In this document: positions 1-64,000 of the stretch, piece after piece
How positions within the stretch are numbered: the stretch's first letter is position 1
Layout of the letters: the number at the start of each line of letters is the position of its first letter
From: Erysipelotrichaceae bacterium
GTDB lineage: Bacteria; Bacillota_I; Bacilli_A; Erysipelotrichales; Erysipelotrichaceae
Reading direction: 5' to 3'
Length of the DNA: 64,000 nucleotides
Assembly: GCA_017515475.1 (NCBI GenBank)
Contig: JAFWFS010000027.1
Span: forward strand, 829-64,828
Program-made: the position numbers and the translations under genes
The notes under the pieces: generated by a model
The model's input: only the letters and a program-made list of their open reading frames with translations
Databases searched by the model: none
Told to the model about the DNA's origin: nothing

Positions 1-787
1 TCTTCTTGAACAGTCTCGAGAAGTAGTTGGCATCCGCGATCCCGCAGTTCTTGGCGATATCTTCCATGCTCAGATCGGTGAATCTGAGCATTTTTTTCGC
101 TTCGGTGATCCTGCGGTTCTGCAGGTAGGTGTTGACTGTTACGCCGTAGGTGTTCCTGAAGAGTCTGGTCAGATAGAACTTGTTGATGTAGAAGATCTGC
201 GACAGGGAATCCAGGGAAAGGTCGTCAGAATAGTGCTCGTCGATATAGTCCCTGATGTCGGAAATGTGGTAGATCGTATTGCGTCCGCTTTCTTCATAGA
301 CCGTTTCTCCCATCAGCAGAGTCAGAAGGTCGTAGAGACAGCCGTTGATCTTCATGTCCCGGATGTAGTCGTCGGATCCCGCAATGGCGCAGATGCGGTT
401 TATGAGGTCCTGGTAGGAATTCTGTTTCCCGCTGATGAAGATGTTGTTTCCGTTTCTTTCCAGGTATTTCCGGTAGATGGAAGAAACGCCCTTTCCATAG
501 AAGTGGACCCACATGATGTTCCAGTTGTCGGAAGAATGGGAATAGCCGCTCCGGCAGTCGATGAAGACGCAGGAGGAACGGTTCAGCCGATATTCCCGGT
601 TCTGATAGGTAAAGGTGCCGTTTCCTTCCAGAACGATCAGGAAAAGAAAGGAATCCAGATCGTTTCGGGAACTGATATGTTTCTTTAAGGACCTGAGTTC
701 TCCCGCTTCCTGCAGATAGATCAGGGAATCTTTCGCGAATTCGCTTGGCGTATAGACGATACGCCTGCTGTCGACGACATTGTTCAT
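1..787 (-). CDS. AraC-family transcriptional regulator; the N-terminus is complete and the C-terminus runs off the window start
   Basis: This ORF is missing from the ORF track because it has no stop inside the window. Reverse-strand translation from the ATG at 785-787 reads MNNVVDSRRIVYTPSEFAKDSL... It ends ...NRRITEAKKMLRFTDLSMEDIAKNCGIADANYFSRLFKK, the classic AraC dual-HTH signature. The N-terminal half looks like a cupin-type effector domain. The + strand ORF 233..688 is its shadow. Confidence 0.85.
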   Translation of the reverse strand, partial: MNNVVDSRRIVYTPSEFAKDSLIYLQEAGELRSLKKHISSRNDLDSFLFLIVLEGNGTFTYQNREYRLNRSSCVFIDCRSGYSHSSDNWNIMWVHFYGKGVSSIYRKYLERNGNNIFISGKQNSYQDLINRICAIAGSDDYIRDMKINGCLYDLLTLLMGETVYEESGRNTIYHISDIRDYIDEHYSDDLSLDSLSQIFYINKFYLTRLFRNTYGVTVNTYLQNRRITEAKKMLRFTDLSMEDIAKNCGIADANYFSRLFKK

Positions 788-874
788 GTCAATATTATGC
801 TATAAAAAGTCAATTTAGTCTATTATCATCAATATTTTATCGGTTTAATATAGTATCTGAGTGAGGTCAATATT
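788..874. promoter_or_regulatory. Divergent AT-rich control region between the AraC-like gene and the gmd operon
   Basis: This is an 87-nt AT-rich spacer between two divergently oriented start codons. A gaggt Shine-Dalgarno lies about 8 nt upstream of the gmd ATG at 875. I could not assign exact -35/-10 boxes with confidence. Confidence 0.4.
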
Positions 875-1963
875 ATGAAAAAAGCGTTAATTACCGGAAT
901 TACCGGACAGGATGGCTCGTATCTGAGCGAACTGCTGCTGGAAAAGGGATATGAAGTACACGGCATCATCAGAAGGTCGTCCGTCGACTACAGAGAGCGC
1001 ATTGCCCATCTGGAAAACGATGATCGTTTTCATCTGCACTATGGCGATCTGGGCGACTCCATCAGCCTGATCAAAGTCATCAGCACTGTCAGGCCCGACG
1101 AGATCTACAACCTGGCGGCTCAGTCCCACGTTCAGGTCAGTTTCGATGTTCCGGAATTCACGGCCGATATCGATGCCATCGGGATCCTGAGGATCCTGGA
1201 AGCCGTCAGGATCTGCGGACTCGAGAAGACCTGCCGTATCTATCAGGCTTCTACTTCGGAGCTGTATGGAAAAGTCGAAGAAGTCCCGCAGTCCGAAACG
1301 ACGCCTTTCCATCCGTATTCTCCTTACGCTGTAGCCAAGCAATACGCCTACTGGATCGTCAGGGAATACCGGGAAGCCTACGGGATGTTCGCGGCGAACG
1401 GCATACTGTTCAACCATGAATCGGAACGCAGAGGCGAGACCTTCGTTACGCGGAAGATTACCCTTGCGGCAGCACGCATTGCCCAGGGCAAGCAGGAAAA
1501 GCTTTATTTAGGCAATCTGGACTCGCTGAGAGACTGGGGCTATGCCAGGGACTATGTCGAGTGCATGTGGCTGATCCTGCAGCAGGATGAACCGGACGAC
1601 TATGTCATCGCCACCGGTGTGCAGCACAGCGTCAGAGAATTCTGTGAACTTGCTTTCAGGCATGCCGGCATCGAGCTGGAATTCAAAGGGGAAGGGATCG
1701 AGGAAAAAGGCTACGACCGGAAAACGGGCAGAGTTCTGGTCGAAGTTTCCAGAGACTTCTACCGTCCGACCGATGTCGTCAATCTTCTGGGCGATCCTTC
1801 CAAAGCCAGAATGAAACTGGGCTGGAATCCGACCGCAACTTCCTTTGAAGAACTGGTCAGACTGATGATTGAACACGATATGAAGAAAGTCGCAGTAGAA
1901 AGGGCGGAGGAACAGATCCACCGCAATCTGGCGGAATATCTGGAGAAAGGCGTGGTGAAATAA
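875..1963 (+). CDS. gmd: GDP-mannose 4,6-dehydratase
   Basis: 362 aa. The N-terminus is [36 protein letters not shown]. Also present are ...ASTSELYG..., [45 protein letters not shown] and [13 protein letters not shown]. Together these are the canonical Gmd SDR signature. Confidence 0.95.
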
Positions 1964-1964
1964 G

Positions 1965-2909
1965 ATGATGAACAAAGACGCGAAGATCTACGTTGCCGGA
2001 CACCGGGGAATGGTGGGATCGGCCATTGTCAGACAGCTGAATAAAGAAGGTTATCACAATATCATAACAAGAACGCACAAGGAACTGGACCTGTGCAGAC
2101 AGGAAGAGGTAGAGAGATTCTTTGAAGAAGAGAGACCGGAATACGTCTTTCTGGCCGCCGCCAAGGTCGGAGGTATCGTCGCGAATCAGTCCGCCCTGGC
2201 CGACTTCATGTACGACAACATGATCCTGGAGATGAACGTCATCCATTCGGCCTGGAAAAACGGCTGTAAAAAACTGGAATTTCTGGGCTCCAGCTGCATC
2301 TATCCAAGAATGGCGCCGCAGCCGATGAAAGAGTCCTGTCTGCTGACGGGAGAGCTGGAGAAGACAAACGAAGCCTATGCACTGGCCAAGATCAGCGGAC
2401 TGAAGTACTGCGAATTTCTGAACAGGCAATACGGAACCGACTACATCTCGGTCATGCCGACGAACCTCTACGGTCCAAACGACAACTATCATCCGGAACA
2501 CTCCCATGTGCTTCCAGCTCTGATCAGAAGGTTTCATGAAGCCAAGATCGACGGCCTGCCTTATGTGACCTGCTGGGGCGACGGATCGCCGCTGAGGGAA
2601 TTCCTGTATGTGGACGATCTGGCGGAACTGTGCGTCTTCCTGATGAACAACTATTCGGGGAACGAGACGGTCAATGCCGGGACAGGCAAGGAACTGTCAA
2701 TAAAAGAACTGACCGAGCTGGTTGCGAAAGTGATCGGATACAAGGGCGAGATACGCTGGGATACAAGCAGACCAAACGGCACGCCGAGAAAGCTGCTGGA
2801 TGTATCCAAAGCCACGGCTTTAGGCTGGACCTACAAAACGGAACTGGAAGAGGGCATCGCTCTGGCGTATCAGGATTTTTTGAACAACCCGATGAGGGCG
2901 GAGAGGTAG
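1965..2909 (+). CDS. fcl: GDP-L-fucose synthase (GDP-4-keto-6-deoxymannose 3,5-epimerase/4-reductase)
   Basis: 314 aa. Motifs include [55 protein letters not shown] and [30 protein letters not shown]. The gene starts 1 nt after the gmd stop. Confidence 0.93.
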
Positions 2910-2913
2910 GATC

Positions 2914-4242
2914 ATGAATATCATACTGTTATCAGGCGGATCAGGAACAAGACTGTGGCCTTTAAGCAATGAAACGATGTCGAAGCAGTTCCTGCGTCTT
3001 TTAAGAAACGAGAAAGGCGAGAAGGAGTCGATGGTGCAGAGGGTCTTCCGTCAGCTCAAGGAGACGAAGATCGATGCGAACATCGTCATCGCGACGGGAA
3101 AATCGCAGGTCGAGTCGATCCGTTTCCAGCTGGGAGAAGATACCGATCTGGTGGTGGAACCGGAGAGAAGGAACACCTATGCCGCCATCCTGCTTTCGGC
3201 CGCCTATCTGAAATACAGAAAACACATCGGTGACGACGAATCGGTTCTGGTCCTTCCGGTCGACCCTTATACGGACAACGCCTATTTCAAGACGCTGCAT
3301 AAATTGGATGAAGTCATTCAGAGCGGACGATCGCAGATGGTACTGATGGGCATCGTCCCGACCTATCCAAGCGAGAAGTACGGATACATTATCTGTAAGG
3401 AAGATGAAGGGGATGTCAGAACGGTCACCAGATTCCAGGAAAAACCAGATCTGGAAACGGCGAAACGGCCACTGACACAGGGCGCCTTCTGGAATGCCGG
3501 TGTTTTCGGCTTCAAGCTGAACTATATCATGGATATTCTGCACAAGGAACTGAAAGCGGATTCCTATGAGGAAGTCCTGGAACAGTTCCCGCAGATTAAG
3601 AAGAACAGCTTCGACTATGAGGTCGTCGAGAAAGCCGATTCCATCAGCATGGTCCCGTACCGGGGCGAATGGAAAGACCTGGGTACATGGAACACTTTGA
3701 CAGAGGAGATGCCGGAGAACCACGGCAATGTCGTGACCGGTGAAGGAAACGAGAATGTCAGCATCGTCAATGTTACGGACAAGCCGGTTGTGGTATTGGG
3801 CTTAAAGGATGCGGTCGTCGTTTCCAGCGCCGAAGGCGTGCTGGTTTCGGACAAGGGAAAGAGTTCCTATCTCAGACCGTACGTGGAAGGACTGAACGAG
3901 AGACCTCTTTTCGAGGAGAAGAGATGGGGCAAATACAAGGTCCTGGATCAGGAAGAATACGGACAGGGACAGAAGATTCTGGTGAAGCGTCTGTCGGTCA
4001 GAGCCGGCAAAGCCTTCTCTCTGCAGCTGCACCATCACCGCGACGAGATCTGGATCATCGTTTCCGGAAGAGGTCTGGTAACGGTCAAAGACGAAACGAA
4101 GGAGATGTCTGCCGGTGACGTCGTGAAGATCAGCAAGGGAGAAAAGCACAAGGCCGTCGCCCTGGAGGACATGGATATCATCGAGGTACAGATCGGAGAC
4201 ATTCTGAGCGAGGAAGATATCGAGAGGTTCGACTATCAATGA
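2914..4242 (+). CDS. manC: Mannose-1-phosphate guanylyltransferase with a C-terminal cupin domain
   Basis: 442 aa. The nucleotidyltransferase N-terminus is MNIILLSGGSGTRLWPLSNETMSKQFL. The C-terminal cupin reads RWGKYKVLD...KRLSVRAGKAFSLQLHHHRDEIWIIVSGRG. It sits in the operon with gmd and fcl. Confidence 0.85.
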   Translation: MNIILLSGGSGTRLWPLSNETMSKQFLRLLRNEKGEKESMVQRVFRQLKETKIDANIVIATGKSQVESIRFQLGEDTDLVVEPERRNTYAAILLSAAYLKYRKHIGDDESVLVLPVDPYTDNAYFKTLHKLDEVIQSGRSQMVLMGIVPTYPSEKYGYIICKEDEGDVRTVTRFQEKPDLETAKRPLTQGAFWNAGVFGFKLNYIMDILHKELKADSYEEVLEQFPQIKKNSFDYEVVEKADSISMVPYRGEWKDLGTWNTLTEEMPENHGNVVTGEGNENVSIVNVTDKPVVVLGLKDAVVVSSAEGVLVSDKGKSSYLRPYVEGLNERPLFEEKRWGKYKVLDQEEYGQGQKILVKRLSVRAGKAFSLQLHHHRDEIWIIVSGRGLVTVKDETKEMSAGDVVKISKGEKHKAVALEDMDIIEVQIGDILSEEDIERFDYQ

Positions 4243-5123
4243 GGCTGGGCGGACTAGAGATGGGCGGAACCAAGATGGTCTGCGCCATCGGAGACGAAAA
4301 AGGGGAAGTCCTGGACAGGTACGTGATCGAGACTTTAGAATCCGAAAAGACTTTGCATGAAATCGCGGAGTATTTTTCAGACAAGAAGATCGACGCTCTG
4401 GGGATCGGCAGTTTCGGTCCGATCGAACTCAACAGAGAATCCGACCGCTACGGATACATCACTTCAACTCCGAAACCGGGATGGGCGAATACCGATGTCG
4501 TCGGACATTTCCGTTTTCTGAACGTTCCGATCGGTTTTGATACGGACGTCAATGCGGCCTGCCTGGGTGAAGTCACTGTCGGAGCAGGAAAAGGATTTAG
4601 AAACGTGATCTACGGAACCGTCGGGACCGGGATCGGTTTCGGCGTCTATCTGGAGGGGAATCTACTGCACGGCCTGATGCATCCGGAGACCGGACACATG
4701 CTGGTGAACAGACAAAAAGAAGACAAGGACTTCAGCGGAACCTGTCCGTATCACGACAACTGTCTGGAAAGCTTTGCCAGCGGCCCGGCGATCAGGAAAC
4801 GCTGGGGCAGAAAGCCGCAGGAACTCTATGACAAGAAAGAGGTATGGGAGCTGGAAGCCCGCTATCTTGGAGAAGCCATGGCCAACTGCATCATGTGCTA
4901 TTCGCCGGAAAGGATCATTCTGGGCGGCGGCGTGATGCATGTTCCGGGGCTGATCGAACTGGTCCGTCAGGAGACCTTAAAGGCGCTGGGCGGATACATT
5001 CAGAAAGACGAGATCACAAAGAAAATGGATGAATACATCGTCCTGCCTGAACTAAGCGATGATGCGGGCATCATCGGTGCGATGGAACTGGGAAAACTGG
5101 AGATGGAAAATGAACTGTCTTGA
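4239..5123 (+). CDS. ROK-family hexokinase (fructokinase/mannokinase type)
   Basis: 294 aa. Motifs include GGTKMVCAIGDEKGEV, the ROK glycine-rich segment GTVGTGIGFGVY, and the Zn-binding motif HPETGHM...CPYHDNCLE. The start overlaps the manC stop as ATGA. Confidence 0.85.
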   Translation: MRLGGLEMGGTKMVCAIGDEKGEVLDRYVIETLESEKTLHEIAEYFSDKKIDALGIGSFGPIELNRESDRYGYITSTPKPGWANTDVVGHFRFLNVPIGFDTDVNAACLGEVTVGAGKGFRNVIYGTVGTGIGFGVYLEGNLLHGLMHPETGHMLVNRQKEDKDFSGTCPYHDNCLESFASGPAIRKRWGRKPQELYDKKEVWELEARYLGEAMANCIMCYSPERIILGGGVMHVPGLIELVRQETLKALGGYIQKDEITKKMDEYIVLPELSDDAGIIGAMELGKLEMENELS

Positions 5124-6765
5124 GAGATATGAGATATGGAAACGGAAGGTAGAGGATAAGCAACTTCTGGAAGAGCTGGAACGGATGGATGAGCATCAGA
5201 TCGAAGATGCCTTTTACCGCGATCTGGCATTCGGTACAGGAGGACTAAGAGGCATCCTTGGCGCCGGGAGCAACCGCATGAACATCTACGTGGTAGCCAA
5301 GGCGTCCCAGGGTCTGTCTGAATATCTGAAAGAAAACAGCGCCGAAGCAAGCGTTGCGATCGGTTACGATACCAGGATCAATTCGAAGCTGTTTGCCCAA
5401 ACGGCAGCGGAAGTCTTTGCCGCAAACGGCATCCGGGTCTATCTCTACCAGGAAGCCCTGCCGGTTCCGATGCTTTCGTTTGCGGTCAGGCATCTGAACT
5501 GTTCGGCAGGGGTCATGATCACCGCATCGCACAATCCATCGAAATACAACGGTTACAAGGTCTACGGACCAGACGGCTGCCAGATCACGACCGAGGCGGC
5601 AGGGAAGATCCTGGAGAAGATCTCGGCCATCGACGAATTCGGCGTCGAAAGAAAAGCGGATAGCGAGCTGATCCGTTCTATCGAACAGGAAACGGCTGAA
5701 GCCTATATCGAGGAAGTCAGGAAACAGACATATCTCTATGACGAGGAAATCGACAGAGACATCTCCATCGTCTATACGCCGCTGAACGGAACAGGTCTGA
5801 AACCGGTAAGCCAGGTTCTGAAACAGCTGGGATATACCAGAATCATCACCGTTAAGGAACAGGAAGAACCGGACGGGAACTTTCCGACCTGTCCTTATCC
5901 GAATCCGGAAGTCAGGGAAGCCATGAATTTAGGCATGGAATATGCGAAAAGAAACGGCGCCGATCTGCTGATTGCGACGGATCCCGACTGCGACCGGGTT
6001 GGTGTAGCCGTGAAGGATCGGGACAGTTTTACGATCCTTTCGGGAAACGAAGTCGGCGTACTGCTGCTGGATTACATCTGCGAGAGAAGGAAGGCGGCAG
6101 AAGACATGCCATTGGATCCGGTTCTGATCAAGACCATCGTAACGACGGATCTGGGAGAGAAGATCGCCGAAAGCTATGGGGTGAAGACGATCAATGTCCT
6201 GACGGGCTACAAGTTCATCGGGGAACAGATCTCCCTTCTGGAGAAGCAGGGAAGGCTGGACGACTTCATCTTCTCCTTTGAAGAATCGGACGGCTATCTT
6301 TCCGGAACCTATGTCCGGGACAAGGACGGCGTGAACGGCGCCTGTCTGGTCTGCGAGATGTACGCCTACTACCGCAGCAGAGGCATTTCCCTGAAAGAAA
6401 AGCTGGAAGAAATCGCCCGGTGCTTCGGATACTACGACAGCGTCCTGCTGTCCTATGAATTTCCGGGTTCAAAGGGGTTCGAAAAGATGCAGAACATCAT
6501 GAAGGGATTAAGAGAAAACCCGTTACGGATGATCGGGGAATTCAAGGCTGTCAGATCTCTTGACTATCTTGAAGGCATAGACTCTCTGCCGAAGGCGGAC
6601 GTTCTGAAATATTTCCTGGAAGAGGGAACTACGATGGTGATCCGTCCAAGCGGTACGGAGCCGAAACTGAAGATCTATCTGACGATCTGCGGAAAAGACA
6701 GGAAGGATACGCAAAACAAGAAAGAAACGCTGACTTCATTCGCCGACGGACTGATGGGTGCATGA
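5110..6765 (+). CDS. Phosphohexomutase (phosphomannomutase/phosphoglucomutase family)
   Basis: The catalytic loop is TASHNPSKYNGYKVY and the metal loop is ATDPDCDRVGVAV. FGTGGLRG lies near the N-terminus. I chose the internal ATG at 5110 (MNCLERYEIW...) because a ggag lies about 8 nt upstream. The track ORF starting at 5059 would overlap the kinase gene. Confidence 0.9.
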   Translation: MNCLERYEIWKRKVEDKQLLEELERMDEHQIEDAFYRDLAFGTGGLRGILGAGSNRMNIYVVAKASQGLSEYLKENSAEASVAIGYDTRINSKLFAQTAAEVFAANGIRVYLYQEALPVPMLSFAVRHLNCSAGVMITASHNPSKYNGYKVYGPDGCQITTEAAGKILEKISAIDEFGVERKADSELIRSIEQETAEAYIEEVRKQTYLYDEEIDRDISIVYTPLNGTGLKPVSQVLKQLGYTRIITVKEQEEPDGNFPTCPYPNPEVREAMNLGMEYAKRNGADLLIATDPDCDRVGVAVKDRDSFTILSGNEVGVLLLDYICERRKAAEDMPLDPVLIKTIVTTDLGEKIAESYGVKTINVLTGYKFIGEQISLLEKQGRLDDFIFSFEESDGYLSGTYVRDKDGVNGACLVCEMYAYYRSRGISLKEKLEEIARCFGYYDSVLLSYEFPGSKGFEKMQNIMKGLRENPLRMIGEFKAVRSLDYLEGIDSLPKADVLKYFLEEGTTMVIRPSGTEPKLKIYLTICGKDRKDTQNKKETLTSFADGLMGA

Positions 6766-6835
6766 TGCCGGGGCGGATGAAAAGATAAAAGGAACTATGT
6801 ATAATAAAGTTTAATAAACAGATCGGAGAACGGTT

Positions 6836-7318
6836 ATGAAAGAATTGCTGAATCTGATAGAAAAGGATGCACGCTATGAAACGAAGGATCTTGCGGCTTT
6901 GCTGAACGAAGAAGAAGGCCAGATCGACGAACAGCTAAGACAGCTGGAAAAAGACCACGTCATTGCCGGCTATCATACCATCATTAACTGGGAAAAGGCC
7001 GATCAGGAGATTACCAAGGCCATCATTTTCGTCAACTGCGTTCCGGAAAGGGAAGCGGGATACGACAAGATCGCCAGAAAGATCGCCAAGTATCCGGAAG
7101 TGGAAACGCTGTATCTGATCTCCGGAAAGGCGGAGTTCATGCTGCAGGTCAACGGCAGGACGATGCGCGAGGTTTCCAGTTTCGTGGCGCACAAGCTGGC
7201 TCCGACAGAGGGCGTCAACGGTACGGAAACGATGTTTATCCTGAAGGAATACAAGATCAGCGGTGTCGATCTTGACGATACGAGAGAAGACGGCGAAAGG
7301 TTGCTGGTAACCCCATGA
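6836..7318 (+). CDS. Lrp/AsnC-family transcriptional regulator
   Basis: 160 aa. It has an N-terminal winged HTH (LLNLIEKDARYETKDLAALL) followed by an RAM/ACT-like domain. Its end overlaps the downstream aminotransferase by 4 nt, which is a commonly seen pairing. Confidence 0.8.
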   Translation: MKELLNLIEKDARYETKDLAALLNEEEGQIDEQLRQLEKDHVIAGYHTIINWEKADQEITKAIIFVNCVPEREAGYDKIARKIAKYPEVETLYLISGKAEFMLQVNGRTMREVSSFVAHKLAPTEGVNGTETMFILKEYKISGVDLDDTREDGERLLVTP

Positions 7319-8481
7319 CATTCGAGGAAGAGATCAACCAGACGATACGCTACATCAAGCCCAGCGGGATCAGGAAGTTTTTCGATATCGCCAGCACCAA
7401 GAAGGATGTCGTATCTCTGGGCGTGGGCGAACCGGACTTCATTACCCCGTGGCACATCAGGGAGGCGGCCATTCATGCGATCGAAAAGGGCAGGACTTTC
7501 TATACCGGAAATAAGGGTCTGCTGCAGCTCAGACAGGGCGTATGCGACTACTACAGACGCCGATTTAACGTGGAATATGATCCGGAAGAGAACGTCATCA
7601 TCACGGTGGGCGGTTCGGAAGCGATCGACGTCGTATTAAGAACGCTTATTCAGCCGGGGGATGAAGTGATTCTTCCGACTCCCGCCTATGTCGCCTATGC
7701 GGCGATCATCGAAATGGCCGGAGGTAAAGTCATAGAAGTTCCTCTGGAAGAAAAGGACGAGTTCAAGCTTACGCCGGAAGCCTTCCGAAAAGCCGTAAGC
7801 GACAGAACGAAAGCCGTCATTCTCAACTTCCCGGGAAATCCTACCGGAGGTATCATGAGCGAGGAAGACTATGCGAAGATCGTTCCGATCATCAAAGAAA
7901 ACGGTATCTTTGCGATCACGGATGAGATCTACGCGGAGCTGACCTACGGGCAGAAGCACTGTAGCATTGCGCAGTTCGACGAAATAAAAGACAGAGTCGT
8001 CGTCATCAACGGCTTCTCCAAGGCCTATTCGATGACCGGCTACCGTGTCGGCTACATCCTGGCACATAAGGACATCGTTTCCATGTGTAACAAGATCCAC
8101 CAGTATACGATCATGTGCGCCACGACGCCGAGCCAGTATGCGGCCATTGAAGCCGTCAACAACGGAGACGGCGACATCGAGGTGATGTTCGAGAGTTTCA
8201 GGCAGAGAAGAAACTACATCGTCAAGGAGCTCAACCGCATCGGTCTCAAGACCCACATGCCGCAGGGGGCCTTCTACGTCTTCCCATCCATCGCCTGCAC
8301 GGGGCTTTCAAGCGAAGACTTCTGCGAGAAGCTGCTGGAGGAAGAGAACCTGGCACTGGTTCCGGGCAATGCGTTCGGCGATGCCGGAGAGGGCTATGTG
8401 CGTATTTCCTACGCCTACTCTCTGCAGGAGATCAAACTGGCGATCGAGAAACTGGAACACTTTTTATCCAGATACAGATAA
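7315..8481 (+). CDS. PLP-dependent class I/II aminotransferase (aspartate/aromatic aminotransferase-like)
   Basis: 388 aa. Motifs include SLGVGEPDF, NPTGG, and a GFSKAYSMTGYRVGY segment containing the PLP lysine. Confidence 0.88.
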   Translation: MTFEEEINQTIRYIKPSGIRKFFDIASTKKDVVSLGVGEPDFITPWHIREAAIHAIEKGRTFYTGNKGLLQLRQGVCDYYRRRFNVEYDPEENVIITVGGSEAIDVVLRTLIQPGDEVILPTPAYVAYAAIIEMAGGKVIEVPLEEKDEFKLTPEAFRKAVSDRTKAVILNFPGNPTGGIMSEEDYAKIVPIIKENGIFAITDEIYAELTYGQKHCSIAQFDEIKDRVVVINGFSKAYSMTGYRVGYILAHKDIVSMCNKIHQYTIMCATTPSQYAAIEAVNNGDGDIEVMFESFRQRRNYIVKELNRIGLKTHMPQGAFYVFPSIACTGLSSEDFCEKLLEEENLALVPGNAFGDAGEGYVRISYAYSLQEIKLAIEKLEHFLSRYR

Positions 8482-8494
8482 GGAGATCAGATCA

Positions 8495-9502
8495 ATGAAT
8501 ATCGGTGTATTAGGTGCCGGAACCTGGGGAATGGCTCTCGCAAGGATGCTGGCAAACGACAACTATGATGTGACGGTGTGGTCAGCTCTGGAAAAGGAGA
8601 TCGACGAACTTTCGCAAAGCAGAAGACACAAGAATCTGCCGGGGATGATCATCCCGGATTCGATCTGTTTCACCAAGGATATCGCCGAAGTCTGCAGGGA
8701 CAAGGAGATCCTGCTGTTTGCTGTGCCTTCTCTCTATGTAAGAAATACCGTCAGATCGGCAAGGAATTTCATTCCTGACGGACAGATCGTGGTGGATGTC
8801 GCCAAGGGCATCGAGGCGGAAACGCTTTTCACCATGTCGCAGGTCATCGCCGATGAACTGAATGACGGGGAACATAAAAACGTGAAGATCGTCGCCCTGT
8901 CGGGCCCGACCCACGCTGAAGAGGTAGCACTGGATCTGCCGACGACCATCGTATCGGCATGTTCCGATATGGCTGCCGCAAAGAAGGTACAGGATGTCTT
9001 CATGAATACCTGCATGCGCGTCTACACAAACGACGATGTACTGGGCATCGAGCTGTGCGGTGCGCTGAAGAACATCATCGCTCTGGCTTCAGGCATATCC
9101 GCAGGTCTGGGATACGGTGACAACGCCAAGGCCGCCATCATTACCAGAGGCATGGCCGAGATGACAAGACTGGGCAAGAAGATGGGCGCAAAACAGGAGA
9201 CCTTTGCCGGACTGGCCGGGATCGGGGATCTGATCGTTACGGCTACTTCGATGCATTCCAGAAACAACAGATGCGGGATGCTGATCGGACAGGGAAAGAA
9301 ACCGGAAGATGCGGTAAAGGAAGTCGGCATGGTCGTGGAAGGCATCAACGCTCTTCCTGCGGCGATGAAGCTGATGAAAGTATACGACGTGGAGATGCCG
9401 ATCTCCGCGATGGTCAATGCCGTTGTCAATGAGGGAGCGGATCCGAAGAAGGCCGTTGCCGAGCTGATGGGCAGAGACAAGAAGAACGAGATGAACTATT
9501 AA
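8495..9502 (+). CDS. gpsA: NAD(P)H-dependent glycerol-3-phosphate dehydrogenase
   Basis: MNIGVLGAGTWGMALARML Rossmann start, then LSGPTHAEEVA and CGALKNIIALASGISAGLGYGDNAKAAIITRG. The start was set at the internal ATG at 8495, which has an aggag 9 nt upstream. The track ORF from 8369 overlaps the aminotransferase. Confidence 0.93.
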   Translation: MNIGVLGAGTWGMALARMLANDNYDVTVWSALEKEIDELSQSRRHKNLPGMIIPDSICFTKDIAEVCRDKEILLFAVPSLYVRNTVRSARNFIPDGQIVVDVAKGIEAETLFTMSQVIADELNDGEHKNVKIVALSGPTHAEEVALDLPTTIVSACSDMAAAKKVQDVFMNTCMRVYTNDDVLGIELCGALKNIIALASGISAGLGYGDNAKAAIITRGMAEMTRLGKKMGAKQETFAGLAGIGDLIVTATSMHSRNNRCGMLIGQGKKPEDAVKEVGMVVEGINALPAAMKLMKVYDVEMPISAMVNAVVNEGADPKKAVAELMGRDKKNEMNY

Positions 9503-9517
9503 CGGAGAATACGAACA

Positions 9518-10195
9518 GTGAGACTATTGATTGATGATGCAAACATTGAGGAAATCAGGCGTTTAATGGATCTATATCCGATCTCCGGGGGAACCACCAA
9601 TCCTTCCATCCTGGCGAAATACGGGGATGATCCGTGGACTCTGCTCAAGAAGCTCCGTACGCTTTACGGAGAAGAGAGGGACTTTCACGTGCAGACGATT
9701 GCCATGGATGCGGATGGAATGATCGGTGAAGGCCGGCACATCGCTGAAGTACTGGGAAAGAACACATTCGTCAAAATCCCGTGCATACCGGAAGGTTTCA
9801 AGGCGATGAAGACTTTGTCGAAAGAAGGCTACCGGATTACCGGAACATGCATCTATACGCCTTTGCAGGCCTATCTGGCGATCGAATCCGGGGCACAATA
9901 TGTTGCTCCTTATGTCGACCGCATCGACAACATGGGCTATGACGGCGTTGAAGTCGTCAAGATCATTCAGGACATCATCGACAATAACGGATATGAAGCG
10001 AAGGTCCTGGCCGCATCCTTCAAGAATTCACAGCAGGTTCTGGAACTGTGCGCCTATGGGATCGACAGTGCCACCTGCGTCCCGTCTGTCATCGACAATT
10101 TCACGAACAGTGCCGCAATCCTGGCCGCCGTCGAGAAATTCAGGTCGGATTTCGAAAAAACCGCAGGTCAGGGAAAGACCATGGCGGAACTCTAA
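9518..10195 (+). CDS. Transaldolase-family protein (short TalC / fructose-6-phosphate aldolase type)
   Basis: 225 aa. Motifs include MRLLIDDANIEEI...GGTTNPSIL and a FVKIP segment containing the Schiff-base lysine. It uses a GTG start at 9518. Confidence 0.8.
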   Translation: MRLLIDDANIEEIRRLMDLYPISGGTTNPSILAKYGDDPWTLLKKLRTLYGEERDFHVQTIAMDADGMIGEGRHIAEVLGKNTFVKIPCIPEGFKAMKTLSKEGYRITGTCIYTPLQAYLAIESGAQYVAPYVDRIDNMGYDGVEVVKIIQDIIDNNGYEAKVLAASFKNSQQVLELCAYGIDSATCVPSVIDNFTNSAAILAAVEKFRSDFEKTAGQGKTMAEL

Positions 10196-10212
10196 ACTGC
10201 AAAATACAAAAA

Positions 10213-10244
10213 AACAGGCAAGCATTGTTGCTAGCCTGTTTTTT
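10213..10244 (+). terminator. Rho-independent terminator after the transaldolase-family gene
   Basis: The left arm aacaggcaagca (10213-10224) pairs with tgctagcctgtt (10229-10240) with one mismatch. The loop is 4 nt and a T-run follows. Confidence 0.8.
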
Positions 10245-10317
10245 ATAGCGTGTTTACACAGTTCCGTGAGGAACAAACACTACCCGCTATGCGGGTACGC
10301 GATATATGTTATACGAA

Positions 10318-10380
10318 AATGTCACCTTTCCTTACAATAGAGGTGTTCAGGCTCTGTTGATAGAAAGGAAAGGTGACATT
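10318..10380 (+). promoter_or_regulatory. Perfect 16-bp inverted repeat sequestering the tnpA ribosome-binding site
   Basis: aatgtcacctttcctt (10318-10333) is the exact reverse complement of aaggaaaggtgacatt (10365-10380), with a 31-nt spacer. The right arm contains the aaggaaagg SD-like sequence and ends 8 nt before the tnpA ATG at 10389. A translation-occluding stem-loop of this kind is the known control architecture of IS200. Confidence 0.7.
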
Positions 10381-10388
10381 AATATTAT

Positions 10389-10865
10389 ATGGCAAATCAG
10401 CACAATTCTCTGGCTCATACCAGATGGATGTGCAAATATCACATCGTATTCATCCCGAAATACCGCAGGAAGATCATCTACAATCAGATCAGGAAGGACA
10501 TTTCCGGATATATCTCTACCCTGTGCAGATACAAGGGGGTAGAGATCATAGAGGGACATATGATGCCGGATCACGTCCATCTGGTATTATCCATTCCTCC
10601 CAAGATGGCGGTATCCGGCTTCATGGGATATCTGAAGGGAAAATCGTCTCTGATGATTTTCGAGAATCATTCCAACCTGAAATACAAGTTCGGCAACAGG
10701 AAGTTCTGGGCCGAAGGATATTATGTATCAACGGTCGGTCTGAATGAAGCCACGATCGTCAAGTATGTGCAGGATCAGGAGAAAGTCGACATAGCTTTGG
10801 ACAAACTGAACACAAAGGAATATGAAGATCCCTTCAGGAAACCGGCACAGACAAGACTCCTTTAG
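10389..10865 (+). CDS. tnpA: IS200/IS605-family Y1 (HUH) transposase
   Basis: 158 aa. The sequence begins MANQHNSLAHTRWMCKYHIVFIPKYRRK. It has the HUH motif PDHVHLVLSIPP and the catalytic tyrosine region FWAEGYYVSTVG. Confidence 0.95.
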   Translation: MANQHNSLAHTRWMCKYHIVFIPKYRRKIIYNQIRKDISGYISTLCRYKGVEIIEGHMMPDHVHLVLSIPPKMAVSGFMGYLKGKSSLMIFENHSNLKYKFGNRKFWAEGYYVSTVGLNEATIVKYVQDQEKVDIALDKLNTKEYEDPFRKPAQTRLL

Positions 10866-10998
10866 GAGTCAGGACCCAACAGGGGTAAACACAATAGAGC
10901 CTGAACTGTTTTCTGTTCAGGCAGCGCCTTGAGACGCAGTGGAGAGTAAAAAGCCTTACAGTCTTAGAGAAAACCACCCGTTTAACGGGTGGTAATTA

Positions 10999-12474
10999 TC
11001 AGTCTCTCCTATAAAGATCTCTGGTATAGACTTTATCCTTGACATCTTCCAAACAGCTGTCAAAGCGGTTTGCGATAATGGTTTGGGAGAGTTTTTTGAA
11101 TTTGCTGAGATTGTTGACGATCTTTGATCCGAAGAAGGTATCGCCGTCCGGGAGAGTCGGTTCATAGATGATGACTTCCGCTCCCTTGGCCTTGATACGT
11201 TTCATGACGCCCTGGATGGAAGACTGACGGAAATTGTCGGAATTGGATTTCATCGTCAGACGGTAGACACCGATAACGGTCTTATGTTCCATCGCTTTAT
11301 CATACTGGGCAGAGCCCATGTAGGCACCTGCCATTTCCAGAACCCGATCAGAGATGAAGTCTTTTCTTGTACGGTTGGATTCGACGATCGCTTCGATCAG
11401 ATTTTCCGGGACGTCTGCGAAGTTCGCCAGAAGCTGTTTGGTGTCTTTCGGCAGACAATAGCCTCCGTAACCGAAGGAAGGGTTGTTGTAGTGGGAACCG
11501 ATCCTTGGATCCAGGCAGACGCCGTCGATGATCGCCTTGGTATTCAGACCTTTGGTCTCGGCATAGGTATCTAGTTCGTTGAAGTAGGATACTCGTAATG
11601 CCAGGTAGGTGTTTGCGAAGAGCTTGACCGCTTCCGCCTCGGTCAGACCGATGATCAGGGTATCGATGTCTTCCTTGATCGCACCCTGTTTCAGCAAAGC
11701 CGCAAATTCGTTTGCCGCCTTGACGTTTTCTTCGCTGTTCAGATCCGTTCCGACGATGATACGGGACGGATAGAGGTTGTCGTACAGGGCCTTGGATTCT
11801 CTCAGGAATTCCGGCGAGAACAGGATGCGGTCGTCGTTTTTCTCTTTTCTGACTCTCTCGGTGAATCCTACCGGAATCGTCGACTTGATGACGATGTATG
11901 CTTTCCTGTTGTGCTGTCTGACCAGGTCGATGACCGCTTCGACAGCACTGGTATCGAAGTAGTTCTTCTGCGGATCGTAGTTGGTAGGAGCCGCAACCAC
12001 GACATAGTCGGCATCCTTGTATGCGTATTCTCCATCCAGTGTCGCTTCCAAATCGAGCGTTCTGTTTGCCAGATAGTCTTCCAGATAGTCGTCCTGGATT
12101 GGCGATTTCCTGTCGTTGATCATCCTGACTTTTTCTTCGATGATGTCGACGGCTCTGACTCTGTTGTGCTGGGCCAGCAGTACGGCGATCGACATGCCGA
12201 CATAGCCCGTTCCGGCTACGGCGATCTTTCTGCTGATGGCAGCGGCCTTTGTTTCCGGCGACTCTTTTTCTCTTAGATCATCAAAAGAGAAACCGAGCAC
12301 TTCCTGCAGATCTTCCAGCTGGCTGACGGAAGGCATGTAGGAACCGTTTTCGATCTTGGAGATCATCGCCCGGTTGATGCCGGTCTTTTCCGCCAGGTCG
12401 TTCTGAGACAGGTTCAGTTTCTCTCTTCTTTCTTTCGTTACTTTTGCAAGCAGTTCTTCTTTAATTCTGTTCAT
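10999..12474 (-). CDS. ugd: UDP-glucose 6-dehydrogenase with an N-terminal XRE-type helix-turn-helix domain (fusion)
   Basis: 491 aa. Residues 1 to about 65 form an HTH_XRE domain ([38 protein letters not shown]). The remainder is a typical roughly 390-aa Ugd. It shows [19 protein letters not shown], the catalytic cysteine region [14 protein letters not shown], and a C-terminal UDP-binding domain. Confidence 0.9.
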
Positions 12475-12552
12475 AGCATTTACCTCGTCATAATGTTATC
12501 AATTATAACGGAATTAAGCAATAGAATAATTAACAATGATGCAGATAATAAC

Positions 12553-12580
12553 AAAAAAACAGACATCTTTCATGCCTGTT
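12553..12580 (-). terminator. Rho-independent terminator ending the minus-strand four-gene operon (17419 to 12610)
   Basis: On the minus strand the sequence reads aacaggcat-gaaag-atgtctgtt followed by T7. This gives a 9-bp stem including one G-U pair. It lies 30 nt downstream of the GT2 stop. Confidence 0.75.
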
Positions 12581-12609
12581 CAATAGTGCAAATCGCTTTT
12601 TTCATTTGC

Positions 12610-13293
12610 TTATCTGTATTTCAGGATACAGTAGATCGCTCTTAATCCGTCCTTGAAGCCGATCTTCTTGCCTTCTTCGTTCGTTCTTGGATAGTAGGAG
12701 ATTGGAACTTCCTTGATTCGGATGCCTTTCTTGGCGATCTTGGCGGTGACTTCCGGTTCGAAACCAAAACGGTCTTCCTTCAGATCGATGGACTGGATTA
12801 CTTCTCTCTTGAAACATTTGTAACAGGTCTCCATGTCGGTCAGCTTCTCGCCCGTAAAGAGGTTGGAAAGTGTCGTCAGGAACCAGTTGGCCACCCGGTT
12901 CGCCAGATAGCCTTTTCTTTTCTGATTGAGATATCTGGAACCGTATACGACTTCCGCTTCGCCGTTGAAGATCTTTTCTACGACCAGCGGGTATTCGTTT
13001 GGATCGTATTCCAGATCGGCATCCTGGACGATGACGGCATCTCCTGTCGCATGAGCGAAGCCTGTTCTTAAGGCTGCGCCTTTACCTTTATTCACGTCGT
13101 GGTATACAATCTGGGAAACCAGAGGTTTTACGTCCTTTTCCAGTATCGCTCTGGTGTTGTCCTTGGAACAGTCGTCGACGACGATGATTTCCTTGTTTTC
13201 TACCGGTGATCCCAGAACTTTTTTCACCAGATCAAGGATGCTGTTTTCTTCGTTGTAGCAGGGGATGACAATGCTTAATATTTTAACTTTCAT
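12610..13293 (-). CDS. GT2 glycosyltransferase, soluble DPM1/polyprenyl-phosphate sugar synthase type
   Basis: 227 aa. Motifs include LSIVIPCYNEENSI, VVDDCSKDNT, KGKGAALRTG and IVQDADLEYDP. It resembles dolichyl-/polyprenyl-phosphate mannose or glucose synthases and has no C-terminal TM segments. Confidence 0.8.
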   Translation of the reverse strand: MKVKILSIVIPCYNEENSILDLVKKVLGSPVENKEIIVVDDCSKDNTRAILEKDVKPLVSQIVYHDVNKGKGAALRTGFAHATGDAVIVQDADLEYDPNEYPLVVEKIFNGEAEVVYGSRYLNQKRKGYLANRVANWFLTTLSNLFTGEKLTDMETCYKCFKREVIQSIDLKEDRFGFEPEVTAKIAKKGIRIKEVPISYYPRTNEEGKKIGFKDGLRAIYCILKYR

Positions 13294-13304
13294 AATACAC
13301 TTAC

Positions 13305-14903
13305 TTACCTTTCTGCAAATATTTTATCCCAACTATCGATATCAATAACATATATTGAAACATCAGCAATTACTATTTTATTCGATTTTATTTTTTCTAA
13401 CAATGGGATAAATTCCTTCTCTTCAGCATTCTGGGCAACATCTCTTGTCAATACATAAAAATAAGTCAAGTTTGATGGCTTTTCGTTTTCGTGCAAATAA
13501 ATGCGATCGTACTCGACGATGAATAATCCTCTCTCCTCATCATAAGCAATCGTGGTATTTTTGTTTTTTCCTTTAGATATCAGTTCTAACACTTTGTAAT
13601 ATCTCATGGTTGTATATCCATAGGATAAACCTTCCTGATTCAGGATATCGTTGATTTGAATCAACTTTTCCTTTGATTTTTCTCCCATAGGGAATGTGTA
13701 GAATATCGTTCTTAAAGAAAGGGAAACGACAAGTATCAGCACGGAAAGTTGGAGGATCATCTGAGGCTGTTTGTTCATCCTGTCAGTGAATAGGAATGCA
13801 TTGATTAGAAAAATAGATAGAATTCCGTTAAAGAGATATCTCTGAACGGAAGTCTTGAATAGAGTATATTGAAAAACACAAATGAACAAGACAACTGAGC
13901 TGCTCCACAACAGCAGCTTTCTGCTTTCATCAAGCGTAACTGTTGAACCGGATTTTGATCTGCGTAAATGATATGAAAATAGCGGGAAAATGATCAATGA
14001 TAAGGAGAACGCAAGCCTTATCAGAGCGAATAATCCTTTAGAGCTGAGAAGGGAAACATTGGTAGGGTTAAAATAAAAAACTTTTAAATAATCAGAAAAA
14101 AGATTATGGCTGAGATTTGAAAGTATACGATCCGTATCCGCGAAAATAAAGCGGTATACATACTGGTTTAAAGAAAATGCGGTTGAATTATAATGCCGAT
14201 ATACAAACAATCCGGCAATCGTAAAAATGATGACAAGAGATAAAACGATCAAGTCATCTTTGTTTATCTTTTTTTGGCAATAAAGCAGATATAAAAACCC
14301 CAACAGAACAGGAATGGTGCACAACGCTACTGTAACAACGCCATTAGCCGAACTCCAAAGGCAGAACACAATCAACAGAACCGAATTAAGATGAGTATTA
14401 CGATGATTTCGTATGTTGACAATACAGGAAAGCTCTCCTAAAAAGCAAACGAATCCGATGCCATAACACAGTAGATGGTGCAACAGATTATCTCCAGCAT
14501 ATGTGTATATGAAGAGCGATGTAATACTACAGAACAGAAGCCTGCTGCCGATGTTTTCATAGAGAGATTTTGAAAGCCTATATAGAGTACATAAATAGAT
14601 GAAAAAGAAAAATAACATCCCGACCTGATTAGAAAAAAAAGATACTCCAAAGAGTTTTACCAGAGGTGCCATGATGATATTCGAACCAAAAGGAACCACA
14701 TAATAATACACATAATCTGGATTTACTATTGAGTGAGATTTTAAGGATGCTTCTGCCCAAAAAACACCTTCAATAAAATCATACAGATCGTAGAAATTGA
14801 TGCCTTCAGAGAAAGAAAAAACACAAAAAAAACCGCTGATCGCAATCAAAAAAAAGATAATATGAATAATAAACATATTGATATTCGGTTTGATTCGAGA
14901 CAT
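13305..14903 (-). CDS. Polytopic integral membrane protein of unknown function (candidate extracytoplasmic glycosyltransferase or polymerase)
   Basis: 532 aa. It is very hydrophobic for about 400 aa, with many F/L/I-rich segments, and ends in a soluble tail of about 130 aa. The gene is AT-rich. A shared motif pattern with ORF 28872..30479 suggests the same family (...GSNIIMAPLVKLFG versus NTNLVFAPLFLITN). Confidence 0.6.
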   Translation of the reverse strand: MSRIKPNINMFIIHIIFFLIAISGFFCVFSFSEGINFYDLYDFIEGVFWAEASLKSHSIVNPDYVYYYVVPFGSNIIMAPLVKLFGVSFFSNQVGMLFFFFIYLCTLYRLSKSLYENIGSRLLFCSITSLFIYTYAGDNLLHHLLCYGIGFVCFLGELSCIVNIRNHRNTHLNSVLLIVFCLWSSANGVVTVALCTIPVLLGFLYLLYCQKKINKDDLIVLSLVIIFTIAGLFVYRHYNSTAFSLNQYVYRFIFADTDRILSNLSHNLFSDYLKVFYFNPTNVSLLSSKGLFALIRLAFSLSLIIFPLFSYHLRRSKSGSTVTLDESRKLLLWSSSVVLFICVFQYTLFKTSVQRYLFNGILSIFLINAFLFTDRMNKQPQMILQLSVLILVVSLSLRTIFYTFPMGEKSKEKLIQINDILNQEGLSYGYTTMRYYKVLELISKGKNKNTTIAYDEERGLFIVEYDRIYLHENEKPSNLTYFYVLTRDVAQNAEEKEFIPLLEKIKSNKIVIADVSIYVIDIDSWDKIFAER

Positions 14904-14916
14904 AGAAAGCTATCTC

Positions 14917-15858
14917 CTATAAGATCGTTTTCCTAAAATAATCAATAGTTTTCTTGAGACCTTCATCCAACGGAACCGTGGGTTCCCAGCCAAGTTCTTT
15001 TTTGGCGAGATCAATAACTGGTTTTCTCTGGGTAGGATCATCTTGCGGAAGCGGAAGGTAAACGATTTTGGATTTTGAACCTGTATGTTCGATGACTTTT
15101 TCTGCCAACTGCAGCATGGTGAATTCTCCAGGATTTCCCAGATTGACCGGTCCGGTAAACCCATCTCTGGAGTTCATCATTCGGATCAAGGCTTCTACTA
15201 GATCGTCAACATAACAGAACGATCTGGTCTGTGAACCATCGCCATAAATTGTGATATCTTCACCTTTGAGAGCCTGGACGATAAAGTTGGAAACGACTCT
15301 TCCATCGTCGCCTCTCATGTTAGGACCATAGGTATTGAAAATACGGACTACTTTGATATCGACGCCATGCTGACGGTGATAGTCGAAGAACAAAGTTTCG
15401 GCAGCTCTCTTGCCCTCATCGTAGCAGGAACGGATACCGTTTGGATTGACATGCCCCCAGTAGGATTCGGGCTGCGGATGGACTTCCGGATCACCGTAAA
15501 CTTCGGAGGTTGATGCCTGCAGGATTCTGGCATGGCATCTCTTGGCTAGACCCAATGTATGTAAAGCACCAATAAAGGAAGTTTTTATCGTTTTGATTGG
15601 GTCATATTGGTAGTGAATCGGTGACGCCGGACACGCTAAATTGTATATTTGGTCGCATTCAACATAAATGTCTTCAAGAATATCTTTACGGATGAATTCA
15701 AAATAAGGATTATCTAAAAGATGTCTGATATTGTCTTTTTGCCCAGTAAAAAGGTTATCCATGCATATGACATCGCAACCATCATTTAATAGTCTTTCGC
15801 ATAGGTGTGAACCGATAAAACCGGCTCCACCTGTTACTAATACCCTTGTTTTATTCAT
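14917..15858 (-). CDS. UDP-glucuronate decarboxylase (UDP-xylose synthase, UXS type SDR)
   Basis: 313 aa. It is nearly colinear with eukaryotic and bacterial UXS. Motifs include [97 protein letters not shown] and [16 protein letters not shown]. Confidence 0.9.
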
Positions 15859-15883
15859 AATATATACCTCTATAATTAATATA

Positions 15884-17419
15884 TCATTTATTTGTTTCTG
15901 GAAGTTCTGCAGAAATCTTAACTACCAAATACTGTCCGATCTTTGCGATGCTGTTTTCTTTTGGCCAGACATTCATCTGTGCATATTCATCAGATGAAAC
16001 GACTTTCAAGTATTCATCGTATTCTACATCTTTAAAATCAAGACCAAAATAGTTCATAAAGTATTTCTGTCTGTTGTATGTTACACCCGTTCTGGTTTTC
16101 CAGAATACCGGATTGTCAGGCAAGTCAACTGCATAACGGTAGGTCTTGATCTGGCTTCGCAGAATTGTATCGTCGAAGAAGCCTGCAACAATAACCGGAG
16201 TCTCGTTTGGTTTGTATTCTTCATGATGTTCAATGTCGTATACAACCTGTGACATTTGGCTATATGTGTAGTCGTAGGACAATCTGAAACAATGGAAAGT
16301 CGCATTGGCTGATACGATATATGTCCATACTAAGAAGATGCACAGAAATGCCGTAATCGGTTTTATAATCCTATTTTGATCCGGTTCGATCATAGCAATT
16401 AAGAACGGGATAATTAGAATGTTCTGATAGGTCATCGATGTTGAATACTCTGCATTTGGCATGATCAGGCACACAACATTGGAAGCTACCGGAATCAGTG
16501 CAATGCAGAAAAGCGAAAGCAGTATAACACGTATATTCTTTTCTCTAAATCGTTTGAAAACAGTGACCATAAGTAGAATGAATATGATCAAATAGATAAT
16601 ATGGCGCTGTAGGATCCGGTCAGAGAAAAATCGGAAGTACTGTTTATAGGAATTAACAATACTTGAAGGCAAGGAGAAAATGATCCTTCCGACAGAAAGA
16701 TCAGCCATTCTGGAGCTGGCGTGCAAACCGGTTACCAGATATAGCAATTGTAAGGCAATATAGTATAATACAGCACCTGCAAAAGCGCAGACCAGTGCTT
16801 TTGTTGCTTTTTCAAGAATCTTTCTGAGATCCATTCCTTGGCGCAGGGATATTACCATTGTCATCAGAAACAAAGCGGCAGAAAAACCTAAATAGCTTTG
16901 ATAGATTCCCAGACCGCAGGTAATACAGATAACGGGAATCAACCAGCCGAAAACGCCTTTGTATTGAAAAACCGCATAAACATAGAAGGCAGAGAGTGTC
17001 AAAGCAATTGCGTAAGGGAAAGCCACGGCATTATATGTAAAATGGATTATCGATGCCGGAGTGACGGCCATTGTTAATGATAAAAGAGCTGCACTGAGAC
17101 AAGATTCCATTTTCCAGGTCTTCATGATGATATAGGATGATAGCCAGGTCAGGAAACAGTATCCCAGAACCGCCGGAAGAGGCATGACAATATTGCCGGA
17201 TATACTGAAAAGAATTGCCAAAAGCCATCTTCCACATCCGGAAATGATCCATGTTGCATTGCTGAAAGCGGTCAATCCTTCAATAATTCCGTCCGCATTG
17301 GTATATCCGTAAATAAAATAGAGATTATATGCCAATATACCGGCCATCGTGGAAAGACCTAATCCAATCAAGGCACATGAATATGATTCTTTTATTCTAA
17401 AGAATGATAGTTTGTTCAC
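15884..17419 (-). CDS. Polytopic membrane protein, possibly GtrII-like glucosyltransferase family
   Basis: 511 aa with about 11-13 hydrophobic spans followed by a soluble C-terminal domain. The N-terminal region [11 protein letters not shown]...GCGRWLL resembles serotype-converting GtrII-type GT-C proteins. This is recognition by eye only. Confidence 0.5.
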
Positions 17420-17507
17420 ATAAGAAAGTATAGCTTATTCATACGCTTTTAACAAATTATTTAAATATGCTTTAAAACAAACGATGATTCTTTGATATTA
17501 TATTTAT

Positions 17508-18983
17508 ATGTTTACAACGATATTAAAAACTATTGTTGAGCCAGAAAAAAGAAAAACGGGAACAATCAACCTGCTAATTACTTTTTTATATTTAAGCATA
17601 CACGCATTTGTCGCTTTTCATCACGAACACTGGATGGACGAGGCACAGGCATGGATCATTGCCAGCAACCTATCGATAAAAGAAATATTTGCTATCCTGT
17701 GTACGGAAGGCCATCCTTGCCTCTGGTTTCTTTTTTTGGTACCGTTTGCCAGATTCGGCTTCTCCTATCGGTACTTTAGTCTGATCAGTCTTCTGATAAT
17801 GGGGATTGGGTCGTTCATGTTTCTGCAGAAATCCCCTTTCAGTCTAGTTGTGAAAATCGGAGTTCATCTTAGTAGTGTTTTCCTTTTTTATAATCCGGTT
17901 GTATGTCGAAGTTATTCCCTAATTGCGCTGCTGATCATCCTGCTTGCTTCTTATTATCGGGATAGGGAATCGCATCCGCTTTTCTACGGTTTTCTTATTG
18001 TCTTACTGTTTCAAAGTCATGTTCTTGTTTACGGGTTAGGGATCGGTCTTGTGGCTGTTCTGATTCTGGATTATTGTCATAGCAAAAAAAGAAAGATACT
18101 GATCGGCAGTTTTGTTTCGATTGTGGGGCTGATTCTTTCGATCGCCCAGATTTTTCCCAGAGCAGGCTACGCTTCAGGAATTGATACATCAGCTGGAGGC
18201 ATATTCAGCAAGATCAATTTTACGAACATTATGAATGGTTTGCGCTATTTTGCGTATACATCCTGGGGATGGACATCTCAGTCGACTTGGCTGTTTCCTT
18301 ATTTGATTCTCGTTGGATTGATTGCCGCCATTTTCCTGTTTACTACAATAAACAAAAACTGGAAACAGCAGCTGCCTGTTATCATTGTTGCTATCTGCTC
18401 AATCGGCCTGTTCTTCGGTGTCGTTATCCTTGTCTATACACCACATGCACAGATGGCGTCGATTCTGATGATGATTGTTCTTTTAATCATGTGGGTGCTA
18501 TATGAAAATGATACACATCTAAATCTCAGACTGACGGTCGTGCTGTTTCTCGCGGTATCGTCGTTTTTGACTTTCATCCCTGCTCAGTCGAGCATGCGCA
18601 GCGATATTTACGGAAAGTATTCTTACAGCAAAGACGCAGCCGAATCACTTGGCAGCCGTCTCAAAGCAGGGGATACCGTTCTGATAGAAAACAGTACCTG
18701 TAGTTCGGCTGTATATGCATACCTTGCTTCAGAAACGAAAGACGTCTTCTTCTATGATCTCAACAATGAAACTGAGTATGTTTTTCATCGAATGGGAATA
18801 GAATACAGGCAGATTGGTAGAAATGATTTGGAAGAATCAATTCGGAAACATACTAAAAACGGAGGTTCCGTATACCTCTTATTGAATTCAGAGGTGGAAG
18901 ATGACCGATTAATATTGATATATACAAATCAGAACGAAAAACAAAGATGGAATGAGTCTTATTATATATATGAAGTGATATAA
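17508..18983 (+). CDS. GT-C-like polytopic membrane glycosyltransferase (PMT_2/ArnT-like motifs)
   Basis: 491 aa. After TM1 comes HEHWMDEAQAW (D-E at 17637-17642), followed by EGHPCLWF. This is the DE...hPPL pattern of ArnT/PMT-type GT-C enzymes. It has many TM segments and a soluble C-terminal domain of about 120 aa. Confidence 0.6.
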   Translation: MFTTILKTIVEPEKRKTGTINLLITFLYLSIHAFVAFHHEHWMDEAQAWIIASNLSIKEIFAILCTEGHPCLWFLFLVPFARFGFSYRYFSLISLLIMGIGSFMFLQKSPFSLVVKIGVHLSSVFLFYNPVVCRSYSLIALLIILLASYYRDRESHPLFYGFLIVLLFQSHVLVYGLGIGLVAVLILDYCHSKKRKILIGSFVSIVGLILSIAQIFPRAGYASGIDTSAGGIFSKINFTNIMNGLRYFAYTSWGWTSQSTWLFPYLILVGLIAAIFLFTTINKNWKQQLPVIIVAICSIGLFFGVVILVYTPHAQMASILMMIVLLIMWVLYENDTHLNLRLTVVLFLAVSSFLTFIPAQSSMRSDIYGKYSYSKDAAESLGSRLKAGDTVLIENSTCSSAVYAYLASETKDVFFYDLNNETEYVFHRMGIEYRQIGRNDLEESIRKHTKNGGSVYLLLNSEVEDDRLILIYTNQNEKQRWNESYYIYEVI

Positions 18984-18995
18984 AGGAAGGTAAAT

Positions 18996-20546
18996 ATGAA
19001 AAAAGCGATAATTATTGGGGCAGGCCCTGCTGGTCTTACGGCTGCATATGAACTACTGGACAAATCAAAAGACTATGAAGTAACCGTTCTGGAAGAGTCG
19101 GACAAATTCGGCGGAATTTCCCGTACTGTCAACTATAAAGGAAATAGAATGGACATGGGCGGACACCGTTTTTTCTCCAAAGATCCTGATGTCAATAAAT
19201 GGTGGGACAAAATGCTTCCGGTACAGGGGCATCCTTCCATGGACGACATCAAGCTGGGAAGGACACCGATCTTGGAAGAAGGTGGACCGGATCCGGAAAA
19301 AACGGATAAAGTCATGTTGAAAAGAAACAGACTGTCCAGGATTTTCTTTAAACAGAAGTTTTTCGACTATCCTATCTCCCTGAAATTCGAAACCATCAAG
19401 AATATGGGCTTCTTTATGACAATGATTGTTGGTTTCAGCTATCTGAAATCGATTTTCTTCAAACTTCCGGAAGACAATCTGGAGAACTTCTACATAAATC
19501 GTTTCGGAAAGAAACTCTACAGCATGTTTTTCGAGAGATACACGGAAAACCTCTGGGGCAGACATCCGAGTCAGATCTCTGCCGAATGGGGTGCACAGCG
19601 TGTCAAGGGATTATCAATTATCGCGATTCTGAAAGACATGTTTGGAAAGCTTTTCCACGTCAAGAACAGAAAGGTTGAAACATCGCTGATCGAGACATTC
19701 TCCTATCCGAAACTTGGTCCTGGCGAAATGTGGGATCTGACGGCCGAAGAAGTCAAGAAAATGGGCGGCACGATCATTCAGAATGCTCAGGTCACGAAGG
19801 TCCATAAGAAGGACAATCTGCTGACGGGCGTAACATACGTGAAAGACGGTAAAGAGCATGATCTAAAAGGGGATATCGTGATTTCATCCATGCCTTTAAA
19901 GGATCTGGTATGCGGGATGAACGACGTTCCGCAGGATATGCACGATATCGCTGCGGGCCTTCCATACAGAGACTACAAAACGGTAGGTGTTCTGGTAAAA
20001 CATCTGGATCTTCCAAACAAGACAAGTATCCCGACCTTAGGCAATATCGTTCCGGACAACTGGGTCTATGTTCATGATACGAATGTCGACATGGGTAGAT
20101 TTCAGGTCTATAACAACTGGTCTCCATATCTGGTAAAGGATGTTGAGCATACCGTATGGATCGGTCTGGAATACTTCTGTGATGAGGGTGATGAAATGTG
20201 GAACATGTCGGATGACGATTTCGCTCATAAGGGAATCAAGGAAATGATCACCATGAAGATGATCAAGTCGGAAGATGATGTTCTGGATTATCATGTCGAA
20301 TTCGTCAAGAAGGCTTATCCGGCTTATTTTGATACGTATGACAGGATTGAGGATCTTAGAGCCTATCTGAATACCATCCCGAATCTGTATTGTGTTGGCA
20401 GAAACGGTCAGCATCGGTATAACAACCTTGATCATTCCATGGTTACGTCCTTTGAATCGGTAAAGAATATTTTAAATGGCATTACAGATAAGACGAATAT
20501 CTGGAACGTTAACACCGAGAAAGAATATCATGAGCAAAAATCATAG
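18996..20546 (+). CDS. FAD/NAD(P)-binding oxidoreductase (amine-oxidase/UDP-galactopyranose-mutase-like fold)
   Basis: 516 aa. The N-terminal dinucleotide fold is [21 protein letters not shown]...[14 protein letters not shown], and GGHRFF follows. A C-terminal [15 protein letters not shown] motif is typical of this flavoprotein family. Confidence 0.65.
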
Positions 20547-22011
20547 TTTCTCTTTAGATAAACTTCTTGTTTTTTTATCTATTCTATATGTAACGATACC
20601 GGTTTTAGTTTTCTTTTTTGGCTGGTTAAAAGAAGCCGTGGCTTTATTTGCCGCTGTTCCTTTTTTCTTTTTCGTATATTTTGTTTGTAAGGACATTATT
20701 GAAACCGAAACAAAGCTTTTCACTAAAGAAACATATATCTATTGGATCATCGCAATCGCTGTAATTTGCATTTGGGTTTATTTTTCAGGGATAGGTGCTT
20801 TCTCCTTTCAAAACGGCGATCATTGGGTTAGAAATCCTATCTACAGAGACTTGTGTTCTTATCGGTGGCCGGTAATCTACGATCTATCCAAAGAGCCTGC
20901 TTTTGTTCAATCTATTACAGGGTCTGATCCGGTAGCGTTTTCTTATTACTTTACGTTTTGGCTGGTTCCAGCTCTAATCTCAAAAGTGTTTGGATTAAGC
21001 GAACTGGGATGCAACATAATACTGTTTTTATGGTCGGTAACGGGTCTGCTGCTGATTCTTTACAATATGAACAGAATTATCGGAAAGTGTTCTGTCGGCA
21101 GTTTACTGATGCTTGTTTTTTTCAGCGGTATGGATATCTTGAGATGTGTCTACTATGGGAAACCTTATCAATTTATTGAACATATTGAGTGGTGGGGAGA
21201 CTTGTACCGTATACAGTATTCTTCAAATACAACACAGCTTTATTGGGTCTTTAATCAATCAATTCCTCTTTGGTTGATAATTTGTCTGACATACCAACTG
21301 CAGTCAAATAAGTATTTAGGTGCGTTGTATGCATTATCATTTGCTTACTCACCATGGGCGATATTCGGAGTCATACCTATCGCACTTGTGGGGAGTTTTT
21401 CAAAAAAACAGAACATATGTCAAGTATTTAATTTGATTAATATCATTACGACTTTATTGACCGCCGGCATCTATGGCTTGTTCTATGTTGCCAGTTCAGG
21501 AAGTTCCGGAGGTATAGGAACGACCTTGTCGTATTACAGGACCAGACTTTTCGGGTTTTTGATTGATTATTTCATATTTGTTCTTACTGAATTTATTCTG
21601 TACTGGCTGTTTGTTTATAAAGAGAAAAAGAACGATAAATACTTCTGGATCGTTTCGATGGAGCTTCTATTGTTTCCTATGGTTTGGATGAGAGACGGAA
21701 ACTTCACGATGAGAGCTTCCATTCCTGCGCTTTTTATTTTCATGTTATATATCATAGAAACAATGAATCGCATCGAAACGAAAAGCAAAATCGTTCTTAC
21801 TGCTATGTTGCTGATTGGATCTTTGACCCCGATCAGCGAAATAAACAGAAGCATTAAAAACACCTTAATCGGTAATTACGATAATGAAGAAGAAATATAC
21901 AGTTTTGGAAACATTCAGACTCGAAACGAAGCAAGAATAAAGATAGTTAAAGATCAGTTTTTCATATATGATTATAATGAAAGTATTTTCTTTAAGTCTT
22001 TAGGAAAATGA
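20530..22011 (+). CDS. Polytopic membrane protein (candidate polymerase or GT-C); function unknown
   Basis: About 493 aa counting from the ATG at 20530 ([15 protein letters not shown]...). It has at least 10 hydrophobic spans. The start overlaps the upstream flavoprotein gene by 17 nt. The track start at 20476 is unlikely because it lies deep inside the upstream gene. Confidence 0.55.
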
Positions 22012-22050
22012 CGAATGAATTCATATAATAAAGATGGAGCATAGTTATTT

Positions 22051-23016
22051 ATGGAAAAAATAAGCAATAGAATAGGACTTTCAATCATTGTCCCCTGTTA
22101 TAACGAAGAAGAAGCTCTTCCAATTTTTTATGAAGAAGCAACAAGTGTTTTACGGTCAATTGGGATTAATTATGAACTGATTCTGGTCAATGACGGATCA
22201 AAAGATAAAACACTAGAAATCATGAAAGAGCTATCTGATAGAGATAATCATGTAATTTATCTTTCTTTTTCCCGTAATTTCGGCAAGGAATCCGCAATGT
22301 ATGCCGGTTTATGTAACGCAAAAGGAGACTATGTAGCCATAATGGATGCCGATATGCAGGATCCTCCTTCGCTTTTGCCGCAGATGATCGATATTCTTGA
22401 AACACAGGACTATGATTCTGTCGCAACCAGAAGAGCGACCAGAAAAGGTGAATCAAAGATCAGAAGCTTTTTTGCCAGATCCTTTTACAAGATAATTAAC
22501 AGGATATCCGATGCCGATATTGTAGATGGCGCCAGAGACTTCCGACTGATGAAAAGAAAAATGGTTGATTCCATTGTCTCCATGAGCGAATACAATCGTT
22601 TTTCCAAAGGCATCTTCGGCTGGGTTGGCTTCAAGACATATTGGCTGCCTTTTGAGAATGTGGAACGAGTTGCAGGAGTTACTAAATGGAGTTTCTGGGG
22701 TTTATTCAAATATGCAGTCAACGGCATTATCAACTTTTCACAGACGCCGCTGGTGATCGCCTCCTTTTTCGGCATGTTCATGACCGCGGTGGCGTTCATG
22801 ATGTTGGCATTCATTGTTGTCCGGAAGCTGATTTTTGGCGATCCGGTTGCCGGATGGGCTTCCACGATGTGTGTTATCATATTTATTGGCGGTATTCAGC
22901 TGTTCTGTCTGGGCATCATGGGGCAATACATCGGTAAGATGTACATGGAAACCAAGAACAGACCGCATTACATAATCTCCGAAACCAATAGAAAAGAAAC
23001 AGAAAAAATCAGGTAA
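22051..23016 (+). CDS. GT2 glycosyltransferase, GtrB/ArnC/CsbB type (polyprenyl-phosphate sugar synthase with 2 C-terminal TM helices)
   Basis: 321 aa. Motifs include LSIIVPCYNEEEAL, LVNDGSKDKT, FSRNFGKESA, IMDADMQDPP, two TM segments (LVIASFFGMFMTAVAFMMLAF and VIIFIGGIQLFCLGIMGQYIG), and the terminal motif RPHYII. Confidence 0.85.
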   Translation: MEKISNRIGLSIIVPCYNEEEALPIFYEEATSVLRSIGINYELILVNDGSKDKTLEIMKELSDRDNHVIYLSFSRNFGKESAMYAGLCNAKGDYVAIMDADMQDPPSLLPQMIDILETQDYDSVATRRATRKGESKIRSFFARSFYKIINRISDADIVDGARDFRLMKRKMVDSIVSMSEYNRFSKGIFGWVGFKTYWLPFENVERVAGVTKWSFWGLFKYAVNGIINFSQTPLVIASFFGMFMTAVAFMMLAFIVVRKLIFGDPVAGWASTMCVIIFIGGIQLFCLGIMGQYIGKMYMETKNRPHYIISETNRKETEKIR

Positions 23017-23020
23017 AAAA

Positions 23021-23974
23021 ATGAGAAAGAAGATCTCCATTGTTACGCCATGCTACTTCAACGGCATGAACCTTCCTGAAACATACAGTGTTATTAAAAA
23101 CACTGTGTTTGATGTATGCAAAAACTACGATTTTGAATGGATCTGCGTCGATGACGGCAGCGGCGATAATCAGCTGGAAGTCATGCAAAAACTGCAAAAA
23201 AAAGATGACAAAATCAAGATTGTCAAGCTTTCACGTAATTTTGGAGAATTTAGAGCCATTGTAGCCGGCATGTCTGTTGCACAAGGTGATGCAGTCGCCG
23301 TTATCAGTGCCGATCTTCAGGATCCGCCTGAACTGATTCCTGATCTTTTGAAATTATGGGAAAAGGGTAGCTTGGTCAACCTGGCAGTCAGAAAAGAAAG
23401 AGAAGAGAGTTTTCTGAAGAATTTCTTTGCGGATACCTATTATAAACTGGTAAGAAAATGGGTCATTGCAGATTATCCAAAGAGAGGTTTTGACTTCTTC
23501 TTGATCGATAAGAAAGTCGTAAAACAACTGGTAGAAATGCAGGAAAAAAATTCCTCGATCTATCTGCAACTGATCTGGCTTGGCTATAAACCACAGACCA
23601 TTGAGTATACTAGAAGAAGCAGAGAAAAAGGGAAATCCATGTGGACGTTTAAAAAACGTCTGGATCTCTTTATCGATACTTTTGTCGTTTTCTCGCATAA
23701 GCTGATCCGGTTCATTATTTCGATCGGTTTATTGTTTGCTTTACTGGGAATGATTCTGGCAGTATACTTCATCATCGATAAGTTAACCAGCAACGTCATG
23801 CAGGGCTGGACTTCGTTGATCGTGCTGATATTGGTGGTATCCGGCATCATGATGGTGATGATGGGCCTTCTGGGAGAGTATATTTGGAGAAATCTCGACG
23901 AAACCAGAAGAAGACCTTTGTATGTGATTGAAGAAGTGATCACTAGGGAGAAAAAGAATGATTCTCGCAAATAA
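23021..23974 (+). CDS. Second GtrB/ArnC-type GT2 (polyprenyl-phosphate sugar synthase-like)
   Basis: 317 aa. Motifs include [40 protein letters not shown], two C-terminal TM helices, and GLLGEYIWR...RRPLYVI. Confidence 0.82.
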
Positions 23975-25055
23975 TCTGAAAAGACAGTATGACCTGTTTG
24001 CGGAAGAATACCGGCAGAAAGCGGTTGAAGTCCTGGATTCCGGCTGGTACGTTTTAGGCAATGAAGTAAAGGAATTCGAAAACGAATTCGCTTCCTATAT
24101 CGGTTCAAAACACTGTGTCGGTGTTGCTTCGGGAATGGATGCCCTGCAGATCGCATTTCGGATCATCGGCATTCACGAAGGCGATGAAGTAATTGTCTGT
24201 TCTAATGCGTATATTGCCTGTGCCATGGGCATTACAATGAACGGCGGTACACCGGTTTTTGTAGAACCGGATGCATACGATAACCTTGATGCTGAAAAGA
24301 TTGGGGAGAAGATAACAGATAAAACAAAAGCCATTCTGGCAGTTCATCTTTATGGCCAGTCCTGTGATATGGACAAAATCTGTGAGATTGCCAGGAAATA
24401 TAACCTAAAAGTGATCGAAGACTGTGCTCAGGCACATGGAACAAAGTGGAAGAAAAACAAGTGTGGCAGTATTGGCGACATGGCCTGCTGGAGTTTTTAT
24501 CCGACCAAAAATCTTGGTGCATTCGGTGATGGAGGAGCAATCACGACCGACGATGAAGACTATGCCAATGAAGCCAGAGTCATCCGCAACTACGGATCAA
24601 AAAAACTGCACTACGAAAATGATATTATTGGTATGAATTCCCGTCTGGATGAACTGCAGGCCGGTCTTTTAAGGGTCAAGCTGAAACATCTGGATGAACT
24701 TAATGAAGAGAGGATTCAGATCGCAGACAGATACAGCAACGAGATTGTCAATCCACTGGTTAGACCTCTTCAGACCAGACCAGGCTCAAACAACGTTTAT
24801 CATCAGTATGTGATTCATTGCGATAGAAGAGATGATCTGATGAACTATTTGAAAGAGAATGATATCGGAACGATTATTCACTATCCGATCCCGCCACATC
24901 TGCAGAAAGCCTATGCCTATCTGGGATATCATAAAGGAGACTATCCGATTGCGGAGAGATATGCAAATGAAGTTCTATCTTTGCCGATGTACAACGGCAT
25001 GAGTAAAGAGGAACTGGATTACGTCATAGAAAGAATAAATGATTTTAAGGAATAA
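23958..25055 (+). CDS. fdtB: DegT/DnrJ/EryC1-family sugar aminotransferase (FdtB/QdtB-like, NDP-3-keto-6-deoxyhexose 3-aminotransferase)
   Basis: 365 aa. Motifs include [38 protein letters not shown] and [19 protein letters not shown] (PLP lysine). It overlaps the upstream GT2 by 17 nt and is followed 2 nt later by an FdtA-type isomerase. The 3-position specificity is inferred from that partner. Confidence 0.75.
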
Positions 25056-25057
25056 AA

Positions 25058-25471
25058 ATGTCGTTAAGAGATAAGTGCCCGATTCTGGAATTCAAGGATC
25101 AGGGAGATGAAAGAGGGAAACTGGTTGTAATCGAAGGGGAGAAGTCGATTCCTTTTGCGATACAGCGTGTTTTCTACATCTATGGGTCGGATGCGACAGT
25201 TGTCAGAGGACAGCACGCCAACAGAGAATCGGAATTTGTTCTGATCAATGTTGCCGGCAGCAGCAAAGTCCGTATTACTGACGGTAAAGAGGAGTTTGTT
25301 GTAGAGTTGAACAGGCCGATGACGGGCATCTATATCCCGAAAATGGTCTGGAAGGATATGTATGATTTTTCCGATGACTCTGTTCTGCTTGTGCTTGCCA
25401 GTACGCACTATGATGGAAACGAATATATCAGAGACTATGACGCATATTTAGAGGAAATCAAGAATGGATAA
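25058..25471 (+). CDS. fdtA: FdtA/WxcM-type cupin, dTDP-4-keto-6-deoxyhexose 3,4-ketoisomerase
   Basis: 137 aa. Motifs include DERGKLVVIE...IPFAIQRVFYIYG...VRGQHANRE...LINVAGSSKV and LVLASTHYDGNEYIRDYDAYL. The size and motifs are typical of FdtA/QdtA. Confidence 0.8.
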   Translation: MSLRDKCPILEFKDQGDERGKLVVIEGEKSIPFAIQRVFYIYGSDATVVRGQHANRESEFVLINVAGSSKVRITDGKEEFVVELNRPMTGIYIPKMVWKDMYDFSDDSVLLVLASTHYDGNEYIRDYDAYLEEIKNG

Positions 25472-27005
25472 AGAAACAAAAAAGGGCATAAAGATATCCG
25501 ACATACTCCTGTATGTCGTTTTCACATTATTAATGATTTTCGTTATCTCGATGAAGATTGACTATCACATGGACGAAACATTGACATACGGTCTATCAAA
25601 TCATGCCGGATCATATTATATGGAACCAATAGACGGAATTCGCTATGAACCTTCCATTCAGCCTTATATAGATTATCTGGGAGCAACATCTCTGTCCCCG
25701 TCTTCTTTCTGGATCCCATATATCAATCAGGCAAGCGATTCTCATCCGCCGATCTATTACATGATCATTCATTTTGTATGCGGTCTCTTCAAGAGAACTT
25801 TTTCCCGCTGGCAGGCCGGATCTGTCAATATACTGTTTGCTTTAGGAACGCTTTTTCTGGTTAGAAAAATGATATCTCTCCTGACTGACAATAAACTCAT
25901 TTACCGGTCCTTGTCTTGGGCGTTTGTTTTTTGCTCAGCGATTCTTTCCGAAGTATCGTTTTTTAGAATGTATGTCATGGTAATATTCCTGACGACATTA
26001 ACGACTTATCTGTTTATATGGCAGATCGAGAAAGAAAGGGGAATTCTTTTCTATGCACTGATCAGCATTGTTGTGCTGACAGGAGCCCTTACTCACTATG
26101 GAACATTGATTTATTCTGCTCTGATCTGCATTACTTACGGAATATATCTTCTGATTCATAAGAAATGGAAAGATGCCGTGATCTTTTGCGTTCTCATGGG
26201 CATTGCTGCAGGAATCGCGATCGGCGTTTATCCGGCAATTATCCATCACGTCTTCGGCGCAGGAAGAGGGGGAGAATCGATTGGAAATCTTTTTGATCTT
26301 AGCGACATATTTTCCAGATACTTCGAGTATTTTTCTTTCTTTGACCGTTTTGTATTCGGGAGAATGCTGATTCTGATCCTTGTTTCGATCGTTGTTCTGT
26401 TCTTTTATCAGAAAAAAAAGGACCATCTTAAACTGGATGAGAAGACGGCAATGAAATATATCATTGTTATTGTTCCTGCTGCTTTGTTCTTTTGCGTAGC
26501 AGCGAAGTCATCCCCATATATAGAAGAAAGGTATACTTCAGCGATATATGCTACGGTTTTTGTGGGTGTATTATGTCCTCTCATGATTTTAGTTAGCAAA
26601 TGTTTCAATGAAAAGATCGCAAGAATCGTTACCGTATCTTTCTTGTTACTTATGTCGCTGATTTCGCTGGCGGGTAACGGATGGCAGTATCTCTATCGCC
26701 ACGAAAAGAAAAATTTCGATATTCTGGACAATTATGCAGAGAACGACTGCATCTGTATCTATAGCGGTGAAAGCTGGAGAATCAATACTTACATAATTGA
26801 ACTGACAAAGTATAACAGCTTGACGTTTATCAAACAGGGTGATATTGATCAGTATGATCTGGAGAGTTTTATCACGACTGATAACGGAATCATCGTTCTG
26901 GCGGGAGTTTTCGATGACAGCTATATGAATGAGGTCATGGAGAGACTCCCTGACTATAAAGGATATGACTATCTCTGCGAAAGATCATTTTTTGTTTATA
27001 GATAG
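25464..27005 (+). CDS. GT-C-like polytopic membrane glycosyltransferase (ArnT/PMT_2-like)
   Basis: 513 aa. The first loop reads DYHMDETLTYG (D-E at 25572-25577), followed by SDSHPPIYYMIIHF. It has many TM helices and a soluble C-terminal domain. It overlaps the fdtA end by 8 nt, which suggests translational coupling. Confidence 0.65.
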   Translation: MDKETKKGIKISDILLYVVFTLLMIFVISMKIDYHMDETLTYGLSNHAGSYYMEPIDGIRYEPSIQPYIDYLGATSLSPSSFWIPYINQASDSHPPIYYMIIHFVCGLFKRTFSRWQAGSVNILFALGTLFLVRKMISLLTDNKLIYRSLSWAFVFCSAILSEVSFFRMYVMVIFLTTLTTYLFIWQIEKERGILFYALISIVVLTGALTHYGTLIYSALICITYGIYLLIHKKWKDAVIFCVLMGIAAGIAIGVYPAIIHHVFGAGRGGESIGNLFDLSDIFSRYFEYFSFFDRFVFGRMLILILVSIVVLFFYQKKKDHLKLDEKTAMKYIIVIVPAALFFCVAAKSSPYIEERYTSAIYATVFVGVLCPLMILVSKCFNEKIARIVTVSFLLLMSLISLAGNGWQYLYRHEKKNFDILDNYAENDCICIYSGESWRINTYIIELTKYNSLTFIKQGDIDQYDLESFITTDNGIIVLAGVFDDSYMNEVMERLPDYKGYDYLCERSFFVYR

Positions 27006-27040
27006 AGATTGTTATATAATTTCTCAATAGGGTATAGATC

Positions 27041-28870
27041 ATGGAAATATTTAGAAGTGTTGTACCGATACTGTTCTTTATGACAATAAACAGCGCCTTA
27101 TGCACGGTACTTAAAAAAGGATTCGGAAAATGTCTGCCGTTCACTCTGATGACAGCAGTTTTTATGGTGTTTATATCTCAAACAATATTCAATACATTTA
27201 GGTTTGGATATTATCTTCTGATTTTGCTTTTTATCCTTTCTCTGTTCCTGATTTATAGGAACAACGACAAGAGAAACTACATTTTCACCAGCGGTTTTTA
27301 CATTTGTTTATGTCTTTGCCTTATTTTCCTTTTTATTGATTTTGGAAGACGTTTCTTTTGGGATGACGAACTTAGTCACTGGGGGAAGATGGTAAAAGAA
27401 ATGTGGAGACTGGATAAGTTCTATTATGTAAACGAATCTTCGCTGAGGAGCCATAAAGATTATCCGCCTTTTATTTCTCTGTTTGAATTGCTGTGGTGCT
27501 GGTTGTCTATGGGTTTCAGCGAAAGCAATATTTCCTTCGCCTTGCATTTCTTCGAGTTTTCTATTTTACTGCCTCCTGTGTTCGATGATTACTTTGAAAG
27601 CAGAAGAAAAGTCGAAAAGATTATCATGGATCTATTGCTCTGTGTATCTGTGATCGGCGTTGTTGTCTTCCTTGACAGTACTGATGTTTTTAATACCATA
27701 TATACCGATACTTTGATTGCTCTTCAGTTTGCTTACAGTATCTTCCTGATTTATTCAGATGAGATAGAGAACCATTTCGGAGTGTTATGCTATTCGTTGA
27801 TTCTGACGGCCGTTTTGATGACAAAACAGGTTGGTATCGCTTTTTGCATGCTGTCTTTGTTCTATGCTGCTTTATGTGCTATCTTTGGCCGTAACAGAAG
27901 AACGGAACTTTTGAATCTGCTGTCATCCCTTGTTATGCCTGTTGCTTTCTATCTGCTGTGGAACTATCTCATCAAAGACTATGAGCTTATAAAGCAATTT
28001 GATTTAGGAAACATCAGCGTTTCAGGAATGAAGGAAATTCTTTCGGGCGGTTCGTTCCAGCTGAATACGATCAAAATGTATGTGAATGCTCTATTCAAGA
28101 CCAGCATTTTCAAATGGTTTGCTCCTATCACTTTTCTGTCTTCGTTGCCGCTGGAGATACTGCTTCTGGAGCTGATAAAAAGATATTCATTAGAAAAGAA
28201 AAAAAAGACTTTCTTCGAACTGTGCTGTATAGTTGGAACGGCTGGTTATGCTTTGATGATGCTCATTCTTTATGCATTCTGTTATCCGGAAAGGGAAGCA
28301 GTTGTATTGAAATCTTATGAAAGGTATATGACCTCATTCATCTGTGCATTAATTGTTTGTATCCTATTTATTCTTATAGATACGTTTAAGCAGAAAATCA
28401 ACGACATGGATATGCACAAAGCATTTCTCTGCTTGTTAACAGTATTAACGGTTCTGGACGGAAACAGACTTCTGGATTTTGTGCCGCAGATTCTGTTAGG
28501 GAACAGATTCGCATCTTATGAAAAGAGAGCGGATTTTATCAAAGAAAGAGTTCATAGCAATTCCCGGGTCTTTATTGTCTATAATCAGGACAGCAATGAT
28601 AATTATCCTGCTTTCATAGCATATTATTGTGATGATGTGTTTTTTAATGAGAGGAACATGGATTTATACAAAGACAAGTATTCGGATATGGATGATTACA
28701 AGAAAGCCGTTGATGAATTAAAAACATATAACTACCTATACGTTATTGAAACAAGCGATGTATTCAATTATTTCTTCAATCCGATGAATAATGGAGAAGA
28801 TTTCCTGCCTGAAAGCATATACAGAATTACGGTGACAGATAATGATATGAAAACGGAGCTGGTAAACTGA
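27041..28870 (+). CDS. Large polytopic membrane protein, GT-C-like
   Basis: 609 aa. It carries FFWDDELSHWG (DDE at 27362-27370) followed by HKDYPPFISLFELLW. It has at least 12 hydrophobic spans and a soluble C-terminal tail. Confidence 0.55.
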   Translation: MEIFRSVVPILFFMTINSALCTVLKKGFGKCLPFTLMTAVFMVFISQTIFNTFRFGYYLLILLFILSLFLIYRNNDKRNYIFTSGFYICLCLCLIFLFIDFGRRFFWDDELSHWGKMVKEMWRLDKFYYVNESSLRSHKDYPPFISLFELLWCWLSMGFSESNISFALHFFEFSILLPPVFDDYFESRRKVEKIIMDLLLCVSVIGVVVFLDSTDVFNTIYTDTLIALQFAYSIFLIYSDEIENHFGVLCYSLILTAVLMTKQVGIAFCMLSLFYAALCAIFGRNRRTELLNLLSSLVMPVAFYLLWNYLIKDYELIKQFDLGNISVSGMKEILSGGSFQLNTIKMYVNALFKTSIFKWFAPITFLSSLPLEILLLELIKRYSLEKKKKTFFELCCIVGTAGYALMMLILYAFCYPEREAVVLKSYERYMTSFICALIVCILFILIDTFKQKINDMDMHKAFLCLLTVLTVLDGNRLLDFVPQILLGNRFASYEKRADFIKERVHSNSRVFIVYNQDSNDNYPAFIAYYCDDVFFNERNMDLYKDKYSDMDDYKKAVDELKTYNYLYVIETSDVFNYFFNPMNNGEDFLPESIYRITVTDNDMKTELVN

Positions 28871-28871
28871 C

Positions 28872-30479
28872 ATGAACAAAACTGTTAAAAAATACATTGA
28901 ATTATTTAAAAAGCATTCGGACTTAATCGGATATATCGCTTTGGCTCTGTTTTTTATCTTTTTGCATCTGAAGATGTATACGGTGATAGATCGACTTATC
29001 GACTCTGATATGTCTAGCGAACTTGTTCTGGCAAGGATCCTGGCATCAGAGAAGGTTTTGATTACGAAAAGCTGGTTTTATTCCAGTGAAATCAGAATTC
29101 TGAATACCAATCTTGTATTTGCACCTCTTTTCCTGATTACGAACAACTGGCATCTAGTCAGGATGATTGGAATGGCGATACTGAATATAATCCTGTTTAT
29201 CACTTTTGCTTATCTCGCAAAACAGTTAAGTATTAGGCATATTCCATGGATTGGTTTTCTGATCCTGGGATGTGTTTCCAAAGATTATTTCCTATTTGTA
29301 ACAATGGGATCGTTCTATGTTCCGCATTTTGCGATTTCTTTTATCTCTATAGGACTGATCATTGGTTTCTTTAAGGATGAGAGGAAGAATAGGAAGATAC
29401 TAAAACTGATTATTCTATTCGCATTGGCGTTTGCGGCAGGACTTGAAGGTATGAGATTAGTATCGATTACTTATCTGCCTTTGGTTCTGACTGCTATGTT
29501 GAGCTGTTTCATCAGCGAACTGGACGAGCTGAAAGAAGGCAGGTTCCGGTTGAAAGAACGGACCGTAATGCTGACGGCGGTATGCGCTTTAGGCTTTGTA
29601 TTCTCCTATGCGGGTGCCTATGTCAATTCAAACATACTTCCTGCTTTGGGATACTCCTACAAGATGGATGGTACGGATCTATATTATTCCGGTTTTGATT
29701 TTGAATCATTAGGGCAGGTCATTGACGGATGGATTGATGTGCTCGGTTATCAAAGCGACAACATGCCTGTATTCATGCCAACACAGTTGATTCTTAAACC
29801 GCTGTTTGCCTTGTTCTTCATTATCTTGTGCTGGGCAGTAATTGATATTCTTAAATATAAAGAGAAATACGATTTCTATGAGAGATTTATGAACCTGTAT
29901 TTCCTGATTGCCGCTCTGGTTATCAGTGCGCTGTTTGTTTTTACAACGACAGCTTATGTAAACCGTTATCTCTTGCCGGTTTCGGTTTTCTCCGTCTTTA
30001 CTGTCGGCATCTTCTTCTCTCATTACCGTATCGAATGGCAAAAATGGGGAATGCTGTCACTGATTGTCGTATTTATAGTAGTCAATACCAGATTCCAGAT
30101 CCATTATCAGCGAGATAATAACTGCTATACGGACGACAGTTTATTTGCCGCTGAGCAGACTATTCTTGCTAATGATTGCTTTAGCGGTTACACAATTGAT
30201 CACTGGAACGGTCATAATCTGTTTACGGAATTGACTGACGGCAAGATTGAAACTTGGAGACTAAATCAAAACGGTCTTAAAAGTATTAGCACATGGCTGC
30301 AGGCGAAGGATCATCAGACAAAAAAGCCTTCAGGCAAAGTATTTCTGCTTCTGCTGCAGGAGGAAAAAGAACTGGTTCATTTCAATGAAGATGTCAGCAG
30401 CTACATCCGTTATGAAGACAATGAAAGAATCCTATACATTTTTGACAATTATGAACAACTAAAAGGATTCATGGAATAA
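28872..30479 (+). CDS. Large polytopic membrane protein of unknown function (same apparent family as 13305..14903)
   Basis: 535 aa. It starts 1 nt after the previous stop. The loop after TM1 reads DSDMSSELVLARIL. It has many TM segments and a soluble tail of about 120 aa. Confidence 0.55.
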   Translation: MNKTVKKYIELFKKHSDLIGYIALALFFIFLHLKMYTVIDRLIDSDMSSELVLARILASEKVLITKSWFYSSEIRILNTNLVFAPLFLITNNWHLVRMIGMAILNIILFITFAYLAKQLSIRHIPWIGFLILGCVSKDYFLFVTMGSFYVPHFAISFISIGLIIGFFKDERKNRKILKLIILFALAFAAGLEGMRLVSITYLPLVLTAMLSCFISELDELKEGRFRLKERTVMLTAVCALGFVFSYAGAYVNSNILPALGYSYKMDGTDLYYSGFDFESLGQVIDGWIDVLGYQSDNMPVFMPTQLILKPLFALFFIILCWAVIDILKYKEKYDFYERFMNLYFLIAALVISALFVFTTTAYVNRYLLPVSVFSVFTVGIFFSHYRIEWQKWGMLSLIVVFIVVNTRFQIHYQRDNNCYTDDSLFAAEQTILANDCFSGYTIDHWNGHNLFTELTDGKIETWRLNQNGLKSISTWLQAKDHQTKKPSGKVFLLLLQEEKELVHFNEDVSSYIRYEDNERILYIFDNYEQLKGFME

Positions 30480-30499
30480 ACCGCTGAAAGGCGGTTTTT
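30478..30499 (+). terminator. Rho-independent terminator separating the membrane-protein run from the kds operon
   Basis: aaaccgc-tgaaag-gcggttt followed by tt, overlapping the stop codon of the preceding gene. Confidence 0.7.
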
Positions 30500-30530
30500 G
30501 TATGTAAAGATAATATCGTTTATAATAGGA

Positions 30531-31280
30531 ATGATGAAAAAGATAGCACTGATCCCTTCCAGGTACGGTTCAACCAGATTTCCTGGAAAACCCCTGGCTT
30601 TGATCAAGGGAAAGCCGATGATTCAATGGGTCGTAGAAAACATCAGGCAGTGTCCTGAAGTCGACGATGTTTATGTTGCGACCGACGACAGACGCATCTT
30701 TGATGCCGTAGAAGCTTTCGGCGGCAAGGCCCTGATGACTTCCGACAAGCATACCTGCGGTACGGACAGACTGGCGGAATGCGCCCGGATCCTGAACCTG
30801 GATGACGAGGACATTATCCTGAATATTCAGGGCGATGAGCCGACTTTCAGAAAAGAAATGGTAGAAGACCTGCTTTCGATCTTTGAGGATGAAAGCGTCT
30901 ATTTCGGCACTCTGAAAGTAGAGATTACCGATGAGAAGGAACTGAACAATCCGAATGCGGTAAAAGTAATCAACGATTTTAATGGCAATGCGATCTATTT
31001 CTCAAGATATACCATTCCGTATGTCAGGGACGAGAAAAACAGAAACATCGTAAAGCACTACAAGCACATCGGCGCTTACGGATACAAGAAATGGTTCCTG
31101 ATGAAGTATAGTGCGATGGAAAAATCGCCTCTGGAGATCTCCGAATCTCTGGAGCAGCTTCGGGCCATCGAAAACGGATATCAGATCAGGGTAAAAGAAA
31201 CGAAATACCAGACGGTCGGCGTGGATACGCCGGATCAGATACAAGAAGTCGAAAGACTGATGGAGAAAATATATGGCTAA
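30531..31280 (+). CDS. kdsB: 3-deoxy-manno-octulosonate cytidylyltransferase (CMP-Kdo synthetase)
   Basis: Motifs include [81 protein letters not shown] and VGVDTPDQ. The start was set at the internal ATG at 30531 because the track ORF from 30498 runs into the terminator. Confidence 0.9.
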
Positions 31281-32049
31281 GTTTATCCTTATTGCCGGAC
31301 CGTGCGTCATCGAATCGGAAGAACTGTGTCTGCAGGTGGCAAGCAAAGTAAAAGAAATCGCTGAAAGACTGGATCTGGATTATTATTTCAAGTCTTCTTT
31401 TGATAAAGCAAACCGTACTTCGATCTATTCCTATAGAGGCCCGGGTATTGAAGAGGGACTGAGGATTTTGAAGAAAGTCAAAGATGAAGTAGGCGTAAAA
31501 GTAACGACCGATATCCATGAACCGTGGCAGGCGGCCAAAGCGGCGGAAGTCTGCGACATGCTGCAGATCCCGGCATTTCTGTGCCGTCAGACCGATCTGC
31601 TGAAAGCGGCGGGAGAGACGGGGAAACTGATCAATGTCAAGAAAGGGCAGTTCCTGGCTCCTTGGGACATGAAGAATGTCGTAACCAAGCTTGAAGAGAT
31701 CGGATGCAAGAATTTTATGCTTTGTGAAAGAGGAAGTTCGTTCGGTTACAATACACTGGTTGTCGACATGTCGGGAATTTATGAGATGAAGAAGTTCGGA
31801 TATCCGGTCGTATTCGATGCGACCCACTCCGTACAGAAACCGGGCGGAACGGGAACGGCAACCGGTGGAAACCGGGAATATGTGGAACCTCTGGCGAAAG
31901 CGGCGATCGCAGCCGGAGCTGACGCTCTGTTCTTTGAAGTACATCCGAATCCGGACACAGCCAAATCCGATGGTCCGAACATGGTCAGGCTGGACGAGTT
32001 TGAAGAACTGCTGAAGAGAGTCATTAAAGTGTACGATGCCGTTCATTAG
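31273..32049 (+). CDS. kdsA: 3-deoxy-8-phosphooctulonate synthase (Kdo-8-P synthase)
   Basis: 258 aa. Motifs include [71 protein letters not shown] and [11 protein letters not shown]. It overlaps kdsB by 8 nt. Confidence 0.93.
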
Positions 32050-32058
32050 AGGATTAAG

Positions 32059-33024
32059 ATGGATAGATTAAATGAAGCGAAGAAAGTATTCGATATCGAA
32101 ATAGAAGCTCTACAGAAAACCAGAGACGTTTTGGGTGACGACTTTATTGGCATACTCAACGAGATATCTTCCTGCCAAGGGAAAGTCATCCTGACCGGGA
32201 TGGGGAAGCCGGGACATATTGCCGAAAAACTGGCTGCAACTTTTTCTAGTTTGGGCACGCCTTCTTTCTACCTGCATCCTGCTGAAGCGATGCATGGAGA
32301 TCTAGGAATGGTTTCGAAAAACGATGTCGTTATCGCCATCAGTTACAGCGGTGAATCCAACGAGATCATCGAGATTCTGCCGGCTATCAGACTGATCGGT
32401 GCAAAGCTGATTGCCATCACCGGAAACAGAAATTCCACATTGGCTAAGGCCAGTGATCTAGTGCAGGAACTTCCGGAATTCGAAGAAGCCTGCCACCTTG
32501 GTCTGGCACCTACCTCTTCTACAACAGTTGAACTGGTCTATGGCGATGCATTGGCGGTCGTGGCATCGGAAATGTACGACTTTAAGGATGTCGACTTCGG
32601 CAAACTGCATCCAGCCGGAGCGCTGGGCAAGAAGCTGATCCTGAAGGTCGAAGACTGCATGGCAAAGAACGAAGATCTGCCGAAGATCCATGTGGATTCT
32701 CTACTGGTGGACGCAATCAAGGAAATGACCAAGAAAGGTCTTGGCGTCGTCTGCATGGTCAATGATAACGGGATACTAAAAGGCATCCTGACCGACGGCG
32801 ATTTGAGAAGAGTCATTGAAAAGAGGGTAGACATCTATTCCGAATCGGTCAGAAACGTCATGACACCGGATCCGAAACGTACCACAAAAGACAAGTTGGC
32901 GGTAGAAGCCCTGAAGTTCATCCGCAGCAAGAACATCAACAACCTTCCGGTCGTAGATGAAGAAAACAAACTCATCGGTGTCGTCGACTGGAGACAGATC
33001 GTCAAGGCAGGAATCGTTGCATAA
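32059..33024 (+). CDS. kdsD: Arabinose-5-phosphate isomerase (KdsD/KpsF/GutQ family; SIS plus tandem CBS)
   Basis: 321 aa. The SIS motifs are GKVILTGMGKPGHIAEKLAATFSSLGTPSFYLHPAEAMHGDLG and ISYSGES.E. The C-terminus has two CBS repeats (VMTPDP...LPVVDEENKLIGVV). Confidence 0.9.
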   Translation: MDRLNEAKKVFDIEIEALQKTRDVLGDDFIGILNEISSCQGKVILTGMGKPGHIAEKLAATFSSLGTPSFYLHPAEAMHGDLGMVSKNDVVIAISYSGESNEIIEILPAIRLIGAKLIAITGNRNSTLAKASDLVQELPEFEEACHLGLAPTSSTTVELVYGDALAVVASEMYDFKDVDFGKLHPAGALGKKLILKVEDCMAKNEDLPKIHVDSLLVDAIKEMTKKGLGVVCMVNDNGILKGILTDGDLRRVIEKRVDIYSESVRNVMTPDPKRTTKDKLAVEALKFIRSKNINNLPVVDEENKLIGVVDWRQIVKAGIVA

Positions 33025-33025
33025 T

Positions 33026-33934
33026 ATGGATTTAGAAAAGATCAAAGAGCTTAGCGATGAAGTATATCGCTATATTAGAGATACGGATATGAAAAGTGTT
33101 CCGTTAGGAAGACACTTTTTTCATAATCATATCTATGCCAACGTCGAGGAATATGCGACTAAAAGAAGGCAAGATGCCCGTTTTGAATCGCATAGAAAAT
33201 ACATAGACATCCAGTACATCATTTCCGGTTCAGAGAAGATCATCGTCGATGATGTCAAGGAACTGGAAGTCATAGAGAAGTACGCTCCGGAAAGGGATAT
33301 TGCCTTTTATTATGATCGGGGTAAGGGGAAGGAATACGAACTTAAGGAGGGGGATTTCCTGATTCTCTATCCTGAAGAAGGGCACATGCCTTGTATCAGC
33401 ATCAAGGAAGAAGATCCGAAGCACGTTAGAAAGATGGTCTTTAAAATCCCATATATTCATACTAAAAAGATCAAAGCTCTGGTCATGGATGTGGATGGCA
33501 CATTGACCGATGGAAAGATCTATATGGGCAACGATGGAGAAGCGATGAAAGCTTTTGACATCAAAGACGGATACGGGATCGCCAACTATCTTCCGAAAAA
33601 AGGAATCATCCCGATCATTATTACCGCCAGAGAATCTAGAATTGTGGAGAATCGGGCAAGAGAACTGAAAATCGCTCATCTTTATCAGGGAGTGAAGGAT
33701 AAGACTCAGAAACTTCAGGAAGTGCTGAATGATCTTGACATGTCGTTATCTGAAGCGGTTTATGTTGGCGATGACGACAATGACCTGGAATGCTTCGAAT
33801 TGGTAAAGAAGAACGGCGGACTTGCTGCATGTCCTTTGAATGCTTCGGAAAGAACGCTGGCAGAAGCGGATTTCATCTCTTTGTATAGAGGAGGAGATGG
33901 GGCAGTCAGGGAATTGATTGAATGGATAAAATAG
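33026..33934 (+). CDS. kdsC: Fusion protein: YhcH/YjgK/YiaL (DUF386) cupin domain plus KdsC-type HAD Kdo-8-P phosphatase
   Basis: 302 aa counting from the ATG at 33026. Residues 1 to about 147 carry HRKYIDIQYIISGSEKI and FLILYPEEGHMP, which are YhcH-family hallmarks. Residues from about 148 to 302 carry LVMDVDGTLTDG, DIKDGYGI, YVGDDDNDLE and GGDGAVRE, the KdsC subfamily HAD motifs. Confidence 0.8.
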   Translation: MDLEKIKELSDEVYRYIRDTDMKSVPLGRHFFHNHIYANVEEYATKRRQDARFESHRKYIDIQYIISGSEKIIVDDVKELEVIEKYAPERDIAFYYDRGKGKEYELKEGDFLILYPEEGHMPCISIKEEDPKHVRKMVFKIPYIHTKKIKALVMDVDGTLTDGKIYMGNDGEAMKAFDIKDGYGIANYLPKKGIIPIIITARESRIVENRARELKIAHLYQGVKDKTQKLQEVLNDLDMSLSEAVYVGDDDNDLECFELVKKNGGLAACPLNASERTLAEADFISLYRGGDGAVRELIEWIK

Positions 33935-33987
33935 TTCCTATTGTGCTTTTGTTGCAACTTTATGTGAAAAAAAGAAAGATATAAAGA

Positions 33988-34944
33988 ATGAAGAACCCTC
34001 TAGTTTCTGTGTTACTACCGGTCTATAACCGGGAAAGAGTGAATAAGTGTATTGATTCTGTTTTGGCTCAGTCTTTTACTGACTTTGAATTGTTGATTAT
34101 TGATAATGCATCAACTGATCATACGGTTGATGTGATTAGAACTTACAAAGACAAAAGGATTAGACTGGTAATCAATGAAAAAAACATCGGCCAGACCGGC
34201 TCTTTGAATAAAGGCCTTGATCTTGCCAAAGGAAAATACATTGCCAGAATCGATTCCGATGATTTAATGCTTGAAAACAGGCTAAAGATGCAGGTTGCAT
34301 ACATGGAAGAACATCCTGAATGCGGTTTCTGCGGTTCAATGATCAGAAACATCACGGAAGATGATGTGATATCAAAGCCTTTGAATCTATGTGTATCGGA
34401 TGAAGGACTACGCCTGTTTCAAGGCGTTAGCAGCTGTATTTATCATCCGGCTGTCATGTACCGTACGGAAATACTGCATGACAATGGAATTTACTATGAT
34501 ACAACACTGAAGATCGCCGAAGACTATGAAATCTGGGATAGGCTTCTTAAGGTTACAAAGGGATACAATATTCCTGAAGTTCTTACTTTATACAGAGTCG
34601 GCGATAATAAGGATAGCGTCAGGTTTAGGGACGTTAAATCGGAAGAGTATTTTGAAATCAGAACAAGGATCTGTAAAGAAGACATGCGGATGAAATATGC
34701 TTTAGAGAGTATAAAGTATGAAAAAAAGAAAAAGAAAACGCTCCTTGACTGTTATCGGATATACAGATGCTTAAATAGATACCTCAATGACAACATGTCA
34801 ACCGGCCATTCTGACTATACTAGTCTGCGGTCCTGCGTCTATTCCCGGATCTATATGTCCTGTGCTTTGGAAAACGAAGCCGCATATGCCGTGTTGTTAC
34901 AAAAGCTTTTTAGTTTTTATAGTAAAATGAAATATGGTGATTAA
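33988..34944 (+). CDS. GT2 family glycosyltransferase
   Basis: 318 aa. Motifs include VSVLLPVYNRE, LIIDNASTDHT and ARIDSDDLM (DxD). Confidence 0.85.
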   Translation: MKNPLVSVLLPVYNRERVNKCIDSVLAQSFTDFELLIIDNASTDHTVDVIRTYKDKRIRLVINEKNIGQTGSLNKGLDLAKGKYIARIDSDDLMLENRLKMQVAYMEEHPECGFCGSMIRNITEDDVISKPLNLCVSDEGLRLFQGVSSCIYHPAVMYRTEILHDNGIYYDTTLKIAEDYEIWDRLLKVTKGYNIPEVLTLYRVGDNKDSVRFRDVKSEEYFEIRTRICKEDMRMKYALESIKYEKKKKKTLLDCYRIYRCLNRYLNDNMSTGHSDYTSLRSCVYSRIYMSCALENEAAYAVLLQKLFSFYSKMKYGD

Positions 34945-34947
34945 ATT

Positions 34948-35658
34948 ATGAAAACAGTTATTTTAGCCGGAGGTCTGGGAACCAGACTATCAGAAGAAAC
35001 ACGTTTTGTTCCGAAACCGATGGTGCAGATCGGCGGATATCCGATGCTTTGGCATATCATGAACATATATTCAAAGCACGGTTTCAATGACTTTGTCATC
35101 TGTGCCGGGTACAAACAGGAAGTCATTTTCGAATGGGCAGAGAAGAACAAGGATCTGCTGGATCAGTGGAATATTGAGATCGTTGATACTGGTCTGAATA
35201 CAATGACCGGAGGCAGAATCAAGAGGATTCAGCCATATATTGGGAACGAGGATTTCATGCTGACATATGGGGACGGTCTTTCTGACATCAATATCAAGGA
35301 TCTGCTGAAGTATCACTATAACAGAAACAGGACACTGACGATAACGGCTTATCTTCCGGAGAACAGGTTCGGAATTTTGAAATTCGATGAGAACGACAAC
35401 GTTCTGTCCTTTAGTGAGAAAACCAGAGACGACAGCGACTGGATCAATGCCGGATTTATGGTCTGCAGTCCGGAGGTCTTCGATTATCTGGAAGGGGATG
35501 CGACCGTATTTGAAAAAGAGCCTATGCAAAGGATAGCCCAAAGCGGATGCATGGCTGCCTACAAACATCACGGATACTGGCAATGTATGGACACTTTAAG
35601 AGAAAAACAGATCCTGGAAGAATTATGGAAAAAAGGGGACGCTCCGTGGAAGCTTTAA
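34948..35658 (+). CDS. rfbF: Glucose-1-phosphate cytidylyltransferase
   Basis: 236 aa and colinear with Salmonella RfbF. Motifs include MKTVILAGGLGTRLSEET..PKPMVQIGGYPMLWHIM, TGGRIKR, TYGDGLSD, HHGYWQCMDTLREK and LW..GDAPWK. Confidence 0.92.
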   Translation: MKTVILAGGLGTRLSEETRFVPKPMVQIGGYPMLWHIMNIYSKHGFNDFVICAGYKQEVIFEWAEKNKDLLDQWNIEIVDTGLNTMTGGRIKRIQPYIGNEDFMLTYGDGLSDINIKDLLKYHYNRNRTLTITAYLPENRFGILKFDENDNVLSFSEKTRDDSDWINAGFMVCSPEVFDYLEGDATVFEKEPMQRIAQSGCMAAYKHHGYWQCMDTLREKQILEELWKKGDAPWKL

Positions 35659-36689
35659 AGGATTTTTACAGCAATAAAAGAGTACTGATAACCGGTCATA
35701 CCGGTTTTAAAGGGAGTTGGATCTCACAGATCCTTTTAAATTTCAGGGCAGAAGTATGTGGCATTGCGTTAAGACCAAAAACGGAACCAAATCTGTTTAC
35801 TTTACTGAATCTTGATAAAAGAATGAATAATCATTATGTTGACATAAGAGATTACGATACGATTAAGAAGATATTTGATCAGTTTGAACCGGAGATTGTT
35901 TTGCATCTTGCCGCTCAGCCGTTAGTGATCGATTCATATAAGGAGCCCAGATATACTTACGATGTAAACATCATGGGTACCGTCAATATCTGCGAATGCG
36001 TCAGGCTTTCCGACAGTGTAAAATCGTTTGTGAACATTACTACGGATAAGGTTTACGAAAACGTTGAGGATGAAAATCATTATTACAGGGAAGATGAAAA
36101 ACTGAACGGCTATGATCCTTATTCCAACAGCAAGTCCTGCAGTGAACTGGTCACTCAGTCATACATAAAATCTTTTTTTAAAATCCCCGTATCGACCTGC
36201 AGAGCAGGAAATGTGATCGGTGGAGGCGACTTTTCTGCAAATAGGATCATGGTTGATTCATATTTTGCCGCCAGCAAAGAAAGGCCTATCAAGGTAAGAA
36301 ATCCTAATTCTGTCCGTCCTTATCAACATGTGCTTGAGGCTGACATGTTTTATCTGATGCTGGCGATGAAACAGTACATCGATCCTTCTTTGGCGGGGCA
36401 TTACAACATCGGCCCAAACGAGAACGATTGCATCACATCAGGAGAGATAGTTAAACTGTTCTGTCAGTATTGGCAGGGTGCGAGTTATGAATTCGCTAAC
36501 GTAGATGGCCCTCACGAAGCAAATTTCTTAAAACTGGATTCTTCCAAGGCAAGAAATACCCTAGGCTGGAGACCAAAGTGGAGTGTAAACGAAGCTGTTG
36601 AAAAGACGGTCGAATTATATAAAACAATCAGTAGAAATGATGATATAATGAGTATCTTAAATCAGCAGATAGATGCTTATTTGGGATAG
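35625..36689 (+). CDS. rfbG: CDP-glucose 4,6-dehydratase
   Basis: Motifs include KRVLITGHTGFKGSWIS, HLAAQPLV, NITTDKVYEN, GYDPYSNSKSCSELV, RAGNVIGGGD, VRPYQHVLE and FLKLDSSKA...LGW.PKW. The start is uncertain: either the ATG at 35625 or the in-frame GTG at 35646, which has a ggggac SD-like sequence upstream. The track start at 35547 is unlikely. Confidence 0.9.
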   Translation: MEKRGRSVEALKDFYSNKRVLITGHTGFKGSWISQILLNFRAEVCGIALRPKTEPNLFTLLNLDKRMNNHYVDIRDYDTIKKIFDQFEPEIVLHLAAQPLVIDSYKEPRYTYDVNIMGTVNICECVRLSDSVKSFVNITTDKVYENVEDENHYYREDEKLNGYDPYSNSKSCSELVTQSYIKSFFKIPVSTCRAGNVIGGGDFSANRIMVDSYFAASKERPIKVRNPNSVRPYQHVLEADMFYLMLAMKQYIDPSLAGHYNIGPNENDCITSGEIVKLFCQYWQGASYEFANVDGPHEANFLKLDSSKARNTLGWRPKWSVNEAVEKTVELYKTISRNDDIMSILNQQIDAYLG

Positions 36690-36697
36690 GAGGTTGG

Positions 36698-37816
36698 ATG
36701 ATGATTAAAGTTTCTAGAGGATGCTGTGGTCAGGAAGAGCTGGACCAGGTCAAGGAAGCGTTTGACTATGGTTATTTTGGACTTGCGTATAAAGTAAATG
36801 AATTCGAGCAGGAGATCCAGAAATTCATACAGACCGACAGGGAAGTAATCTGTACGTGCAACGGTACGGCTGCGCTGCATCTTGCTTTGGACGCGATCGG
36901 CGTTTCCGAAGGAGATGAAGTGATTCTTCCGTCCTTTACCTTTGTGGCTACCGCTCAGGCAATCAGTTCCTGCGGAGCAAATCCGGTCTTTGTCGATGTC
37001 GATGAAGAAACGATGCTGATCGATATAGAAGATGTCAGAAGAAAAATCACAGATCGAACCAAGGCAATTGTTCCGGTTCACTATTCTGGAGCCGTATGTG
37101 ACATGGAAGCTTTGCTGAAGATTAAGGAAGAATATGGAATCCGCATCATTGAAGATGCCGCACATGCTTTTGGTTCTGTATACAAAGGAAAGAAAGTCGG
37201 CTCTTTCGGCGACATCGCCTGCTTCTCTTTCGATTCTATTAAGGTCATGACCTGCGGTGAGGGCGGATGCATTATTACCAACGATAAGGATGCCGCTGAA
37301 CTGATCCGGATCAAGAGACTGCTGGGAATCGATCGAAAGACGATGCATACGACCGATTGGAAGAAACGTTCCTGGAAATATGATGTACCTGTAACAGGAT
37401 ATAGATATCATATGTCAAATATCAACGCGGCTATCGGCCTGGCGCAGATAAAAAAGCTCAATGGTTTTATCGATTATCGTAAAAAAGTCGCAAAATCTTA
37501 CAATAGCCTGCTTTCTGATATCCCGGAGATAAAACTCCCGGTATATGACATAGATACAATAACCAACTTCATGTACGTTATTCGTGTTAAAAACGGTAAA
37601 CGCGAGGAATTAAAGCAGTATTTGATGGACCATGATATTGAATCCGGCATCAGCTATATCCCGTGCCATACGTTCAGTCTCTATAAAGGAAACAATCATC
37701 TTCCTGCGACGGAAAAAATATACGAAGAACTTCTGTGTCTTCCGATTCATCCGGAGATTACAGAATCCGATCTAAAAGAAGTATCTGACAGAATTCACGA
37801 GTTTTTTAGGAAATGA
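36698..37816 (+). CDS. DegT/DnrJ/EryC1-family PLP-dependent sugar aminotransferase (probably acting on a CDP-4-keto-6-deoxyhexose)
   Basis: 372 aa. Motifs include NGTAALHLAL, IIEDAAHAFGS and a FSFDSIKVMTCGEGG segment containing the PLP lysine. At 372 aa it is shorter than my recollection of the RfbH/E1 3-dehydrase (about 437 aa). I therefore read it as a true aminotransferase. The substrate is inferred from operon position only. Confidence 0.7.
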   Translation: MMIKVSRGCCGQEELDQVKEAFDYGYFGLAYKVNEFEQEIQKFIQTDREVICTCNGTAALHLALDAIGVSEGDEVILPSFTFVATAQAISSCGANPVFVDVDEETMLIDIEDVRRKITDRTKAIVPVHYSGAVCDMEALLKIKEEYGIRIIEDAAHAFGSVYKGKKVGSFGDIACFSFDSIKVMTCGEGGCIITNDKDAAELIRIKRLLGIDRKTMHTTDWKKRSWKYDVPVTGYRYHMSNINAAIGLAQIKKLNGFIDYRKKVAKSYNSLLSDIPEIKLPVYDIDTITNFMYVIRVKNGKREELKQYLMDHDIESGISYIPCHTFSLYKGNNHLPATEKIYEELLCLPIHPEITESDLKEVSDRIHEFFRK

Positions 37817-38379
37817 TACAGAAATTCAGCTTTATTGAGACCCCCTTAAAAGGAGCGTTTATAATCGATCCATTCTATTCCTCGGATCATAGAGGAGGAT
37901 TTATAAAGGATTACAATATCGATGTTTTCAGACAGAATGGAATTGACCACGAACTGAAAGAAGTTTTTTATACTGTTTCCTATAAAGGCGTGATCAGAGC
38001 AATTCATTTTCAGTTGGAACATCAGCAGGCAAAACTGGTTAGATGTGTTAAAGGGAAAATCTATGACGTGATCGTTGATCTGCGTAAAGATTCTGATACC
38101 TTTGGTAAATGGACAGGATATTACCTGAGTGAAGAAAACAGAAAAGAATTGTATATTCCTGAATACTTTGGACACGGATATTTGGTTTTGGAGGACTCAA
38201 TCGTTTCCTATAAATGTGGTGAAGTCTTTTATGCGGATGGAGACAGCGGGATCATGTACAACGACCCGGATATTGCAATAGGCTGGCCATATGATGAGAT
38301 CGGTGGAATAGAGAACCTGATTATCAGTGATAAAGACAGGAATCTAATGTCCTTTCAGGATTACTGCGCAAATGAATAA
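37813..38379 (+). CDS. RmlC-family cupin, NDP-4-keto-6-deoxyhexose 3,5-epimerase-like
   Basis: 188 aa. Motifs include ETPLKGAFIIDPF...DHRGGFIK, RAIHFQ....QAKLVRCVKGKIYDVIVDLR, YIPEYFGHGY and SYKC. It overlaps the upstream aminotransferase by 4 nt. Confidence 0.8.
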   Translation: MIQKFSFIETPLKGAFIIDPFYSSDHRGGFIKDYNIDVFRQNGIDHELKEVFYTVSYKGVIRAIHFQLEHQQAKLVRCVKGKIYDVIVDLRKDSDTFGKWTGYYLSEENRKELYIPEYFGHGYLVLEDSIVSYKCGEVFYADGDSGIMYNDPDIAIGWPYDEIGGIENLIISDKDRNLMSFQDYCANE

Positions 38380-39778
38380 AACAAAAAAGGGATACAGCGT
38401 ATTAAAGGCGATATCATGGTATGCAGTCGGTAACGTTTTTGTTAAGAGCATATCCTTTTTTGTATTGCCCCTTTTCAGCAATCTGATGTCGACTGCCGAT
38501 TATGGCGTCTATACGATATTTACGTCAAACGCCGCTCTGATTGATTCCATTATCATTTTTGGATTAGCTCCGACTATCCGCATGGCAAAATACGATAATG
38601 ATACCGATTATGAACTATATACCTCAACCATTGTCGTCATACCGATTCTTCTGGTTCTTTTATTGGCACTTGTAAGCAATGTCTATATGCTGTTCAATCC
38701 GGTTTTGATGTCTTTGAATCGAACGGTATGGAACTGGATGTTGTTTTACTGTGCTACCAATGTGATCTGCATCATTCTTTCTAATCGGTTCGTCCTTGAT
38801 GGGAGATACAAGGCATACTTTATTTATCTTCTGATCAATACCCTCATTGCAATTGGATCGTTTCTATTGCTTGCCAAATTTGTCTTTCTCGAAAATACCT
38901 ATATGGCGCGGATTGTTGGCCAGTCTGCAGGAAATTTCTTAAGCATTCTCTTCTTTGTATGCACAATTGGCTATAAAGGAATCAGTCCGGGCTATCTGAA
39001 GAAAGGAGTTGTTTGGGGTGCTCCGTTGGTGATTCATTCTTTTATGATTTCGTTGTTTGGCCAGATGGATACTCAGCTGATTAACGTTTTTTCTGAGTTT
39101 TCCGAGCTTGGAGTATATGGCATGGCCACAACACTTGGTTTAGTACCGGCAACCCTGGAAGCGACTTTCGAAAGTGCGTGGAGTCCATGGTTTTTCAATA
39201 AAATGAATGTTGGAGATACGGAAAAGATTCGGGAAACAAACAACACGTACTTCACGATTTTTGCTGTAATACTCGGAGAATTCATGCTGATACTGCCTGA
39301 ACTGGTACGTTTTCTTAATCGGTCCTACTGGGATTGCGTCTTCTATCTGCTTCCGATTACTATCAACAGTTTTATTGAACTGATCTATCTGGTACCGTTA
39401 AACATCCAGTATTATTACAAAAACACAAAAAATATCATGTTTGCGACAGTGATTGCAACTTTACTTGATGCCTTGATGGTCGTATTGTTCATACAGCTGT
39501 ATGGTTTTTACGGCGCTGTTTACGCCAAGACAATCTCCAAGATTGCTCTGGTTGCTATTCACGACTATTCTGCGAAGAAACTGGATCAAAACAACTACTT
39601 CAGCAGTAAGCTTTTTGTCCTGTTGCTTCTAATACTGTTCGCAATAGATGCCATTGTCGTGCTTTTTACCGATTTCGCCGCACTGAGACTTTTCCTGTTT
39701 GCGGCCATCGGCATAGTTGCCCTGACATTTACGATCAGAAAAAGAAAAGAACTACTACAGATGTTTAATGGAGGATAA
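38372..39778 (+). CDS. wzx: Wzx-type oligosaccharide flippase (MOP superfamily, polysaccharide biosynthesis protein)
   Basis: 468 aa with about 12-14 hydrophobic spans. The N-terminus SWYAVGNVFVKSISFFVLPLFSNLMSTADYGVYTIF is typical of the Polysacc_synt family. Confidence 0.8.
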   Translation: MNKTKKGYSVLKAISWYAVGNVFVKSISFFVLPLFSNLMSTADYGVYTIFTSNAALIDSIIIFGLAPTIRMAKYDNDTDYELYTSTIVVIPILLVLLLALVSNVYMLFNPVLMSLNRTVWNWMLFYCATNVICIILSNRFVLDGRYKAYFIYLLINTLIAIGSFLLLAKFVFLENTYMARIVGQSAGNFLSILFFVCTIGYKGISPGYLKKGVVWGAPLVIHSFMISLFGQMDTQLINVFSEFSELGVYGMATTLGLVPATLEATFESAWSPWFFNKMNVGDTEKIRETNNTYFTIFAVILGEFMLILPELVRFLNRSYWDCVFYLLPITINSFIELIYLVPLNIQYYYKNTKNIMFATVIATLLDALMVVLFIQLYGFYGAVYAKTISKIALVAIHDYSAKKLDQNNYFSSKLFVLLLLILFAIDAIVVLFTDFAALRLFLFAAIGIVALTFTIRKRKELLQMFNGG

Positions 39779-40849
39779 ATGAAAACTGCCATTGTTTGTA
39801 ACACGCCTTTACAGGTTATGAATGCGCTAAATATCGTAATCAATGATGTAGAATGCTGTAAAAACGACTGCGATCTATATCTGATTATGAATTTTCGTGA
39901 TTCGGACAGAATAGCTGATCGTGTGGAAACAACCGAACTATTTAGACACGTTTTCCGTTTCAGATCTACAGGTGAAAAGATCACTTCGTTTATAGATCTG
40001 TTAAGTTCTCGAAAGATTCTATCTACGTATGAGTTTTCTGACAGATCATTCATGGATATGCGCTATGACAATCTGTTTGTTTCTGACCGCAACCTGCTTG
40101 GTGTTGCATTAAACTATATTAGCAGATGTAGAAATGTTTATGTCTTTGATGACGGTATCGCCACCTATAGCGGGAACAGCATCTCTGATCCTTCAAATTA
40201 CCGATATCCTTTCCTGAATCGTCTATTTAGAAGCGATGTTCTTTCCTATAAGATCCGAAAGCTTTTTGTCAACAACAAAGAATTCTGCCGGTCACAGATT
40301 TCTGATCACATTGAACAGCTTCCTTTACTTGGCAAAAAGAATCCCGTTTTTGAAGTACTGATGAGAGTTTTTGATTTCAATGTTTCAAGTGAAATAGCGA
40401 CAAAAAAAGTAATAGTTCTAGAACAGCCTTTAGATAAAAAAGAGAACTACAACCAAAAGAAATTCAAAGAAATACTTGATGAAGCATCCGTGGATACATC
40501 TGATACGCTGGTTAGACTTCATCCTGTACAGAAAGACATAGAATATGGCGATTATCGGATTGATCACATCAATAATCTATGGGAATTAGAATGTATCAAG
40601 AGCATAAGCAACGAACACACACTAATCAGTTTTTATTCTTCCGCACAGTTTTCTCCAAAACTGATTGCTGGGAAAGAACCCTACGTTGTTTTCTTGTATA
40701 AGCTCTTTCTAAGCCGTTACGACAGCAGAGAATGTCAGATGTTTGAGAAGATGGTTAATGAATTCAAAGAAAGCTATGAAGATGACGGCAAGATATTTGT
40801 TCCAGAGAACATTGATGAATTGAAAGAAATAATTAAAAAAAGAGGATGA
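39779..40849 (+). CDS. Bacterial sialyltransferase-like glycosyltransferase (GT52-like; carries DDG and HP motifs)
   Basis: 356 aa. The N-terminus MKTAIVCNTPLQVMNALNIV resembles the GT52 start. F-D-D-G lies at 40145-40156. VIVLEQPL precedes R-L-H-P at 40514-40525, with a later FYSSAQFS segment. The order and spacing parallel the Neisseria Lst blocks as I recall them (FDDGTGN, ILLGSP, APHPRQ, FFSGAA). This is recognition by eye only. Confidence 0.6.
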   Translation: MKTAIVCNTPLQVMNALNIVINDVECCKNDCDLYLIMNFRDSDRIADRVETTELFRHVFRFRSTGEKITSFIDLLSSRKILSTYEFSDRSFMDMRYDNLFVSDRNLLGVALNYISRCRNVYVFDDGIATYSGNSISDPSNYRYPFLNRLFRSDVLSYKIRKLFVNNKEFCRSQISDHIEQLPLLGKKNPVFEVLMRVFDFNVSSEIATKKVIVLEQPLDKKENYNQKKFKEILDEASVDTSDTLVRLHPVQKDIEYGDYRIDHINNLWELECIKSISNEHTLISFYSSAQFSPKLIAGKEPYVVFLYKLFLSRYDSRECQMFEKMVNEFKESYEDDGKIFVPENIDELKEIIKKRG

Positions 40850-41775
40850 AGAAGGACGTTATCACGATCGTTGTGCCTGTCTATAATACGGAAGAATACC
40901 TAGAGGAATGTCTGGATTCTTTAATTCGTCAATCATACAGTGATATTCATATAATATGCGTAAATGACGGAAGTACAGACGGTTCTCAAGAGATTATTGA
41001 AAGATATAAAAATGAGGATTTAAGGGTATCTTCATACCTGATCCCCAATAGCGGAGCGGCAAGTGCAAGAAATTATGGAATCGATAGATTTATGGAAGAC
41101 AGGGAATCCGATTTGATAACATTCGTCGACAGTGACGATACGGTTGAAGTCGATTTCATTGAAAAGCTATATGAAACCATGTTGGAGTGTAATGCGGAAG
41201 TTTCAACGTGTGACCTTTATCGCTTTAAAGGTGACAGGGGGACCAGAAAGAAAAAACTTTACACATCCAAAGAGGCTACATATGAGTATTTTAAAGATCG
41301 GGTTTTTTATGAGTCTCCCTGCTGTAAGCTTTTAAAGAAAGAAACAGTGAATAGGGTTCGTTTTAGAAATGGAAAGCATTATGAAGATACTTTTATCTGT
41401 TATCAGTGGCTAAGCAATGTGAACAGCGTGGCTCATATTGATTACGCTTCATACAACGTGAGAGTCAGAAGCGGTTCTTCTACCAGAGCACAATATGGAA
41501 ATCATAATTATGACAAGGTTGAAGCGGGTCTTGAAATCTACGAGCATTACAAAGGGACGGAATTTGAAAATCTAGCATATAACAAGTATTTAGGCATTCT
41601 GTTTTATTTCATTATCAAGACAAACGGAATTAAAAAGACTGTCAACAAGAATAAAACCGCAATTGATGAGGCAAAAAACCTGATAAAGAAAAACGGGTTT
41701 AGAAATGCCGGGTTGCGTTTCTATCCGTTTATCCTTGCAACAAAATTGAATTTAATATCTATTCCTAGAATATAA
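40846..41775 (+). CDS. GT2 family glycosyltransferase
   Basis: 309 aa. Motifs include ITIVVPVYNTEEYL, ICVNDGSTDGS, SGAASARNYG and FVDSDD. Confidence 0.85.
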   Translation: MKKDVITIVVPVYNTEEYLEECLDSLIRQSYSDIHIICVNDGSTDGSQEIIERYKNEDLRVSSYLIPNSGAASARNYGIDRFMEDRESDLITFVDSDDTVEVDFIEKLYETMLECNAEVSTCDLYRFKGDRGTRKKKLYTSKEATYEYFKDRVFYESPCCKLLKKETVNRVRFRNGKHYEDTFICYQWLSNVNSVAHIDYASYNVRVRSGSSTRAQYGNHNYDKVEAGLEIYEHYKGTEFENLAYNKYLGILFYFIIKTNGIKKTVNKNKTAIDEAKNLIKKNGFRNAGLRFYPFILATKLNLISIPRI

Positions 41776-42936
41776 TTAAACAATACTTCTTTGAGCGATG
41801 CTTCTATAAGAGAAGAGATCCCTGTCGGATGACTCTGCTCTTTTTTTCATTTTGTTTAACGTGTTTCTATCTGATATCTTTTCGATTGTTTCATTAAGCT
41901 CTTTAACCGACCCATTCTCTAAAAAGATGCAGTTACCGTTGATATCTACATGATCCGTTCCTGGCCATCTTCTGATAATTAACGGAACTCCCAGACCGAC
42001 ACATTGCTCCCAGATCACGGAATGTCTTCCTGGAAATACAGCAATGTCGCAGGCCTTCAAAACCGCATAGCTTTCGTCCTGTTTCAACCATCCAAGATAA
42101 GTGATATTATCAGCCACCAGTTGATTAAACCTGTCCCTGATTTCGTCGCCGATTGAGCCAAAGATAAAGAGTCTGACATTTTTCCTGTTCTTCACTGCTT
42201 CCATTAGATTCAGTGTCTCCGTTTTGTAATGATCGATCTTACCACCGGTAACGATATTCAGTTGTTTATCGGACAGGTGATGTTCATTTCTAAATTTTTC
42301 GGCATCTTTTTGCGCCGGTTCAATTAGTTCATCGTCTACGCCCATTACCAGCAGTTTTACTTTTTCATCCGGAAGATGGTAATACTTTTTTAAAAAACCG
42401 CAACGAATAGGTAGAACGCCATAAAAACAACTTACATAGTGGTTCAGTCTGTTCATGCAGAAGTTCCATACTGTATAGTGAAGAAGTTTAGGAAAAAAGG
42501 ATTTAGCGCTGTTGGTTTCATCCGCGTGATTGTCGCAGACGGCCTTGCATTCAGGGTGTTTTTTCAGATAACGGCATACTTTCAGTGAATCAAGAAACTG
42601 CCCGTTATGAATGAAAATATAGTCCGGCTTTTCTCTTTTCAGAGTTTTATACAGACCTTTGAAAGATCTTAATGTCCGAATTGCCCAGGTATTGAAAAGA
42701 TATTCTAGCCTGATGACTTTGATTCCCAGATCATTGACATATTCACATGAATCAGTCAGGTGATAGCCGTCGTCGTTTTTGTTGTTGATCATCCTGGAAG
42801 TAATGACAGTGACATCGTTTCCATTGAGCTTCTGCCACTTGCTGATTAAATTTTCCTGGTAGCCCCAGCCTTCGTTATAGGTGTTTCCTAAGATCACATT
42901 TACGATTTTCATATCGGTTATATTATACCATTCCAA
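41776..42936 (-). CDS. GT-B fold glycosyltransferase (GT4/GT1-like)
   Basis: 386 aa on the minus strand. The N-terminal domain carries KIVNVILGNTYNEGWGYQEN, and the C-terminal domain carries FPGRHSVIWEQCVGLGVPLI. The start could instead be the ATG at 42912 (MKIVNV...). Confidence 0.7.
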   Translation of the reverse strand: MEWYNITDMKIVNVILGNTYNEGWGYQENLISKWQKLNGNDVTVITSRMINNKNDDGYHLTDSCEYVNDLGIKVIRLEYLFNTWAIRTLRSFKGLYKTLKREKPDYIFIHNGQFLDSLKVCRYLKKHPECKAVCDNHADETNSAKSFFPKLLHYTVWNFCMNRLNHYVSCFYGVLPIRCGFLKKYYHLPDEKVKLLVMGVDDELIEPAQKDAEKFRNEHHLSDKQLNIVTGGKIDHYKTETLNLMEAVKNRKNVRLFIFGSIGDEIRDRFNQLVADNITYLGWLKQDESYAVLKACDIAVFPGRHSVIWEQCVGLGVPLIIRRWPGTDHVDINGNCIFLENGSVKELNETIEKISDRNTLNKMKKRAESSDRDLFSYRSIAQRSIV

Positions 42937-42974
42937 GGTTATTAAAATAGCTTCTATGATAAAATGATTAACGT

Positions 42975-43976
42975 ATGGACAAAATCGAAATCAGGAGCAA
43001 CTGCTTTACGCTGATTAGATATATTATGGCTTTGACCGTCATCGTCTGGCATTCTCACAGGGATATCGGGATTAGTGACTTTGTCGTTTTCCGTTATTTT
43101 GCCTGTGTACCTGTCTTTTTCTTTATCAGTGGTTTTTTAACGTCTGCTTCTTTGGATAAGAATCGCTATTCTATAAAAGACTATTTGTATAAACGTTTTC
43201 TACGTATCTATCCGGAACTTTGGATTTCCGTTTTTCTATGCGCAACGGTTATTATCATCCAGTTTCCATACCTTTTGATGAAATTCCAATACTATCTCTG
43301 GCTCTTCGGGCAATCTACGATATTCCAGTTCTGGACCCCTGATCTGCTAAGATTCTATGGCAACGGCACACCAAACGGATCGCTGTGGACCATCCCGGTA
43401 AACATTCAGTTTTATGTCTTGATCTATTATCTTTACCCAAGAATTAAGAAATTGAATCTGCAACAGGATTTGACGATGCTTGCATTAGGAGTTTTGCTTA
43501 ATGGTGTACTGTCGCTTTGCGAAGTATATCTCCCGGAGATCGTTTACAAACTGGTCTGGGAGACGATTCTTCCGTATGCCTACATGTTTTATCTAGGAAT
43601 CATCTTCTATAAGTATTTCGATCAGATCGTTTCTTTCTTGACAAAGCACTTTTACGTAGTGGCTGCCATTTTCGTGCTTGAGTGCTTCAACGGTTCATTC
43701 TTTAATTTCATTCCTCATACCAGCAACACTGCGGCACCGATCCATGTGCTAGTCAACTGTGTCTTCTGGTTTTCCTTTGCCTATAAGTTTAGACAGCTAA
43801 ACATCAAAAAAGACTATTCCTACGGAATCTATGTACTGAATATGATCTTTCTGAATCTATTTGTCCATAACGGCATTCTGATCAACCATTACGCAACTTT
43901 TGTTCTGATTCTGATTATGACGGTTCTGGCAGCGGTTTTATCAGACCGCATTGCCAGAAAGCTATTTCATTATTAA
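42975..43976 (+). CDS. Acyltransferase-3 family membrane O-acyltransferase
   Basis: 333 aa with about 10 TM segments. The N-terminal FTLIRYIMALTVIVWHS histidine motif and the later GSLWTIPVNIQFY are typical of OafA/WecH-type O-acetyltransferases. Confidence 0.75.
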   Translation: MDKIEIRSNCFTLIRYIMALTVIVWHSHRDIGISDFVVFRYFACVPVFFFISGFLTSASLDKNRYSIKDYLYKRFLRIYPELWISVFLCATVIIIQFPYLLMKFQYYLWLFGQSTIFQFWTPDLLRFYGNGTPNGSLWTIPVNIQFYVLIYYLYPRIKKLNLQQDLTMLALGVLLNGVLSLCEVYLPEIVYKLVWETILPYAYMFYLGIIFYKYFDQIVSFLTKHFYVVAAIFVLECFNGSFFNFIPHTSNTAAPIHVLVNCVFWFSFAYKFRQLNIKKDYSYGIYVLNMIFLNLFVHNGILINHYATFVLILIMTVLAAVLSDRIARKLFHY

Positions 43977-44690
43977 CTGAACGATCGTGCGCAGCGACCT
44001 ATAAACCGTATGCAGAAGCGGGAAAGAGATCCCGTTTTTCTTTAGGACTACATAACATTCCTTAAAGTTTTTTAGATATCCTTTTAGGCCATTTGAGGCT
44101 CCGCCATAACGCATTTTTACGAAATACTGTCTGACATACCGATAGTTGATATCGTTGATATTACATCTGACCATAAAGTCGTAGTCGGCACATATCCGGT
44201 AGGAGATATTGTAGTTTCCAAGCTTTTCGAAAACCTTTCTGCGGACGTACATGCTTGGATGCGCCGGACACCATGCATCGGAGTTCTTCTGTCCGGAAAT
44301 ATAATTTCTAACCGTTTTCTCCAGTTTTTCATCACAATAAAGAACATCGGCATAAACGATATCGGTATTATCATCAAAATGGTCAACAACCGTTTGAAAA
44401 ACGTTTTCGTCATAAAGAACGTCATCGGAATTAATGTTTGCGATCACATCCCCCGTAGCTAAGGCAATGCCCTTGTTCATGGCATCATACAGGCCTTTGT
44501 CCTTTTCAGAAACCAGTCTAACCCTTGGATCATTCAGGTATTTTCCAACGATTTCAAGCGTACGGTCTTTCGAGGCACCGTCGATGATCAGATATTCGTA
44601 ATCCTTATAGGTCTGTGCAAGAACGGAGTGGATCGTATCTTCAATTGTCTTTTCCGAATTGTAGCAAACGGTAATAATACTGATTTTCAT
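43962..44690 (-). CDS. GT2 family glycosyltransferase
   Basis: 242 aa on the minus strand. Motifs include ISIITVCYNSEKTI, LIIDGASKDRT and NINSDD. Its 3' end overlaps the convergent acyltransferase gene by 15 nt. Confidence 0.85.
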   Translation of the reverse strand: MKISIITVCYNSEKTIEDTIHSVLAQTYKDYEYLIIDGASKDRTLEIVGKYLNDPRVRLVSEKDKGLYDAMNKGIALATGDVIANINSDDVLYDENVFQTVVDHFDDNTDIVYADVLYCDEKLEKTVRNYISGQKNSDAWCPAHPSMYVRRKVFEKLGNYNISYRICADYDFMVRCNINDINYRYVRQYFVKMRYGGASNGLKGYLKNFKECYVVLKKNGISFPLLHTVYRSLRTIVQLIMK

Positions 44691-44768
44691 ACAACTAATC
44701 TTAACATGATTTATATCTTATTGACAGGAAAACGGCAATCCTACGAGATACATGTTATAATTGTTTAG

Positions 44769-45437
44769 ATGAAAACACTGGTGATTATTCCGGCTTTCAA
44801 CGAAGAAGAAAACATTGAGAAAGTCGTAGAAAACATAAAAGAATTCGGATACGACTATATCGTAATCAACGATCACAGTACGGATTCCACGGAAAAGATA
44901 CTGGATGAGAAGGGATACTCCCATCTCGATCTATGTGTAAATGTCGGACTGGCCGGAGTTACGCGTGTCGGTTTTAAGTATGCGCACGATAATGGCTATG
45001 ACTGTGTCATCAATATTGATGGAGACGGTCAGCATCCGGCAGATCAAATCGATTCTTTAGTGAAAGAGATTGAAAACGGTTTTGATTATGTTGTGGGAAG
45101 CCGTTTTGTTTCCGAGAAGAAGCCGTTTACCGCCAGAATGTTTGGCAGCAGGCTGCTTTGCCTGCTGATCAAGATTAAGACCGGAAAGACCGTTTTCGAT
45201 CCAACAAGCGGAATGCGCGCCTTGGGAGAAAAAGTCATCGCCGATTTTTCTTCCAGTATGAACTACTGGGCAGAACCGGATGCGTTATGTCATATCCTGA
45301 AAAGTGGATACAAAGTAAAAGAGATTCAGGTAAAAATGATGGACAGGCAGGGAGGACAAAGCTATTTTGTTAATCCTTTCAAATCCATTAAATATATGAT
45401 CGCAGAAATACTGAGCATTCTGTTTGTACAGTGGTAG
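44769..45437 (+). CDS. GT2 glycosyltransferase, DPM1-like (first gene of a GT2-DUF2304-DUF2142 triad)
   Basis: 222 aa. Motifs include LVIIPAFNEEENI, VINDHSTDST and NIDGDGQHP. Confidence 0.8.
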   Translation: MKTLVIIPAFNEEENIEKVVENIKEFGYDYIVINDHSTDSTEKILDEKGYSHLDLCVNVGLAGVTRVGFKYAHDNGYDCVINIDGDGQHPADQIDSLVKEIENGFDYVVGSRFVSEKKPFTARMFGSRLLCLLIKIKTGKTVFDPTSGMRALGEKVIADFSSSMNYWAEPDALCHILKSGYKVKEIQVKMMDRQGGQSYFVNPFKSIKYMIAEILSILFVQW

Positions 45438-45448
45438 GAGTCTTCGCT

Positions 45449-45805
45449 ATGAATAATCTGCAGTTGTCATTACTCGCTGTTTCCGTATTGGTTCTAATAT
45501 TTGTGTTAAGGAACATCATTAAGAACCGGATGAATATCGGTTATGCCATGGTATGGATCATGTGGGCTATTGGAATGGTCATTATTTCCCTTTTCCCGCA
45601 GATCGTTGCTAAGGTAGCCAGACTTCTGGGAATTCAGACGCAGTCCAATGCCGTTTTCCTGATAACGATCTTTCTTCTGTATTGCCTGACTTTCTATCTT
45701 TATCTCAGGATCAGCAGGCATAACGAAGATATCGTCAACCTGAATTACGAGATAGCGTCTTTACGCAAAAAACTGGAAGAACTGGAGAACGCCGGCAGGA
45801 AATGA
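45449..45805 (+). CDS. Small 4-TM membrane protein, DUF2304-like
   Basis: About 118 aa from the ATG at 45449, which has an aggag 8 nt upstream. It has hydrophobic helices followed by an amphipathic, coiled C-terminal tail (NLNYEIASLRKKLEELE). Its position between a GT2 and a DUF2142-like protein matches a triad I recall as recurrent. Confidence 0.6.
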   Translation: MNNLQLSLLAVSVLVLIFVLRNIIKNRMNIGYAMVWIMWAIGMVIISLFPQIVAKVARLLGIQTQSNAVFLITIFLLYCLTFYLYLRISRHNEDIVNLNYEIASLRKKLEELENAGRK

Positions 45806-47841
45806 AGACGGTTATGGAAAGAATAAGCAGTAATTACAAAAAGAACAGAATCGTTCTGCTTGTTTTTTCTTTTTTGTGGATTGCTGCCGTTACAGTTACG
45901 CTTTTAGGTTACAGGAATACGATGGGAAAGAAATCTTACGGCAATTCTGACAGAGAGTTTACACTGGAAATCAATAAAGATACCGTCATTTCTCAAACCT
46001 TGAAAGTTGAAGAGGGAACAGATGCGGTTTCTGTGCTGATGGTGACCTATGCGAGAAGAAACAAAGGAACCCTGAATATCCGAGTGACAGATGACTCAGG
46101 AAAGAAAGTATACGCAGACAAATCCGTTCCGGTTTCCCATATTCAGGATAATGCTTTTTTGACGGTCAGTTTAAATGAAACGTTGCATAACCAGAAGATC
46201 GTTGTACGGCTTTCTTCCGATTGTAAGGGGGGAGAAGGAATCAATGGAGAAGCTCCTGGCGTTTACTGTTCAACATATAATGATTTTCAAGGTGAACCGT
46301 TTACAGTAAATGGAATTGAAAATGAAGGAAGTCTTTGCATCCGTTATCTGGTTCCGGATGAACATATGGAACAGTTCTATCGGATTTCTGTTGCTAGTTC
46401 CATAATTCTTCTAACAATAATGATGATTGTTCTTCTTTTACTGGAGCCGAAATATGAAGTCTTTTTTGCCGGCCTGGCTCTAGCTTTAGGCGTTGTTTTC
46501 ATGTTTATTATTACACCTATGTCAGTACCGGATGAAAAGACGCATTATGAAAGATCTTTGCAGCTTTCCAACAGGATCATTTTTAGAAAAGGAAATACAG
46601 TAGAAACGACTTATTTGGACTATGCTGGTTTTTATGGACATCATAACAATTCCGGGTCTTATGAAAAACTGTTGAATGAATTCAGTTTTCCTGCAAAGAA
46701 TCAGGACGAAATAAAAGATCTGAACAGAATACCGAAATACTGTTATTTAGGATACTATGTCCCACAGGCGATTGGAATTGCTACTGGCAGGCTGTTTGGT
46801 CTGAATATGCTTAAGACATTCTATTTGGGACGTTTTACAAATCTGCTATTCTATGTTCTATGCATCTTTGTAGCTGTAAGAAAAACTCCGGTACATAAAA
46901 CTCTTTTCGGTATCCTCGCTTCAATGCCAATTTTTATTCAGCAGGCTTCATCTTATTCCTATGACGGTTTTATCTTTGGCCTGACTTTTGTTGTTGCTGC
47001 TTATTTTCTAAAATGGTTTTTTGTAGATGAAGATATCACTGTTTTTGAATTTGCCGTTGCTTTTGTAGCAAATCAGCTTCTTGCTCCGGCAAAATCCGTT
47101 TATTGTGTATTTTCTTTTCTTTACTGGTTTATTCCGGAAAAAAGATTCGGAACCCGTTTAAAGAAACTCGTGATCTGCACTTTGATTTGTTTTTATCCGC
47201 TTAAGATTTTATACGAAGAAATATGGAAATACAGGATAAAGGTTCATATCCAAAGAATTTTCGGATTGGCGTTTTCTAATCCGTCAGATCTTCTGCTGCT
47301 GCCTGCGGCATCAGGGAAAACCGGTCTTGTTTCGGATTGGGTCGCACCTTTAAATGAGCCTTATACCTTTACATATGTTCTCCAGCATCCAATGGAAACG
47401 ATACACCTGTTCCTTTATACGATCCGTTACAGCATTAAACTGTGGTTCTATGGATCAATAGGAAGAACAATGTCGGGTTTGAGCTTGATTCTGCCGTTAA
47501 GACTGGTGCAGAGTTTTCCGTTGCTGCTTTTGATCTGTTCACTGAGAAAAGAAGAGCATGTTGAACCTATTTGGCTAAAAGCGTTATTTGCTGTTTTATG
47601 TATTGTCAGCGCCATGATGACGCTTTTTGGCATGCTACTGGGATGGACCAGTACACAAAGTGATATGATCGAAGGAATACAGGGAAGATACTTTTCCCCA
47701 TTGCTTCCTTACTTTTTCCCAATATTTAACAATGGCAGAATAACGATTTCCGAAAAAGCCGACCGTTATTTGATTTTTACACATATCATTCTGATGTTTA
47801 TTACAATCGTCTATATTCTGTCCTATACGTTTGTTAATTGA
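45802..47841 (+). CDS. Large polytopic membrane protein, DUF2142-like (predicted GT-C-type transferase)
   Basis: 679 aa. TM1 is followed by a soluble, probably beta-rich insert of about 170 aa and then at least 10 TM segments. The motif MSVPDEKTHYERS follows the second TM, matching the PDE..H signature I associate with DUF2142. It overlaps the upstream gene by 4 nt. Confidence 0.55.
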   Translation: MKTVMERISSNYKKNRIVLLVFSFLWIAAVTVTLLGYRNTMGKKSYGNSDREFTLEINKDTVISQTLKVEEGTDAVSVLMVTYARRNKGTLNIRVTDDSGKKVYADKSVPVSHIQDNAFLTVSLNETLHNQKIVVRLSSDCKGGEGINGEAPGVYCSTYNDFQGEPFTVNGIENEGSLCIRYLVPDEHMEQFYRISVASSIILLTIMMIVLLLLEPKYEVFFAGLALALGVVFMFIITPMSVPDEKTHYERSLQLSNRIIFRKGNTVETTYLDYAGFYGHHNNSGSYEKLLNEFSFPAKNQDEIKDLNRIPKYCYLGYYVPQAIGIATGRLFGLNMLKTFYLGRFTNLLFYVLCIFVAVRKTPVHKTLFGILASMPIFIQQASSYSYDGFIFGLTFVVAAYFLKWFFVDEDITVFEFAVAFVANQLLAPAKSVYCVFSFLYWFIPEKRFGTRLKKLVICTLICFYPLKILYEEIWKYRIKVHIQRIFGLAFSNPSDLLLLPAASGKTGLVSDWVAPLNEPYTFTYVLQHPMETIHLFLYTIRYSIKLWFYGSIGRTMSGLSLILPLRLVQSFPLLLLICSLRKEEHVEPIWLKALFAVLCIVSAMMTLFGMLLGWTSTQSDMIEGIQGRYFSPLLPYFFPIFNNGRITISEKADRYLIFTHIILMFITIVYILSYTFVN

Positions 47842-47855
47842 TAAAGGAAGACCGG

Positions 47856-48956
47856 ATGAAAGCTGTAGCTCTGACCTGTTTTGAATCCAACGAGGAACGT
47901 GTCCGTTTTGTCTGTGAAGCCTGTCGTATGAAGGGTTATGAGACAAGTGTGGTCACTTCCGATTTTTCTCATGCCAGAAAGCAAAAAAGAAAAACCGTTC
48001 CAGATGATTATCGGGCAATCGATACCATTCCTTATCAGAAAAATCTATCCATCGCACGCATGTATTCACATCGTAAATTTGCCAAGGATGCGTTTAAATA
48101 TATTCAAGAACTGAAACCCGATCTAATCTGGCTGATGACTCCTGCCAATTCACTAATTAAAGAAGCTGATCGTTATAAGAAAAAAAATCCATCCGTAAAA
48201 ATCGTCATTGATATGATTGACATGTGGCCAGAATCACTGCCTTTCAGTTTCAGCAAGGATTTATTTCCTTTCGCCATATGGAAAAAGATCAGAAAGGATC
48301 ATCTGTCATGTGCCGACTATCTGGTGAGCGAATGCAATCTGTATCAGGATATTCTAAAAAACGAATACAACGGTCCGATGAAGACAATCTACTGGTCCCG
48401 TGACAGCAAGGCCGTAAAAGAAAAGGCAATTCTTCCTAATGACAGGCTTTCCCTATGCTACATCGGTTCCATCAACAATATCATAGACATTGACAGGATC
48501 GCTGAACTAATCGGAAATTGCGATGCGCCGGTTATTCTGCACATAATAGGTGACGGAGAAAACAAAGACAGAATGATCAATACAATGGATAAGATCTGCG
48601 AAGTCGTCTACCATGGCGTGATACACGACGAGAAAGAAAAAAGCGAAATCTTTAGAAATTGCCATGCCGGAATAAATGTTTATAAGGAAGGACTTTATAT
48701 TGGCCTGACTGTCAAGTGTATCGATTATTTTGAGCATGGTCTTCCTGTCATCAGCAACATCAAAGGCGATACCTGGAGGCTGGTAGAGAATTACCATGCT
48801 GGGATAAATGTGGATGATAAGACAGCGATTCATTGTAGTGAGATAATCGATTTTAGAGAAAACAACGGCAATATATATCGGCTTTTTGAAGAAAACTTCA
48901 CTAAAAAGATTTTTATTAAAAACTGTCAGGAAGTTCTGGATGAGGTCATGAAATGA
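47856..48956 (+). CDS. GT-B fold glycosyltransferase (GT4-like; in the RgpA position of the rhamnan block)
   Basis: About 366 aa from the ATG at 47856, which has an aaggaag SD upstream. The C-terminal domain carries LCYIGSINN...LHIIGDGENKD...IDYFEHGLPVISN. Confidence 0.65.
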   Translation: MKAVALTCFESNEERVRFVCEACRMKGYETSVVTSDFSHARKQKRKTVPDDYRAIDTIPYQKNLSIARMYSHRKFAKDAFKYIQELKPDLIWLMTPANSLIKEADRYKKKNPSVKIVIDMIDMWPESLPFSFSKDLFPFAIWKKIRKDHLSCADYLVSECNLYQDILKNEYNGPMKTIYWSRDSKAVKEKAILPNDRLSLCYIGSINNIIDIDRIAELIGNCDAPVILHIIGDGENKDRMINTMDKICEVVYHGVIHDEKEKSEIFRNCHAGINVYKEGLYIGLTVKCIDYFEHGLPVISNIKGDTWRLVENYHAGINVDDKTAIHCSEIIDFRENNGNIYRLFEENFTKKIFIKNCQEVLDEVMK

Positions 48957-49864
48957 AACTGATTGTTTTGTTATCCACTTATAACGGTGAGAAATATCTT
49001 AAAGCACAGCTGGATTCGCTTTTGCAGCAGGATTTGCGACCTGATAAGATCCTGGTAAGAGATGACGGATCGAAGGATGATACCGTTGCTATACTAGAGG
49101 ATTATTGTTCAAAATACAGCTTTATTCGGTACTTCTGCGGTCCGAACAAAGGACCGGCAAAATCATTCTGGGAACTGATCTGCAATTGTGAAGAAGCCGA
49201 TTATTATGCTTTGTGCGATCAGGATGATGTCTGGTTCAAAGACAAGCTTTTCGTTGCCGTAGAGCGTTTAGAAAAAGAAGACAATCAGAAGCCACTATTG
49301 TATTGCAGTAGGTACACCTTAACAGATGCGCAGCTGAATCCAATCAATTCCGATATTTCATCACTGTATGGTTATTCCGATTTTCCGCACTCTTTGGTCT
49401 ATCACACCGCGCCGGGATGTACTTTTGTTTTCAATCACGAAGCCAGAAAACAGATCATCAAATACGATCTCGATCAGGAATACTGTCTGATTCATGACGC
49501 AATCATCCATAAAATCGTCTGCATGTTCGGAAAGATGATCCTTGATTCTGATTCCCACATGTACTACCGTCAGCACGGAGACAACGAGATCGGCATGGAC
49601 GCCAATGCTTTAAGGGTGTTTATCGGCAGAATAAACCGTTTCTTAAATGGCAAGATCAGGAATTACCGAAGCAATACTGCCAAGTCCCTGCTGAAGGTTT
49701 ACGGGCAAGAGTGTTCCAAGGAGGACAAAAGGCTGCTGGAAATGCTTGCCGGCTACCGGGACAGCAAAGAGCTGAAAAAGCAGCTGTTAAAAGAAAAGAG
49801 TTTCAGGACGAATACCATCAATGATCTGTTTTTCAAGATTCTGGTATTCGTAAACTATATTTAA
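48953..49864 (+). CDS. GT2 glycosyltransferase, rhamnosyltransferase-like (RgpB/WbbL-like)
   Basis: 303 aa. Motifs include MKLIVLLSTYNGEKYLKAQLDSLLQQ, ILVRDDGSKDDT and LCDQDDVW. This N-terminal pattern is common in rhamnosyltransferases of rhamnan and O-antigen loci. Confidence 0.7.
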   Translation: MKLIVLLSTYNGEKYLKAQLDSLLQQDLRPDKILVRDDGSKDDTVAILEDYCSKYSFIRYFCGPNKGPAKSFWELICNCEEADYYALCDQDDVWFKDKLFVAVERLEKEDNQKPLLYCSRYTLTDAQLNPINSDISSLYGYSDFPHSLVYHTAPGCTFVFNHEARKQIIKYDLDQEYCLIHDAIIHKIVCMFGKMILDSDSHMYYRQHGDNEIGMDANALRVFIGRINRFLNGKIRNYRSNTAKSLLKVYGQECSKEDKRLLEMLAGYRDSKELKKQLLKEKSFRTNTINDLFFKILVFVNYI

Positions 49865-49894
49865 ATAGGCTATAATGGTTAGGTAGGTTTAAAT

Positions 49895-50908
49895 ATGAAA
49901 GAAATAAACAGAAATAAAAAGACAGAAAACGAAAAAGCGCCAATCCTTTATCTGGTCGTTCCTTGTTTTAATGAAGAAGAAGTGATCGAAAAAAGCGCAG
50001 GAATCATGCTAAAGAAACTGCAGTCTCTGGAGAAACAGAAAGTCATTTCCAAAGACAGCAAGGTTTTTTTCGTTAACGACGGAAGCAAAGATGCGACAAA
50101 AGAGATTCTGATCTCTCTGGTAGAGAAAAACAGAGAGTTTGCCGTTTTGAACTTTACGACCAACTACGGGCATCAGAACGCGATTTATGCCGGAATGATC
50201 ACCGCAAAGGATTACGCGGATATCGTGGTAACGATCGATGCCGATCTGCAGCAGGACATTGAAGCACTGGATCGTTTCATAGCGGCCTATCAGGCAGGCA
50301 ATGATGTTGTATACGGTGTTAGAAACGACCGAAATACGGATGGTGCATTCAAGAAGTTCACTGCAACCATGTACTACCGTTTCATGCATCTGCTTGGCTG
50401 CAAGATTATCTCCAACAGCGCGGACTACCGTCTGCTTTCCAAGAAAGCCCTGAACATCCTTGCGGAATACAAGGAATCCAATCTTTTCTTAAGAGGCCTG
50501 ATTCCTTCCATCGGACTGAATTCCGATATCGTCTATTTCGACGTCAAGGAAAGAGAAGCCGGATCTTCGAAGTACACTTTCAGCAAGATGGCGAATCTGG
50601 CGATCGACGGGATCACTTCCTTTTCGATCGTTCCTCTGCATCTGATCTGCATTACCGGGTTCATTATTGTTGCCTTAAGCGGCATCATGCTGGTGGTCAG
50701 CCTGGTTGAGTGGGCACAGGGAAAGAACGTGCCGGGCTATACGACGCTGCTGGTAGTCATGCTGATCGCGACCGGACTGATCATGCTTTCACTGGGTATT
50801 ATCGGTGAGTATATCGCCAAGATCTACACCGAAGTGAAGGGAAGACCGCGTTATACGATCGATTCTATTATCTGGAACGAATCTACAAAAAATGGAAAAA
50901 AGAAATAA
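49895..50908 (+). CDS. GtrB/ArnC/GacI-type GT2 (polyprenyl-phosphate sugar synthase with 2 C-terminal TM helices)
   Basis: 337 aa. Motifs include YLVVPCFNEEEVI, FVNDGSKDAT, TTNYGHQNA, TIDADLQQD, two TM helices and GIIGEYIAKIY...GRPRYTI. Its G+C is visibly higher than that of its neighbours. Confidence 0.85.
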   Translation: MKEINRNKKTENEKAPILYLVVPCFNEEEVIEKSAGIMLKKLQSLEKQKVISKDSKVFFVNDGSKDATKEILISLVEKNREFAVLNFTTNYGHQNAIYAGMITAKDYADIVVTIDADLQQDIEALDRFIAAYQAGNDVVYGVRNDRNTDGAFKKFTATMYYRFMHLLGCKIISNSADYRLLSKKALNILAEYKESNLFLRGLIPSIGLNSDIVYFDVKEREAGSSKYTFSKMANLAIDGITSFSIVPLHLICITGFIIVALSGIMLVVSLVEWAQGKNVPGYTTLLVVMLIATGLIMLSLGIIGEYIAKIYTEVKGRPRYTIDSIIWNESTKNGKKK

Positions 50909-51827
50909 GCAGATCGACATACATGCGGATGATTATGCTCTAACTGTACACACGTCTCAGGACATGCTGGAATGCATGAAAGAAGGTGTGCTGGACAGCT
51001 TCAGTATCATCTGCAATACTTCATCTTTTGATGAGTGCATGGAAATGCTAAATCAGGCAATTCCTTCTTTTTCTTTTCTTCCGCTGATTTCTGTCCATCT
51101 GAATTTGGTGGAAGGTTTTGCCTTATCTGAAGGCCTTCGGCTTATTGCAGAAAACGGAGTTATGTCTTTAGGCTGGAAAGGCGTTTGGCTGATGGCTTTT
51201 ACCGGAAAAAGAAGGCAACTGAAAGAAGAACTGAAGAAGGAAATCAAGGCCCAGATCGACAGGACTTGGGAAGTCGCAAAGAAGTGCTTTCAGATTGCCG
51301 AAGAGAATCATATTCCTTATGAACAGAATCATCTTAGAATCGATTCCCATCAGCATATACACTCCATTCCGATCGTCTGGGAAGCTTTGATGGAGGCAAT
51401 TGAAGAAAACGGATACGAAGTGGAATATATCAGGAATCCAAAAGAACCGCTGCTTCCTTTCATAAAAGAGATATCCCTTTGGAAGAGTTACCGGCCTGTC
51501 AATTTCATCAAGAACAGAATACTGATGCTGTATTCGAAAGAAAACGACAGTTACTGTGACAGAAACCATATGCAGAAGATGTACATGTGGGGTCTAGTCA
51601 TGAGCGGGAAAATGGACTTTGAAAGAATTAAAAAGATTTATCCTGAAATGCTCAAGAAAACAGAGAGAGATAATCGCAGACTGGAAATTCTTTTCCATCC
51701 TGGAACAGCCTTGAAAGAAGAAAACAAGGGCGAAATCGCAAGAGAATCCATGGAAGATTTCTATCTGTCTGATGGCAGGAACATCGAGAAGCAGACTCTG
51801 CTGCAGATAAAAAATATAGTGTGTTAG
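50892..51827 (+). CDS. YdjC/ChbG/HpnK-family carbohydrate deacetylase
   Basis: 311 aa. It has IDIHADDYALT near the N-terminus and the metal-binding block RIDSHQHIHSIP, both YdjC-family hallmarks. It overlaps the upstream GtrB-like gene by 17 nt. Confidence 0.7.
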   Translation: MEKRNKQIDIHADDYALTVHTSQDMLECMKEGVLDSFSIICNTSSFDECMEMLNQAIPSFSFLPLISVHLNLVEGFALSEGLRLIAENGVMSLGWKGVWLMAFTGKRRQLKEELKKEIKAQIDRTWEVAKKCFQIAEENHIPYEQNHLRIDSHQHIHSIPIVWEALMEAIEENGYEVEYIRNPKEPLLPFIKEISLWKSYRPVNFIKNRILMLYSKENDSYCDRNHMQKMYMWGLVMSGKMDFERIKKIYPEMLKKTERDNRRLEILFHPGTALKEENKGEIARESMEDFYLSDGRNIEKQTLLQIKNIVC

Positions 51828-51839
51828 AATTGGATTAGA

Positions 51840-52820
51840 ATGATGGATATAAATAAAGTCAGAAAGTTCTATCTGATAGTCTGGACGGCCTGTTTATCGG
51901 CCTTCCTGCTTTTCTATCTGATCGCCAGAAAAGATCTGGTTTTTACGAATACCTACTGGATATTTGTTTCGATATTCTGTCTGGCTCTTTTTGCTATTCT
52001 GTTACGTTCTTATCTTAAATACAAGAAAAAATACATTGATTATGTAGCGGCAATCGTTTATGCCGTATACCGTTACGGTTTTCTGATTTCTCAGCTGGTT
52101 TCACGCGATTTTAAATCCAAGTATAAAAGATCCGTCTTGGGTGTTCTATGGAGTTTTCTGAATCCTTTGTTGACCATGATCGTTCAGTTTCTGGTTTTCT
52201 CAACGATCTTCAAGGCGAATACCAAGAGTTATCCGGTATATCTTTTGAGTGGTGTTGTATGCTTCAGCTTCTTTAAGGAAGTTACAGACATGTGTCTTTC
52301 ATCTATATCCGGAAATGCTAACCTTATAAACAAAGTTTATATCCCTAAGTATATTTTCCCTTTGGCGAGAACGATTTCATCTATGATCAATCTTGGCCTT
52401 TCTTTGATTCCGTTAATTTTGGTAAGCATACTGATGGGAATTACTTTACACGCTTCCGTTTTACTTGGAATCTATTTTTTGGGCTGTCTGATTGTTTTTT
52501 CTTTAGGTGTCGGAATGTTTCTGGCTGCTTTGATGGTCTTTTTTAGAGACATCCAGTTCTTATGGTCGGTCATTACCCAGGTCTGGCAATACGCAACGCC
52601 GATCTTCTACCCGGCTGAAATCATTCCGGCAAAATATCACTTCATTATCCTGTTTAATCCTTTGTATCATTTCATCGGGAATTTGCGTAAATGTCTGCTT
52701 GACGGCGTTTCACCGGAGTTTCCCGCCTATATTTACTGTGCGATATTCGCTCTGCTTTCTTTATCTGTAGGTGCTTTTGTATTTAAGAAGACTCAGGATA
52801 AGTTTACTCTGTATCTCTAG
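51840..52820 (+). CDS. ABC-2 type polysaccharide/teichoic-acid export permease (Wzm/TagG/RgpC-like) with an N-terminal extension
   Basis: 326 aa. The ABC-2 core begins near residue 78 (YRYGFLISQLVSRDFKSKYKRSVLGVLWSFLNPLL) and is followed by 6 TM segments. Residues 1 to about 75 form an extra two-TM extension. Confidence 0.85.
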   Translation: MMDINKVRKFYLIVWTACLSAFLLFYLIARKDLVFTNTYWIFVSIFCLALFAILLRSYLKYKKKYIDYVAAIVYAVYRYGFLISQLVSRDFKSKYKRSVLGVLWSFLNPLLTMIVQFLVFSTIFKANTKSYPVYLLSGVVCFSFFKEVTDMCLSSISGNANLINKVYIPKYIFPLARTISSMINLGLSLIPLILVSILMGITLHASVLLGIYFLGCLIVFSLGVGMFLAALMVFFRDIQFLWSVITQVWQYATPIFYPAEIIPAKYHFIILFNPLYHFIGNLRKCLLDGVSPEFPAYIYCAIFALLSLSVGAFVFKKTQDKFTLYL

Positions 52821-52828
52821 GAGCTGAT

Positions 52829-53587
52829 ATGTCAAAAAAGGTGATCGAAGTTAAAAACGTAACGATGAAGTTCCGTATGTCGGAAGAACCGATCAACTCT
52901 TTAAAAGAGATTTTTACAACTGCCTTGTCAGGCAAATTGAAATACAATGAATTCAAGGCCTTGGATGATGTCTCTTTTTCTATCAACAAGGGAGAAACAC
53001 TTGGCCTTATCGGCAACAATGGTGCAGGTAAATCAACTACGTTGAAACTGATTTCCGGAATAATGAAACCTACTAGCGGCGCAATCACGACCAAAGGCAA
53101 TATCGTACCGATGCTGGAGTTGGGAGCCGGTTTTGATTTGGAACTTACCGGCAGAGAAAACATCTATCTTAACGGCGCGATTCTGGGCTATTCCAAGGAA
53201 TATCTGGAATCTAAATACGATGAGATCGTTGACTTTGCGGAAATTGAAGAGTTCATCGACATGCCGATCAGAAACTATTCTTCGGGCATGATGGCCAGAC
53301 TCGCTTTCTCCATTGCTTCCGTTGTTCAGCCGGAAATCCTGATTGTAGACGAAATTCTTTCGGTTGGCGATGCTGCATTCCAGGAAAAAAGCCTGAATCG
53401 TATGAAAGAGCTCATGAACGGTGGTGCTACTGTTCTGTTTGTTTCCCATAACATAGAAAAAATCAGAGAGATGTGTGATAAAGTCGTTTGGCTGAGGAAA
53501 GGCAAGATCGTTCAGAAAGGCGATGTCGGAGAAGTCTGCGACGCATATCTTCAGTGGCAGAACGAAAAGAAGCTTCAGAAAAAATGA
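52829..53587 (+). CDS. ABC transporter ATP-binding protein (Wzt/TagH/RgpD-like, short form)
   Basis: 252 aa. It has Walker A GNNGAGKST, the signature YSSGMMARL, Walker B ILIVDE and the H-loop FVSHN. It has no C-terminal carbohydrate-binding extension. Confidence 0.92.
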   Translation: MSKKVIEVKNVTMKFRMSEEPINSLKEIFTTALSGKLKYNEFKALDDVSFSINKGETLGLIGNNGAGKSTTLKLISGIMKPTSGAITTKGNIVPMLELGAGFDLELTGRENIYLNGAILGYSKEYLESKYDEIVDFAEIEEFIDMPIRNYSSGMMARLAFSIASVVQPEILIVDEILSVGDAAFQEKSLNRMKELMNGGATVLFVSHNIEKIREMCDKVVWLRKGKIVQKGDVGEVCDAYLQWQNEKKLQKK

Positions 53588-55344
53588 ACGTACTGATCAG
53601 TTCGACGACTTTCATTCCTTCGGTGATCCTTTGCGGGCACTGCCAGCTGGATTTTTTACAGAAGCAGGGGAGAGTAAACTATAAATTCGTCATTTCGCAT
53701 TTTACCGATAAGAAGAATATTGAATGGGCGGATATCATCGTTTTTTTACGAAGTGATTCGGATATTGATGCCTATGTATCAAAGATTGCAAAGAAAGCGG
53801 GCAAACACCTTGTTTACGTTCTGGATGACGACATTCTGAATGTTCCGGAATATCTCTCCAGTGCGCCCTACTATTTATTACCATCAACACAAAACAACAT
53901 CTGTACCATCATGTCAAACTGTGATACTTTCCTTACGACTTCTCCTGTCTTGTTGGATAAGTACGGAAAAGGATTCAACCACAGTTTTTTAATTGATGAA
54001 CCTTCATTGAATACGATTGATACAAAACCGAAGAATGATAAGATCAAGATCGGATTTGCCGGATCGATTGACAGATCTCAAGACCTGAACGATATTCTGG
54101 AAGAAGCAATTTCGAAGCTGGTAGAGAAATATCAGGACTCCATAGAGATCGAAGTCATGGGTGCAAAACCGGCTTTTGTCGAAAAACTTGGACTGACACA
54201 TCTTCCGTATCAGGATGGCTACGATGCCTATACGGCTTTCATGGCCAGATGCAACTGGGATATCGGTCTGGCTCCGATGCCGGATACGGAGTTTCACAGA
54301 TGCAAGTACTTTAACAAGTATGTGGAATACGCTTCTTTTGGCATTGCCGGAATCTATTCCGATCTGGAACCATATGTCTTTGGAATCCGTGATAAAGAGA
54401 ATGGCCTCCTGGTAGAGAACACGACAGAAGCCTGGTACAGGGCCATCTGCGAGCTAATAGAGAACGAACAGTTAAGAAGCCGAATCAGCGAAAACTGCCT
54501 CCTGGAAGCAAAGAAAAAGTACTCTTTGGATATTCTGGCGGAAGATTATCTGGAAAAAATCACAGAAGCTTATAAGCCGGTAACGGACAAGAAAACGATT
54601 GAAGATCTCACATTTGTAAAGACGGTCATCTTCTTTAAACGCGTCTATCGGAAGATAAAAGAAAAAGGAAAAGATTTTCCTGTGTGGCTGAAAGAAAAAC
54701 TGAGGAAGAAGCTCAATGAATACAGGAAACAGAAGACGTATCAGAACAATACGAAGAAACTGGAAAAGATGCTTCAGGAGAAAAAGAGCATCTTTGTCAT
54801 ATCTCCGTATTTTGCTGAAAAAAATGATGTTTATCACCAAAGAGTCAAACTGCTGGATGATGCATTAGGAGATGTTTATAAAATCTATCTTTCCGGAGAA
54901 GACAGGCTTTGCGAGCATCTGATGACGGACTTTATCGACGATAATCACGCTTCCATCATATTTAACAGCTACGACATTCATCAGACCGAACAGGTTCTTG
55001 AATTGATCAGAAAGTCTCACAACTGTCTGATTCATTCCGTGATCCGTTTCATGAGAGAAAAGATCTCAGATGATATGTTCCGGGTATTTGATCTGGATGA
55101 TGTAACGGTCATCTGGGACAGTCATGGCATGATTCCTGAAGAATATGAAAAGCATGCGAATTTTCATACCGGAGAAGTCACCAGTGAGATAGAAAAGAGG
55201 TTCTATCAGAAGGCAGATGTATTGATCTGTGAAAACGATGCACTGCGCGATCATTTCATCGATAAATACGGGAAAAAAGACATGGAATATCTCGTCTATT
55301 CCGGCAGCAGCGATCCGCAGGAATTAAGAAAAACACTTAAATAA
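53584..55344 (+). CDS. Large GT-B-like glycosyltransferase with a coiled-coil linker and a second partial GT-B-like domain
   Basis: 586 aa from the ATG at 53584, which overlaps the wzt stop as ATGA. The first part (about 340 aa) carries IGFAGSIDR...YVEYASFGIAGIYSDLEPY...ENGLLVEN, which looks like a GT1/GT4 C-domain. A K/E-rich linker and another alpha/beta region follow. Confidence 0.55.
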   Translation: MNVLISSTTFIPSVILCGHCQLDFLQKQGRVNYKFVISHFTDKKNIEWADIIVFLRSDSDIDAYVSKIAKKAGKHLVYVLDDDILNVPEYLSSAPYYLLPSTQNNICTIMSNCDTFLTTSPVLLDKYGKGFNHSFLIDEPSLNTIDTKPKNDKIKIGFAGSIDRSQDLNDILEEAISKLVEKYQDSIEIEVMGAKPAFVEKLGLTHLPYQDGYDAYTAFMARCNWDIGLAPMPDTEFHRCKYFNKYVEYASFGIAGIYSDLEPYVFGIRDKENGLLVENTTEAWYRAICELIENEQLRSRISENCLLEAKKKYSLDILAEDYLEKITEAYKPVTDKKTIEDLTFVKTVIFFKRVYRKIKEKGKDFPVWLKEKLRKKLNEYRKQKTYQNNTKKLEKMLQEKKSIFVISPYFAEKNDVYHQRVKLLDDALGDVYKIYLSGEDRLCEHLMTDFIDDNHASIIFNSYDIHQTEQVLELIRKSHNCLIHSVIRFMREKISDDMFRVFDLDDVTVIWDSHGMIPEEYEKHANFHTGEVTSEIEKRFYQKADVLICENDALRDHFIDKYGKKDMEYLVYSGSSDPQELRKTLK

Positions 55345-55359
55345 GCTATAATAAAAATT

Positions 55360-57552
55360 ATGGAAGAAAAAACGCCTGTTTATAAATTGAATGTTACCGT
55401 ATGGGATGCGCTCAAGAGGTTTTTGAGTTCCGATAATCCGCTGTCCTATCTGGTTAACGTTTTTTTGAATGCACTCTGGCTGATAGGAAAACTGATCAAA
55501 AAGCTTCTGAAATTGATTAAGGGCGTAAAGCCGGAAGAGAATAAAGCAGGTAAACAGGTTAATGATTATGGATATGAAGTTCATTTTAACGATCTGCTGA
55601 AATACGCCAGAAAAGAAAAAACAAGAGAGTATCATAAAGATCTTTCTGTCACGGTAATTGTTCCAATCTACAACGGTTCCGATCATCTGCGTGAACTTTT
55701 TCCATCTCTGGAAAAGAATACTTCAAAAAGAGTGAAAATCCTGCTGATAGACGACTGCAGCAGCGAGAAAAAGACAAAAGACCTGATTCGCGAGTATAGT
55801 GAAAGAAACAGAAACTGGGAAGCTAGCCGTAATAATACAAATCTGGGCTTTGTCGGTTCCATAAACAGAGGAATGTCGCTGGTAAAGACGGATCTTGCCG
55901 TATGGCTGAACTCAGATACGATCGTACCTTCCAAGTGGCTGGAAAGACTGACCGAACCATTCTGCCAGGATCCTTATCTTGCTACAGCTACGCCTTTTAC
56001 CAATTCCGGTGTGACTTTCTCTTATCCTGTTTTTGCAAAAGATAATGAGCTCAAGTTCTCCCTGGAAGAGATAGATAAAGCATTCGGCCGTATTCAGAGT
56101 CTGAATGACGGGCTGGATGATACCTACAGCGGTACGGGTTTCTGTATGGCGGTAAACATGAAAGCATGGAAAGAAGTTGGCGAACTGGATGAGGTTTCTT
56201 TTGGAAAAGGTTATGGTGAAGAGAACGACTGGTGTTTCAGGGCGCTGCAGAACGGTTACCGCCACAAGATCGTTCCGGATCTGTTTGTAGAACATCGCCA
56301 TGGCGGAACCTTTGAATCCGAAGAGAAGCAGAAACTGCAGGAAGAACACGCTAAAGTTCTTTTACAGCGTTATCCGAAACTGATGAACGAAACAATTCCC
56401 ACTTTCCTGAAAGAAGACCCGTGGAAGAAATACAGAGCACTTGCAGATCTGTTTTTGTCCGACCATAAAACGGTACTGTTTATCGATATCCGAAAAGAAA
56501 GCAATGACAAGAGCGGAGCGATCGACTACGCATATGACAAGATCGCTGAATTTGAAAGAAAGGACTGTCGTGTCATTCTTTTAAATTATGAGAAGAACAG
56601 CGAGAAATGGTTTGTATCTCCTATTTCCATTGATTCTGGCTGTTCGATAAGCTTAGACAGTTTTTCTGATCTGAATGAACTGTTTAAACTGATTTTCGTT
56701 AAGACGGTATTCATAAATAATCTTGCATTTTACCTGAATCCTGAGGCTATCATTGATCAATTGTGTTTACTGAAAGATGAACATGCATTTAAGCTGGAAT
56801 ATGCCTTTAACGATCATCTTCCTGCCTGCCCAAGCTATTTTCTGATCAATGATAAATGTCTTCCGTGCCCGGTTTCTAAAGGGCAGACATGCGTAAACTG
56901 TCTAAAAGAGAATCCATACAAAGTTATAGAGCGCTATGATGTGAATAAATGGAGAGAGCATTATCGTAAACTGTTTATACGAGTTGACAGTTTTCTATTC
57001 TTCTCCGATTATACCAGAAAGATCATTACGAATGTATATCCCGAAATTCAAGCTAGAAGTCATGTAGTTCCGCACAAACCATTGATGGATCAGAACGCTT
57101 CAAAATACGTTCCAAATGAAGAAAAGGACGGAATCTTACGCATCGCTTTTGTTGGGCATTTCACCAGAACAAAAGGAGCTGATCTGTTTATCGAAACAGC
57201 GAAGAAATTGAAAGAAAACATCAAGTCGAAGTTTTATATTATCGGCTATGCGGATGACGAATACAAGGTAGACTATGAAATCACAGGAAAATACGAAAGG
57301 AACGATCTGGGAAAGATCCTAAGCGATAAGAAAATAGATCTGGTTATCATGCCTTCTTTCAGTAACGAGACATACAGTTATACCGTTCAGGAACTGATGC
57401 TTCTGAAAGTGCCTTTTGTTGTTTTTGCCTGCGGCGCTCCGGCGGACAGGATACGCAAGGAAAACTATAGATTGGCTGAGATCGCTGAAGAAGTAAATGC
57501 GGATTCTTTGTTCAAGGCAACGGTAACATTGAAAGATAGGCTGGGACTATAA
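55360..57552 (+). CDS. Bifunctional glycosyltransferase (central GT2 domain plus C-terminal GT4-like GT-B domain); candidate glycan polymerase
   Basis: 730 aa. The GT2 motifs are VTVIVPIYNGSDHL, LLIDDCSSEK and LNSDT. The C-terminal part reads IAFVGHFTRTKGADLF...IIGY...LVIMPSFSNETYSYTVQELMLLKVPFVV. This architecture is typical of ABC-transporter-dependent O-PS and rhamnan polymerases. Confidence 0.7.
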   Translation: MEEKTPVYKLNVTVWDALKRFLSSDNPLSYLVNVFLNALWLIGKLIKKLLKLIKGVKPEENKAGKQVNDYGYEVHFNDLLKYARKEKTREYHKDLSVTVIVPIYNGSDHLRELFPSLEKNTSKRVKILLIDDCSSEKKTKDLIREYSERNRNWEASRNNTNLGFVGSINRGMSLVKTDLAVWLNSDTIVPSKWLERLTEPFCQDPYLATATPFTNSGVTFSYPVFAKDNELKFSLEEIDKAFGRIQSLNDGLDDTYSGTGFCMAVNMKAWKEVGELDEVSFGKGYGEENDWCFRALQNGYRHKIVPDLFVEHRHGGTFESEEKQKLQEEHAKVLLQRYPKLMNETIPTFLKEDPWKKYRALADLFLSDHKTVLFIDIRKESNDKSGAIDYAYDKIAEFERKDCRVILLNYEKNSEKWFVSPISIDSGCSISLDSFSDLNELFKLIFVKTVFINNLAFYLNPEAIIDQLCLLKDEHAFKLEYAFNDHLPACPSYFLINDKCLPCPVSKGQTCVNCLKENPYKVIERYDVNKWREHYRKLFIRVDSFLFFSDYTRKIITNVYPEIQARSHVVPHKPLMDQNASKYVPNEEKDGILRIAFVGHFTRTKGADLFIETAKKLKENIKSKFYIIGYADDEYKVDYEITGKYERNDLGKILSDKKIDLVIMPSFSNETYSYTVQELMLLKVPFVVFACGAPADRIRKENYRLAEIAEEVNADSLFKATVTLKDRLGL

Positions 57553-57554
57553 AA

Positions 57555-59207
57555 ATGAGAAGACTGTTTGACAAAAAATGGTATTTGCAACATTACCCAG
57601 AAGCAAATAGCTACAATAAGGGGGCCTTCAAACATTATATAGATATCGGATGGAGGAAGAATTATAATCCATCTGGATTCTTTTCTACTAGCCATTACCT
57701 GAAAGACCGTCCAGATGTGAGAGAGGCCAACATATGTCCATTGATACATTATTACCGATACGGTTTATGGGAAGGAGCGAAAATCTATCCTTCCTCATCT
57801 ATCTATAAAGGTAATTATAAAAAAAGACCGTTCATGTTTCTTCCGAGAACGATAAACAAATTGCTATGGAAAAAAGATATAAAAAAGAACAAGAATAAAA
57901 AGATACTGGTAATTCTGCATTTGTTTTATATTAATGCATTTAAAGAGATTAAATATTATCTTCAGAATCTTTCATGTTATAAATATGATCTTGTTATCTC
58001 CTATGTAGAGAATTATGATTATGGAACACTTTTTGAAGAAATTAAGAGATTCAAAAAAGACGTAGTTTTTGTTCCTGTCAAGAATCTTGGATATGATATA
58101 TGGCCGTTTATTAAGGTATTAAAAGAAACGAATCTGGATAGTTATGATATAGTGTTTAAGATTCAGTCCAAAAGAACGGAATACGCAAATCTTATCTATG
58201 GAAACTTCTTTAAAAACAGAGATTGGTTTTTATGTCTTTTTGACGGGATTTTAGGCCCATACAACGTGCACAAAACCGTAAGCAGCCTGACATCTAACGA
58301 AAGAATCGGGTTATCATGTTCGCAAAGACTTATCGTTTCTGATTCAGAACCGAAACTGAGCCGAACAAAAAAGAGATTGAAAGAACTGGGAATAACAATA
58401 TCGGATGATTACTGTTTTGTTTCTGGAACCTGTTTTGCGATTAAAAAGGAAATTGCAGAAAGAATTAAAGAATTAGATGTTAAAGAAGAGAACTTCACTC
58501 GTTCTTCTTACCGTGGTTTTTTCTCTAACGCTCACGCATTAGAAAGATATATTGGTAATGTAGCAAAAGAAATGGGTTACCTTTATCAAGGTAACCATAC
58601 CGGGATGATTCAAGAAAACAAGTGGAATAGACTCGAAGAAAAACTACGCAAACTTAGCGGGATAAGGATCATATCTGAACTACCAATAAAAATGTCCGAA
58701 GAGTTTAAACTCCGATGTTTAGATAATGGATTTATTAGAGATTACGGTATCGAGAAGATCAGAGTCGGTGATCTTTTCTCGTTGCAACCTCAGGATTTAA
58801 AAGCTTATCATCTAGATGAACTAGCACCATTCAGGTACTTAAAATCGGTTGAGAATCGTGAAGAGTATATACGATATTGTGAAACCGGCAGAAGATCGGA
58901 CTATCTTAATTTGTCAGATGATGAGTTTAAAGAGAAGATCAGGGAGATCTGTTGCGAGAGATTTGACAGGCTGATTGAGGACTTAAACCAAAACGGATAT
59001 AACGAAAATGAACCGATCATAATCGAAAAGAATACTAACAGAATACTGGATGGAACACATAGAGCATGTTGGATAATGAATAAATACGGCAAAGACAAAA
59101 TGATAAATGTTCTTTCTTTAGACGTTATTCATTTTGACATGTTTTCCGCCAGACCTTTCTTGTCATATTTAAAAGAGCTACACATGAATTATCAGTTTCA
59201 TGAATAA
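57555..59207 (+). CDS. rgpF: Rhamnan synthesis protein F (RgpF)-like glycosyltransferase with a C-terminal ParB/Srx-like extension
   Basis: 550 aa. The N-terminus has FDKKWYLQHYPE-type repeats. The central part KKILVILHLFYINAFKEIKYYLQNL..YDLVIS...DIWPF matches the RgpF family pattern. The last 150 aa or so contain PIIIEKNTNRILDGTHRACW. Confidence 0.65.
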   Translation: MRRLFDKKWYLQHYPEANSYNKGAFKHYIDIGWRKNYNPSGFFSTSHYLKDRPDVREANICPLIHYYRYGLWEGAKIYPSSSIYKGNYKKRPFMFLPRTINKLLWKKDIKKNKNKKILVILHLFYINAFKEIKYYLQNLSCYKYDLVISYVENYDYGTLFEEIKRFKKDVVFVPVKNLGYDIWPFIKVLKETNLDSYDIVFKIQSKRTEYANLIYGNFFKNRDWFLCLFDGILGPYNVHKTVSSLTSNERIGLSCSQRLIVSDSEPKLSRTKKRLKELGITISDDYCFVSGTCFAIKKEIAERIKELDVKEENFTRSSYRGFFSNAHALERYIGNVAKEMGYLYQGNHTGMIQENKWNRLEEKLRKLSGIRIISELPIKMSEEFKLRCLDNGFIRDYGIEKIRVGDLFSLQPQDLKAYHLDELAPFRYLKSVENREEYIRYCETGRRSDYLNLSDDEFKEKIREICCERFDRLIEDLNQNGYNENEPIIIEKNTNRILDGTHRACWIMNKYGKDKMINVLSLDVIHFDMFSARPFLSYLKELHMNYQFHE

Positions 59208-60147
59208 AGAAATGTATTATGATTTTGAAAAGAGGATATGGATGTTAAAAGAAAAAGCAAAAAAGCTAGTAAAAAAACTGCCTGTACTTAATAGCCTTTA
59301 TTCAAGGTCGGACAATCTACTTTCCAGAACGGAAGAGCTTTTTCACGAGCAGATTCAAATGCAGGAAGAGATAGAAAACCTAAAAAGGCAGCTTGCAAAA
59401 ATGCAGAACAGAATGGATTACGAGATCGACGCATTGGATCAAGTTATTTTGGGAAGGAATAGAGTCAGCATACCTGAAGGAAAAATCGCAGTTTATACGG
59501 CAATAATCGATAAGTATGATGTTTTATGGGAACCTGATTATATTGATGAAAGATGTGATTACTACTGTTTCACAAATAATAAAGAAATCGTTTCAGATAA
59601 ATGGAATATTGTTTTCTTCGATCGAAATCAGTATCCAGAATTAGAGGAATGTGATTCTGTAAAGGTAGCCAGATATATTAAGACACATCCGCATGTATTG
59701 TTAAAGAACTATAAACAGACCCTTTGGGTTGATGCAAATCTGCAGATTAAAAAAAGCATAGTAAACTGGATCGGGCTTTTTTTAAACGATGCAGCCATGC
59801 TGACCTTCAAACATCCATTAAGAGACTGTATTTATGAAGAAGGAGAAGCTTGCAAGGAAAAGAAAAAAGATGCATGTGACGTTATTGACAGGCAGTTGAG
59901 TATCTATCGGAATAATAAATACCCTGAACACAACGGGCTAATTATGACAAATGTTTTATATAGAAAGAACAATAAGACAATAACCGATTTTAACGAAAAG
60001 TGGTGGATGGAGATAAAAAACGGGAGTAGAAGAGATCAACTTAGTTTTAATTACGTTGCCTGGAAGACCGGAATCCTATTTGATCAATGTCATCTAAATC
60101 CATCCCAGAATTATTTTTTTGCGTATTATGCTCACGAAAAAAGATAA
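59200..60147 (+). CDS. DUF616 / TOD1-MUCI70-like glycosyltransferase-domain protein with an N-terminal coiled coil
   Basis: 315 aa. The N-terminal 70 aa are coiled-coil-like (EELFHEQIQMQEEIENLKRQLAKMQNRMD). They are followed by KIAVYTAIIDKYDVLWEP...YYCFTNN...VKVARYIKTHPHVLL...LWVDANLQI...RDQLSFNYVAW, typical of DUF616. Confidence 0.65.
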   Translation: MNKEMYYDFEKRIWMLKEKAKKLVKKLPVLNSLYSRSDNLLSRTEELFHEQIQMQEEIENLKRQLAKMQNRMDYEIDALDQVILGRNRVSIPEGKIAVYTAIIDKYDVLWEPDYIDERCDYYCFTNNKEIVSDKWNIVFFDRNQYPELEECDSVKVARYIKTHPHVLLKNYKQTLWVDANLQIKKSIVNWIGLFLNDAAMLTFKHPLRDCIYEEGEACKEKKKDACDVIDRQLSIYRNNKYPEHNGLIMTNVLYRKNNKTITDFNEKWWMEIKNGSRRDQLSFNYVAWKTGILFDQCHLNPSQNYFFAYYAHEKR

Positions 60148-60184
60148 CAGATAATTACAGTATTGGAATCAACTATATAAAAAT

Positions 60185-61309
60185 ATGACAATGGGCCAGT
60201 CTACACTGTTTAGCAAGAAAACAACCTCTATGTTGCACGGATTAGCCATATTGATGATGATATATCATCATCTCTTTATTAATGGTAACCACTGGTGCTT
60301 AAATGAAGGGGCTTCTTTGTTTGATATACTGGAATTCATGAATCCGTATCGTTCTGCTTCCGTGCAGCTCTTATTTGCCTGGTTCTGTAAGATCTGCGTT
60401 GCGGTCTTTGCTTTCACATCCGGATATGGGATCTGTGCCCAGCTGGACAAGAAATGTGATGGAACGTACAGATCCATGTATGGTTACTGTTTCAGAAGAC
60501 TATGGTCTTTCTATAAACAGTTCATGATTGCTTTTCTGTTTTTTAATGGTTACCAGTTGCTGTTTGATAATTCTCATGGCTTTGATTATTCATTTCTGAA
60601 TTTTATACTGAATATGCTGGGCTTGAGAACATCATACAATGCGACCCTGTGGTACGTTCCTTTATATTACTGCATGATCCTGCTTTCTCCGCTTTTTTAT
60701 GCGGTATTAAACGGAAAGATCAGCTTTAGATTAGTCGTTTGGCTAGCGATTGCCGGCATATTCTGTTCTGCTACGATTCTGTGCTATGCCTATATGATCA
60801 ATGATTTGCCGCATTATCTTATGATTTTTTCGAATCTGATTCAGAGCCCGTTCACTATTTATATGACCGTCTTCTTTGAAGGAATGGCCTGCTGTAGATT
60901 TTTAATACTTGATAAAATTAGTCGGAAGATGGGTTTATTGACAAATCTTCTTCTCTTAACCGCAACGTTTGTTCTGCGTACCATGGTGATTAGAGTGCCC
61001 GGGGATTACGTTTTCGATATTATGTTTATTATCCCGTTCATACTCAGCGTTTCCGGACTTATGTCGTATTCGAAATACTTGAGTACCGCTTTATGTCGTC
61101 TTGGAAACTATTCTTCCTACATGTGGTATTCCCATCCTTACTTCTATTCCTACTTGTTCTTTGGCTTCATAAGAAAAAGTGACATTTCACTGTTTGTATA
61201 TGCTCAGGTAGTGCTTTATTCGATGACGACATCCTTGTTTTTTTCGTTTGTTGAGAAAAATCTTGATAAACTATGTAAGAATATTATTAGAAAGGAAACG
61301 ACTTCATGA
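60185..61309 (+). CDS. Acyltransferase-3 family membrane O-acyltransferase (second copy)
   Basis: 374 aa with about 10 TM segments. It carries the histidine motif [16 protein letters not shown] near the N-terminus. Confidence 0.65.
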
Positions 61310-62187
61310 AAGGTATTATTTTAGCTGGAGGAGCCGGAACAAGACTGTACCCCCTGACAATGGTGACATCCAAGCAGCTTCTGCCTGTTTATGATAAACC
61401 GATGATCTACTATCCTTTAAGCACATTGATGCTGGCGGGAATCAAGGAGATTCTGGTTATCTCTACACCATCGGATACGCCTAGATTCCAGGAACTCTTA
61501 GGTGATGGTTCACAGTTTGGTGTTTCTCTTTCTTACTGCGTACAGCCTTCTCCGGACGGTCTGGCCCAGGCTTTCATTCTTGGAAAAGAATTCATTGGAG
61601 ATGATTCCTGTGCAATGGTGCTGGGAGATAACATTTTCTACGGAAATGGTTTCTCACATATTCTGGAAAAGGCGAGAATGAACGCTGAAGAAAACAATAG
61701 AGCGACGATATTCGGATACCACGTCAATGATCCAGAACGCTTCGGAATTGTTGAATTCGACAAGAACGGAAAGGTTTTGTCCGTTGAGGAAAAACCTGCT
61801 CATCCGAAATCAAATTACTGCATTACTGGTCTGTATTTCTACCCGAAAGGTGTTTCAGCGATGGCGGGCAAAGTGAAGCCGTCTGCAAGAGGCGAGCTGG
61901 AGATAACAACCTTGAATGACATGTATCTGAAAGAAGAAAGACTGGATGTGGAACTTCTCGGAAGAGGTTATGCGTGGCTGGATACTGGAACGATGGATTC
62001 TCTTGTTGAAGCGGCCGTTTATGTACAGCTTTTATCCAAGAGGCAGAATTATGTCATTTCCGCTCCGGAAGAGATTGGATATAAATATGGCTGGATCAGT
62101 AGGGATGGACTGTTGAACAGCGCTGCACGTTACGGAAAATCTCCATATGGAGAGCATCTTAAGGCTGTGGCCGAAGGAAGAGAATAG
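61306..62187 (+). CDS. rmlA: Glucose-1-phosphate thymidylyltransferase
   Basis: 293 aa. Motifs include [18 protein letters not shown]...[68 protein letters not shown] and [11 protein letters not shown]. Confidence 0.95.
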
Positions 62188-62188
62188 A

Positions 62189-62761
62189 ATGAAGCGGATC
62201 GATACTGCCATTGAGGGAGTATATATTATCGAATCGGACTGTTACGGCGATAACCGTGGCTGGTTTATGGAAACATATAATCAGGCCAAGTTTCGTGATC
62301 TTGGAATAGATACTGTTTTTGTGCAGGACAATATGTCGTATTCTGCACAGAAAGGCACCTTAAGAGGTTTGCACTATCAAAGAGGTGAACACTCTCAAAC
62401 AAAGCTTGTCAGGTGTACCAGAGGGATAGTCATCGACGTTGCGGTAGATATCAGAAAAGGATCTCCGACTTACGGAAAATACGTAACCTGTGAGCTTTCG
62501 GCAGAAAACAAAAGGATGTTTTATATTCCTAGAGGCATGGCTCACGGTTTTCTGACGGTAACGGATGACGTTGAATTCCAGTACAAGTGTGATAATCTTT
62601 ACAATAAGGAATCGGAAGGATCTATCAGATATGATGATCCTGATATCGGTATCGACTGGGGCTCATTGTTAAACGGCATAGAACCGGTATTATCGGATAA
62701 GGACAAGATCGCTCCAACCCTGAAAGAATGCAATGCGGACTTTATTTATGAAAAACGATAA
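62189..62761 (+). CDS. rmlC: dTDP-4-dehydrorhamnose 3,5-epimerase
   Basis: 190 aa from the ATG at 62189. Motifs include IEGVYIIES....DNRGWFMETYN, LRGLHYQ...SQTKLVRCTRGIVIDVAVDIRKGSPTYGK, YIPRGMAHGF and YKCD. The track start at 62147 lies inside rmlA. Confidence 0.92.
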   Translation: MKRIDTAIEGVYIIESDCYGDNRGWFMETYNQAKFRDLGIDTVFVQDNMSYSAQKGTLRGLHYQRGEHSQTKLVRCTRGIVIDVAVDIRKGSPTYGKYVTCELSAENKRMFYIPRGMAHGFLTVTDDVEFQYKCDNLYNKESEGSIRYDDPDIGIDWGSLLNGIEPVLSDKDKIAPTLKECNADFIYEKR

Positions 62762-63674
62762 GAAAACTGTATTGATTCTGCTAGTGGCAGTATTGCTGGT
62801 TTTATGTGGCATTGCCGGCTACAAGGTTTTTCTTTTTGTAAAAGATAAATATCATTATCTCCGTGAACATCTTGATAATATAGAGAAGCTCGTTGATTAT
62901 GAATCCGAAAGAAACTACAGACATTATGATTTTGATTATAGTTGGGCAGAAGAAAATGTTCTGGTAGCTCATGCCATGGGCGCATATGACGGCGATACTT
63001 ATACAAATTCGTTGCAGGCATTCAAGTATAATTACGATCTTGGATACAGGGTTTTTGAAGTTGATTTCGACTTAAGCAGCGATCACTACCTGATCTGCTC
63101 TCATGATGAAGAATACTGGCGGCAGATTTCTCAATCAGACGATAGCATTGAATACAGTCTGGAAAACTTCAAATCTCGTCCAATCTGTGGAGACGTCAAT
63201 ACCTTGGATGGAAAAGATATCATAGACCTTCTGAACGAGTATCCGGATATTTACATCATCACCGACACCAAATATTCAGATGAATTCAGGACCAAACTGC
63301 AGTTTACTCAGCTTCTGAATTATGCCAAAGAAAAAGATCTGACCGTTATGGACAGGATTATCCCGCAGATTTATTCCAGACAAATGTTTGATTTTGTAAT
63401 GGAAATCTATGAATTCAAGTCAATGATTTATACACTTTACCAGGATCCAGACTGGGAAACCGATATGATGGCTTTGTTCTGTTCAAAAACCGGAATCGGT
63501 TTTATAACCATGGGGCAGAATTTTCTGGATCAGAACAGAATAGACATATGGAAAAGATTCGGTATAAAAACCGCTGTCCATACAGTTGATGAAAAAGAAA
63601 AAGCACGGGAATTCCTGAAAACGGGCGTTACGATGGTATATTCGAATTTACTAATGCCAGATGATTTTAGATAA
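62748..63674 (+). CDS. Membrane-anchored glycerophosphodiester phosphodiesterase-like (GDPD / PI-PLC X-domain-like) protein
   Basis: About 308 aa from the ATG at 62748. It has a single N-terminal TM (VLILLVAVLLVLCGIAGY). LVAHAMGAYDG...NSLQAF...GYRVFEVDFDLSSDHYLICSHD follows, matching the HxxG...E.D...H.D catalytic pattern of the GDPD superfamily. Confidence 0.6.
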   Translation: MKNDKKTVLILLVAVLLVLCGIAGYKVFLFVKDKYHYLREHLDNIEKLVDYESERNYRHYDFDYSWAEENVLVAHAMGAYDGDTYTNSLQAFKYNYDLGYRVFEVDFDLSSDHYLICSHDEEYWRQISQSDDSIEYSLENFKSRPICGDVNTLDGKDIIDLLNEYPDIYIITDTKYSDEFRTKLQFTQLLNYAKEKDLTVMDRIIPQIYSRQMFDFVMEIYEFKSMIYTLYQDPDWETDMMALFCSKTGIGFITMGQNFLDQNRIDIWKRFGIKTAVHTVDEKEKAREFLKTGVTMVYSNLLMPDDFR

Positions 63675-63714
63675 CTTTATAATTCTGAAAAAAGAATAAA
63701 GATATAATAATATT

Positions 63715-64000
63715 ATGATTAAGTTGTGTATTCAAATTCTGTTGCATAGCGTTTTTACATTTCTTTTTTACAAAGCGTTGAATCAAACAATAAATGAATC
63801 ATTGCGACAGGAACAGATGATAATCAAGATCCTTGTTTTTTTCATAGTTCACATCTTTTTCTACGGGGCTTTCCTTTATATTTATAATCTGAATCAGTAT
63901 TATGAATATTTGAATTTCCTTGATTATCTAAATGATTATCATATAAACTCCTTAGAAGCTTTTTTAAAACACACATTGCTGAATTCAGCTCTTTCTGTTT
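63715..64000 (+). CDS. Hypothetical membrane protein, 5' part only (runs off the window end)
   Basis: The frame is open from the ATG at 63715 to the window end: MIKLCIQILLHSVFTFLFYKAL...ILVFFIVHIFFYGAFLYIY... The sequence is hydrophobic and AT-rich. It is missing from the ORF track because it has no stop in the window. Confidence 0.35.
   Translation, partial: MIKLCIQILLHSVFTFLFYKALNQTINESLRQEQMIIKILVFFIVHIFFYGAFLYIYNLNQYYEYLNFLDYLNDYHINSLEAFLKHTLLNSALSV

Follow-up and report, generated by a model that had tools for sequence, protein, structure and literature searches.

A cell-envelope polysaccharide locus, 65 kb or longer and with a complete set of Kdo genes, in an uncultured Erysipelotrichaceae bacterium

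The stretch of DNA analysed here (the window, 64,000 nucleotides) covers 53 kb of a locus for cell-envelope polysaccharide synthesis whose length is at least 65 kb. We consider it fairly probable that this is an enlarged rhamnose-type wall-polysaccharide locus; its gene families point to the biosynthetic steps proposed below. The DNA comes from an uncultured, monoderm member of the Erysipelotrichaceae living in ruminant guts: a protein from an NCBI Erysipelotrichaceae MAG is 100% identical to g25, and g12 with its flanking genes shows 80-96% identity to Erysipelotrichaceae and Solobacterium MAGs.

Exactly 47 long non-nested open reading frames (ORFs), 40 on the forward and 7 on the reverse strand, occupy positions 10999-63674, the number that the first-pass annotation had given for contiguous envelope-glycan genes. 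Gaps between them range from -112 to +135 nt (median 1.5 nt), and their summed length equals 99.7% of the span. Of these ORFs, 40 can be assigned to glycan-related families by sequence searches of Pfam, NCBIfam and PDB; the earlier family assignments are almost all right. Three more are placed by predicted fold (g37 and g25) or via the Pfam families of homologues (g24), so that a glycan role has family- or fold-level support for 43 of the 47. The remaining four (g14, g17, g19 and g26) are membrane proteins of 11-13 helices. Terminator-like hairpins break the region up into four or more transcription units, a point against the reading proposed below. The features are listed in Table 1.

Table 1. 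Features of the locus within the window
Feature	Position	Strand	Basis or remark
Hairpin just past g12 stop codon, terminator-like	10973..10993	-	9 pairs, 6 G-C
g12 XRE-type HTH + UDP-glucose 6-dehydrogenase fusion	10999..12474	-	UDP-GlcA supply
Hairpin between g13 and g12, terminator-like	12557..12581	-	within intergenic 12475-12609
g13 short GT2 (227 aa), polyprenyl-phosphate sugar synthase type	12610..13293	-	Pfam Glycos_transf_2
g14 polytopic, unclassified, GT-C candidate	13305..14903	-	~12 helices (hydropathy)
g15 UDP-glucuronate decarboxylase (UDP-xylose synthase)	14917..15858	-	phmmer vs human UXS1
g16 GtrII-family polytopic glycosyltransferase, GT-C type	15884..17419	-	Pfam Glucos_trans_II, E 1e-22
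g17 polytopic, unclassified, GT-C candidate	17508..18983	+	~12 helices
g18 flavoenzyme related to eukaryote-type UDP-galactopyranose mutase	18996..20546	+	NCBIfam PRK07208, 778 bits
g19 polytopic, unclassified	20476..22011	+	~13 helices; start codon uncertain
g20 GtrB/ArnC/PgfS-type GT2, Und-P-sugar synthase	22051..23016	+	Pfam; TM helices 239-273
g21 GtrB-type GT2, paralogue of g20 and g47	23021..23974	+	Pfam
g22 DegT-family sugar aminotransferase (FdtB/QdtB-like)	23958..25055	+	Pfam DegT_DnrJ_EryC1, E 7.5e-114
g23 FdtA-type dTDP-4-keto-6-deoxyhexose 3,4-ketoisomerase	25058..25471	+	Pfam FdtA, E 1.8e-45
g24 polytopic, large GT-C-related family	25464..27005	+	homologues' Pfam families
g25 GT-C-fold membrane glycosyltransferase	27041..28870	+	AF2 model pLDDT 91
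g26 polytopic, unclassified, constant g25 partner	28872..30479	+	~11 helices
Hairpin between g26 and kdsB, terminator-like	30478..30497	+	8 pairs, then T-rich tail
g27 KdsB, CMP-Kdo synthetase	30498..31280	+	NCBIfam NF003952, TIGR00466
g28 KdsA, Kdo-8-phosphate synthase	31273..32049	+	NCBIfam NF003543, TIGR01362
g29 KdsD/KpsF, arabinose-5-phosphate isomerase	32059..33024	+	TIGR00393, Pfam
g30 YhcH/DUF386 fused to KdsC, Kdo-8-P phosphatase	32957..33934	+	start codon uncertain
g31 GT2 (318 aa, soluble)	33988..34944	+	Pfam
g32 glucose-1-phosphate cytidylyltransferase (RfbF)	34948..35658	+	TIGR02623, 306 bits (cut-off 300)
g33 CDP-glucose 4,6-dehydratase (RfbG)	35625..36689	+	TIGR02622, 400 bits (cut-off 278); start set by 354-aa gene call
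g34 DegT-family aminotransferase, CDP-amino-dideoxyhexose synthesis	36698..37816	+	Pfam E 9e-111
g35 RmlC-like sugar-nucleotide epimerase, CDP pathway	37813..38379	+	TIGR01221, 183 bits
g36 Wzx-family flippase	38372..39778	+	Pfam Polysacc_synt, E 1e-12; ~10 helices
g37 soluble GT-B, bacterial-sialyltransferase-like	39779..40849	+	predicted fold, motifs
g38 GT2	40846..41775	+	Pfam
g39 GT4	41776..42936	-	Pfam Glycos_transf_1 + Glyco_transf_4
g40 membrane O-acyltransferase	42975..43976	+	Pfam Acyl_transf_3, E 2e-24
g41 short GT2 (242 aa)	43962..44690	-	Pfam
g42 short GT2, GacI/WpsA/PpgS type (Und-P-sugar synthase)	44769..45437	+	Pfam
g43 DUF2304 small membrane protein (GacJ/WpsB/Rv3632 family activator)	45449..45805	+	Pfam DUF2304, E 8e-27
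g44 DUF2142 polytopic, GT-C candidate	45802..47841	+	Pfam DUF2142, E 9e-44
g45 GT4-like enzyme, RgpA position	47856..48956	+	weak Pfam Glyco_trans_1_4 match
g46 GT2, RgpB position	48953..49864	+	Pfam
g47 GtrB/ArnC/PgfS-type GT2 with C-terminal helices	49895..50908	+	Pfam, NCBIfam, TM helices
g48 YdjC-family carbohydrate deacetylase	50892..51827	+	Pfam YdjC, E 1e-27
g49 ABC-2 permease (Wzm/RgpC type)	51843..52820	+	Pfam ABC2_membrane
g50 ABC ATPase (Wzt/RgpD type), 252 aa	52829..53587	+	Pfam ABC_tran
g51 large GT4-like glycosyltransferase	53584..55344	+	Pfam Glyco_trans_1_4; start set by 586-aa gene call
g52 bifunctional GT2 + GT4 (730 aa)	55360..57552	+	Pfam
g53 RgpF-domain rhamnan synthesis protein	57555..59207	+	Pfam RgpF, E 3.7e-17
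g54 TOD1/MUCI70-like putative glycosyltransferase	59200..60147	+	Pfam E 4.7e-14
g55 membrane O-acyltransferase	60185..61309	+	Pfam Acyl_transf_3
g56 RmlA	61306..62187	+	TIGR01207, 452 bits (cut-off 361)
g57 RmlC	62147..62761	+	TIGR01221, 227 bits (cut-off 156)
g58 glycerophosphodiester phosphodiesterase-family protein	62733..63674	+	Pfam GDPD

The extent first proposed, about 53 kb, was too short. Past g58 and the window end the locus goes on for at least 12.5 kb (downstream genes in L087-L090), encoding rmlB, rmlD, two LtaS/OpgB-like phosphoglycerol transferases and one Bac_transf initiating enzyme. The left edge is the conserved anchor gene g12 (GC 0.50; HTH_3 at residues 14-67 plus three UDPG_MGDP_dh domains in Pfam; NCBIfam UDP-glucose 6-dehydrogenase, 543 bits), and the full-length fusion is kept in relatives, there adjoining gpsA and transaldolase genes. 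The GDP-fucose genes (875-6765), earlier counted as donor supply, are real but lie in separate core-GC DNA, with four housekeeping genes and an IS200 transposase between them and the locus; they are a neighbour and only possibly a part of it. A chimeric sequence is unlikely, because overlapping contigs from independent assemblies (ENA and Logan) match both ends of the window at 99.7-100% identity, over ~1-12 kb and 35.8-64 kb; coverage of the 12-36 kb middle is deduced only from the length of the 115-kb contig behind L001.

In its central part the locus fits the plan of rhamnose wall-polysaccharide loci, with a GacI/GacJ-type pair (g42 and the DUF2304 protein g43), a DUF2142 protein, GT4/GT2 enzymes, Wzm/Wzt and RgpF. 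DUF2304 is the GacJ family (bioRxiv 10.1101/180810), and the DUF2142 family is present in S. thermophilus rgp loci (PMC9746298). The ABC-transporter block (47856-62761) does run in the Rgp order first described for it; members not listed then are a GtrB-type GT2, a YdjC deacetylase, a TOD1-like protein and an acyltransferase. By place and domain, g45 and g46 are putative orthologues in the RgpA and RgpB positions and g53 is RgpF-like, its match covering only half of the RgpF model (positions 262-503 of 503). The ATPase g50 is without a C-terminal glycan-binding extension, and g52 joins Glycos_transf_2 (residues 98-224) to Glycos_transf_1 (593-702) according to Pfam. NCBIfam matches of g48 to chitin disaccharide deacetylase and HpnK are both below cut-off, and g54 has no PDB relative. 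RmlB and RmlD are located 10 kb past the window end, and therefore the dTDP-rhamnose pathway, previously called partial, is complete; all four enzymes exceed curated cut-offs.

Four-component and dual-chain models of glycan assembly, including a GT-C polymerase instead of Wzy, have been reviewed (PMC9574508). [quoted passage not shown] The content of the Wzx block (33988-44690) stands, but no Wzy was found in it, so the term Wzx-dependent should not be taken to mean Wzx/Wzy. The ORF after Wzx encodes g37, a soluble, sialyltransferase-like GT-B. Neither the window nor the 12.5 kb downstream contains a TagO/WecA-type initiating enzyme, an LCP ligase or a GtrA flippase, which counts against the proposed reading.

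Kdo is a sugar known best from Gram-negative bacteria. The CMP-Kdo supply proposed earlier is upheld, and each of the four Kds enzymes scores higher than a curated cut-off: KdsB (NF003952, 309 bits, cut-off 193; TIGR00466, 236 bits, cut-off 155), KdsA (NF003543, 418 bits, cut-off 242; TIGR01362, 402 bits, cut-off 314), KdsD (TIGR00393, 322 bits, cut-off 204; Pfam SIS and CBS domains) and the KdsC fusion g30 (TIGR01670, 132 bits, cut-off 107; TIGR00022, 100 bits, cut-off 45.5), a fusion retained in L097-L100. The best candidate CMP-Kdo transferase is g37, whose donor is suggested by gene neighbourhood only. It has no TM helix; Foldseek matches its AF2 model (pLDDT 92) first to polysialyltransferase 5wcn with CDP (E 6e-9) and next to NST 2yk4, and its invariant residues include D125-G126 in a DDG stretch and H248-P249 in an R-L-H-P stretch. 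A (K/R)XHP motif is common to sialyl- and Kdo-transferases (PMC12887879). In all contexts with at least 37% identity, the homologue lies directly 3' of a Wzx gene with a CTP_transf_3 cytidylyltransferase gene nearby. The homologues in L102-L105, beside a cytidylyltransferase without kdsA, count against Kdo as the donor.

The other proposed donors also hold up. UDP-GlcA and UDP-Xyl would come from g12 and g15 (full-length match to human UXS1, 4gll and 2b69, E 2e-124, phmmer), the dTDP-3-amino-3,6-dideoxyhexose from FdtA and its aminotransferase, and the CDP-6-deoxyhexose from a CDP-glucose synthase and 4,6-dehydratase above curated cut-offs. For g34, aminotransferase models score far above the RfbH dehydrase model. 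The epimerase g35 is 37% identical to g57, and its counterparts in relatives (57-80% identical) accompany g32-g34; g31 accompanies the CDP-sugar genes in L097 and L103-L105. Probably g18 supplies a furanose donor, a seventh route beyond the "at least six" first counted: the PDB entries that match it best are UGMs (4u8l, 3ute and 4dsg, E ~1e-12), and an ordinary Glf occupies its position in relative L098.

Polyprenyl-phosphate-type GT2 enzymes number six, not five: g20, g21 and g47 are full-length and GtrB/ArnC/PgfS-like with C-terminal helices, and g13, g41 and g42 are short, g41 being counted only on size and a BLAST match to g13. The following NCBIfam matches are all below cut-off: PgfS (340 bits) and ArnC (176 bits) over the full length of g20; as best matches, AglJ, ArnC, dolichyl-P hexose transferase and PpgS for g13, which has no TM helix; and AglJ, dolichyl-P hexose transferase and PpgS for g42. 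Full-length identity between g21 and g20 is 30%, and the L098 counterpart of g21 (84% identical) is also beside FdtA/FdtB-type genes. The GtrB-type enzymes are similar to PgfS, which belongs to a system for glycosylating proteins, so the acceptors may include proteins or teichoic acids.

Eight polytopic membrane proteins were correctly counted, but the GT-C-like label does not extend to all, four of the eight being unclassified (g14, g17, g19 and g26, with no Pfam or PDB match). An acidic YDxxD stretch follows helix 1 in g14, and HWMDE in g17. The g24 family comprises 2119 representative clusters at E <= 0.001, with sampled members matching GT87 (4), PMT_2 (3), Glyco_transf_22 (1) and GtrII (1); after helix 1, D37 is invariant and E38 nearly so. 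Foldseek matches of g25 are led by AftA (E 2e-4), followed by PglB, STT3, AftB and DPY19, and its D109 and E110 are invariant.

From g21 to g46 nearly the same gene order is found in a 27% GC genome at 34-87% protein identity, and therefore the adjacency of the blocks is not specific to this strain. In L097, the counterparts of g45 and g46 are 60% and 66% identical, and the g24 homologue is located after that of g37. The g25-g26-kdsBADC-...-Wzx-g37 arrangement occurs in three genomes, g25 adjoining kds genes in three; g26 homologues follow those of g25 in L098, L099 and L100. Against the proposed reading, the left arm g13-g19 is not kept in the relative that retains g21-g46, and the closest relatives by g12 have other genes in its place.

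Taken as a rhamnose-type system, the locus may work as follows. RmlA and RmlC, with the downstream RmlB and RmlD, would provide dTDP-L-rhamnose; g45, g46, g51, g52 and g53 would assemble from it, within the cell, a lipid-linked chain that contains rhamnose, and g49 and g50 would export this chain. A second glycan might be started by g42/g43 or by the downstream Bac_transf enzyme, extended by the soluble enzymes g31, g38, g39 and g41 and, with CMP-Kdo from g27-g30, by g37, with CDP-4-amino-4,6-dideoxyhexose from g32-g35 as a further donor, and then be flipped by g36. Outside the membrane, g24, g25 and probably g26 and g44 would join or polymerise it without need for Wzy (compare WpsI and WpsJ of Lactococcus). 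For single-sugar decorations, g20, g21, g47, g13 and possibly g41 would load undecaprenyl phosphate, likely with xylose (g12, g15), 3-amino-3,6-dideoxyhexose (g22, g23), a hexosamine from which g48 has removed the acetyl group and, via g18, a furanose, and the remaining polytopic proteins g14, g16, g17 and g19 would transfer them outside. Finishing would fall to the O-acyltransferases g40 and g55 and the two downstream phosphoglycerol transferases.

The product may be one highly decorated wall polymer or several, and a single polymer goes beyond what sequence can tell. Streptococci, enterococci and lactococci make their rhamnose-rich wall polysaccharides on the same plan, but this locus is much larger and has a Kdo pathway; it is an extension of a known system, not the founding of a new one.

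Between 10999 and 63674 lie 47 of the 58 long non-nested ORFs of the window (six-frame ORF list), with almost no spacing: neighboring ORFs stand -112 to +135 nt apart (median 1.5 nt), the ORFs sum to 99.7% of the span, and 40 of the 47 are on the + strand. The 47 contiguous genes counted in the first-pass annotation are thus real, and nearly all of its gene assignments were confirmed by Pfam and NCBIfam profile searches over the locus ORFs, which were complemented by PDB sequence searches and, for g25 and g37, by Foldseek on AlphaFold models (see table). GC is 0.50-0.53 over the first 10 kb and 0.34-0.45 for most locus genes, the exceptions being g12 (0.50), g13 (0.47) and kdsA/kdsD (0.48-0.49). 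An IS200-type transposase gene sits at this core-GC/low-GC border, between the transaldolase gene and g12. The window holds no tRNAs, Rfam families or repeats of 40 nt or longer, and its promoter-like matches show no excess over the shuffled expectation. Given terminator-like hairpins at three intergenic sites and four strand switches, the predicted transcription units are at least g16-g13, g12, g17-g26, g27-g38, g39, g40, g41 and g42 onward.

Features of the glycan locus and its surroundings (window coordinates)
Feature	Position	Strand	Assignment
GDP-fucose genes	875-6765		in core-GC DNA
IS200 element	10389-10865	+	Y1 transposase
Hairpin	10973-10993		terminator-like, after g12
g12	10999-12474	-	UDP-glucose dehydrogenase with N-terminal XRE-type HTH fusion
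Hairpin	12557-12581		terminator-like, g13/g12
g13		-	short GT2, polyprenyl-phosphate synthase type
g14		-	12-helix membrane protein
g15		-	UDP-glucuronate decarboxylase; E 2e-124 vs human UXS1
g16		-	GtrII-family polytopic protein
g17		+	polytopic membrane protein
g18	18996-20546	+	516-aa flavoenzyme; NCBIfam PRK07208, 778 bits
g19		+	polytopic membrane protein
g20, g21		+	two GtrB/ArnC/PgfS-type GT2s
g22, g23		+	DegT aminotransferase, then FdtA
g24-g26		+	three polytopic proteins
Hairpin	30478-30497		terminator-like, g26/kdsB
g27-g30			5' to 3': KdsB, KdsA, KdsD, YhcH-KdsC fusion; each above a curated NCBIfam cut-off
g30	32957-33934	+	YhcH/DUF386-KdsC fusion
g31			GT2
g32-g35			CDP-glucose synthase and CDP-glucose 4,6-dehydratase (both above cut-offs), aminotransferase, RmlC-like epimerase
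g36			Wzx-family protein; Pfam Polysacc_synt
g37	39779-40849		soluble protein, candidate Kdo transferase
g38-g41			GT2, GT4 and GT2 genes and acyltransferase
g42-g44			short GT2, DUF2304, DUF2142
g45-g48			GT4-like, GT2, GtrB-type GT2, YdjC
g49, g50			Wzm (Pfam ABC2_membrane), Wzt (Pfam ABC_tran)
g51-g53			586-aa GT4-like, 730-aa GT2+GT4, RgpF-domain protein
g54, g55			TOD1-like protein, acyltransferase
g56-g58			RmlA, RmlC, GDPD-family protein

The locus reaches beyond 63674, where it had been assumed to stop. On contigs that carry the identical GDPD protein (L089 2546-12505; also L087 and L088) it goes on with a pair of LtaS/OpgB-like phosphoglycerol transferases; a trio of VTC, DUF4956 and CotH proteins, RmlB, RmlD and an initiating transferase of the Bac_transf family (442 aa) are encoded there as well, as is a weakly GH130-like protein. 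RmlA, RmlC, RmlB and RmlD score 452, 227, 485 and 274 bits, all above the NCBIfam equivalog cut-offs. Since rmlB and rmlD lie about 10 kb past the window end, the dTDP-rhamnose pathway, earlier described as partial, is complete, and the locus measures at least 65 kb.

The other donor pathways previously listed were borne out by their families, and all four CMP-Kdo enzymes (KdsD, KdsA, KdsC, KdsB) are encoded. The list had missed g18: among solved structures its nearest relatives are UDP-galactopyranose mutases of the eukaryotic type (E about 1e-12), and it probably provides an additional furanose-donor route. In a relative (L098 2867-3952) the position of g18 holds an ordinary bacterial Glf, and in another locus (L130 11877-13436) a g18-like protein is encoded near a g25-like GT-C protein. 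The GDP-fucose genes are genuine, but they stand in core-GC DNA apart from the locus, separated from it by an AsnC regulator, an aminotransferase, gpsA, the transaldolase and the IS200 transposase. Outside the window, just upstream of the gmd-fcl-manC-ROK-PMM block, the matching contig L001 encodes FucU and an Fkp-type fucokinase/GDP-fucose pyrophosphorylase of 979 aa (4310-7702), so the organism is equipped to make GDP-fucose de novo as well as by salvage. In an Acetatifactor (Lachnospiraceae) MAG (L022 4987-7100), fcl and gmd homologues of 88% and 73% identity occur near a g12-like fusion gene, a hint that the GDP-fucose genes may also have been transferred between families.

Glycosyltransferases of the undecaprenyl-phosphate-sugar-synthase type number six, not five as first counted: g20, g21 and g47, which are full-length GtrB-like paralogues carrying C-terminal helices, and the short g13, g41 and g42, where g41 is counted solely for its size and its similarity to g13. 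The g42 protein matches PpgS and dolichyl-phosphate-hexose transferases, and its neighbor g43 matches DUF2304 (E 8e-27). In g53 the Pfam RgpF match (E 3.7e-17) is limited to model positions 262-503. The GT4-like g45 and the GT2 g46 are likened to RgpA and RgpB by the positions they occupy. No relatives of g52 came from the metagenome scan.

The eight polytopic proteins bear on how the chain is built. The AlphaFold model of g25 (pLDDT 91) finds only GT-C enzymes in Foldseek, namely AftA (E 2e-4), then PglB, STT3, AftB and DPY19, and D109-E110 is invariant after the early helices in its alignment. A weak Wzy_C hint (E 0.16) had made g25 a candidate Wzy, which these fold matches rule out. The g24 family is large (2119 representative clusters), and its sampled members match GT87, PMT_2, Glyco_transf_22 and GtrII. 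GT-C evidence thus covers g16, g24 and g25, whereas g44 is placed by family only (DUF2142, a GT-C candidate by its Pfam clan); our tally of family- or fold-level support stands at five of the eight proteins, those named being g16, g24, g25 and g44. Pfam and PDB sequence searches gave no family placement for g14, g17, g19 and g26, and hhalign comparisons of the g24 and g25 family profiles with the other polytopic proteins, and of all pairs, were insignificant (best, A3 against A2, probability 25%). Among the 47 ORFs there is no Pfam match to Wzy_C, EpsG or Wzz at E <=0.001; the test by fold covered g25 (GT-C, not Wzy or SEDS), and that by sequence covered g14, g17, g19 and g26. The Wzx-dependent assembly of the first-pass annotation should therefore not be taken in the Wzx/Wzy sense: no Wzy match was found, and the ORF after the Wzx gene encodes no TM helix.

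We read the locus as an enlarged system for a rhamnose-rich cell-wall polysaccharide (Rha-CWPS), because its parts map onto the models described for such polymers (PMC9574508). In these models, side chains start on undecaprenyl phosphate through a GacI/GacJ-type pair, grow in the cytoplasm, cross the membrane by means of a Wzx-family flippase and are then attached by GT-C enzymes without Wzy; in Lactococcus, GT-C enzymes also polymerize the side chain. The same models comprise an ABC-exported rhamnan, three-component single-sugar decoration and extracellular glycerol-phosphate addition by an LtaS-like enzyme (PMC9574508). GacJ is a DUF2304 protein (bioRxiv 10.1101/180810), and rgp loci of S. 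thermophilus include DUF2142 proteins (PMC9746298). With rgp (S. mutans, S. thermophilus), gac (S. pyogenes), epa (E. faecalis) and cwps (L. lactis), the present locus shares rmlABCD; GT4 and GT2 genes ahead of those for Wzm/Wzt and an RgpF-domain protein; a pair of the GacI/GacJ (WpsA/WpsB) type, here g42/g43; a Wzx-family flippase (g36) and GT-C transferases (g16, g24, g25); DUF2142; GtrB-type decoration enzymes; LtaS-like phosphoglycerol transferases, of which GacH is one; and the lack of Wzy.

The differences from these Lactobacillales loci concern scale and content. The host belongs to the class Erysipelotrichia, and the locus exceeds 65 kb or equals it, whereas gac spans about 14 kb. It has eight polytopic proteins, six undecaprenyl-phosphate-type GT2s and seven donor pathways in the locus or its 12.5-kb extension, in addition to the adjacent GDP-fucose genes; CMP-Kdo, a CDP-amino-dideoxyhexose, an Fdt-type 3-amino sugar, UDP-xylose and the mutase-like flavoenzyme set it apart. 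The initiator nearby is the Bac_transf enzyme, and neither a TagO/WecA-type GlcNAc-1-P transferase nor an LCP enzyme is encoded in the 64-kb window and the 12.5 kb downstream. In streptococci, the TagO/WecA-type and LCP genes sit elsewhere in the genome. The three GtrB-type GT2s with C-terminal TM helices (g20, g21, g47) have polytopic partners present, and no GtrA-family flippase was found in the window; in L. lactis, the three-component flippase is encoded elsewhere (PMC9574508).

Decoration also recalls the Arn pathway (ArnA/B/C/D/T) and the mycobacterial PpgS-Rv3632-Rv3779 system. The likenesses are the combination in g12-g16 of a UGDH, a UDP-GlcA decarboxylase-type SDR, an ArnC-like GT2 and a polytopic transferase, a GtrB-type GT2 beside amino-sugar genes (g21-g23), another beside a deacetylase gene (g47, g48) and the DUF2304 activator g43. 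Unlike ArnA, g15 is a UXS orthologue, with neither a formyltransferase gene nor ArnB adjacent, and a wall glycan would be the acceptor in place of lipid A or arabinogalactan; the links between genes are drawn from adjacency. On the same basis of adjacency and conserved neighborhood, xylose may be added via g12, g15 and g13, then g14 and g16; the 3-amino sugar via g22, g23 and g21; a deacetylated hexosamine via g47 and g48; and Kdo via g37.

The HTH-UDP-glucose 6-dehydrogenase fusion of g12 occurs at full length in at least 24 genomes from Erysipelotrichaceae, Lachnospiraceae, Enterococcus cecorum and Anaerococcus, and in the Erysipelotrichaceae MAGs examined it is a fixed anchor with varying glycan genes alongside. 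It may be an enzyme-regulator linking UDP-sugar status to transcription; operator-like palindromes for its HTH domain were sought in the intergenic regions, with nothing convincing found.

The main rival to the enlarged Rha-CWPS reading is that several independent products are merely clustered here: an ABC-exported rhamnose polymer; a Wzx-flipped, GT-C-polymerized Kdo/amino-sugar heteropolysaccharide or capsule; and GtrB/GT-C sets acting on lipoteichoic acid or surface proteins. The separate transcription units, with their three hairpins and four strand switches, are in keeping with it, as is the left arm (g13-g19), which is not shared with relatives: the closest relatives by g12 carry SDR, GtrB-type GT2, YfhO, acyltransferase and LicD genes beside g12 instead. 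More distant g25 homologues belong to other wall-glycopolymer loci without kds genes, g20 and g47 are similar to PgfS, which belongs to a protein-glycosylation system of streptococci, and the downstream Bac_transf enzyme could start an independent chain. Against this stands the gene order in relatives. A 58-kb Logan contig of 27% GC (SRR27279344; L097/L098) has homologues in the order g21-g22-g23-g25-g26-g27 to g36-g37-g24-g38-g41-g39-(GT4)-g44-g45-g46, at 52-87% protein identity except for g44 (34%), and a third genome keeps g25-g26-kdsB-A-D-(YhcH-KdsC)-acyltransferase-Wzx-g37. The Fdt, Kdo, CDP-sugar, Wzx, DUF2142 and RgpA/B-position genes thus stand together in more than one strain, which counters the refuting outcome named in the first-pass annotation, blocks adjacent in this strain only. 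Moreover, the GacI/GacJ-type pair and DUF2142 lie immediately ahead of the rhamnan genes, as in described rgp/cwps loci, and Wzy, Wzz and capsule export genes were not found among the locus ORFs. On balance we consider a mere cluster of unrelated products rather unlikely. Enzymes such as KdsA are 87% identical in the 58-kb contig despite a locus GC of 0.27 there, 0.34-0.45 here and 0.50-0.53 in the host core, which suggests that the module moved horizontally.

Within the enlarged Rha-CWPS system, the fate of CMP-Kdo points to g37. Because of its place after Wzx, g37 was considered as a Wzy polymerase, which is ruled out by the lack of a TM helix and by its GT-B fold. The AlphaFold model (pLDDT 92) matches best polysialyltransferase 5wcn with CDP (E 6e-9, TM 0.58), then the Neisseria sialyltransferase NST 2yk4. 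The g37 family is small (18 clusters); g37 itself has no Pfam match, and the most distant member, P0018, alone carries PF07388 (polysialyltransferase). Across 16 family members, D125, G126, H248 and P249 do not vary; in g37 they lie within D124-D125-G126 and R246-L247-H248-P249, so that both the D/E-D/E-G and the (K/R)XHP motifs of sialyltransferase-like GT-B enzymes are present. The former motif is defined in the polysialyltransferase literature; the latter is the CMP-binding motif common to sialyltransferases and retaining Kdo transferases (PMC12887879). Homologues of at least 37% identity are always encoded directly after a Wzx gene, with a CTP_transf_3 cytidylyltransferase gene nearby, and the three closest contexts contain the full kds set.

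Compared with GT38 (5wcn) and GT52 (2yk4) enzymes, g37 shares the GT-B fold, the motifs and a neighboring CMP-sugar synthetase gene, but its identity to them is merely 13-14%, and the locus lacks a sialic, legionaminic or pseudaminic acid synthase. As CMP-Kdo is the only CMP-sugar made by the locus, we infer that g37 is the best candidate Kdo transferase. With the known enzymes WaaA (GT30), KpsC/KpsS (GT107), WbbB (GT99) and KrkA (GT140; PMC12887879), it has in common (K/R)XHP, two Rossmann domains and the expected donor; KpsC/KpsS, WbbB and KrkA are retaining beta-Kdo transferases (PMC12887879). These families are absent from the top 50 structural matches of g37, which has no Pfam match to them either, and its host is a monoderm. 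We advance tentatively, at less than even confidence, that a monoderm puts Kdo on a rhamnose-type wall polysaccharide through an unrecognized small family of sialyltransferase-like (GT38/GT52-fold) enzymes and a dedicated CMP-Kdo pathway (with KdsC-YhcH as a possible anomerase), within a module (g25-like, g26-like, kdsBADC, Wzx, g37) that moves between genomes of very different GC. The YhcH/DUF386-KdsC fusion of g30 is kept in three other genomes. Its YhcH domain belongs to the same family as the sialic-acid anomerase and may act as a Kdo anomerase that supplies KdsB.

The complete CMP-Kdo pathway is accompanied by ABC and Wzx export, both typical of O-antigen loci, and the Kdo genes might accordingly serve the lipid A core of a diderm. 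This is highly improbable: Erysipelotrichaceae are a monoderm family; lpx genes, WaaA, WaaL, Wzy and Wzz are absent from the 64 kb; the kds genes have GT-C genes on one side and the Wzx gene on the other and travel with them in relatives; and the GacJ-family, RgpF, GtrII and LtaS-like genes are of kinds described in Gram-positive wall-polysaccharide systems.

Least credible of all is an assembly chimera of two organisms. GC falls from 0.52 to about 0.40 between 10 and 12 kb, and several assemblies break at 41974 and 61170, which might speak for it. Yet low GC is normal in polysaccharide loci, the g12-gpsA-transaldolase neighborhood is kept in related MAGs, and the core/locus junction is spanned by independent contigs (L001, L002), as are, at 99.99-100% identity, 41974 (L091, L093, L094) and 61170 (L087). 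Contigs of separate ENA and Logan assemblies agree with the window at 99.7-100% identity for about 1-12 kb and for 35.8-64 kb, the 12-36 kb middle being covered by inference alone from the length of the 115-kb contig behind L001. As to the host, g25 shares 100% identity with IKE50_05420, on a 212-kb contig of an Erysipelotrichaceae bacterium MAG, across the portion called in that MAG, g12 is 94% identical in an uncultured Solobacterium MAG and 88% in goat- and buffalo-gut Erysipelotrichaceae MAGs, and the flanking core genes g07-g10 are syntenic in those MAGs at 80-96% identity. Several assemblies end or insert N-gaps exactly at 41974 and 61170, where there is no repeat and others read through; the breaks may mark co-existing strain variants. 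The same-species metagenome contigs searched for strain variation were all 99.7-100% identical, and their apparent gene-call differences are N-gaps or differing start calls.

The architecture is of a known kind, and what is new is its scale and the host lineage. Also new, as predicted from the genes, would be the Kdo, CDP-amino-sugar and xylose content and the sialyltransferase-like candidate Kdo transferase; a literature search returned nothing relevant on Kdo in Gram-positive or rhamnose wall polymers or on Erysipelotrichaceae wall polysaccharides. In streptococci, enterococci and lactococci, wall polysaccharides rich in rhamnose serve as phage receptors and antigens and determine cell shape, and to our knowledge they have been worked out almost solely in Lactobacillales. 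The present locus suggests that the same assembly logic is at work, in far more elaborate form, in Erysipelotrichaceae, a common but little-studied gut family. It offers testable candidates for a new type of Kdo transferase, for a portable Kdo module for Gram-positive envelopes, and for decoration routes that use lipid-linked xylose and amino-dideoxyhexoses. Were Kdo truly displayed on a monoderm wall, this would bear on recognition by host lectins and antibodies and on the use of Kdo as a Gram-negative marker.

What the first reader, a model, noticed from the sequence alone, without database searches (positions are those of the whole stretch)
10999..17419. Arn-like module built on UDP-xylose: Ugd, UXS, a DPM1-type GT2 and two polytopic membrane proteins
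A tight minus-strand operon has intergenic gaps of 25, 13 and 11 nt. It encodes a 511-aa polytopic protein, a textbook UDP-glucuronate decarboxylase, a 532-aa polytopic protein and a soluble DPM1-like GT2. It ends at a clean terminator (12553-12580). A UDP-glucose dehydrogenase gene follows in the same orientation.

Established knowledge: Ugd then UXS yields UDP-xylose. DPM1/ArnC-type GT2 enzymes charge polyprenyl phosphate. GT-C enzymes use such lipid donors outside the membrane. The Arn pathway (Ugd-ArnA-ArnB-ArnC-ArnT) is the paradigm.

Inference: this module may make a polyprenyl-phosphate pentose (xylose or a derivative) for extracytoplasmic decoration. I am not aware of a characterised bacterial undecaprenyl-P-xylose decoration system.
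Basis: partly seen in the sequence, partly recalled or inferred. Interest (0 to 1): 0.65.

Follow-up and report, generated by a model that had tools for sequence, protein, structure and literature searches.

The report
Predicted lipid-linked xylose wall-decoration module
This gut bacterium carries a compact gene set that most likely makes UDP-xylose, loads the xylose onto a membrane lipid carrier and attaches it to cell-surface sugars outside the cell, a route nobody has shown in bacteria but which related sequences suggest is widespread.

Summary

- **SDR (313 aa):** a true UDP-xylose synthase. It is about 60% identical to human UXS1 (E 2e-124, against ArnA 1e-28) and keeps all six UXS active-site residues.
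- **GT2 (227 aa):** a polyprenyl-phosphate glycosyltransferase without transmembrane helices. Its best solved relatives are ArnC, DPMS and GtrB.
- **Both polytopic proteins:** GT-C fold. The 511-aa protein matches Pfam GtrII. The 532-aa protein has no Pfam family; its AlphaFold model hits ArnT, STT3 and ALG9.

New evidence comes from 77 non-redundant loci carrying orthologues of this GT2 (59-91% identical, G+C 24-61%). UXS lies within 6 kb in 14 of them and often abuts the GT2. A galactokinase/GalU-type fusion that would make a UDP-sugar takes that position in 11. Minimal cassettes such as UXS-GT2-GtrA-GT-C and UXS-GT2-YfhO exist.

The module is therefore best read as an undecaprenyl-phosphate-xylose synthase with xylosyl-transferring GT-C enzymes. 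It follows Arn-like logic but is not an Arn member. No paper describing such a system was found.

Caveats:
- The sugar identity rests on gene neighbourhood only.
- No flippase was found in the window.
- ugd is a separate transcription unit and is fused to an HTH domain.

Verdict: a new variant of a known kind.

The parts
17497..17526 (-). Promoter-like site (TTAATA-18-TATAAT) upstream of the operon, in the 88-nt divergent intergenic region
   Evidence: 10 of 12 matches, the joint best site in 10-19 kb. Consensus match only.
15884..17419 (-). GtrII511: 511-aa polytopic GT-C glycosyltransferase of the GtrII family. Candidate transferase that uses the lipid-linked sugar outside the membrane.
   Evidence: Pfam PF14264, E 1e-22. 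AF2 model pLDDT 88.6. Foldseek top hits are all GT-C: STT3, PglB, AftB, Pmt4 (prob 0.91-1.0, E >= 5e-3). D43 is invariant in the first loop. Small family of 41 clusters.
14917..15858 (-). UXS: UDP-glucuronate decarboxylase (UDP-xylose synthase), 313 aa
   Evidence: phmmer against PDB: human UXS1 4gll/2b69, E 2e-124, about 60% identical over the full length. T117/S118/E119/Y146/K150/R278 correspond to hUXS1 T118/S119/E120/Y147/K151/R277.
13305..14903 (-). M532: 532-aa polytopic GT-C-fold protein with no Pfam family. It is the conserved partner of the GT2 and the likely Und-P-xylose-dependent transferase. It may also anchor the GT2 at the membrane.
   Evidence: No Pfam or NCBIfam hit. AF2 pLDDT 89.4, pTM 0.90. 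Foldseek: ArnT 5ezm E 2e-5, AglB, STT3, DPY19, ALG9 (TM 0.53), AftA. D39, D42 and E45 are invariant after TM1. hhalign to the GtrII511 family gives 91.6% probability. Always adjacent to the GT2 in relatives.
12610..13293 (-). GT2s: 227-aa GT2 polyprenyl-phosphate glycosyltransferase of DPM1/GacI type without TM helices. Predicted UDP-xylose:undecaprenyl-phosphate xylosyltransferase.
   Evidence: PF00535, E 2e-37. Best PDB hits: ArnC 3e-19, PfDPMS 5e-18, GtrB 1e-10. D91-A-D93-L motif matches PfDPMS 89-DADLQH-94. No TM segment. UXS neighbourhood statistics.
12549..12581 (-). Intrinsic terminator that ends the four-gene operon
   Evidence: GAACAGGCAT-GAAAG-ATGTCTGTTT followed by TTTTTTGTT.
10999..12474 (-). 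HTH-Ugd: UDP-glucose 6-dehydrogenase with an N-terminal XRE-type HTH domain. Supplies UDP-GlcA. Separate transcription unit.
   Evidence: PRK15057, E 3e-163, residues 83-490. TIGR03026 scores 305 bits, above its cut-off. PF01381 HTH_3, E 5e-16, residues 14-67.
10973..10993 (-). Terminator after ugd
   Evidence: 9 pairs, 6 G-C, followed by a T run; perfect 10-nt arms.
17508..18983 (+). M491: 491-aa polytopic protein, first gene of the divergent operon. Tentative further user of the same lipid donor.
   Evidence: No Pfam hit. In L040 a 28%-identical homologue directly follows UXS-GT2s. In L099 a 47%-identical homologue shares an operon with a GT2s orthologue. Fold not tested. hhalign to M532 is negative.

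Best explanation
This is a carrier-lipid ('three-component'-type) glycosylation module in which the sugar is xylose. The proposed steps are:

1. **Ugd** oxidises UDP-glucose to UDP-glucuronate. Inferred from homology.
2. **UXS** decarboxylates UDP-glucuronate to UDP-alpha-D-xylose. Strong homology, with all catalytic residues present.
3. **The 227-aa GT2** is held at the inner face of the membrane by amphipathic interface helices, and possibly by its always-adjacent partner M532. It transfers xylose to undecaprenyl phosphate to give Und-P-beta-xylose. The family assignment comes from homology; the sugar is inferred from conserved gene neighbourhood.
4. **The lipid is flipped** by a protein not encoded here. 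Relatives use GtrA.
5. **The GT-C enzymes M532 and probably GtrII511** transfer xylose from Und-P-xylose onto wall glycopolymers outside the membrane. A likely acceptor is the rhamnose-containing, ABC-transporter-exported polysaccharide encoded at 44-64 kb. Inferred.

GT2 enzymes invert, and so do all known GT-C enzymes, so the predicted product is an alpha-xylosyl branch.
For: **UXS.** E 2e-124 to human UXS1. The next functional classes score no better than 1e-44, and all six active-site residues are conserved.

**GT2s.**
- Nearest solved relatives are ArnC, DPMS and GtrB, and the DADL motif is present.
- A DPMS truncation lacking its TM domain still reaches the membrane and is active (PMC5526996). 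The lack of TM helices is therefore compatible with the proposed function.

**M532 and GtrII511.** Confident AF2 models match only GT-C enzymes among the meaningful hits. Both have invariant acidic residues in the first loop.

**Pairing of M532 and GT2s.**
- The two genes are adjacent, 1-11 nt apart, in 8 of the 11 related loci examined.
- In a ninth (L010) a 51-nt gap separates them, and in a tenth (L014) they are about 1.9 kb apart.
- GT2s is 65-88% identical across these loci; M532 is only 34-48% identical.

**Neighbourhood of GT2s orthologues (77 non-redundant loci).**
- UXS (at least 50% identical) lies within 6 kb in 14, often overlapping or fewer than 70 nt away.
- A galactokinase-like/GalU-like fusion lies within 6 kb in 11.
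- GtrA lies within 6 kb in 18.
- Among the 16 loci with at least 6 kb on both sides, 7 have UXS or the fusion.
- UXS-linked orthologues are scattered over two of the three main clades and span 24-61% G+C.
- Extended SDRs are the top family among 138 soluble neighbours, at 16 members. No other nucleotide-sugar enzyme recurs apart from the kinase/uridylyltransferase fusion.

**Minimal cassettes and full modules.**
- UXS-GT2s-GtrA-methyltransferase-GT-C occurs in L076; L081 has the same gene order, with its fourth ORF not annotated.
- UXS-GT2s-YfhO occurs in L061, flanked by unrelated genes.
- L019 has GT-C-GT2s-GtrA-membrane protein-Ugd-UXS in one string.
Against: - No biochemical data exist. 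Donor specificity of polyprenyl-phosphate GT2s cannot be read from sequence.
- Several Erysipelotrichaceae loci (L008/L015, L012, L014, L016) have the M532-GT2s pair with no UXS within 6-10 kb. One clade of GT2s orthologues shows no UXS link at all.
- No GtrA-like or other dedicated flippase was found in the 64-kb window (single-query tblastn).
- ugd is separated from the operon by a terminator.
- GtrII511's link to xylose rests only on operon membership. Its homologues sit as close to a UGM-like flavoprotein as to UXS.
- Foldseek E-values for GtrII511 are modest (5e-3 and weaker).
Confidence: 0.6

Rival explanations
1. The same carrier-lipid machinery operates, but the GT2 loads a common hexose (Glc, GlcNAc or Gal) onto Und-P. 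UXS serves a different, cytoplasmic xylosyltransferase of the large glycan locus.
For: - All characterised short or GtrB-type enzymes in Gram-positives use UDP-Glc or UDP-GlcNAc, for example GacI.
- The window holds many other GT2, GT1 and GT4 genes that could use UDP-Xyl.
- Some M532-GT2s pairs have no UXS nearby.
Against: - UXS abuts GT2s orthologues in compact cassettes that contain no other glycosyltransferase (L061, L076, L081).
- UXS is the only recurrent nucleotide-sugar enzyme among neighbours.
- The link spans distant lineages.
Confidence: 0.17
2. The lipid-linked sugar is a pentose derived from UDP-xylose rather than xylose itself. Candidates are L-arabinopyranose, made by an unlinked UDP-xylose 4-epimerase, or a furanose, made by the neighbouring UGM-like flavoprotein (18996-20546).
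For: - The kinase/uridylyltransferase fusion that replaces UXS in 11 loci resembles known sugar-1-kinase salvage routes. To my knowledge such a route is established for L-arabinose but not for D-xylose.
- In L099 the flavoprotein and its two flanking polytopic proteins share an operon with a GT2s orthologue.
Against: - No GalE-like epimerase lies in the operon or in the minimal cassettes. The extra SDR in L019 sits in a string whose gene lengths match rmlA/B/D/C; this was read from ORF sizes, not tested.
- The flavoprotein is absent from all 80 metagenome loci around GT2s orthologues.
- To my knowledge no UDP-xylofuranose pathway is known.
Confidence: 0.12
3. M532 is not a glycosyltransferase. 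It is a membrane anchor, activator or flippase for the TM-less GT2, analogous to GacJ, DPM3 or Ppm2. Only GtrII511 transfers the sugar.
For: - M532 and GT2s are strictly adjacent, with very short gaps.
- None of the Erysipelotrichaceae loci has a GtrA, whereas other lineages place GtrA right after GT2s.
- GacI needs GacJ.
Against: - M532 has the complete GT-C architecture with an extracytoplasmic C-terminal domain. It has invariant D39/D42/E45 at the position where GT-C enzymes hold catalytic acids.
- In several relatives M532 is the only GT-C next to GT2s (L008, L016).
- Anchoring and transfer are not mutually exclusive.
Confidence: 0.1

Closest known systems
Arn pathway of Gram-negative bacteria (Ugd, ArnA, ArnB, ArnC, ArnD, ArnE/F, ArnT)
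   Same: - It starts from UDP-GlcA made by Ugd.
- A C6 decarboxylation gives a UDP-pentose.
- An ArnC-type GT2 loads the pentose on Und-P; ArnC is the best PDB sequence hit of GT2s.
- A GT-C enzyme transfers it outside the membrane; ArnT is the best structural hit of M532.
   Different: - The decarboxylase is a true UXS that also reduces the 4-keto group, not ArnA.
- There is no transaminase, formyltransferase, deformylase or ArnE/F.
- The GT2 lacks ArnC's TM helices.
- The GT-C proteins do not match the ArnT/PMT_2 Pfam family.
- The host is a monoderm Erysipelotrichaceae, so lipid A cannot be the acceptor.
GacI/GacJ/GacK/GacL GlcNAc side-chain system of Streptococcus pyogenes, and related Scc/Csd systems of lactic acid bacteria
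   Same: - A short GT2 without TM helices makes Und-P-sugar, and a GT-C adds it to a rhamnose polysaccharide outside the cell (abstract of bioRxiv 10.1101/180810).
- The window lies beside a rhamnan-type locus with RgpF, an ABC transporter and RmlA/C.
- That locus even holds its own GacI/GacJ-like pair at 44769-45805.
   Different: - The predicted sugar is xylose, supplied by a dedicated UXS.
- The GT2's partner is a 532-aa GT-C rather than a small DUF2304 protein.
- No Wzx/GacK-type flippase is in the operon.
- GT2s is only about 28% identical to the window's GacI-like protein.
Phage and enterobacterial GtrA/GtrB/Gtr(type) O-antigen glucosylation
   Same: - The first gene belongs to the GtrII Pfam family.
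- Relatives of the module contain GtrA directly after the GT2.
   Different: - The window has no GtrA.
- The GT2 lacks the two C-terminal TM helices of GtrB.
- The donor is predicted to be UDP-Xyl rather than UDP-Glc.
Mycobacterial MtxS (Rv0539)/MtxT methylthioxylose capping, and PpgS/Rv3779
   Same: - A short GT2 makes a polyprenyl-phosphate-linked sugar for a GT-C.
[quoted passage not shown]
- MTX is the only xylo-configured lipid-linked pentose I know of.
   Different: - MTX is a 5-methylthio-xylofuranose that is not derived from UDP-xylose.
- No UXS is involved.
- The carrier is decaprenyl phosphate. This last point is from memory; the rest of the comparison is.
Dolichyl-phosphate D-xylosyltransferase (EC 2.4.2.32), an orphan activity reported in hen oviduct membranes in the 1970s (from memory)
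   Same: It catalyses the same predicted reaction type: UDP-xylose plus polyprenyl phosphate gives polyprenyl-phosphate xylose.
   Different: The activity is eukaryotic, no gene was ever assigned, and nothing links it to this family.

Membership tests
UDP-xylose synthase (UXS, EC 4.1.1.35) | Extended SDR with N-terminal GxxGxxG and the Thr/Tyr/Lys catalytic triad | tested here: met
   GGAGFIGSH at residues 9-17. T117, Y146 and K150 align with hUXS1 T118, Y147 and K151.
UDP-xylose synthase (UXS, EC 4.1.1.35) | UXS-specific Ser119, Glu120 and Arg277, which close the site and retain the 4-keto intermediate | tested here: met
   S118, E119 and R278 are aligned and identical. Their roles are taken from PMC3438964.
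UDP-xylose synthase (UXS, EC 4.1.1.35) | Closer to UXS than to ArnA-C, UDP-GlcA 4-epimerase, UAXS or the bifunctional U4kpxs | tested here: met
   418 bits to UXS1, against 115 (6zl6), 103 (ArnA) and 94 (UAXS). NCBIfam PRK11908 scores 127 bits, far below its cut-off of 294.
UDP-xylose synthase (UXS, EC 4.1.1.35) | Converts UDP-GlcA to UDP-Xyl | not testable with these tools
   Needs an enzyme assay.
Polyisoprenyl-phosphate glycosyltransferases (GT2: DPMS, GtrB, ArnC, GacI) | GT-A GT2 catalytic domain with a DXD metal motif | tested here: met
   PF00535, E 2e-37. D91-A-D93-L aligns with DADL of ArnC and with 89-DADLQH-94 of PfDPMS.
Polyisoprenyl-phosphate glycosyltransferases (GT2: DPMS, GtrB, ArnC, GacI) | Nearest characterised relatives are polyprenyl-phosphate GTs, with the alignment running through the interface-helix region | tested here: met
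   The top seven PDB sequences are ArnC, PfDPMS and GtrB. Residues 6-226 align with positions 25-249 of the PfDPMS chain.
Polyisoprenyl-phosphate glycosyltransferases (GT2: DPMS, GtrB, ArnC, GacI) | C-terminal TM helices (GtrB/ArnC/PfDPMS subtype) | tested here: not met
   No hydrophobic segment is present. The architecture is that of TM-less members of the DPM1 or GacI type. PfDPMS without its TM domain remains active.
Polyisoprenyl-phosphate glycosyltransferases (GT2: DPMS, GtrB, ArnC, GacI) | Uses polyprenyl phosphate as acceptor; identity of the donor sugar | not testable with these tools
   Only neighbourhood evidence points to UDP-Xyl.
GT-C glycosyltransferases | Polytopic fold shared with ArnT, STT3/PglB and ALG/Aft enzymes | tested here: met
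   M532: Foldseek prob 1.0 to ArnT, AglB, STT3, DPY19, ALG9 and AftA. GtrII511: STT3, PglB, AftB and Pmt4, prob 0.91-1.0. Both results rest on predicted models with pLDDT about 89.
GT-C glycosyltransferases | Conserved acidic residue(s) in the first extracytoplasmic loop | tested here: met
   M532 has invariant D39, D42 and E45 directly after TM1. GtrII511 has invariant D43.
GT-C glycosyltransferases | Transfer from a lipid-phosphate sugar donor | not testable with these tools
   Needs an assay or mutant analysis.
Arn (L-Ara4N lipid A modification) pathway | ArnA decarboxylase/formyltransferase, ArnB transaminase, ArnD deformylase and ArnE/F flippase | tested here: not met
   The SDR is UXS, not ArnA. 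The operon holds no aminotransferase, formyltransferase, deformylase or small SMR-like genes. This is an analogy only.
Gtr three-component O-antigen modification | GtrA flippase plus GtrB (GT2 with 2 TM helices) plus a Gtr-type GT-C | tested here: inconclusive
   The GT-C of the GtrII family is present. No GtrA is in the window. The GT2 is of the TM-less subtype. Relatives of the module do carry GtrA.

The most novel reading that the evidence does not exclude
The 227-aa GT2 represents a very large, uncharacterised orthologous group: at least 8000 protein clusters at E <= 1e-40, from gut, rumen, soil and freshwater samples. On this reading the group is the bacterial undecaprenyl-phosphate xylose synthase.

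- It would be fed either by UXS or by a previously undescribed xylose-1-kinase/UDP-xylose pyrophosphorylase fusion.
- It would serve many unrelated GT-C families: YfhO, GtrII, the new M532 family and others.
- Extracytoplasmic alpha-xylosylation of wall polymers would then be a widespread, so far unseen envelope modification.
- The orphan polyprenyl-phosphate xylosyltransferase reaction would gain its first gene.
Probability: 0.5. Interest if true: 0.72.

Novelty: new variant of a known kind. Interest (0 to 1): 0.6.

Why it matters
- **A new carrier-lipid sugar.** Carrier-lipid side-chain glycosylation sets phage receptors, antigenicity and antimicrobial-peptide resistance in many bacteria. 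To my knowledge the lipid-linked sugars known so far are Glc, GlcNAc, Gal, GalN/GalNAc, GalA, Man, Ara4N, Araf and MTX. A lipid-linked xylose donor would add a new sugar to that list.
- **A testable gene assignment.** It would assign a function to a very large 'GT2 family protein' orthologous group.
- **New GT-C families.** It would define at least one new GT-C family (M532).
- **A possible xylose salvage route.** It would point to a route from free xylose to UDP-xylose in gut and rumen bacteria that live on xylan.

The prediction can be tested directly with three recombinant proteins and LC-MS.

Tried and rejected
- **Arn membership** was rejected. The SDR is UXS, and no ArnB, ArnD, ArnE or ArnF is present.
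- **Sequence search of GtrII511 against PDB** found nothing. The fold had to be tested through an AF2 model instead.
- **The search for a GtrA-like flippase in the window** found none. The gaps at 25056-25463 and 45438-45801 hold an FdtA/WxcM-like ORF and a DUF2304 protein, not GtrA.
- **M491 could not be shown to relate to M532** (hhalign probability 11%).
- **The UGM-like flavoprotein as a core step** was rejected. It is absent from all 80 metagenome loci around GT2s orthologues.
- **Rfam** found no RNA family in 9.5-26 kb.
- **Inverted repeats in the promoter regions** were looked at as possible operators for HTH-Ugd. Nothing convincing appeared.
- **Literature searches** for Und-P-xylose, Xyl-P-Und, Dol-P-Xyl and similar terms returned nothing relevant. 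Only two reviews contain both 'undecaprenyl phosphate' and 'UDP-xylose'. Subscription-only papers are not covered by these searches.
- **Whole-genome presence of UXS** in the MAGs whose M532-GT2s pair lacks a nearby UXS could not be checked.

Full report
**1. Observation**

The ORF list gives minus-strand genes at these positions:

| Gene | Coordinates | Length |
|---|---|---|
| GtrII511 | 15884-17419 | 511 aa |
| UXS | 14917-15858 | 313 aa |
| M532 | 13305-14903 | 532 aa |
| GT2s | 12610-13293 | 227 aa |

- The gaps are 25, 13 and 11 nt.
- A hairpin with a T run at 12581-12549 on the minus strand ends the operon.
- ugd (10999-12474) follows in the same orientation and has its own terminator at 10993-10973.
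- The strongest promoter-like site of the region lies at 17526-17497 on the minus strand.
- The operon has 38-42% G+C. The core genes at 1-10 kb have 50-53%, and an IS200 transposase gene sits at the junction.
- Nine metagenome contigs carry the identical M532 protein. The three longest loci shown have the same gene order as the window.
- A 98%-identical GT2 is deposited from an Erysipelotrichaceae MAG. All genome hits of the M532 family are ruminant-gut Erysipelotrichaceae, Solobacterium or 'Eubacterium' MAGs.

**2. The parts**

*The SDR.*
- It scores 418 bits (E 2e-124, about 60% identity, full length) against human UXS1.
- The next classes score far lower: GalE-type epimerases 156, UDP-GlcA 4-epimerase 115, ArnA 103, UAXS 94.
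- hUXS1 has six active-site residues. Thr118, Tyr147 and Lys151 form the SDR triad. [quoted passage not shown]
- In the window protein these are T117, Y146, K150, S118, E119 and R278.

*Ugd.*
- It matches the E. coli-type Ugd model at E 3e-163 and passes the nucleotide-sugar dehydrogenase subfamily cut-off.
- It carries an extra, well-scoring XRE HTH domain at its N-terminus.

*GT2s.*
- It has no hydrophobic segment.
- Its best solved relatives are three ArnC sequences (E 3e-19 to 1e-18), Pyrococcus DPMS (5e-18) and GtrB (1e-10).
- The alignment runs through the region of the DPMS interface helices. A DADL motif sits where DPMS has 89-DADLQH-94.
- DPMS without its TM domain still targets the membrane and is active. 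A TM-less enzyme of this kind is therefore plausible.

*GtrII511.*
- It matches Pfam Glucos_trans_II.
- Its AF2 model (pLDDT 88.6) hits STT3, PglB, AftB, Pmt4, ArnT and DPY19.

*M532.*
- It has no Pfam or NCBIfam family.
- Its AF2 model (pLDDT 89.4, pTM 0.90) hits ArnT (E 2e-5), AglB, STT3, DPY19, ALG9 (TM 0.53) and AftA. All have probability 1.0, and transporters appear only at probability about 0.1.
- D39, D42 and E45, directly after TM1, are invariant in 32 family members.
- hhalign links the family weakly to the GtrII511 family (91.6% probability).
- A profile search of 1.84 billion representatives finds only 763 relatives at E <= 1e-3.

**3. Comparative evidence on what the GT2 loads**

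*The M532-GT2s pair in related loci.*
- M532 and GT2s are adjacent, 1-11 nt apart, in 8 of the 11 related loci examined.
- In L010 the gap is 51 nt, and in L014 the two genes are about 1.9 kb apart.
- GT2s is 65-88% identical across these loci, M532 only 34-48%.
- UXS (72-91% identical) is adjacent in L007, L010 and L011. L098 also has it, at 92% identity.

*The GT2s family is very large.*
- All 8000 scored candidates reach E <= 1e-40.
- At least 552 metagenome stretches encode relatives, and the 80 best are 59-79% identical.

*Neighbourhood counts in 77 non-redundant loci with an orthologue.*

| Neighbour within 6 kb of GT2s | Loci |
|---|---|
| UXS (at least 50% identical) | 14 |
| Galactokinase-like/GalU-like fusion (646-655 aa) | 11 |
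| GtrA | 18 |

- UXS is often overlapping or fewer than 70 nt from the GT2.
- Of the 16 loci with at least 6 kb on both sides, 7 have UXS or the fusion.
- The UXS-linked loci span 24-61% G+C and sit in two of the three main clades of a neighbour-joining tree of the GT2.
- The fusion-linked loci form mainly one subclade, next to UXS-linked members. L019 has both UXS and the fusion.

*Pfam census of soluble neighbours.*
- Among 138 soluble ORFs within 3 kb, extended SDRs rank first with 16 members.
- The only other recurrent nucleotide-sugar enzyme is the kinase/uridylyltransferase fusion.

*Minimal cassettes.*
- L076 has UXS-GT2s-GtrA-methyltransferase-GT-C. L081 has the same gene order, but its fourth ORF was not annotated.
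- L061 has UXS-GT2s-(124-aa ORF)-YfhO-methyltransferase, between acetyl-CoA synthetase/ETF genes and unrelated genes.
- L019 has 593-aa polytopic protein-GT2s-GtrA-522-aa polytopic protein-Ugd-UXS-fusion. This string lies downstream of four ORFs whose lengths match rmlA/B/D/C; that reading rests on ORF sizes only.

*Partner membrane proteins.*
- The polytopic partners fall into many unrelated sequence families.
- This is the pattern expected for one conserved donor synthase serving acceptor-specific GT-C enzymes.

**4. Mechanism**

- *Supported by sequence homology.* UDP-Glc is converted to UDP-GlcA by Ugd, then to UDP-Xyl by UXS. A polyprenyl-phosphate GT2 and two GT-C-fold proteins are present.
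- *Inferred.* The GT2 uses UDP-Xyl to make Und-P-Xyl. The lipid is flipped by an unknown protein. M532, and probably GtrII511, transfer xylose to a wall polymer.
- *Likely acceptor.* The rest of the window encodes a rhamnan-type, ABC-transporter-dependent polysaccharide locus: DUF2142, RgpF, ABC-2/ABC, RmlA and RmlC. One M532 homologue sits inside such a locus (L009).
- *Predicted linkage.* GT2 enzymes invert, and to my knowledge so do all known GT-C enzymes. The predicted linkage is therefore alpha.

**5. Weak points**

- The sugar identity is guilt by association.
- Some M532-GT2s pairs and one GT2s clade have no UXS nearby.
- No flippase was found in the window.
- GtrII511 is tied to xylose only by operon membership. 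Its homologues lie as near to a UGM-like flavoprotein as to UXS.
- That flavoprotein (18996-20546) and its flanking polytopic proteins share an operon with a GT2s orthologue in L099. It is absent from all 80 metagenome loci, so it is not a core step.

**6. Comparison and novelty**

- The logic parallels Arn and the Gac/Gtr three-component systems. Membership of Arn is excluded, and membership of Gtr is incomplete (see the membership table).
- The closest functional precedents are GacI/GacJ/GacL and the mycobacterial MtxS lipid donor.
- Eight full-text searches found no description of Und-P-xylose or an equivalent. Subscription journals are not covered.
- I rate this a new variant of a known kind. 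The machinery is familiar, the carrier-linked sugar is new, M532 is a new GT-C family, and the GT2 orthologous group is very large.

Noticed in passing
window 10999-12474 (-), residues 1-80: Ugd is fused to an N-terminal XRE-type helix-turn-helix domain (PF01381, E 5e-16). The Ugd genes next to GT2s orthologues in other lineages (443-447 aa) lack it. It may be a self-regulating enzyme/repressor. No convincing operator repeat was found.
   Followed up: partly
L030 10704-12653; L019 15280-17220; also L027, L029, L032, L034, L038, L039, L043, L045, L046, L051, L055: A 646-655-aa fusion of a galactokinase-like GHMP kinase and a GalU-like UTP-sugar-1-phosphate uridylyltransferase sits directly after GT2s orthologues. 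It takes the place of UXS, or follows Ugd-UXS in L019. It may be a salvage route from a free pentose (xylose?) to the UDP-sugar.
   Followed up: partly
window 17508-22011 (+): A 516-aa flavoprotein related to eukaryote-type UDP-galactopyranose mutases (PDB 3ute, E 4e-12; NCBIfam PRK07208) is flanked by two polytopic proteins without Pfam families (M491, M511b). The trio is conserved in L099, where it is followed there by a GT2s orthologue; L098 keeps only the flavoprotein (89% identical). This suggests a lipid-linked furanose branch.
   Followed up: partly
window 22051-25471 (+): Two tandem PgfS/ArnC-like GT2 genes, each with two C-terminal TM helices, are followed by a DegT aminotransferase and a small FdtA/WxcM-like ORF (25058-25471). 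This could be a second carrier-lipid branch for a 3-amino-3,6-dideoxyhexose, as proposed for Xanthomonas wxc (from memory).
   Followed up: no
window 13305-30479: Seven large polytopic proteins (491-609 aa) lie within 17 kb, and six of them have no Pfam family. That is an unusual density of putative GT-C enzymes. M513, M609 and M535 have homologues next to M532-GT2s or GtrII homologues in L012 and L098.
   Followed up: partly
window 44769-47841 (+): A GacI-like short GT2 (222 aa), a DUF2304 (GacJ-like) protein overlapping it by 7 nt and a DUF2142 membrane protein form a second, classical side-chain module at the head of the rhamnan-type locus.
   Followed up: partly
window 30498-33934 (+): KdsB-, KdsA-, KdsD- and KdsC-like genes (CMP-Kdo pathway) occur in what appears to be a monoderm Erysipelotrichaceae. 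This implies Kdo or a related ulosonic acid in a wall or capsular glycan.
   Followed up: no
L061 11700-12806; L076 1805-2320: SAM-dependent methyltransferase genes sit inside compact UXS-GT2s-GT-C cassettes. This hints at O-methylated xylose in those organisms.
   Followed up: no
window 10389-10865 (+): An IS200/IS605 Y1 transposase gene sits exactly at the boundary between core genes with 50-53% G+C and the glycan locus with 35-45% G+C. It is present at the same place in all five longer contigs that carry the locus.
   Followed up: no

What the first reader, a model, noticed from the sequence alone, without database searches (positions are those of the whole stretch)
22051..27005. Lipid-carrier decoration module for a 3-amino-3,6-dideoxyhexose with no N-acetyltransferase: a possible cationic wall modification
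Five tightly packed or overlapping genes are involved: two GtrB/ArnC-type GT2s, an FdtB-like aminotransferase, an FdtA-type 3,4-ketoisomerase, and a GT-C protein with DE...HPP motifs. The aminotransferase overlaps the second GT2 by 17 nt, and the GT-C overlaps fdtA by 8 nt.

Established knowledge: FdtA and FdtB convert dTDP-4-keto-6-deoxyglucose into dTDP-3-amino-3,6-dideoxygalactose. This is normally N-acetylated by FdtC.

Seen here: no hexapeptide-repeat or GNAT acetyltransferase occurs anywhere in the window.

Inference: the amino sugar may be loaded on polyprenyl phosphate and transferred outside with a free amine. That would add positive charge to the wall polymer, functionally analogous to L-Ara4N addition or D-alanylation. 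The gene order (carrier-loading GT, sugar-tailoring enzymes, GT-C) parallels arnBCADT logic, but in a Firmicute.
Basis: partly seen in the sequence, partly recalled or inferred. Interest (0 to 1): 0.7.

Follow-up and report, generated by a model that had tools for sequence, protein, structure and literature searches.

The report
Lipid-carrier amino-sugar wall decoration cassette
A gut Erysipelotrichaceae bacterium carries a compact, recurring gene set that most likely makes a rare 3-amino sugar, loads it on a membrane lipid carrier and attaches it to a cell-surface polymer outside the cell. No gene to cap the amine is present, so the sugar may add positive charge to the wall.

Summary
The five ORFs, the 17-nt and 8-nt overlaps, the DE and HPP motifs, and the absence of any hexapeptide or GNAT acyltransferase in the 64-kb window all hold.

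The host is an Erysipelotrichaceae MAG, so it is a Firmicute.

The conserved unit has four genes, not five:
- GT2b, a GtrB/ArnC-type polyprenyl-phosphate glycosyltransferase
- a QdtB/FdtB-type sugar 3-aminotransferase
- an FdtA/QdtA-type 3,4-ketoisomerase
- a GT-C-fold transferase

GT2a is a generic GtrB neighbour, not part of the unit.

GT2b relatives (57-86% identical) sit directly upstream of the aminotransferase and isomerase in 7 of 9 contexts read. These span four lineages and three gene orders. They include minimal YfhO + GT2b-DegT-FdtA cassettes among housekeeping genes in Solobacterium, and an LtaS-YfhO-linked one in Anaerorhabdus furcosa. None of these cassettes encodes an N-acyltransferase.

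The lipid-carrier route is therefore well supported by comparative genomics. The free, cationic amine is plausible but unproven. Sugar stereochemistry (Fuc3N or Qui3N), the nucleotide (dTDP or CDP), the flippase and the acceptor are all unresolved.

The closest precedent is the Xanthomonas wxcK-O Fuc3NAc branch system, which does include an acetyltransferase. I rate this a new variant of a known kind, interest 0.6.

The parts
23021..23974 (+). GT2b: a GtrB/ArnC-type polyprenyl-phosphate glycosyltransferase and the cassette-specific lipid-loading enzyme.
   Evidence: PF00535. Full-length match to GtrB 5EKP (177 bits) and ArnC (about 120 bits). Two C-terminal TM helices. Conserved VDDGS and SADLQDPP motifs. 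Relatives at 57-86% identity lie directly upstream of DegT/FdtA in 7 of 9 contexts.
23958..25055 (+). PLP-dependent NDP-3-keto-6-deoxyhexose 3-aminotransferase (QdtB/FdtB/WlaRG type).
   Evidence: PF01041 at 381 bits. Best PDB hits are QdtB (388 bits), WlaRG (355) and DesV (305). The PLP lysine motif FYPTKNLG aligns with QdtB FYPAKNLG. Overlaps GT2b by 17 nt.
25058..25471 (+). FdtA/QdtA-type NDP-4-keto-6-deoxyglucose 3,4-ketoisomerase (cupin).
   Evidence: PF05523 at 154 bits. PDB hits: QdtA 121-123 bits, WlaRB 111, WlaRA 109, FdtA 105. The first catalytic His is conserved. The second His of the H-x-H motif is Asn (RGQHANR) in this clade.
25464..27005 (+). GT-C-fold extracytoplasmic glycosyltransferase, from a family that did not reach any Pfam model. 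Predicted to move the sugar from the lipid carrier to a surface polymer.
   Evidence: About 11 TM segments. AF2 pLDDT 91. Foldseek top 30 are all GT-C enzymes. D37/E38 and H94-P95-P96-x-Y98-Y99 are conserved. About 2,000 50%-cluster representatives at E<=1e-30. FdtA lies directly upstream in 4 architectures, and DegT-FdtA are linked again at 33% identity in L095.
22051..23016 (+). GT2a: a second GtrB-type polyprenyl-phosphate glycosyltransferase. It is adjacent but probably serves other GT-Cs of the locus.
   Evidence: Matches GtrB 5EKP at 271 bits and NCBIfam PgfS at 340 bits. It is 30% identical to GT2b. It is 57-67% identical to GtrB-like genes that sit beside distant GT-C relatives lacking DegT/FdtA. 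It is absent from several cassette loci.
27041..28870 (+). 609-aa GT-C-fold membrane protein. It is a neighbour in the same operon and is not an acyltransferase.
   Evidence: AF2 pLDDT 90. Foldseek top hits are AftA, PglB, STT3 and ArnT. D109, E110 and Y141-P142-P143 are invariant. It is conserved together with the next gene in L006, L007 and L091, whether or not DegT/FdtA are present.
28872..30479 (+). 535-aa polytopic membrane protein, a probable further GT-C-like transferase. The operon seems to end after it.
   Evidence: About 11 TM segments. Weak profile-profile similarity to the GT-C family (hhalign probability 39%, 362 columns). A terminator-like hairpin lies at 30478-30497.
61306..62761 (+). 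rmlA and rmlC, a partial dTDP-6-deoxyhexose supply route. rmlB is not in the window.
   Evidence: NCBIfam rmlA at 452 bits, above cut-off. PF00908 at 246 bits.
34948..36689 (+). Glucose-1-phosphate cytidylyltransferase and CDP-glucose 4,6-dehydratase. These are a possible alternative source of the NDP-4-keto-6-deoxyglucose substrate.
   Evidence: NCBIfam TIGR02623 (306 bits) and TIGR02622 (400 bits), both above cut-off. The same pair directly follows GT2b-FdtA-DegT in A. furcosa.

Best explanation
GT2b-DegT-FdtA-GT-C (23021-27005) is the local copy of a cassette that recurs in Erysipelotrichales and related Bacillota. It is an extracytoplasmic 'three-component' glycosylation system whose sugar is a 3-amino-3,6-dideoxyhexose.

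Proposed steps:
1. The isomerase converts NDP-4-keto-6-deoxyglucose to the 3-keto sugar. This assignment rests on homology. The substrate would come from rmlA plus an unlinked rmlB, or possibly from the CDP-glucose genes in the locus.
2. The aminotransferase makes NDP-3-amino-3,6-dideoxyhexose (homology).
3. GT2b transfers the sugar to undecaprenyl phosphate at the inner face of the membrane. This is inferred from family membership and conserved gene linkage.
4. An unidentified flippase moves the lipid-linked sugar across the membrane (inferred; no candidate found).
5. The GT-C enzyme transfers the sugar to a wall polymer. Here that is probably the Kdo- and rhamnose-containing polysaccharide of this locus. 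In relatives that use YfhO, it is probably a teichoic acid. This step is inferred.

No copy of the cassette carries an N-acyltransferase, so the amine most likely stays free and adds positive charge.

The 0.6 confidence applies to the lipid-carrier amino-sugar route. For the free-amine sub-claim alone I estimate about 0.45.
For: Enzyme identities.

Translational coupling: the 17-nt and 8-nt overlaps.

Conserved linkage of GT2b with DegT and FdtA, in four lineages and three gene orders:
- window, L007 and L093 (GT2b-DegT-FdtA-GT-C)
- Solobacterium L179/L180 and L181/L182 (divergent YfhO, then GT2b-DegT-FdtA, among groES/EL, rnf and pheST)
- Anaerorhabdus furcosa L176 (LtaS-YfhO-YfhO-GT2b-FdtA-DegT)
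- Clostridia MAG L178 (GT2b-2,3-dehydratase-DegT-FdtA-reductase)

A fifth lineage, L095, links DegT-FdtA to an ABC exporter, a 33%-identical GT-C and a different TM-anchored GT2.

In the minimal cassettes, GT2b is the only cytoplasmic glycosyltransferase next to the sugar genes.

Cytoplasmic enzymes are 78-89% conserved between loci, while the GT-Cs are only 50-63% conserved. The same pattern is reported for the Xanthomonas wxc genes (PMC13133917).

No Hexapep, GNAT or formyltransferase occurs in the window or in any cassette. The unknown 609-aa neighbour has a GT-C fold and is not an acyltransferase.

The DegT/FdtA-less variant L091 nests inside the DegT/FdtA-linked GT-C clade: its GT-C is 65-68% identical to P0003, P0004 and P0008, and P0003 was read next to DegT-FdtA (L093). 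That points to loss or relocation rather than a different specificity.
Against: - Two GT2b contexts lack DegT/FdtA: L091/L092, where GT2b is 81% identical, and Solobacterium L177.
- In L006 a GT8 Leloir transferase sits between DegT and FdtA.
- No GtrA-type flippase is present in the window.
- No dTDP-glucose 4,6-dehydratase is present in the window.
- The second His of the FdtA H-x-H motif is Asn here.
- From my own knowledge: characterised GtrB/ArnC enzymes use UDP-sugars. Every characterised lipid-linked amino-sugar route (Arn, Francisella NaxD, Bordetella Lgm, mycobacterial PpgS) loads an N-acylated sugar and deacylates it later.
- An acyltransferase could be encoded elsewhere in the genome.
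Confidence: 0.6

Rival explanations
1. The route is the same lipid-carrier pathway, but the NDP-3-amino sugar is N-acylated by an unlinked acyltransferase before GT2b loads it. The transferred sugar would then be neutral Fuc3NAc or Qui3NAc, or another N-acyl form, as in Xanthomonas.
For: - The Xanthomonas wxc region 3 system installs Fuc(3)NAc branches and uses a bifunctional isomerase/acetyltransferase, WxcM (PMC4878081, PMC13133917; PDB 4MZU 'WxcM-like').
- From my own knowledge: ArnC requires the N-formylated sugar.
- Only the window and 8-10-kb flanks of the relatives were inspected.
- A GNAT lies about 6 kb from the L181 cassette, after pheT.
Against: FdtC/QdtC-type enzymes are pathway-specific and normally clustered with their partner genes. 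Here they are missing from five independent cassette lineages, including minimal cassettes set among housekeeping genes, and from the whole 64-kb glycan locus.
Confidence: 0.25
2. DegT and FdtA merely supply a nucleotide sugar for a cytoplasmic Leloir glycosyltransferase that builds the repeat unit. GT2b and the GT-C would carry an unrelated common sugar, and the adjacency would reflect dense packing of glycan genes.
For: - GT2b is equally conserved (81%) in L091/L092, where DegT/FdtA are absent.
- Solobacterium L177 has GT2b with a GT-C and no DegT/FdtA.
- L006 has a GT8 inserted between DegT and FdtA.
- The window holds many Leloir GT2 and GT4 genes.
Against: - In L179/L180, no Leloir transferase lies beside GT2b-DegT-FdtA; L181 has one further GT2 about 1.3 kb downstream.
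- The genes overlap in several lineages.
- Three different gene orders all keep GT2b next to the sugar genes.
- 80 loci with distant GT-C relatives, many carrying GT2a-like GtrB genes, show no FdtA and only one weak DegT-like match. The linkage is therefore specific to the GT2b clade.
Confidence: 0.1
3. The acceptor is a protein rather than a glycopolymer. The cassette would be an O-glycosylation system of the streptococcal Pgf/GtrB type, modifying Ser/Thr-rich regions of surface proteins.
For: - The best NCBIfam model for both GT2s is PgfS, though below cut-off.
- GT-C enzymes of the PMT type are protein O-glycosyltransferases, and Pmt4 and STT3 are among the Foldseek hits.
- Streptococcal GtrB-dependent protein glycosylation is documented (PMC12041528).
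- L179 carries a PMT/PMT_2 gene about 1.2 kb downstream of FdtA, after an antisense Na_Ca_ex gene.
Against: - The window copy sits in a polysaccharide locus with Kdo, rhamnan (RgpF), Wzx and ABC-transporter genes.
- Relatives pair the cassette with YfhO, and in A. furcosa with LtaS. YfhO is a teichoic-acid glycosyltransferase in Bacillus, Listeria and Staphylococcus (PMC5836110, PMC8035078).
Confidence: 0.05

Closest known systems
Xanthomonas campestris wxc region 3 (wxcK aminotransferase, wxcL GT2, wxcM isomerase/acetyltransferase, wxcN small membrane protein, wxcO membrane protein). It adds Fuc(3)NAc side branches to the rhamnan O antigen.
   Same: - It uses the same three cytoplasmic activities (3,4-ketoisomerase, 3-aminotransferase, GT2) clustered with a membrane transferase.
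- It decorates a rhamnose-containing polymer.
- wxcK and wxcN mutants lose the branch sugar (PMC4878081).
- The cytoplasmic genes are highly conserved and the membrane transferase is hypervariable (PMC13133917). That matches the 78-89% versus 50-63% pattern seen here.
   Different: - WxcM carries an N-acetyltransferase domain. Here the isomerase is a stand-alone 137-aa cupin with no acyltransferase nearby.
- No small WxcN/GtrA-like protein is present here.
- The host here is a monoderm Firmicute.
- I did not have the WxcL and WxcO sequences, so homology to them was not tested.
Arn pathway (ArnB, ArnC, ArnA, ArnD, ArnT, ArnE/F), which adds L-Ara4N to lipid A.
   Same: - A DegT-family aminotransferase, a GT2 polyprenyl-phosphate transferase homologous to ArnC and a GT-C transferase (ArnT is among the Foldseek hits).
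- A cationic amino sugar as the end product.
   Different: - No formyltransferase, decarboxylase (ArnA) or deformylase (ArnD) is present.
- The sugar is a 6-deoxyhexose from an NDP-4-keto-6-deoxyglucose route rather than a UDP-pentose.
- The acceptor cannot be lipid A in a monoderm.
- If the amine is never acylated, the mechanism differs at the lipid-loading step.
Gram-positive multi-component transmembrane glycosylation systems (CsbB/GtcA/YfhO, GtlA/GtlB, CsdAB/CD/EF, GacI/GacL).
   Same: - A GT-A enzyme with C-terminal TM helices plus a GT-C enzyme acting on LTA, WTA or rhamnopolysaccharide.
- Relatives of the cassette use YfhO itself as the GT-C partner.
   Different: - The sugars listed for these systems are Glc, Gal and GlcNAc, taken from housekeeping UDP-sugars (Table 1 of PMC8035078).
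- This cassette carries its own sugar-tailoring enzymes and would install an amino-dideoxyhexose.
- No GtcA/GtrA flippase was found.
FdtA-FdtB-FdtC (Aneurinibacillus) and QdtA-QdtB-QdtC (Thermoanaerobacterium) S-layer glycan nucleotide-sugar pathways, and Campylobacter WlaRA/RB/RG.
   Same: The isomerase and aminotransferase are clear homologues.
   Different: - From my own knowledge, those pathways end with N-acetylation (FdtC, QdtC) or another N-acylation, and they feed Leloir transferases.
- Here there is no acyltransferase, and the downstream enzyme is a polyprenyl-phosphate GT2.

Membership tests
GtrB/ArnC-type polyprenyl-phosphate glycosyltransferase (GT2) | GT-A catalytic domain with a DXD-type motif, alignable over its full length to GtrB and ArnC | tested here: met
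   PF00535. GT2b matches 5EKP at E 4e-51 over residues 4-306, and ArnC at about 1e-34. GT2a matches at 1e-79. VDDGS and ADLQD motifs are conserved.
GtrB/ArnC-type polyprenyl-phosphate glycosyltransferase (GT2) | Two C-terminal transmembrane helices | tested here: met
   Hydropathy peaks fall at about 221-252 and 255-284 in GT2b, and at 239-257 and 261-291 in GT2a.
GtrB/ArnC-type polyprenyl-phosphate glycosyltransferase (GT2) | Transfers a sugar from a nucleotide donor to undecaprenyl phosphate; identity of the donor | not testable with these tools
   Only gene linkage to DegT/FdtA bears on this (7 of 9 contexts).
FdtA/QdtA sugar 3,4-ketoisomerase | Membership of PF05523 and close similarity to solved enzymes | tested here: met
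   154 bits against a cut-off of 23. QdtA 121-123 bits, FdtA 105 bits.
FdtA/QdtA sugar 3,4-ketoisomerase | Pair of active-site histidines (H-x-H; FdtA His49/His51, from my own knowledge) | tested here: inconclusive
   The first His is conserved in all nine homologues. The second is Asn in the window and Solobacterium clades, His in A. furcosa and L095, and Thr in L178. The FdtA mutant entries in the PDB score in the order expected if the query naturally resembles H51N; that mapping of entries to mutants is my inference.
FdtA/QdtA sugar 3,4-ketoisomerase | Product C4 stereochemistry (galacto = Fdt, gluco = Qdt) | tested here: inconclusive
   Scores against Qui- and Fuc-type enzymes differ by less than 20 bits. 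At the positions mutated in PDB 4ZU7 (QdtA Y17 and R97), the window enzyme has Arg and Lys. The paper on these determinants was not available.
Sugar 3-aminotransferase (QdtB/FdtB/WlaRG/DesV) | DegT fold with the PLP lysine; nearest characterised relatives are C3 aminotransferases | tested here: met
   PF01041 at 381 bits. QdtB 388, WlaRG 355 and DesV 305 bits, against 143-155 for ArnB and 138 for 4-aminotransferases. The lysine is aligned.
GT-C glycosyltransferase superfamily | Multi-TM GT-C fold | tested here: met
   AF2 pLDDT 91 and pTM 0.91. The Foldseek top 30 are all GT-C enzymes, with probability 1.0 and TM-scores of 0.45-0.55 for the top hits.
GT-C glycosyltransferase superfamily | Conserved acidic residue(s) in the first extracytoplasmic loop | tested here: met
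   D37 is at least 90% conserved and E38 is invariant, just after TM1 (helix 11-29) and at the start of helix 36-46.
ArnT/PMT_2 (PF13231) or YfhO (PF09586) sequence families | Significant match to the Pfam model | tested here: not met
   The window protein has no Pfam hit at E<=0.01 and no PDB sequence hit. One distant relative (P0015) carries PF13231.
Arn (L-Ara4N) pathway | N-formylation before lipid loading and deformylation after it (ArnA N-terminal domain, ArnD) | tested here: not met
   No formyltransferase or polysaccharide-deacetylase family is found in the window.
Xanthomonas wxcK-O type Fuc3NAc branch system | N-acetyltransferase domain (WxcM) and a small GtrA-like membrane protein (WxcN) | tested here: not met
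   The isomerase is 137 aa and consists only of PF05523. There is no LbH domain anywhere. The only small polytopic ORF is a DUF2304 at 45449-45805.

The most novel reading that the evidence does not exclude
Erysipelotrichales load an unacylated NDP-3-amino-3,6-dideoxyhexose directly onto undecaprenyl phosphate with a dedicated GtrB-family enzyme. They then install the free-amine sugar on teichoic acid or wall polysaccharide through interchangeable GT-C partners (YfhO or the 513-aa family).

This would be a cationic wall modification equivalent to D-alanylation or L-Ara4N. It would skip the acylate-load-deacylate detour used by every characterised lipid-linked amino-sugar pathway. It would also use a non-UDP donor.
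Probability: 0.4. Interest if true: 0.75.

Novelty: new variant of a known kind. Interest (0 to 1): 0.6.

Why it matters
If correct, the result has four consequences.

- It adds an amino-dideoxyhexose to the short list of sugars (Glc, Gal, GlcNAc) known to be delivered by lipid-carrier systems in Gram-positive bacteria.
- It defines a GtrB subfamily with a new donor class.
- It gives gut and oral Erysipelotrichales (Solobacterium, Anaerorhabdus and many uncultured lineages) a previously unrecognised way to tune surface charge. That bears on resistance to host cationic peptides, phage adsorption and immune recognition.
- The cassette is small and occurs in cultured species, so the hypothesis can be tested directly.

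Tried and rejected
1. A genome-contig scan with the GT-C protein found no relative. The replacement scan with phosphoglucomutase gave only hits of 61% identity or less, to assorted gut and rumen MAGs, mostly Clostridia and other Bacillota, and did not identify the organism. The identification came later, from the source name of the exact GT2b sequence.

2. PDB sequence searches with the GT-C protein and with the 609-aa family gave nothing. Fold prediction was needed instead.

3. I tried to assign Fuc3N versus Qui3N from PDB scores and from the two positions mutated in 4ZU7. The result was inconclusive, and the key paper was not held.

4. The metagenome scan with the GT-C profile returned 80 loci, all distant (23-40% identity). 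None carried FdtA, and only one had a weak DegT-like match. This was useful only as a negative control.

5. I considered that the 609-aa or 535-aa membrane proteins might be hidden acyltransferases or flippases. The 609-aa protein has a GT-C fold. The 535-aa protein is weakly GT-C-like.

6. I considered that the first search, which returned only 18 relatives of the GT-C protein, meant a rare family. The exhaustive profile search shows about 2,000 cluster representatives.

7. At first I read the DegT/FdtA-less L091 variant as evidence against linkage. Its GT-C nests within the DegT/FdtA-linked clade, so loss or relocation is the simpler reading.

8. Literature searches for YfhO/CsbB with DegT, for Erysipelothrix serovar loci, and for Fuc3N/Qui3N on teichoic acids found no description of this cassette.

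9. The hexapeptide-periodicity heuristic had no positive control. It carries little weight beside the Pfam scans.

Full report
**What is in the window**

The five ORFs exist exactly as described: 22051-23016, 23021-23974, 23958-25055, 25058-25471 and 25464-27005, all on the + strand. The second GT2 overlaps the aminotransferase by 17 nt. The isomerase overlaps the last gene by 8 nt. The other two junctions are 4 and 2 nt, and each start has a purine-rich RBS-like stretch upstream.

The five genes lie inside a co-directional run from 17508 to 30479. A divergent intergenic region precedes it and a terminator-like hairpin at 30478-30497 follows it. This run is part of a glycan locus of about 53 kb at about 40% G+C. 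The locus begins after an IS200 transposase gene, next to a roughly 51% G+C flank of housekeeping sugar-metabolism genes.

**Enzyme identities**

- **The two GT2s.** Both match PF00535 and align over their full length to the polyprenyl-phosphate glycosyltransferases GtrB (5EKP) and ArnC. GT2a scores 271 and 159 bits; GT2b scores 177 and 123 bits. Each has two C-terminal hydrophobic helices. They are only 30% identical to each other.
- **The aminotransferase.** It matches PF01041 at 381 bits. Its best solved relatives are sugar C3-aminotransferases: QdtB (388 bits), WlaRG (355) and DesV (305). These score far above ArnB or the 4-aminotransferases. The PLP lysine is aligned.
- **The 137-aa protein.** It matches PF05523. 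It hits QdtA (121-123 bits), WlaRB (111), WlaRA (109) and FdtA (105).
- **The 513-aa protein.** It has no Pfam or PDB sequence match. It folds with pLDDT 91 into a GT-C structure, and all the top Foldseek hits are STT3, PglB, ALG9, ArnT, DPY19, Pmt4 and AftB. The DE (37-38) and HPP (94-96) motifs are invariant or nearly invariant in its family. An exhaustive profile search finds about 2,000 cluster representatives of this family at E<=1e-30, so it is large but has no curated model.

**No N-acyltransferase in the window**

Every six-frame ORF of at least 130 aa was scanned against Pfam. None hits Hexapep, a GNAT family or a formyltransferase.

The window does contain two Acyl_transf_3 membrane acyltransferases and a YdjC-family deacetylase. 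All three are far from the module. The unknown 609-aa protein just downstream was checked in case it was a cryptic acyltransferase. It has a GT-C fold.

**Host**

NCBI names the exact GT2b sequence and the 609-aa protein 'MAG: Erysipelotrichaceae bacterium'. The Firmicute assumption therefore holds. The same locus recurs in several metagenome assemblies.

**Comparative genomics, the main new evidence**

Close relatives of the GT-C (50-63% identity) appear in these arrangements:

| Locus | Arrangement |
|---|---|
| L093/L094 | GT2a-GT2b-DegT-FdtA-GT-C-kds |
| L007 | GT2b-DegT-FdtA-GT-C, without GT2a |
| L006 | DegT-GT8-FdtA-GT-C |
| L091/L092 | GT2a-GT2b-GT-C, without DegT/FdtA |

A 33%-identical GT-C in L095 again sits beside DegT-FdtA. 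That locus also holds an ABC exporter and a different TM-anchored GT2.

The GT2b family is abundant in Erysipelotrichales. Five further contexts were read:

- **Anaerorhabdus furcosa, a cultured species.** The order is LtaS-YfhO-YfhO-GT2b-FdtA-DegT-RfbF-RfbG-SDR-RfbH.
- **A Clostridia MAG.** The order is GT2b-2,3-dehydratase-DegT-FdtA-GFO reductase, followed by two membrane proteins.
- **A Solobacterium MAG and one other lineage.** Each has a minimal cassette: a divergent YfhO, then GT2b-DegT-FdtA with overlapping ORFs. The cassette sits among groES/EL, rnf and pheST genes.
- **One Solobacterium MAG.** It has GT2b with a different GT-C and no DegT/FdtA.

In total, 7 of 9 GT2b contexts keep GT2b directly upstream of the two sugar-tailoring genes. 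These contexts span four lineages and three gene orders.

As a control, 80 loci holding distant relatives of the GT-C were examined. Many carry GT2a-like GtrB genes at 57-67% identity. None has FdtA, and only one has a weak DegT-like match. The linkage is therefore specific to the GT2b clade, and GT2a is a generic neighbour.

None of the cassettes contains an N-acyltransferase. The only GNAT seen lies about 6 kb away in L181, after pheT.

The DegT/FdtA-less L091 GT-C is 65-68% identical to P0003, P0004 and P0008, of which P0003 is DegT/FdtA-linked (L093). That is closer than those three are to the window protein. Loss or relocation of the two genes is therefore the simplest reading.

**Mechanism**

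The best-supported model is a multi-component extracytoplasmic glycosylation system.

1. The isomerase and aminotransferase convert NDP-4-keto-6-deoxyglucose to NDP-3-amino-3,6-dideoxyhexose. This step rests on homology.
2. GT2b loads the sugar on undecaprenyl phosphate. This is inferred from family membership and linkage.
3. An unidentified flippase moves it across the membrane.
4. The GT-C enzyme transfers it to a polymer. In relatives, YfhO takes this role.

In this locus the acceptor is probably the wall polysaccharide specified by the surrounding genes (Kdo synthesis, RgpF, Wzx, ABC transporter, several more GT-C proteins). In YfhO- and LtaS-linked relatives, a teichoic acid is the likely acceptor. 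That follows from the known roles of YfhO (PMC5836110, PMC8035078).

Because the pathway-specific acyltransferase is missing from every cassette, the amine probably stays free. This remains an argument from absence. From my own knowledge, it also runs against all characterised lipid-linked amino-sugar routes, which load an N-acylated sugar.

**Unresolved points**

- **C4 stereochemistry.** PDB scores do not discriminate. At the two positions mutated in the QdtA entry 4ZU7, the window enzyme has Arg and Lys.
- **Isomerase active site.** The second histidine of the H-x-H motif is Asn in the window and Solobacterium clades.
- **The nucleotide.** rmlA and rmlC are in the window, but rmlB is not. 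CDP-glucose synthase and dehydratase genes lie in this locus, and they directly follow the cassette in A. furcosa.
- **The flippase.** No GtrA-family protein is present.

**Comparison with known systems**

- **Xanthomonas wxc region 3** is the nearest precedent. An aminotransferase (WxcK), a GT2 (WxcL), an isomerase/acetyltransferase (WxcM), a small membrane protein (WxcN) and a variable membrane protein (WxcO) add Fuc(3)NAc branches to a rhamnan. wxcK and wxcN mutants lack the branches (PMC4878081, PMC13133917). The present cassette differs in three ways: it lacks the acetyltransferase domain, it lacks the small membrane protein, and it occurs in monoderm Firmicutes.
- **The Arn pathway** follows the same logic, but this cassette lacks the formylation and deformylation enzymes.
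- **Gram-positive CsbB/YfhO-type systems** are described only for Glc, Gal and GlcNAc (PMC8035078).

Searches of the held literature found no description of the cassette.

**Verdict**

The lipid-carrier amino-sugar module is well supported, at about 0.6. The free-amine, cationic function is plausible, at about 0.45, but untested.
- It is a new variant of a known kind of system. It is moderately interesting and readily testable in cultured Anaerorhabdus or Solobacterium.

Noticed in passing
window 10999-12474 (-): An XRE-type helix-turn-helix domain (residues 14-67) is fused in frame to a full UDP-glucose dehydrogenase. There is no internal Met before the [11 protein letters not shown] Rossmann start. 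A 67%-identical dehydrogenase in L008 lacks the extension.
   Followed up: partly
window 30498-33934 (+): A complete Kdo synthesis set (kdsB, kdsA, kdsD, and a DUF386 domain fused to a KdsC-like HAD phosphatase) lies in the glycan locus of a monoderm Erysipelotrichaceae. It is conserved next to the cassette in L007 and L093. This suggests a Kdo-containing wall polysaccharide or capsule in a Gram-positive bacterium.
   Followed up: partly
window 34948-38379 (+): A second amino-sugar route is present: glucose-1-phosphate cytidylyltransferase, CDP-glucose 4,6-dehydratase, a second DegT aminotransferase and an RmlC-like epimerase. It is followed by Wzx and also has no N-acyltransferase.
   Followed up: partly
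window 49895-53587 (+): A GT2 is followed by a YdjC-family deacetylase (weak HpnK and ChbG matches) and an ABC-2 transporter pair. The GT2 plus YdjC pairing recalls HpnI/HpnK and Francisella NaxD. It could generate a free-amine hexosamine elsewhere in the same locus.
   Followed up: no
window 18996-20546 (+); also L091 3559-5124 and L178 3920-5473: A PRK07208-family FAD oxidoreductase, with only a faint UDP-galactopyranose-mutase-like stretch, sits between two polytopic membrane proteins. It is 89% identical in L091. In L178 a homologue lies next to a radical SAM/SPASM protein and DUF2142 GT-Cs. Its function is unknown.
   Followed up: no
window 13305-30479: There is an unusual density of large polytopic membrane proteins: 532, 511 (GtrII), 491, 511, 513, 609 and 535 aa. 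DUF2142 at 45802-47841 adds one more. Three polyprenyl-phosphate-type GT2s accompany them (12610-13293, GT2a and GT2b). Two of the membrane proteins were shown to have a GT-C fold.
   Followed up: partly
window 10389-10865 (+): An IS200/Y1 transposase gene lies at the boundary between the roughly 51% G+C housekeeping flank and the roughly 40% G+C glycan locus. This is consistent with horizontal acquisition of the locus.
   Followed up: no
window 45449-45805 (+): An ORF shorter than 130 aa encodes a DUF2304 small membrane protein (E 7e-27). It lies between a short GT2 (44769-45437) and DUF2142, and overlaps the DUF2142 start.
   Followed up: yes
L178 8001-12948: This is a variant cassette: GT2b, an NDP-hexose 2,3-dehydratase (PF03559), DegT, FdtA and a GFO/IDH/MocA reductase. 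The enzyme set suggests a lipid-carrier route for a 3-amino-2,3,6-trideoxyhexose. From my own knowledge, sugars of this type keep a free amine in antibiotics.
   Followed up: no
window 25058-25471; L179 10040-10456; L181 10040-10456: The isomerases of the window and Solobacterium clades share RGQHANR in place of the canonical RG-x-H-x-H. The second active-site histidine is naturally Asn. A. furcosa and L095 keep His.
   Followed up: partly
L091 6446-7418: The GT2a homologue is called as two ORFs (90 aa and 239 aa). This could be a frameshift or an assembly error. It occurs in the locus that also lacks DegT/FdtA.
   Followed up: no
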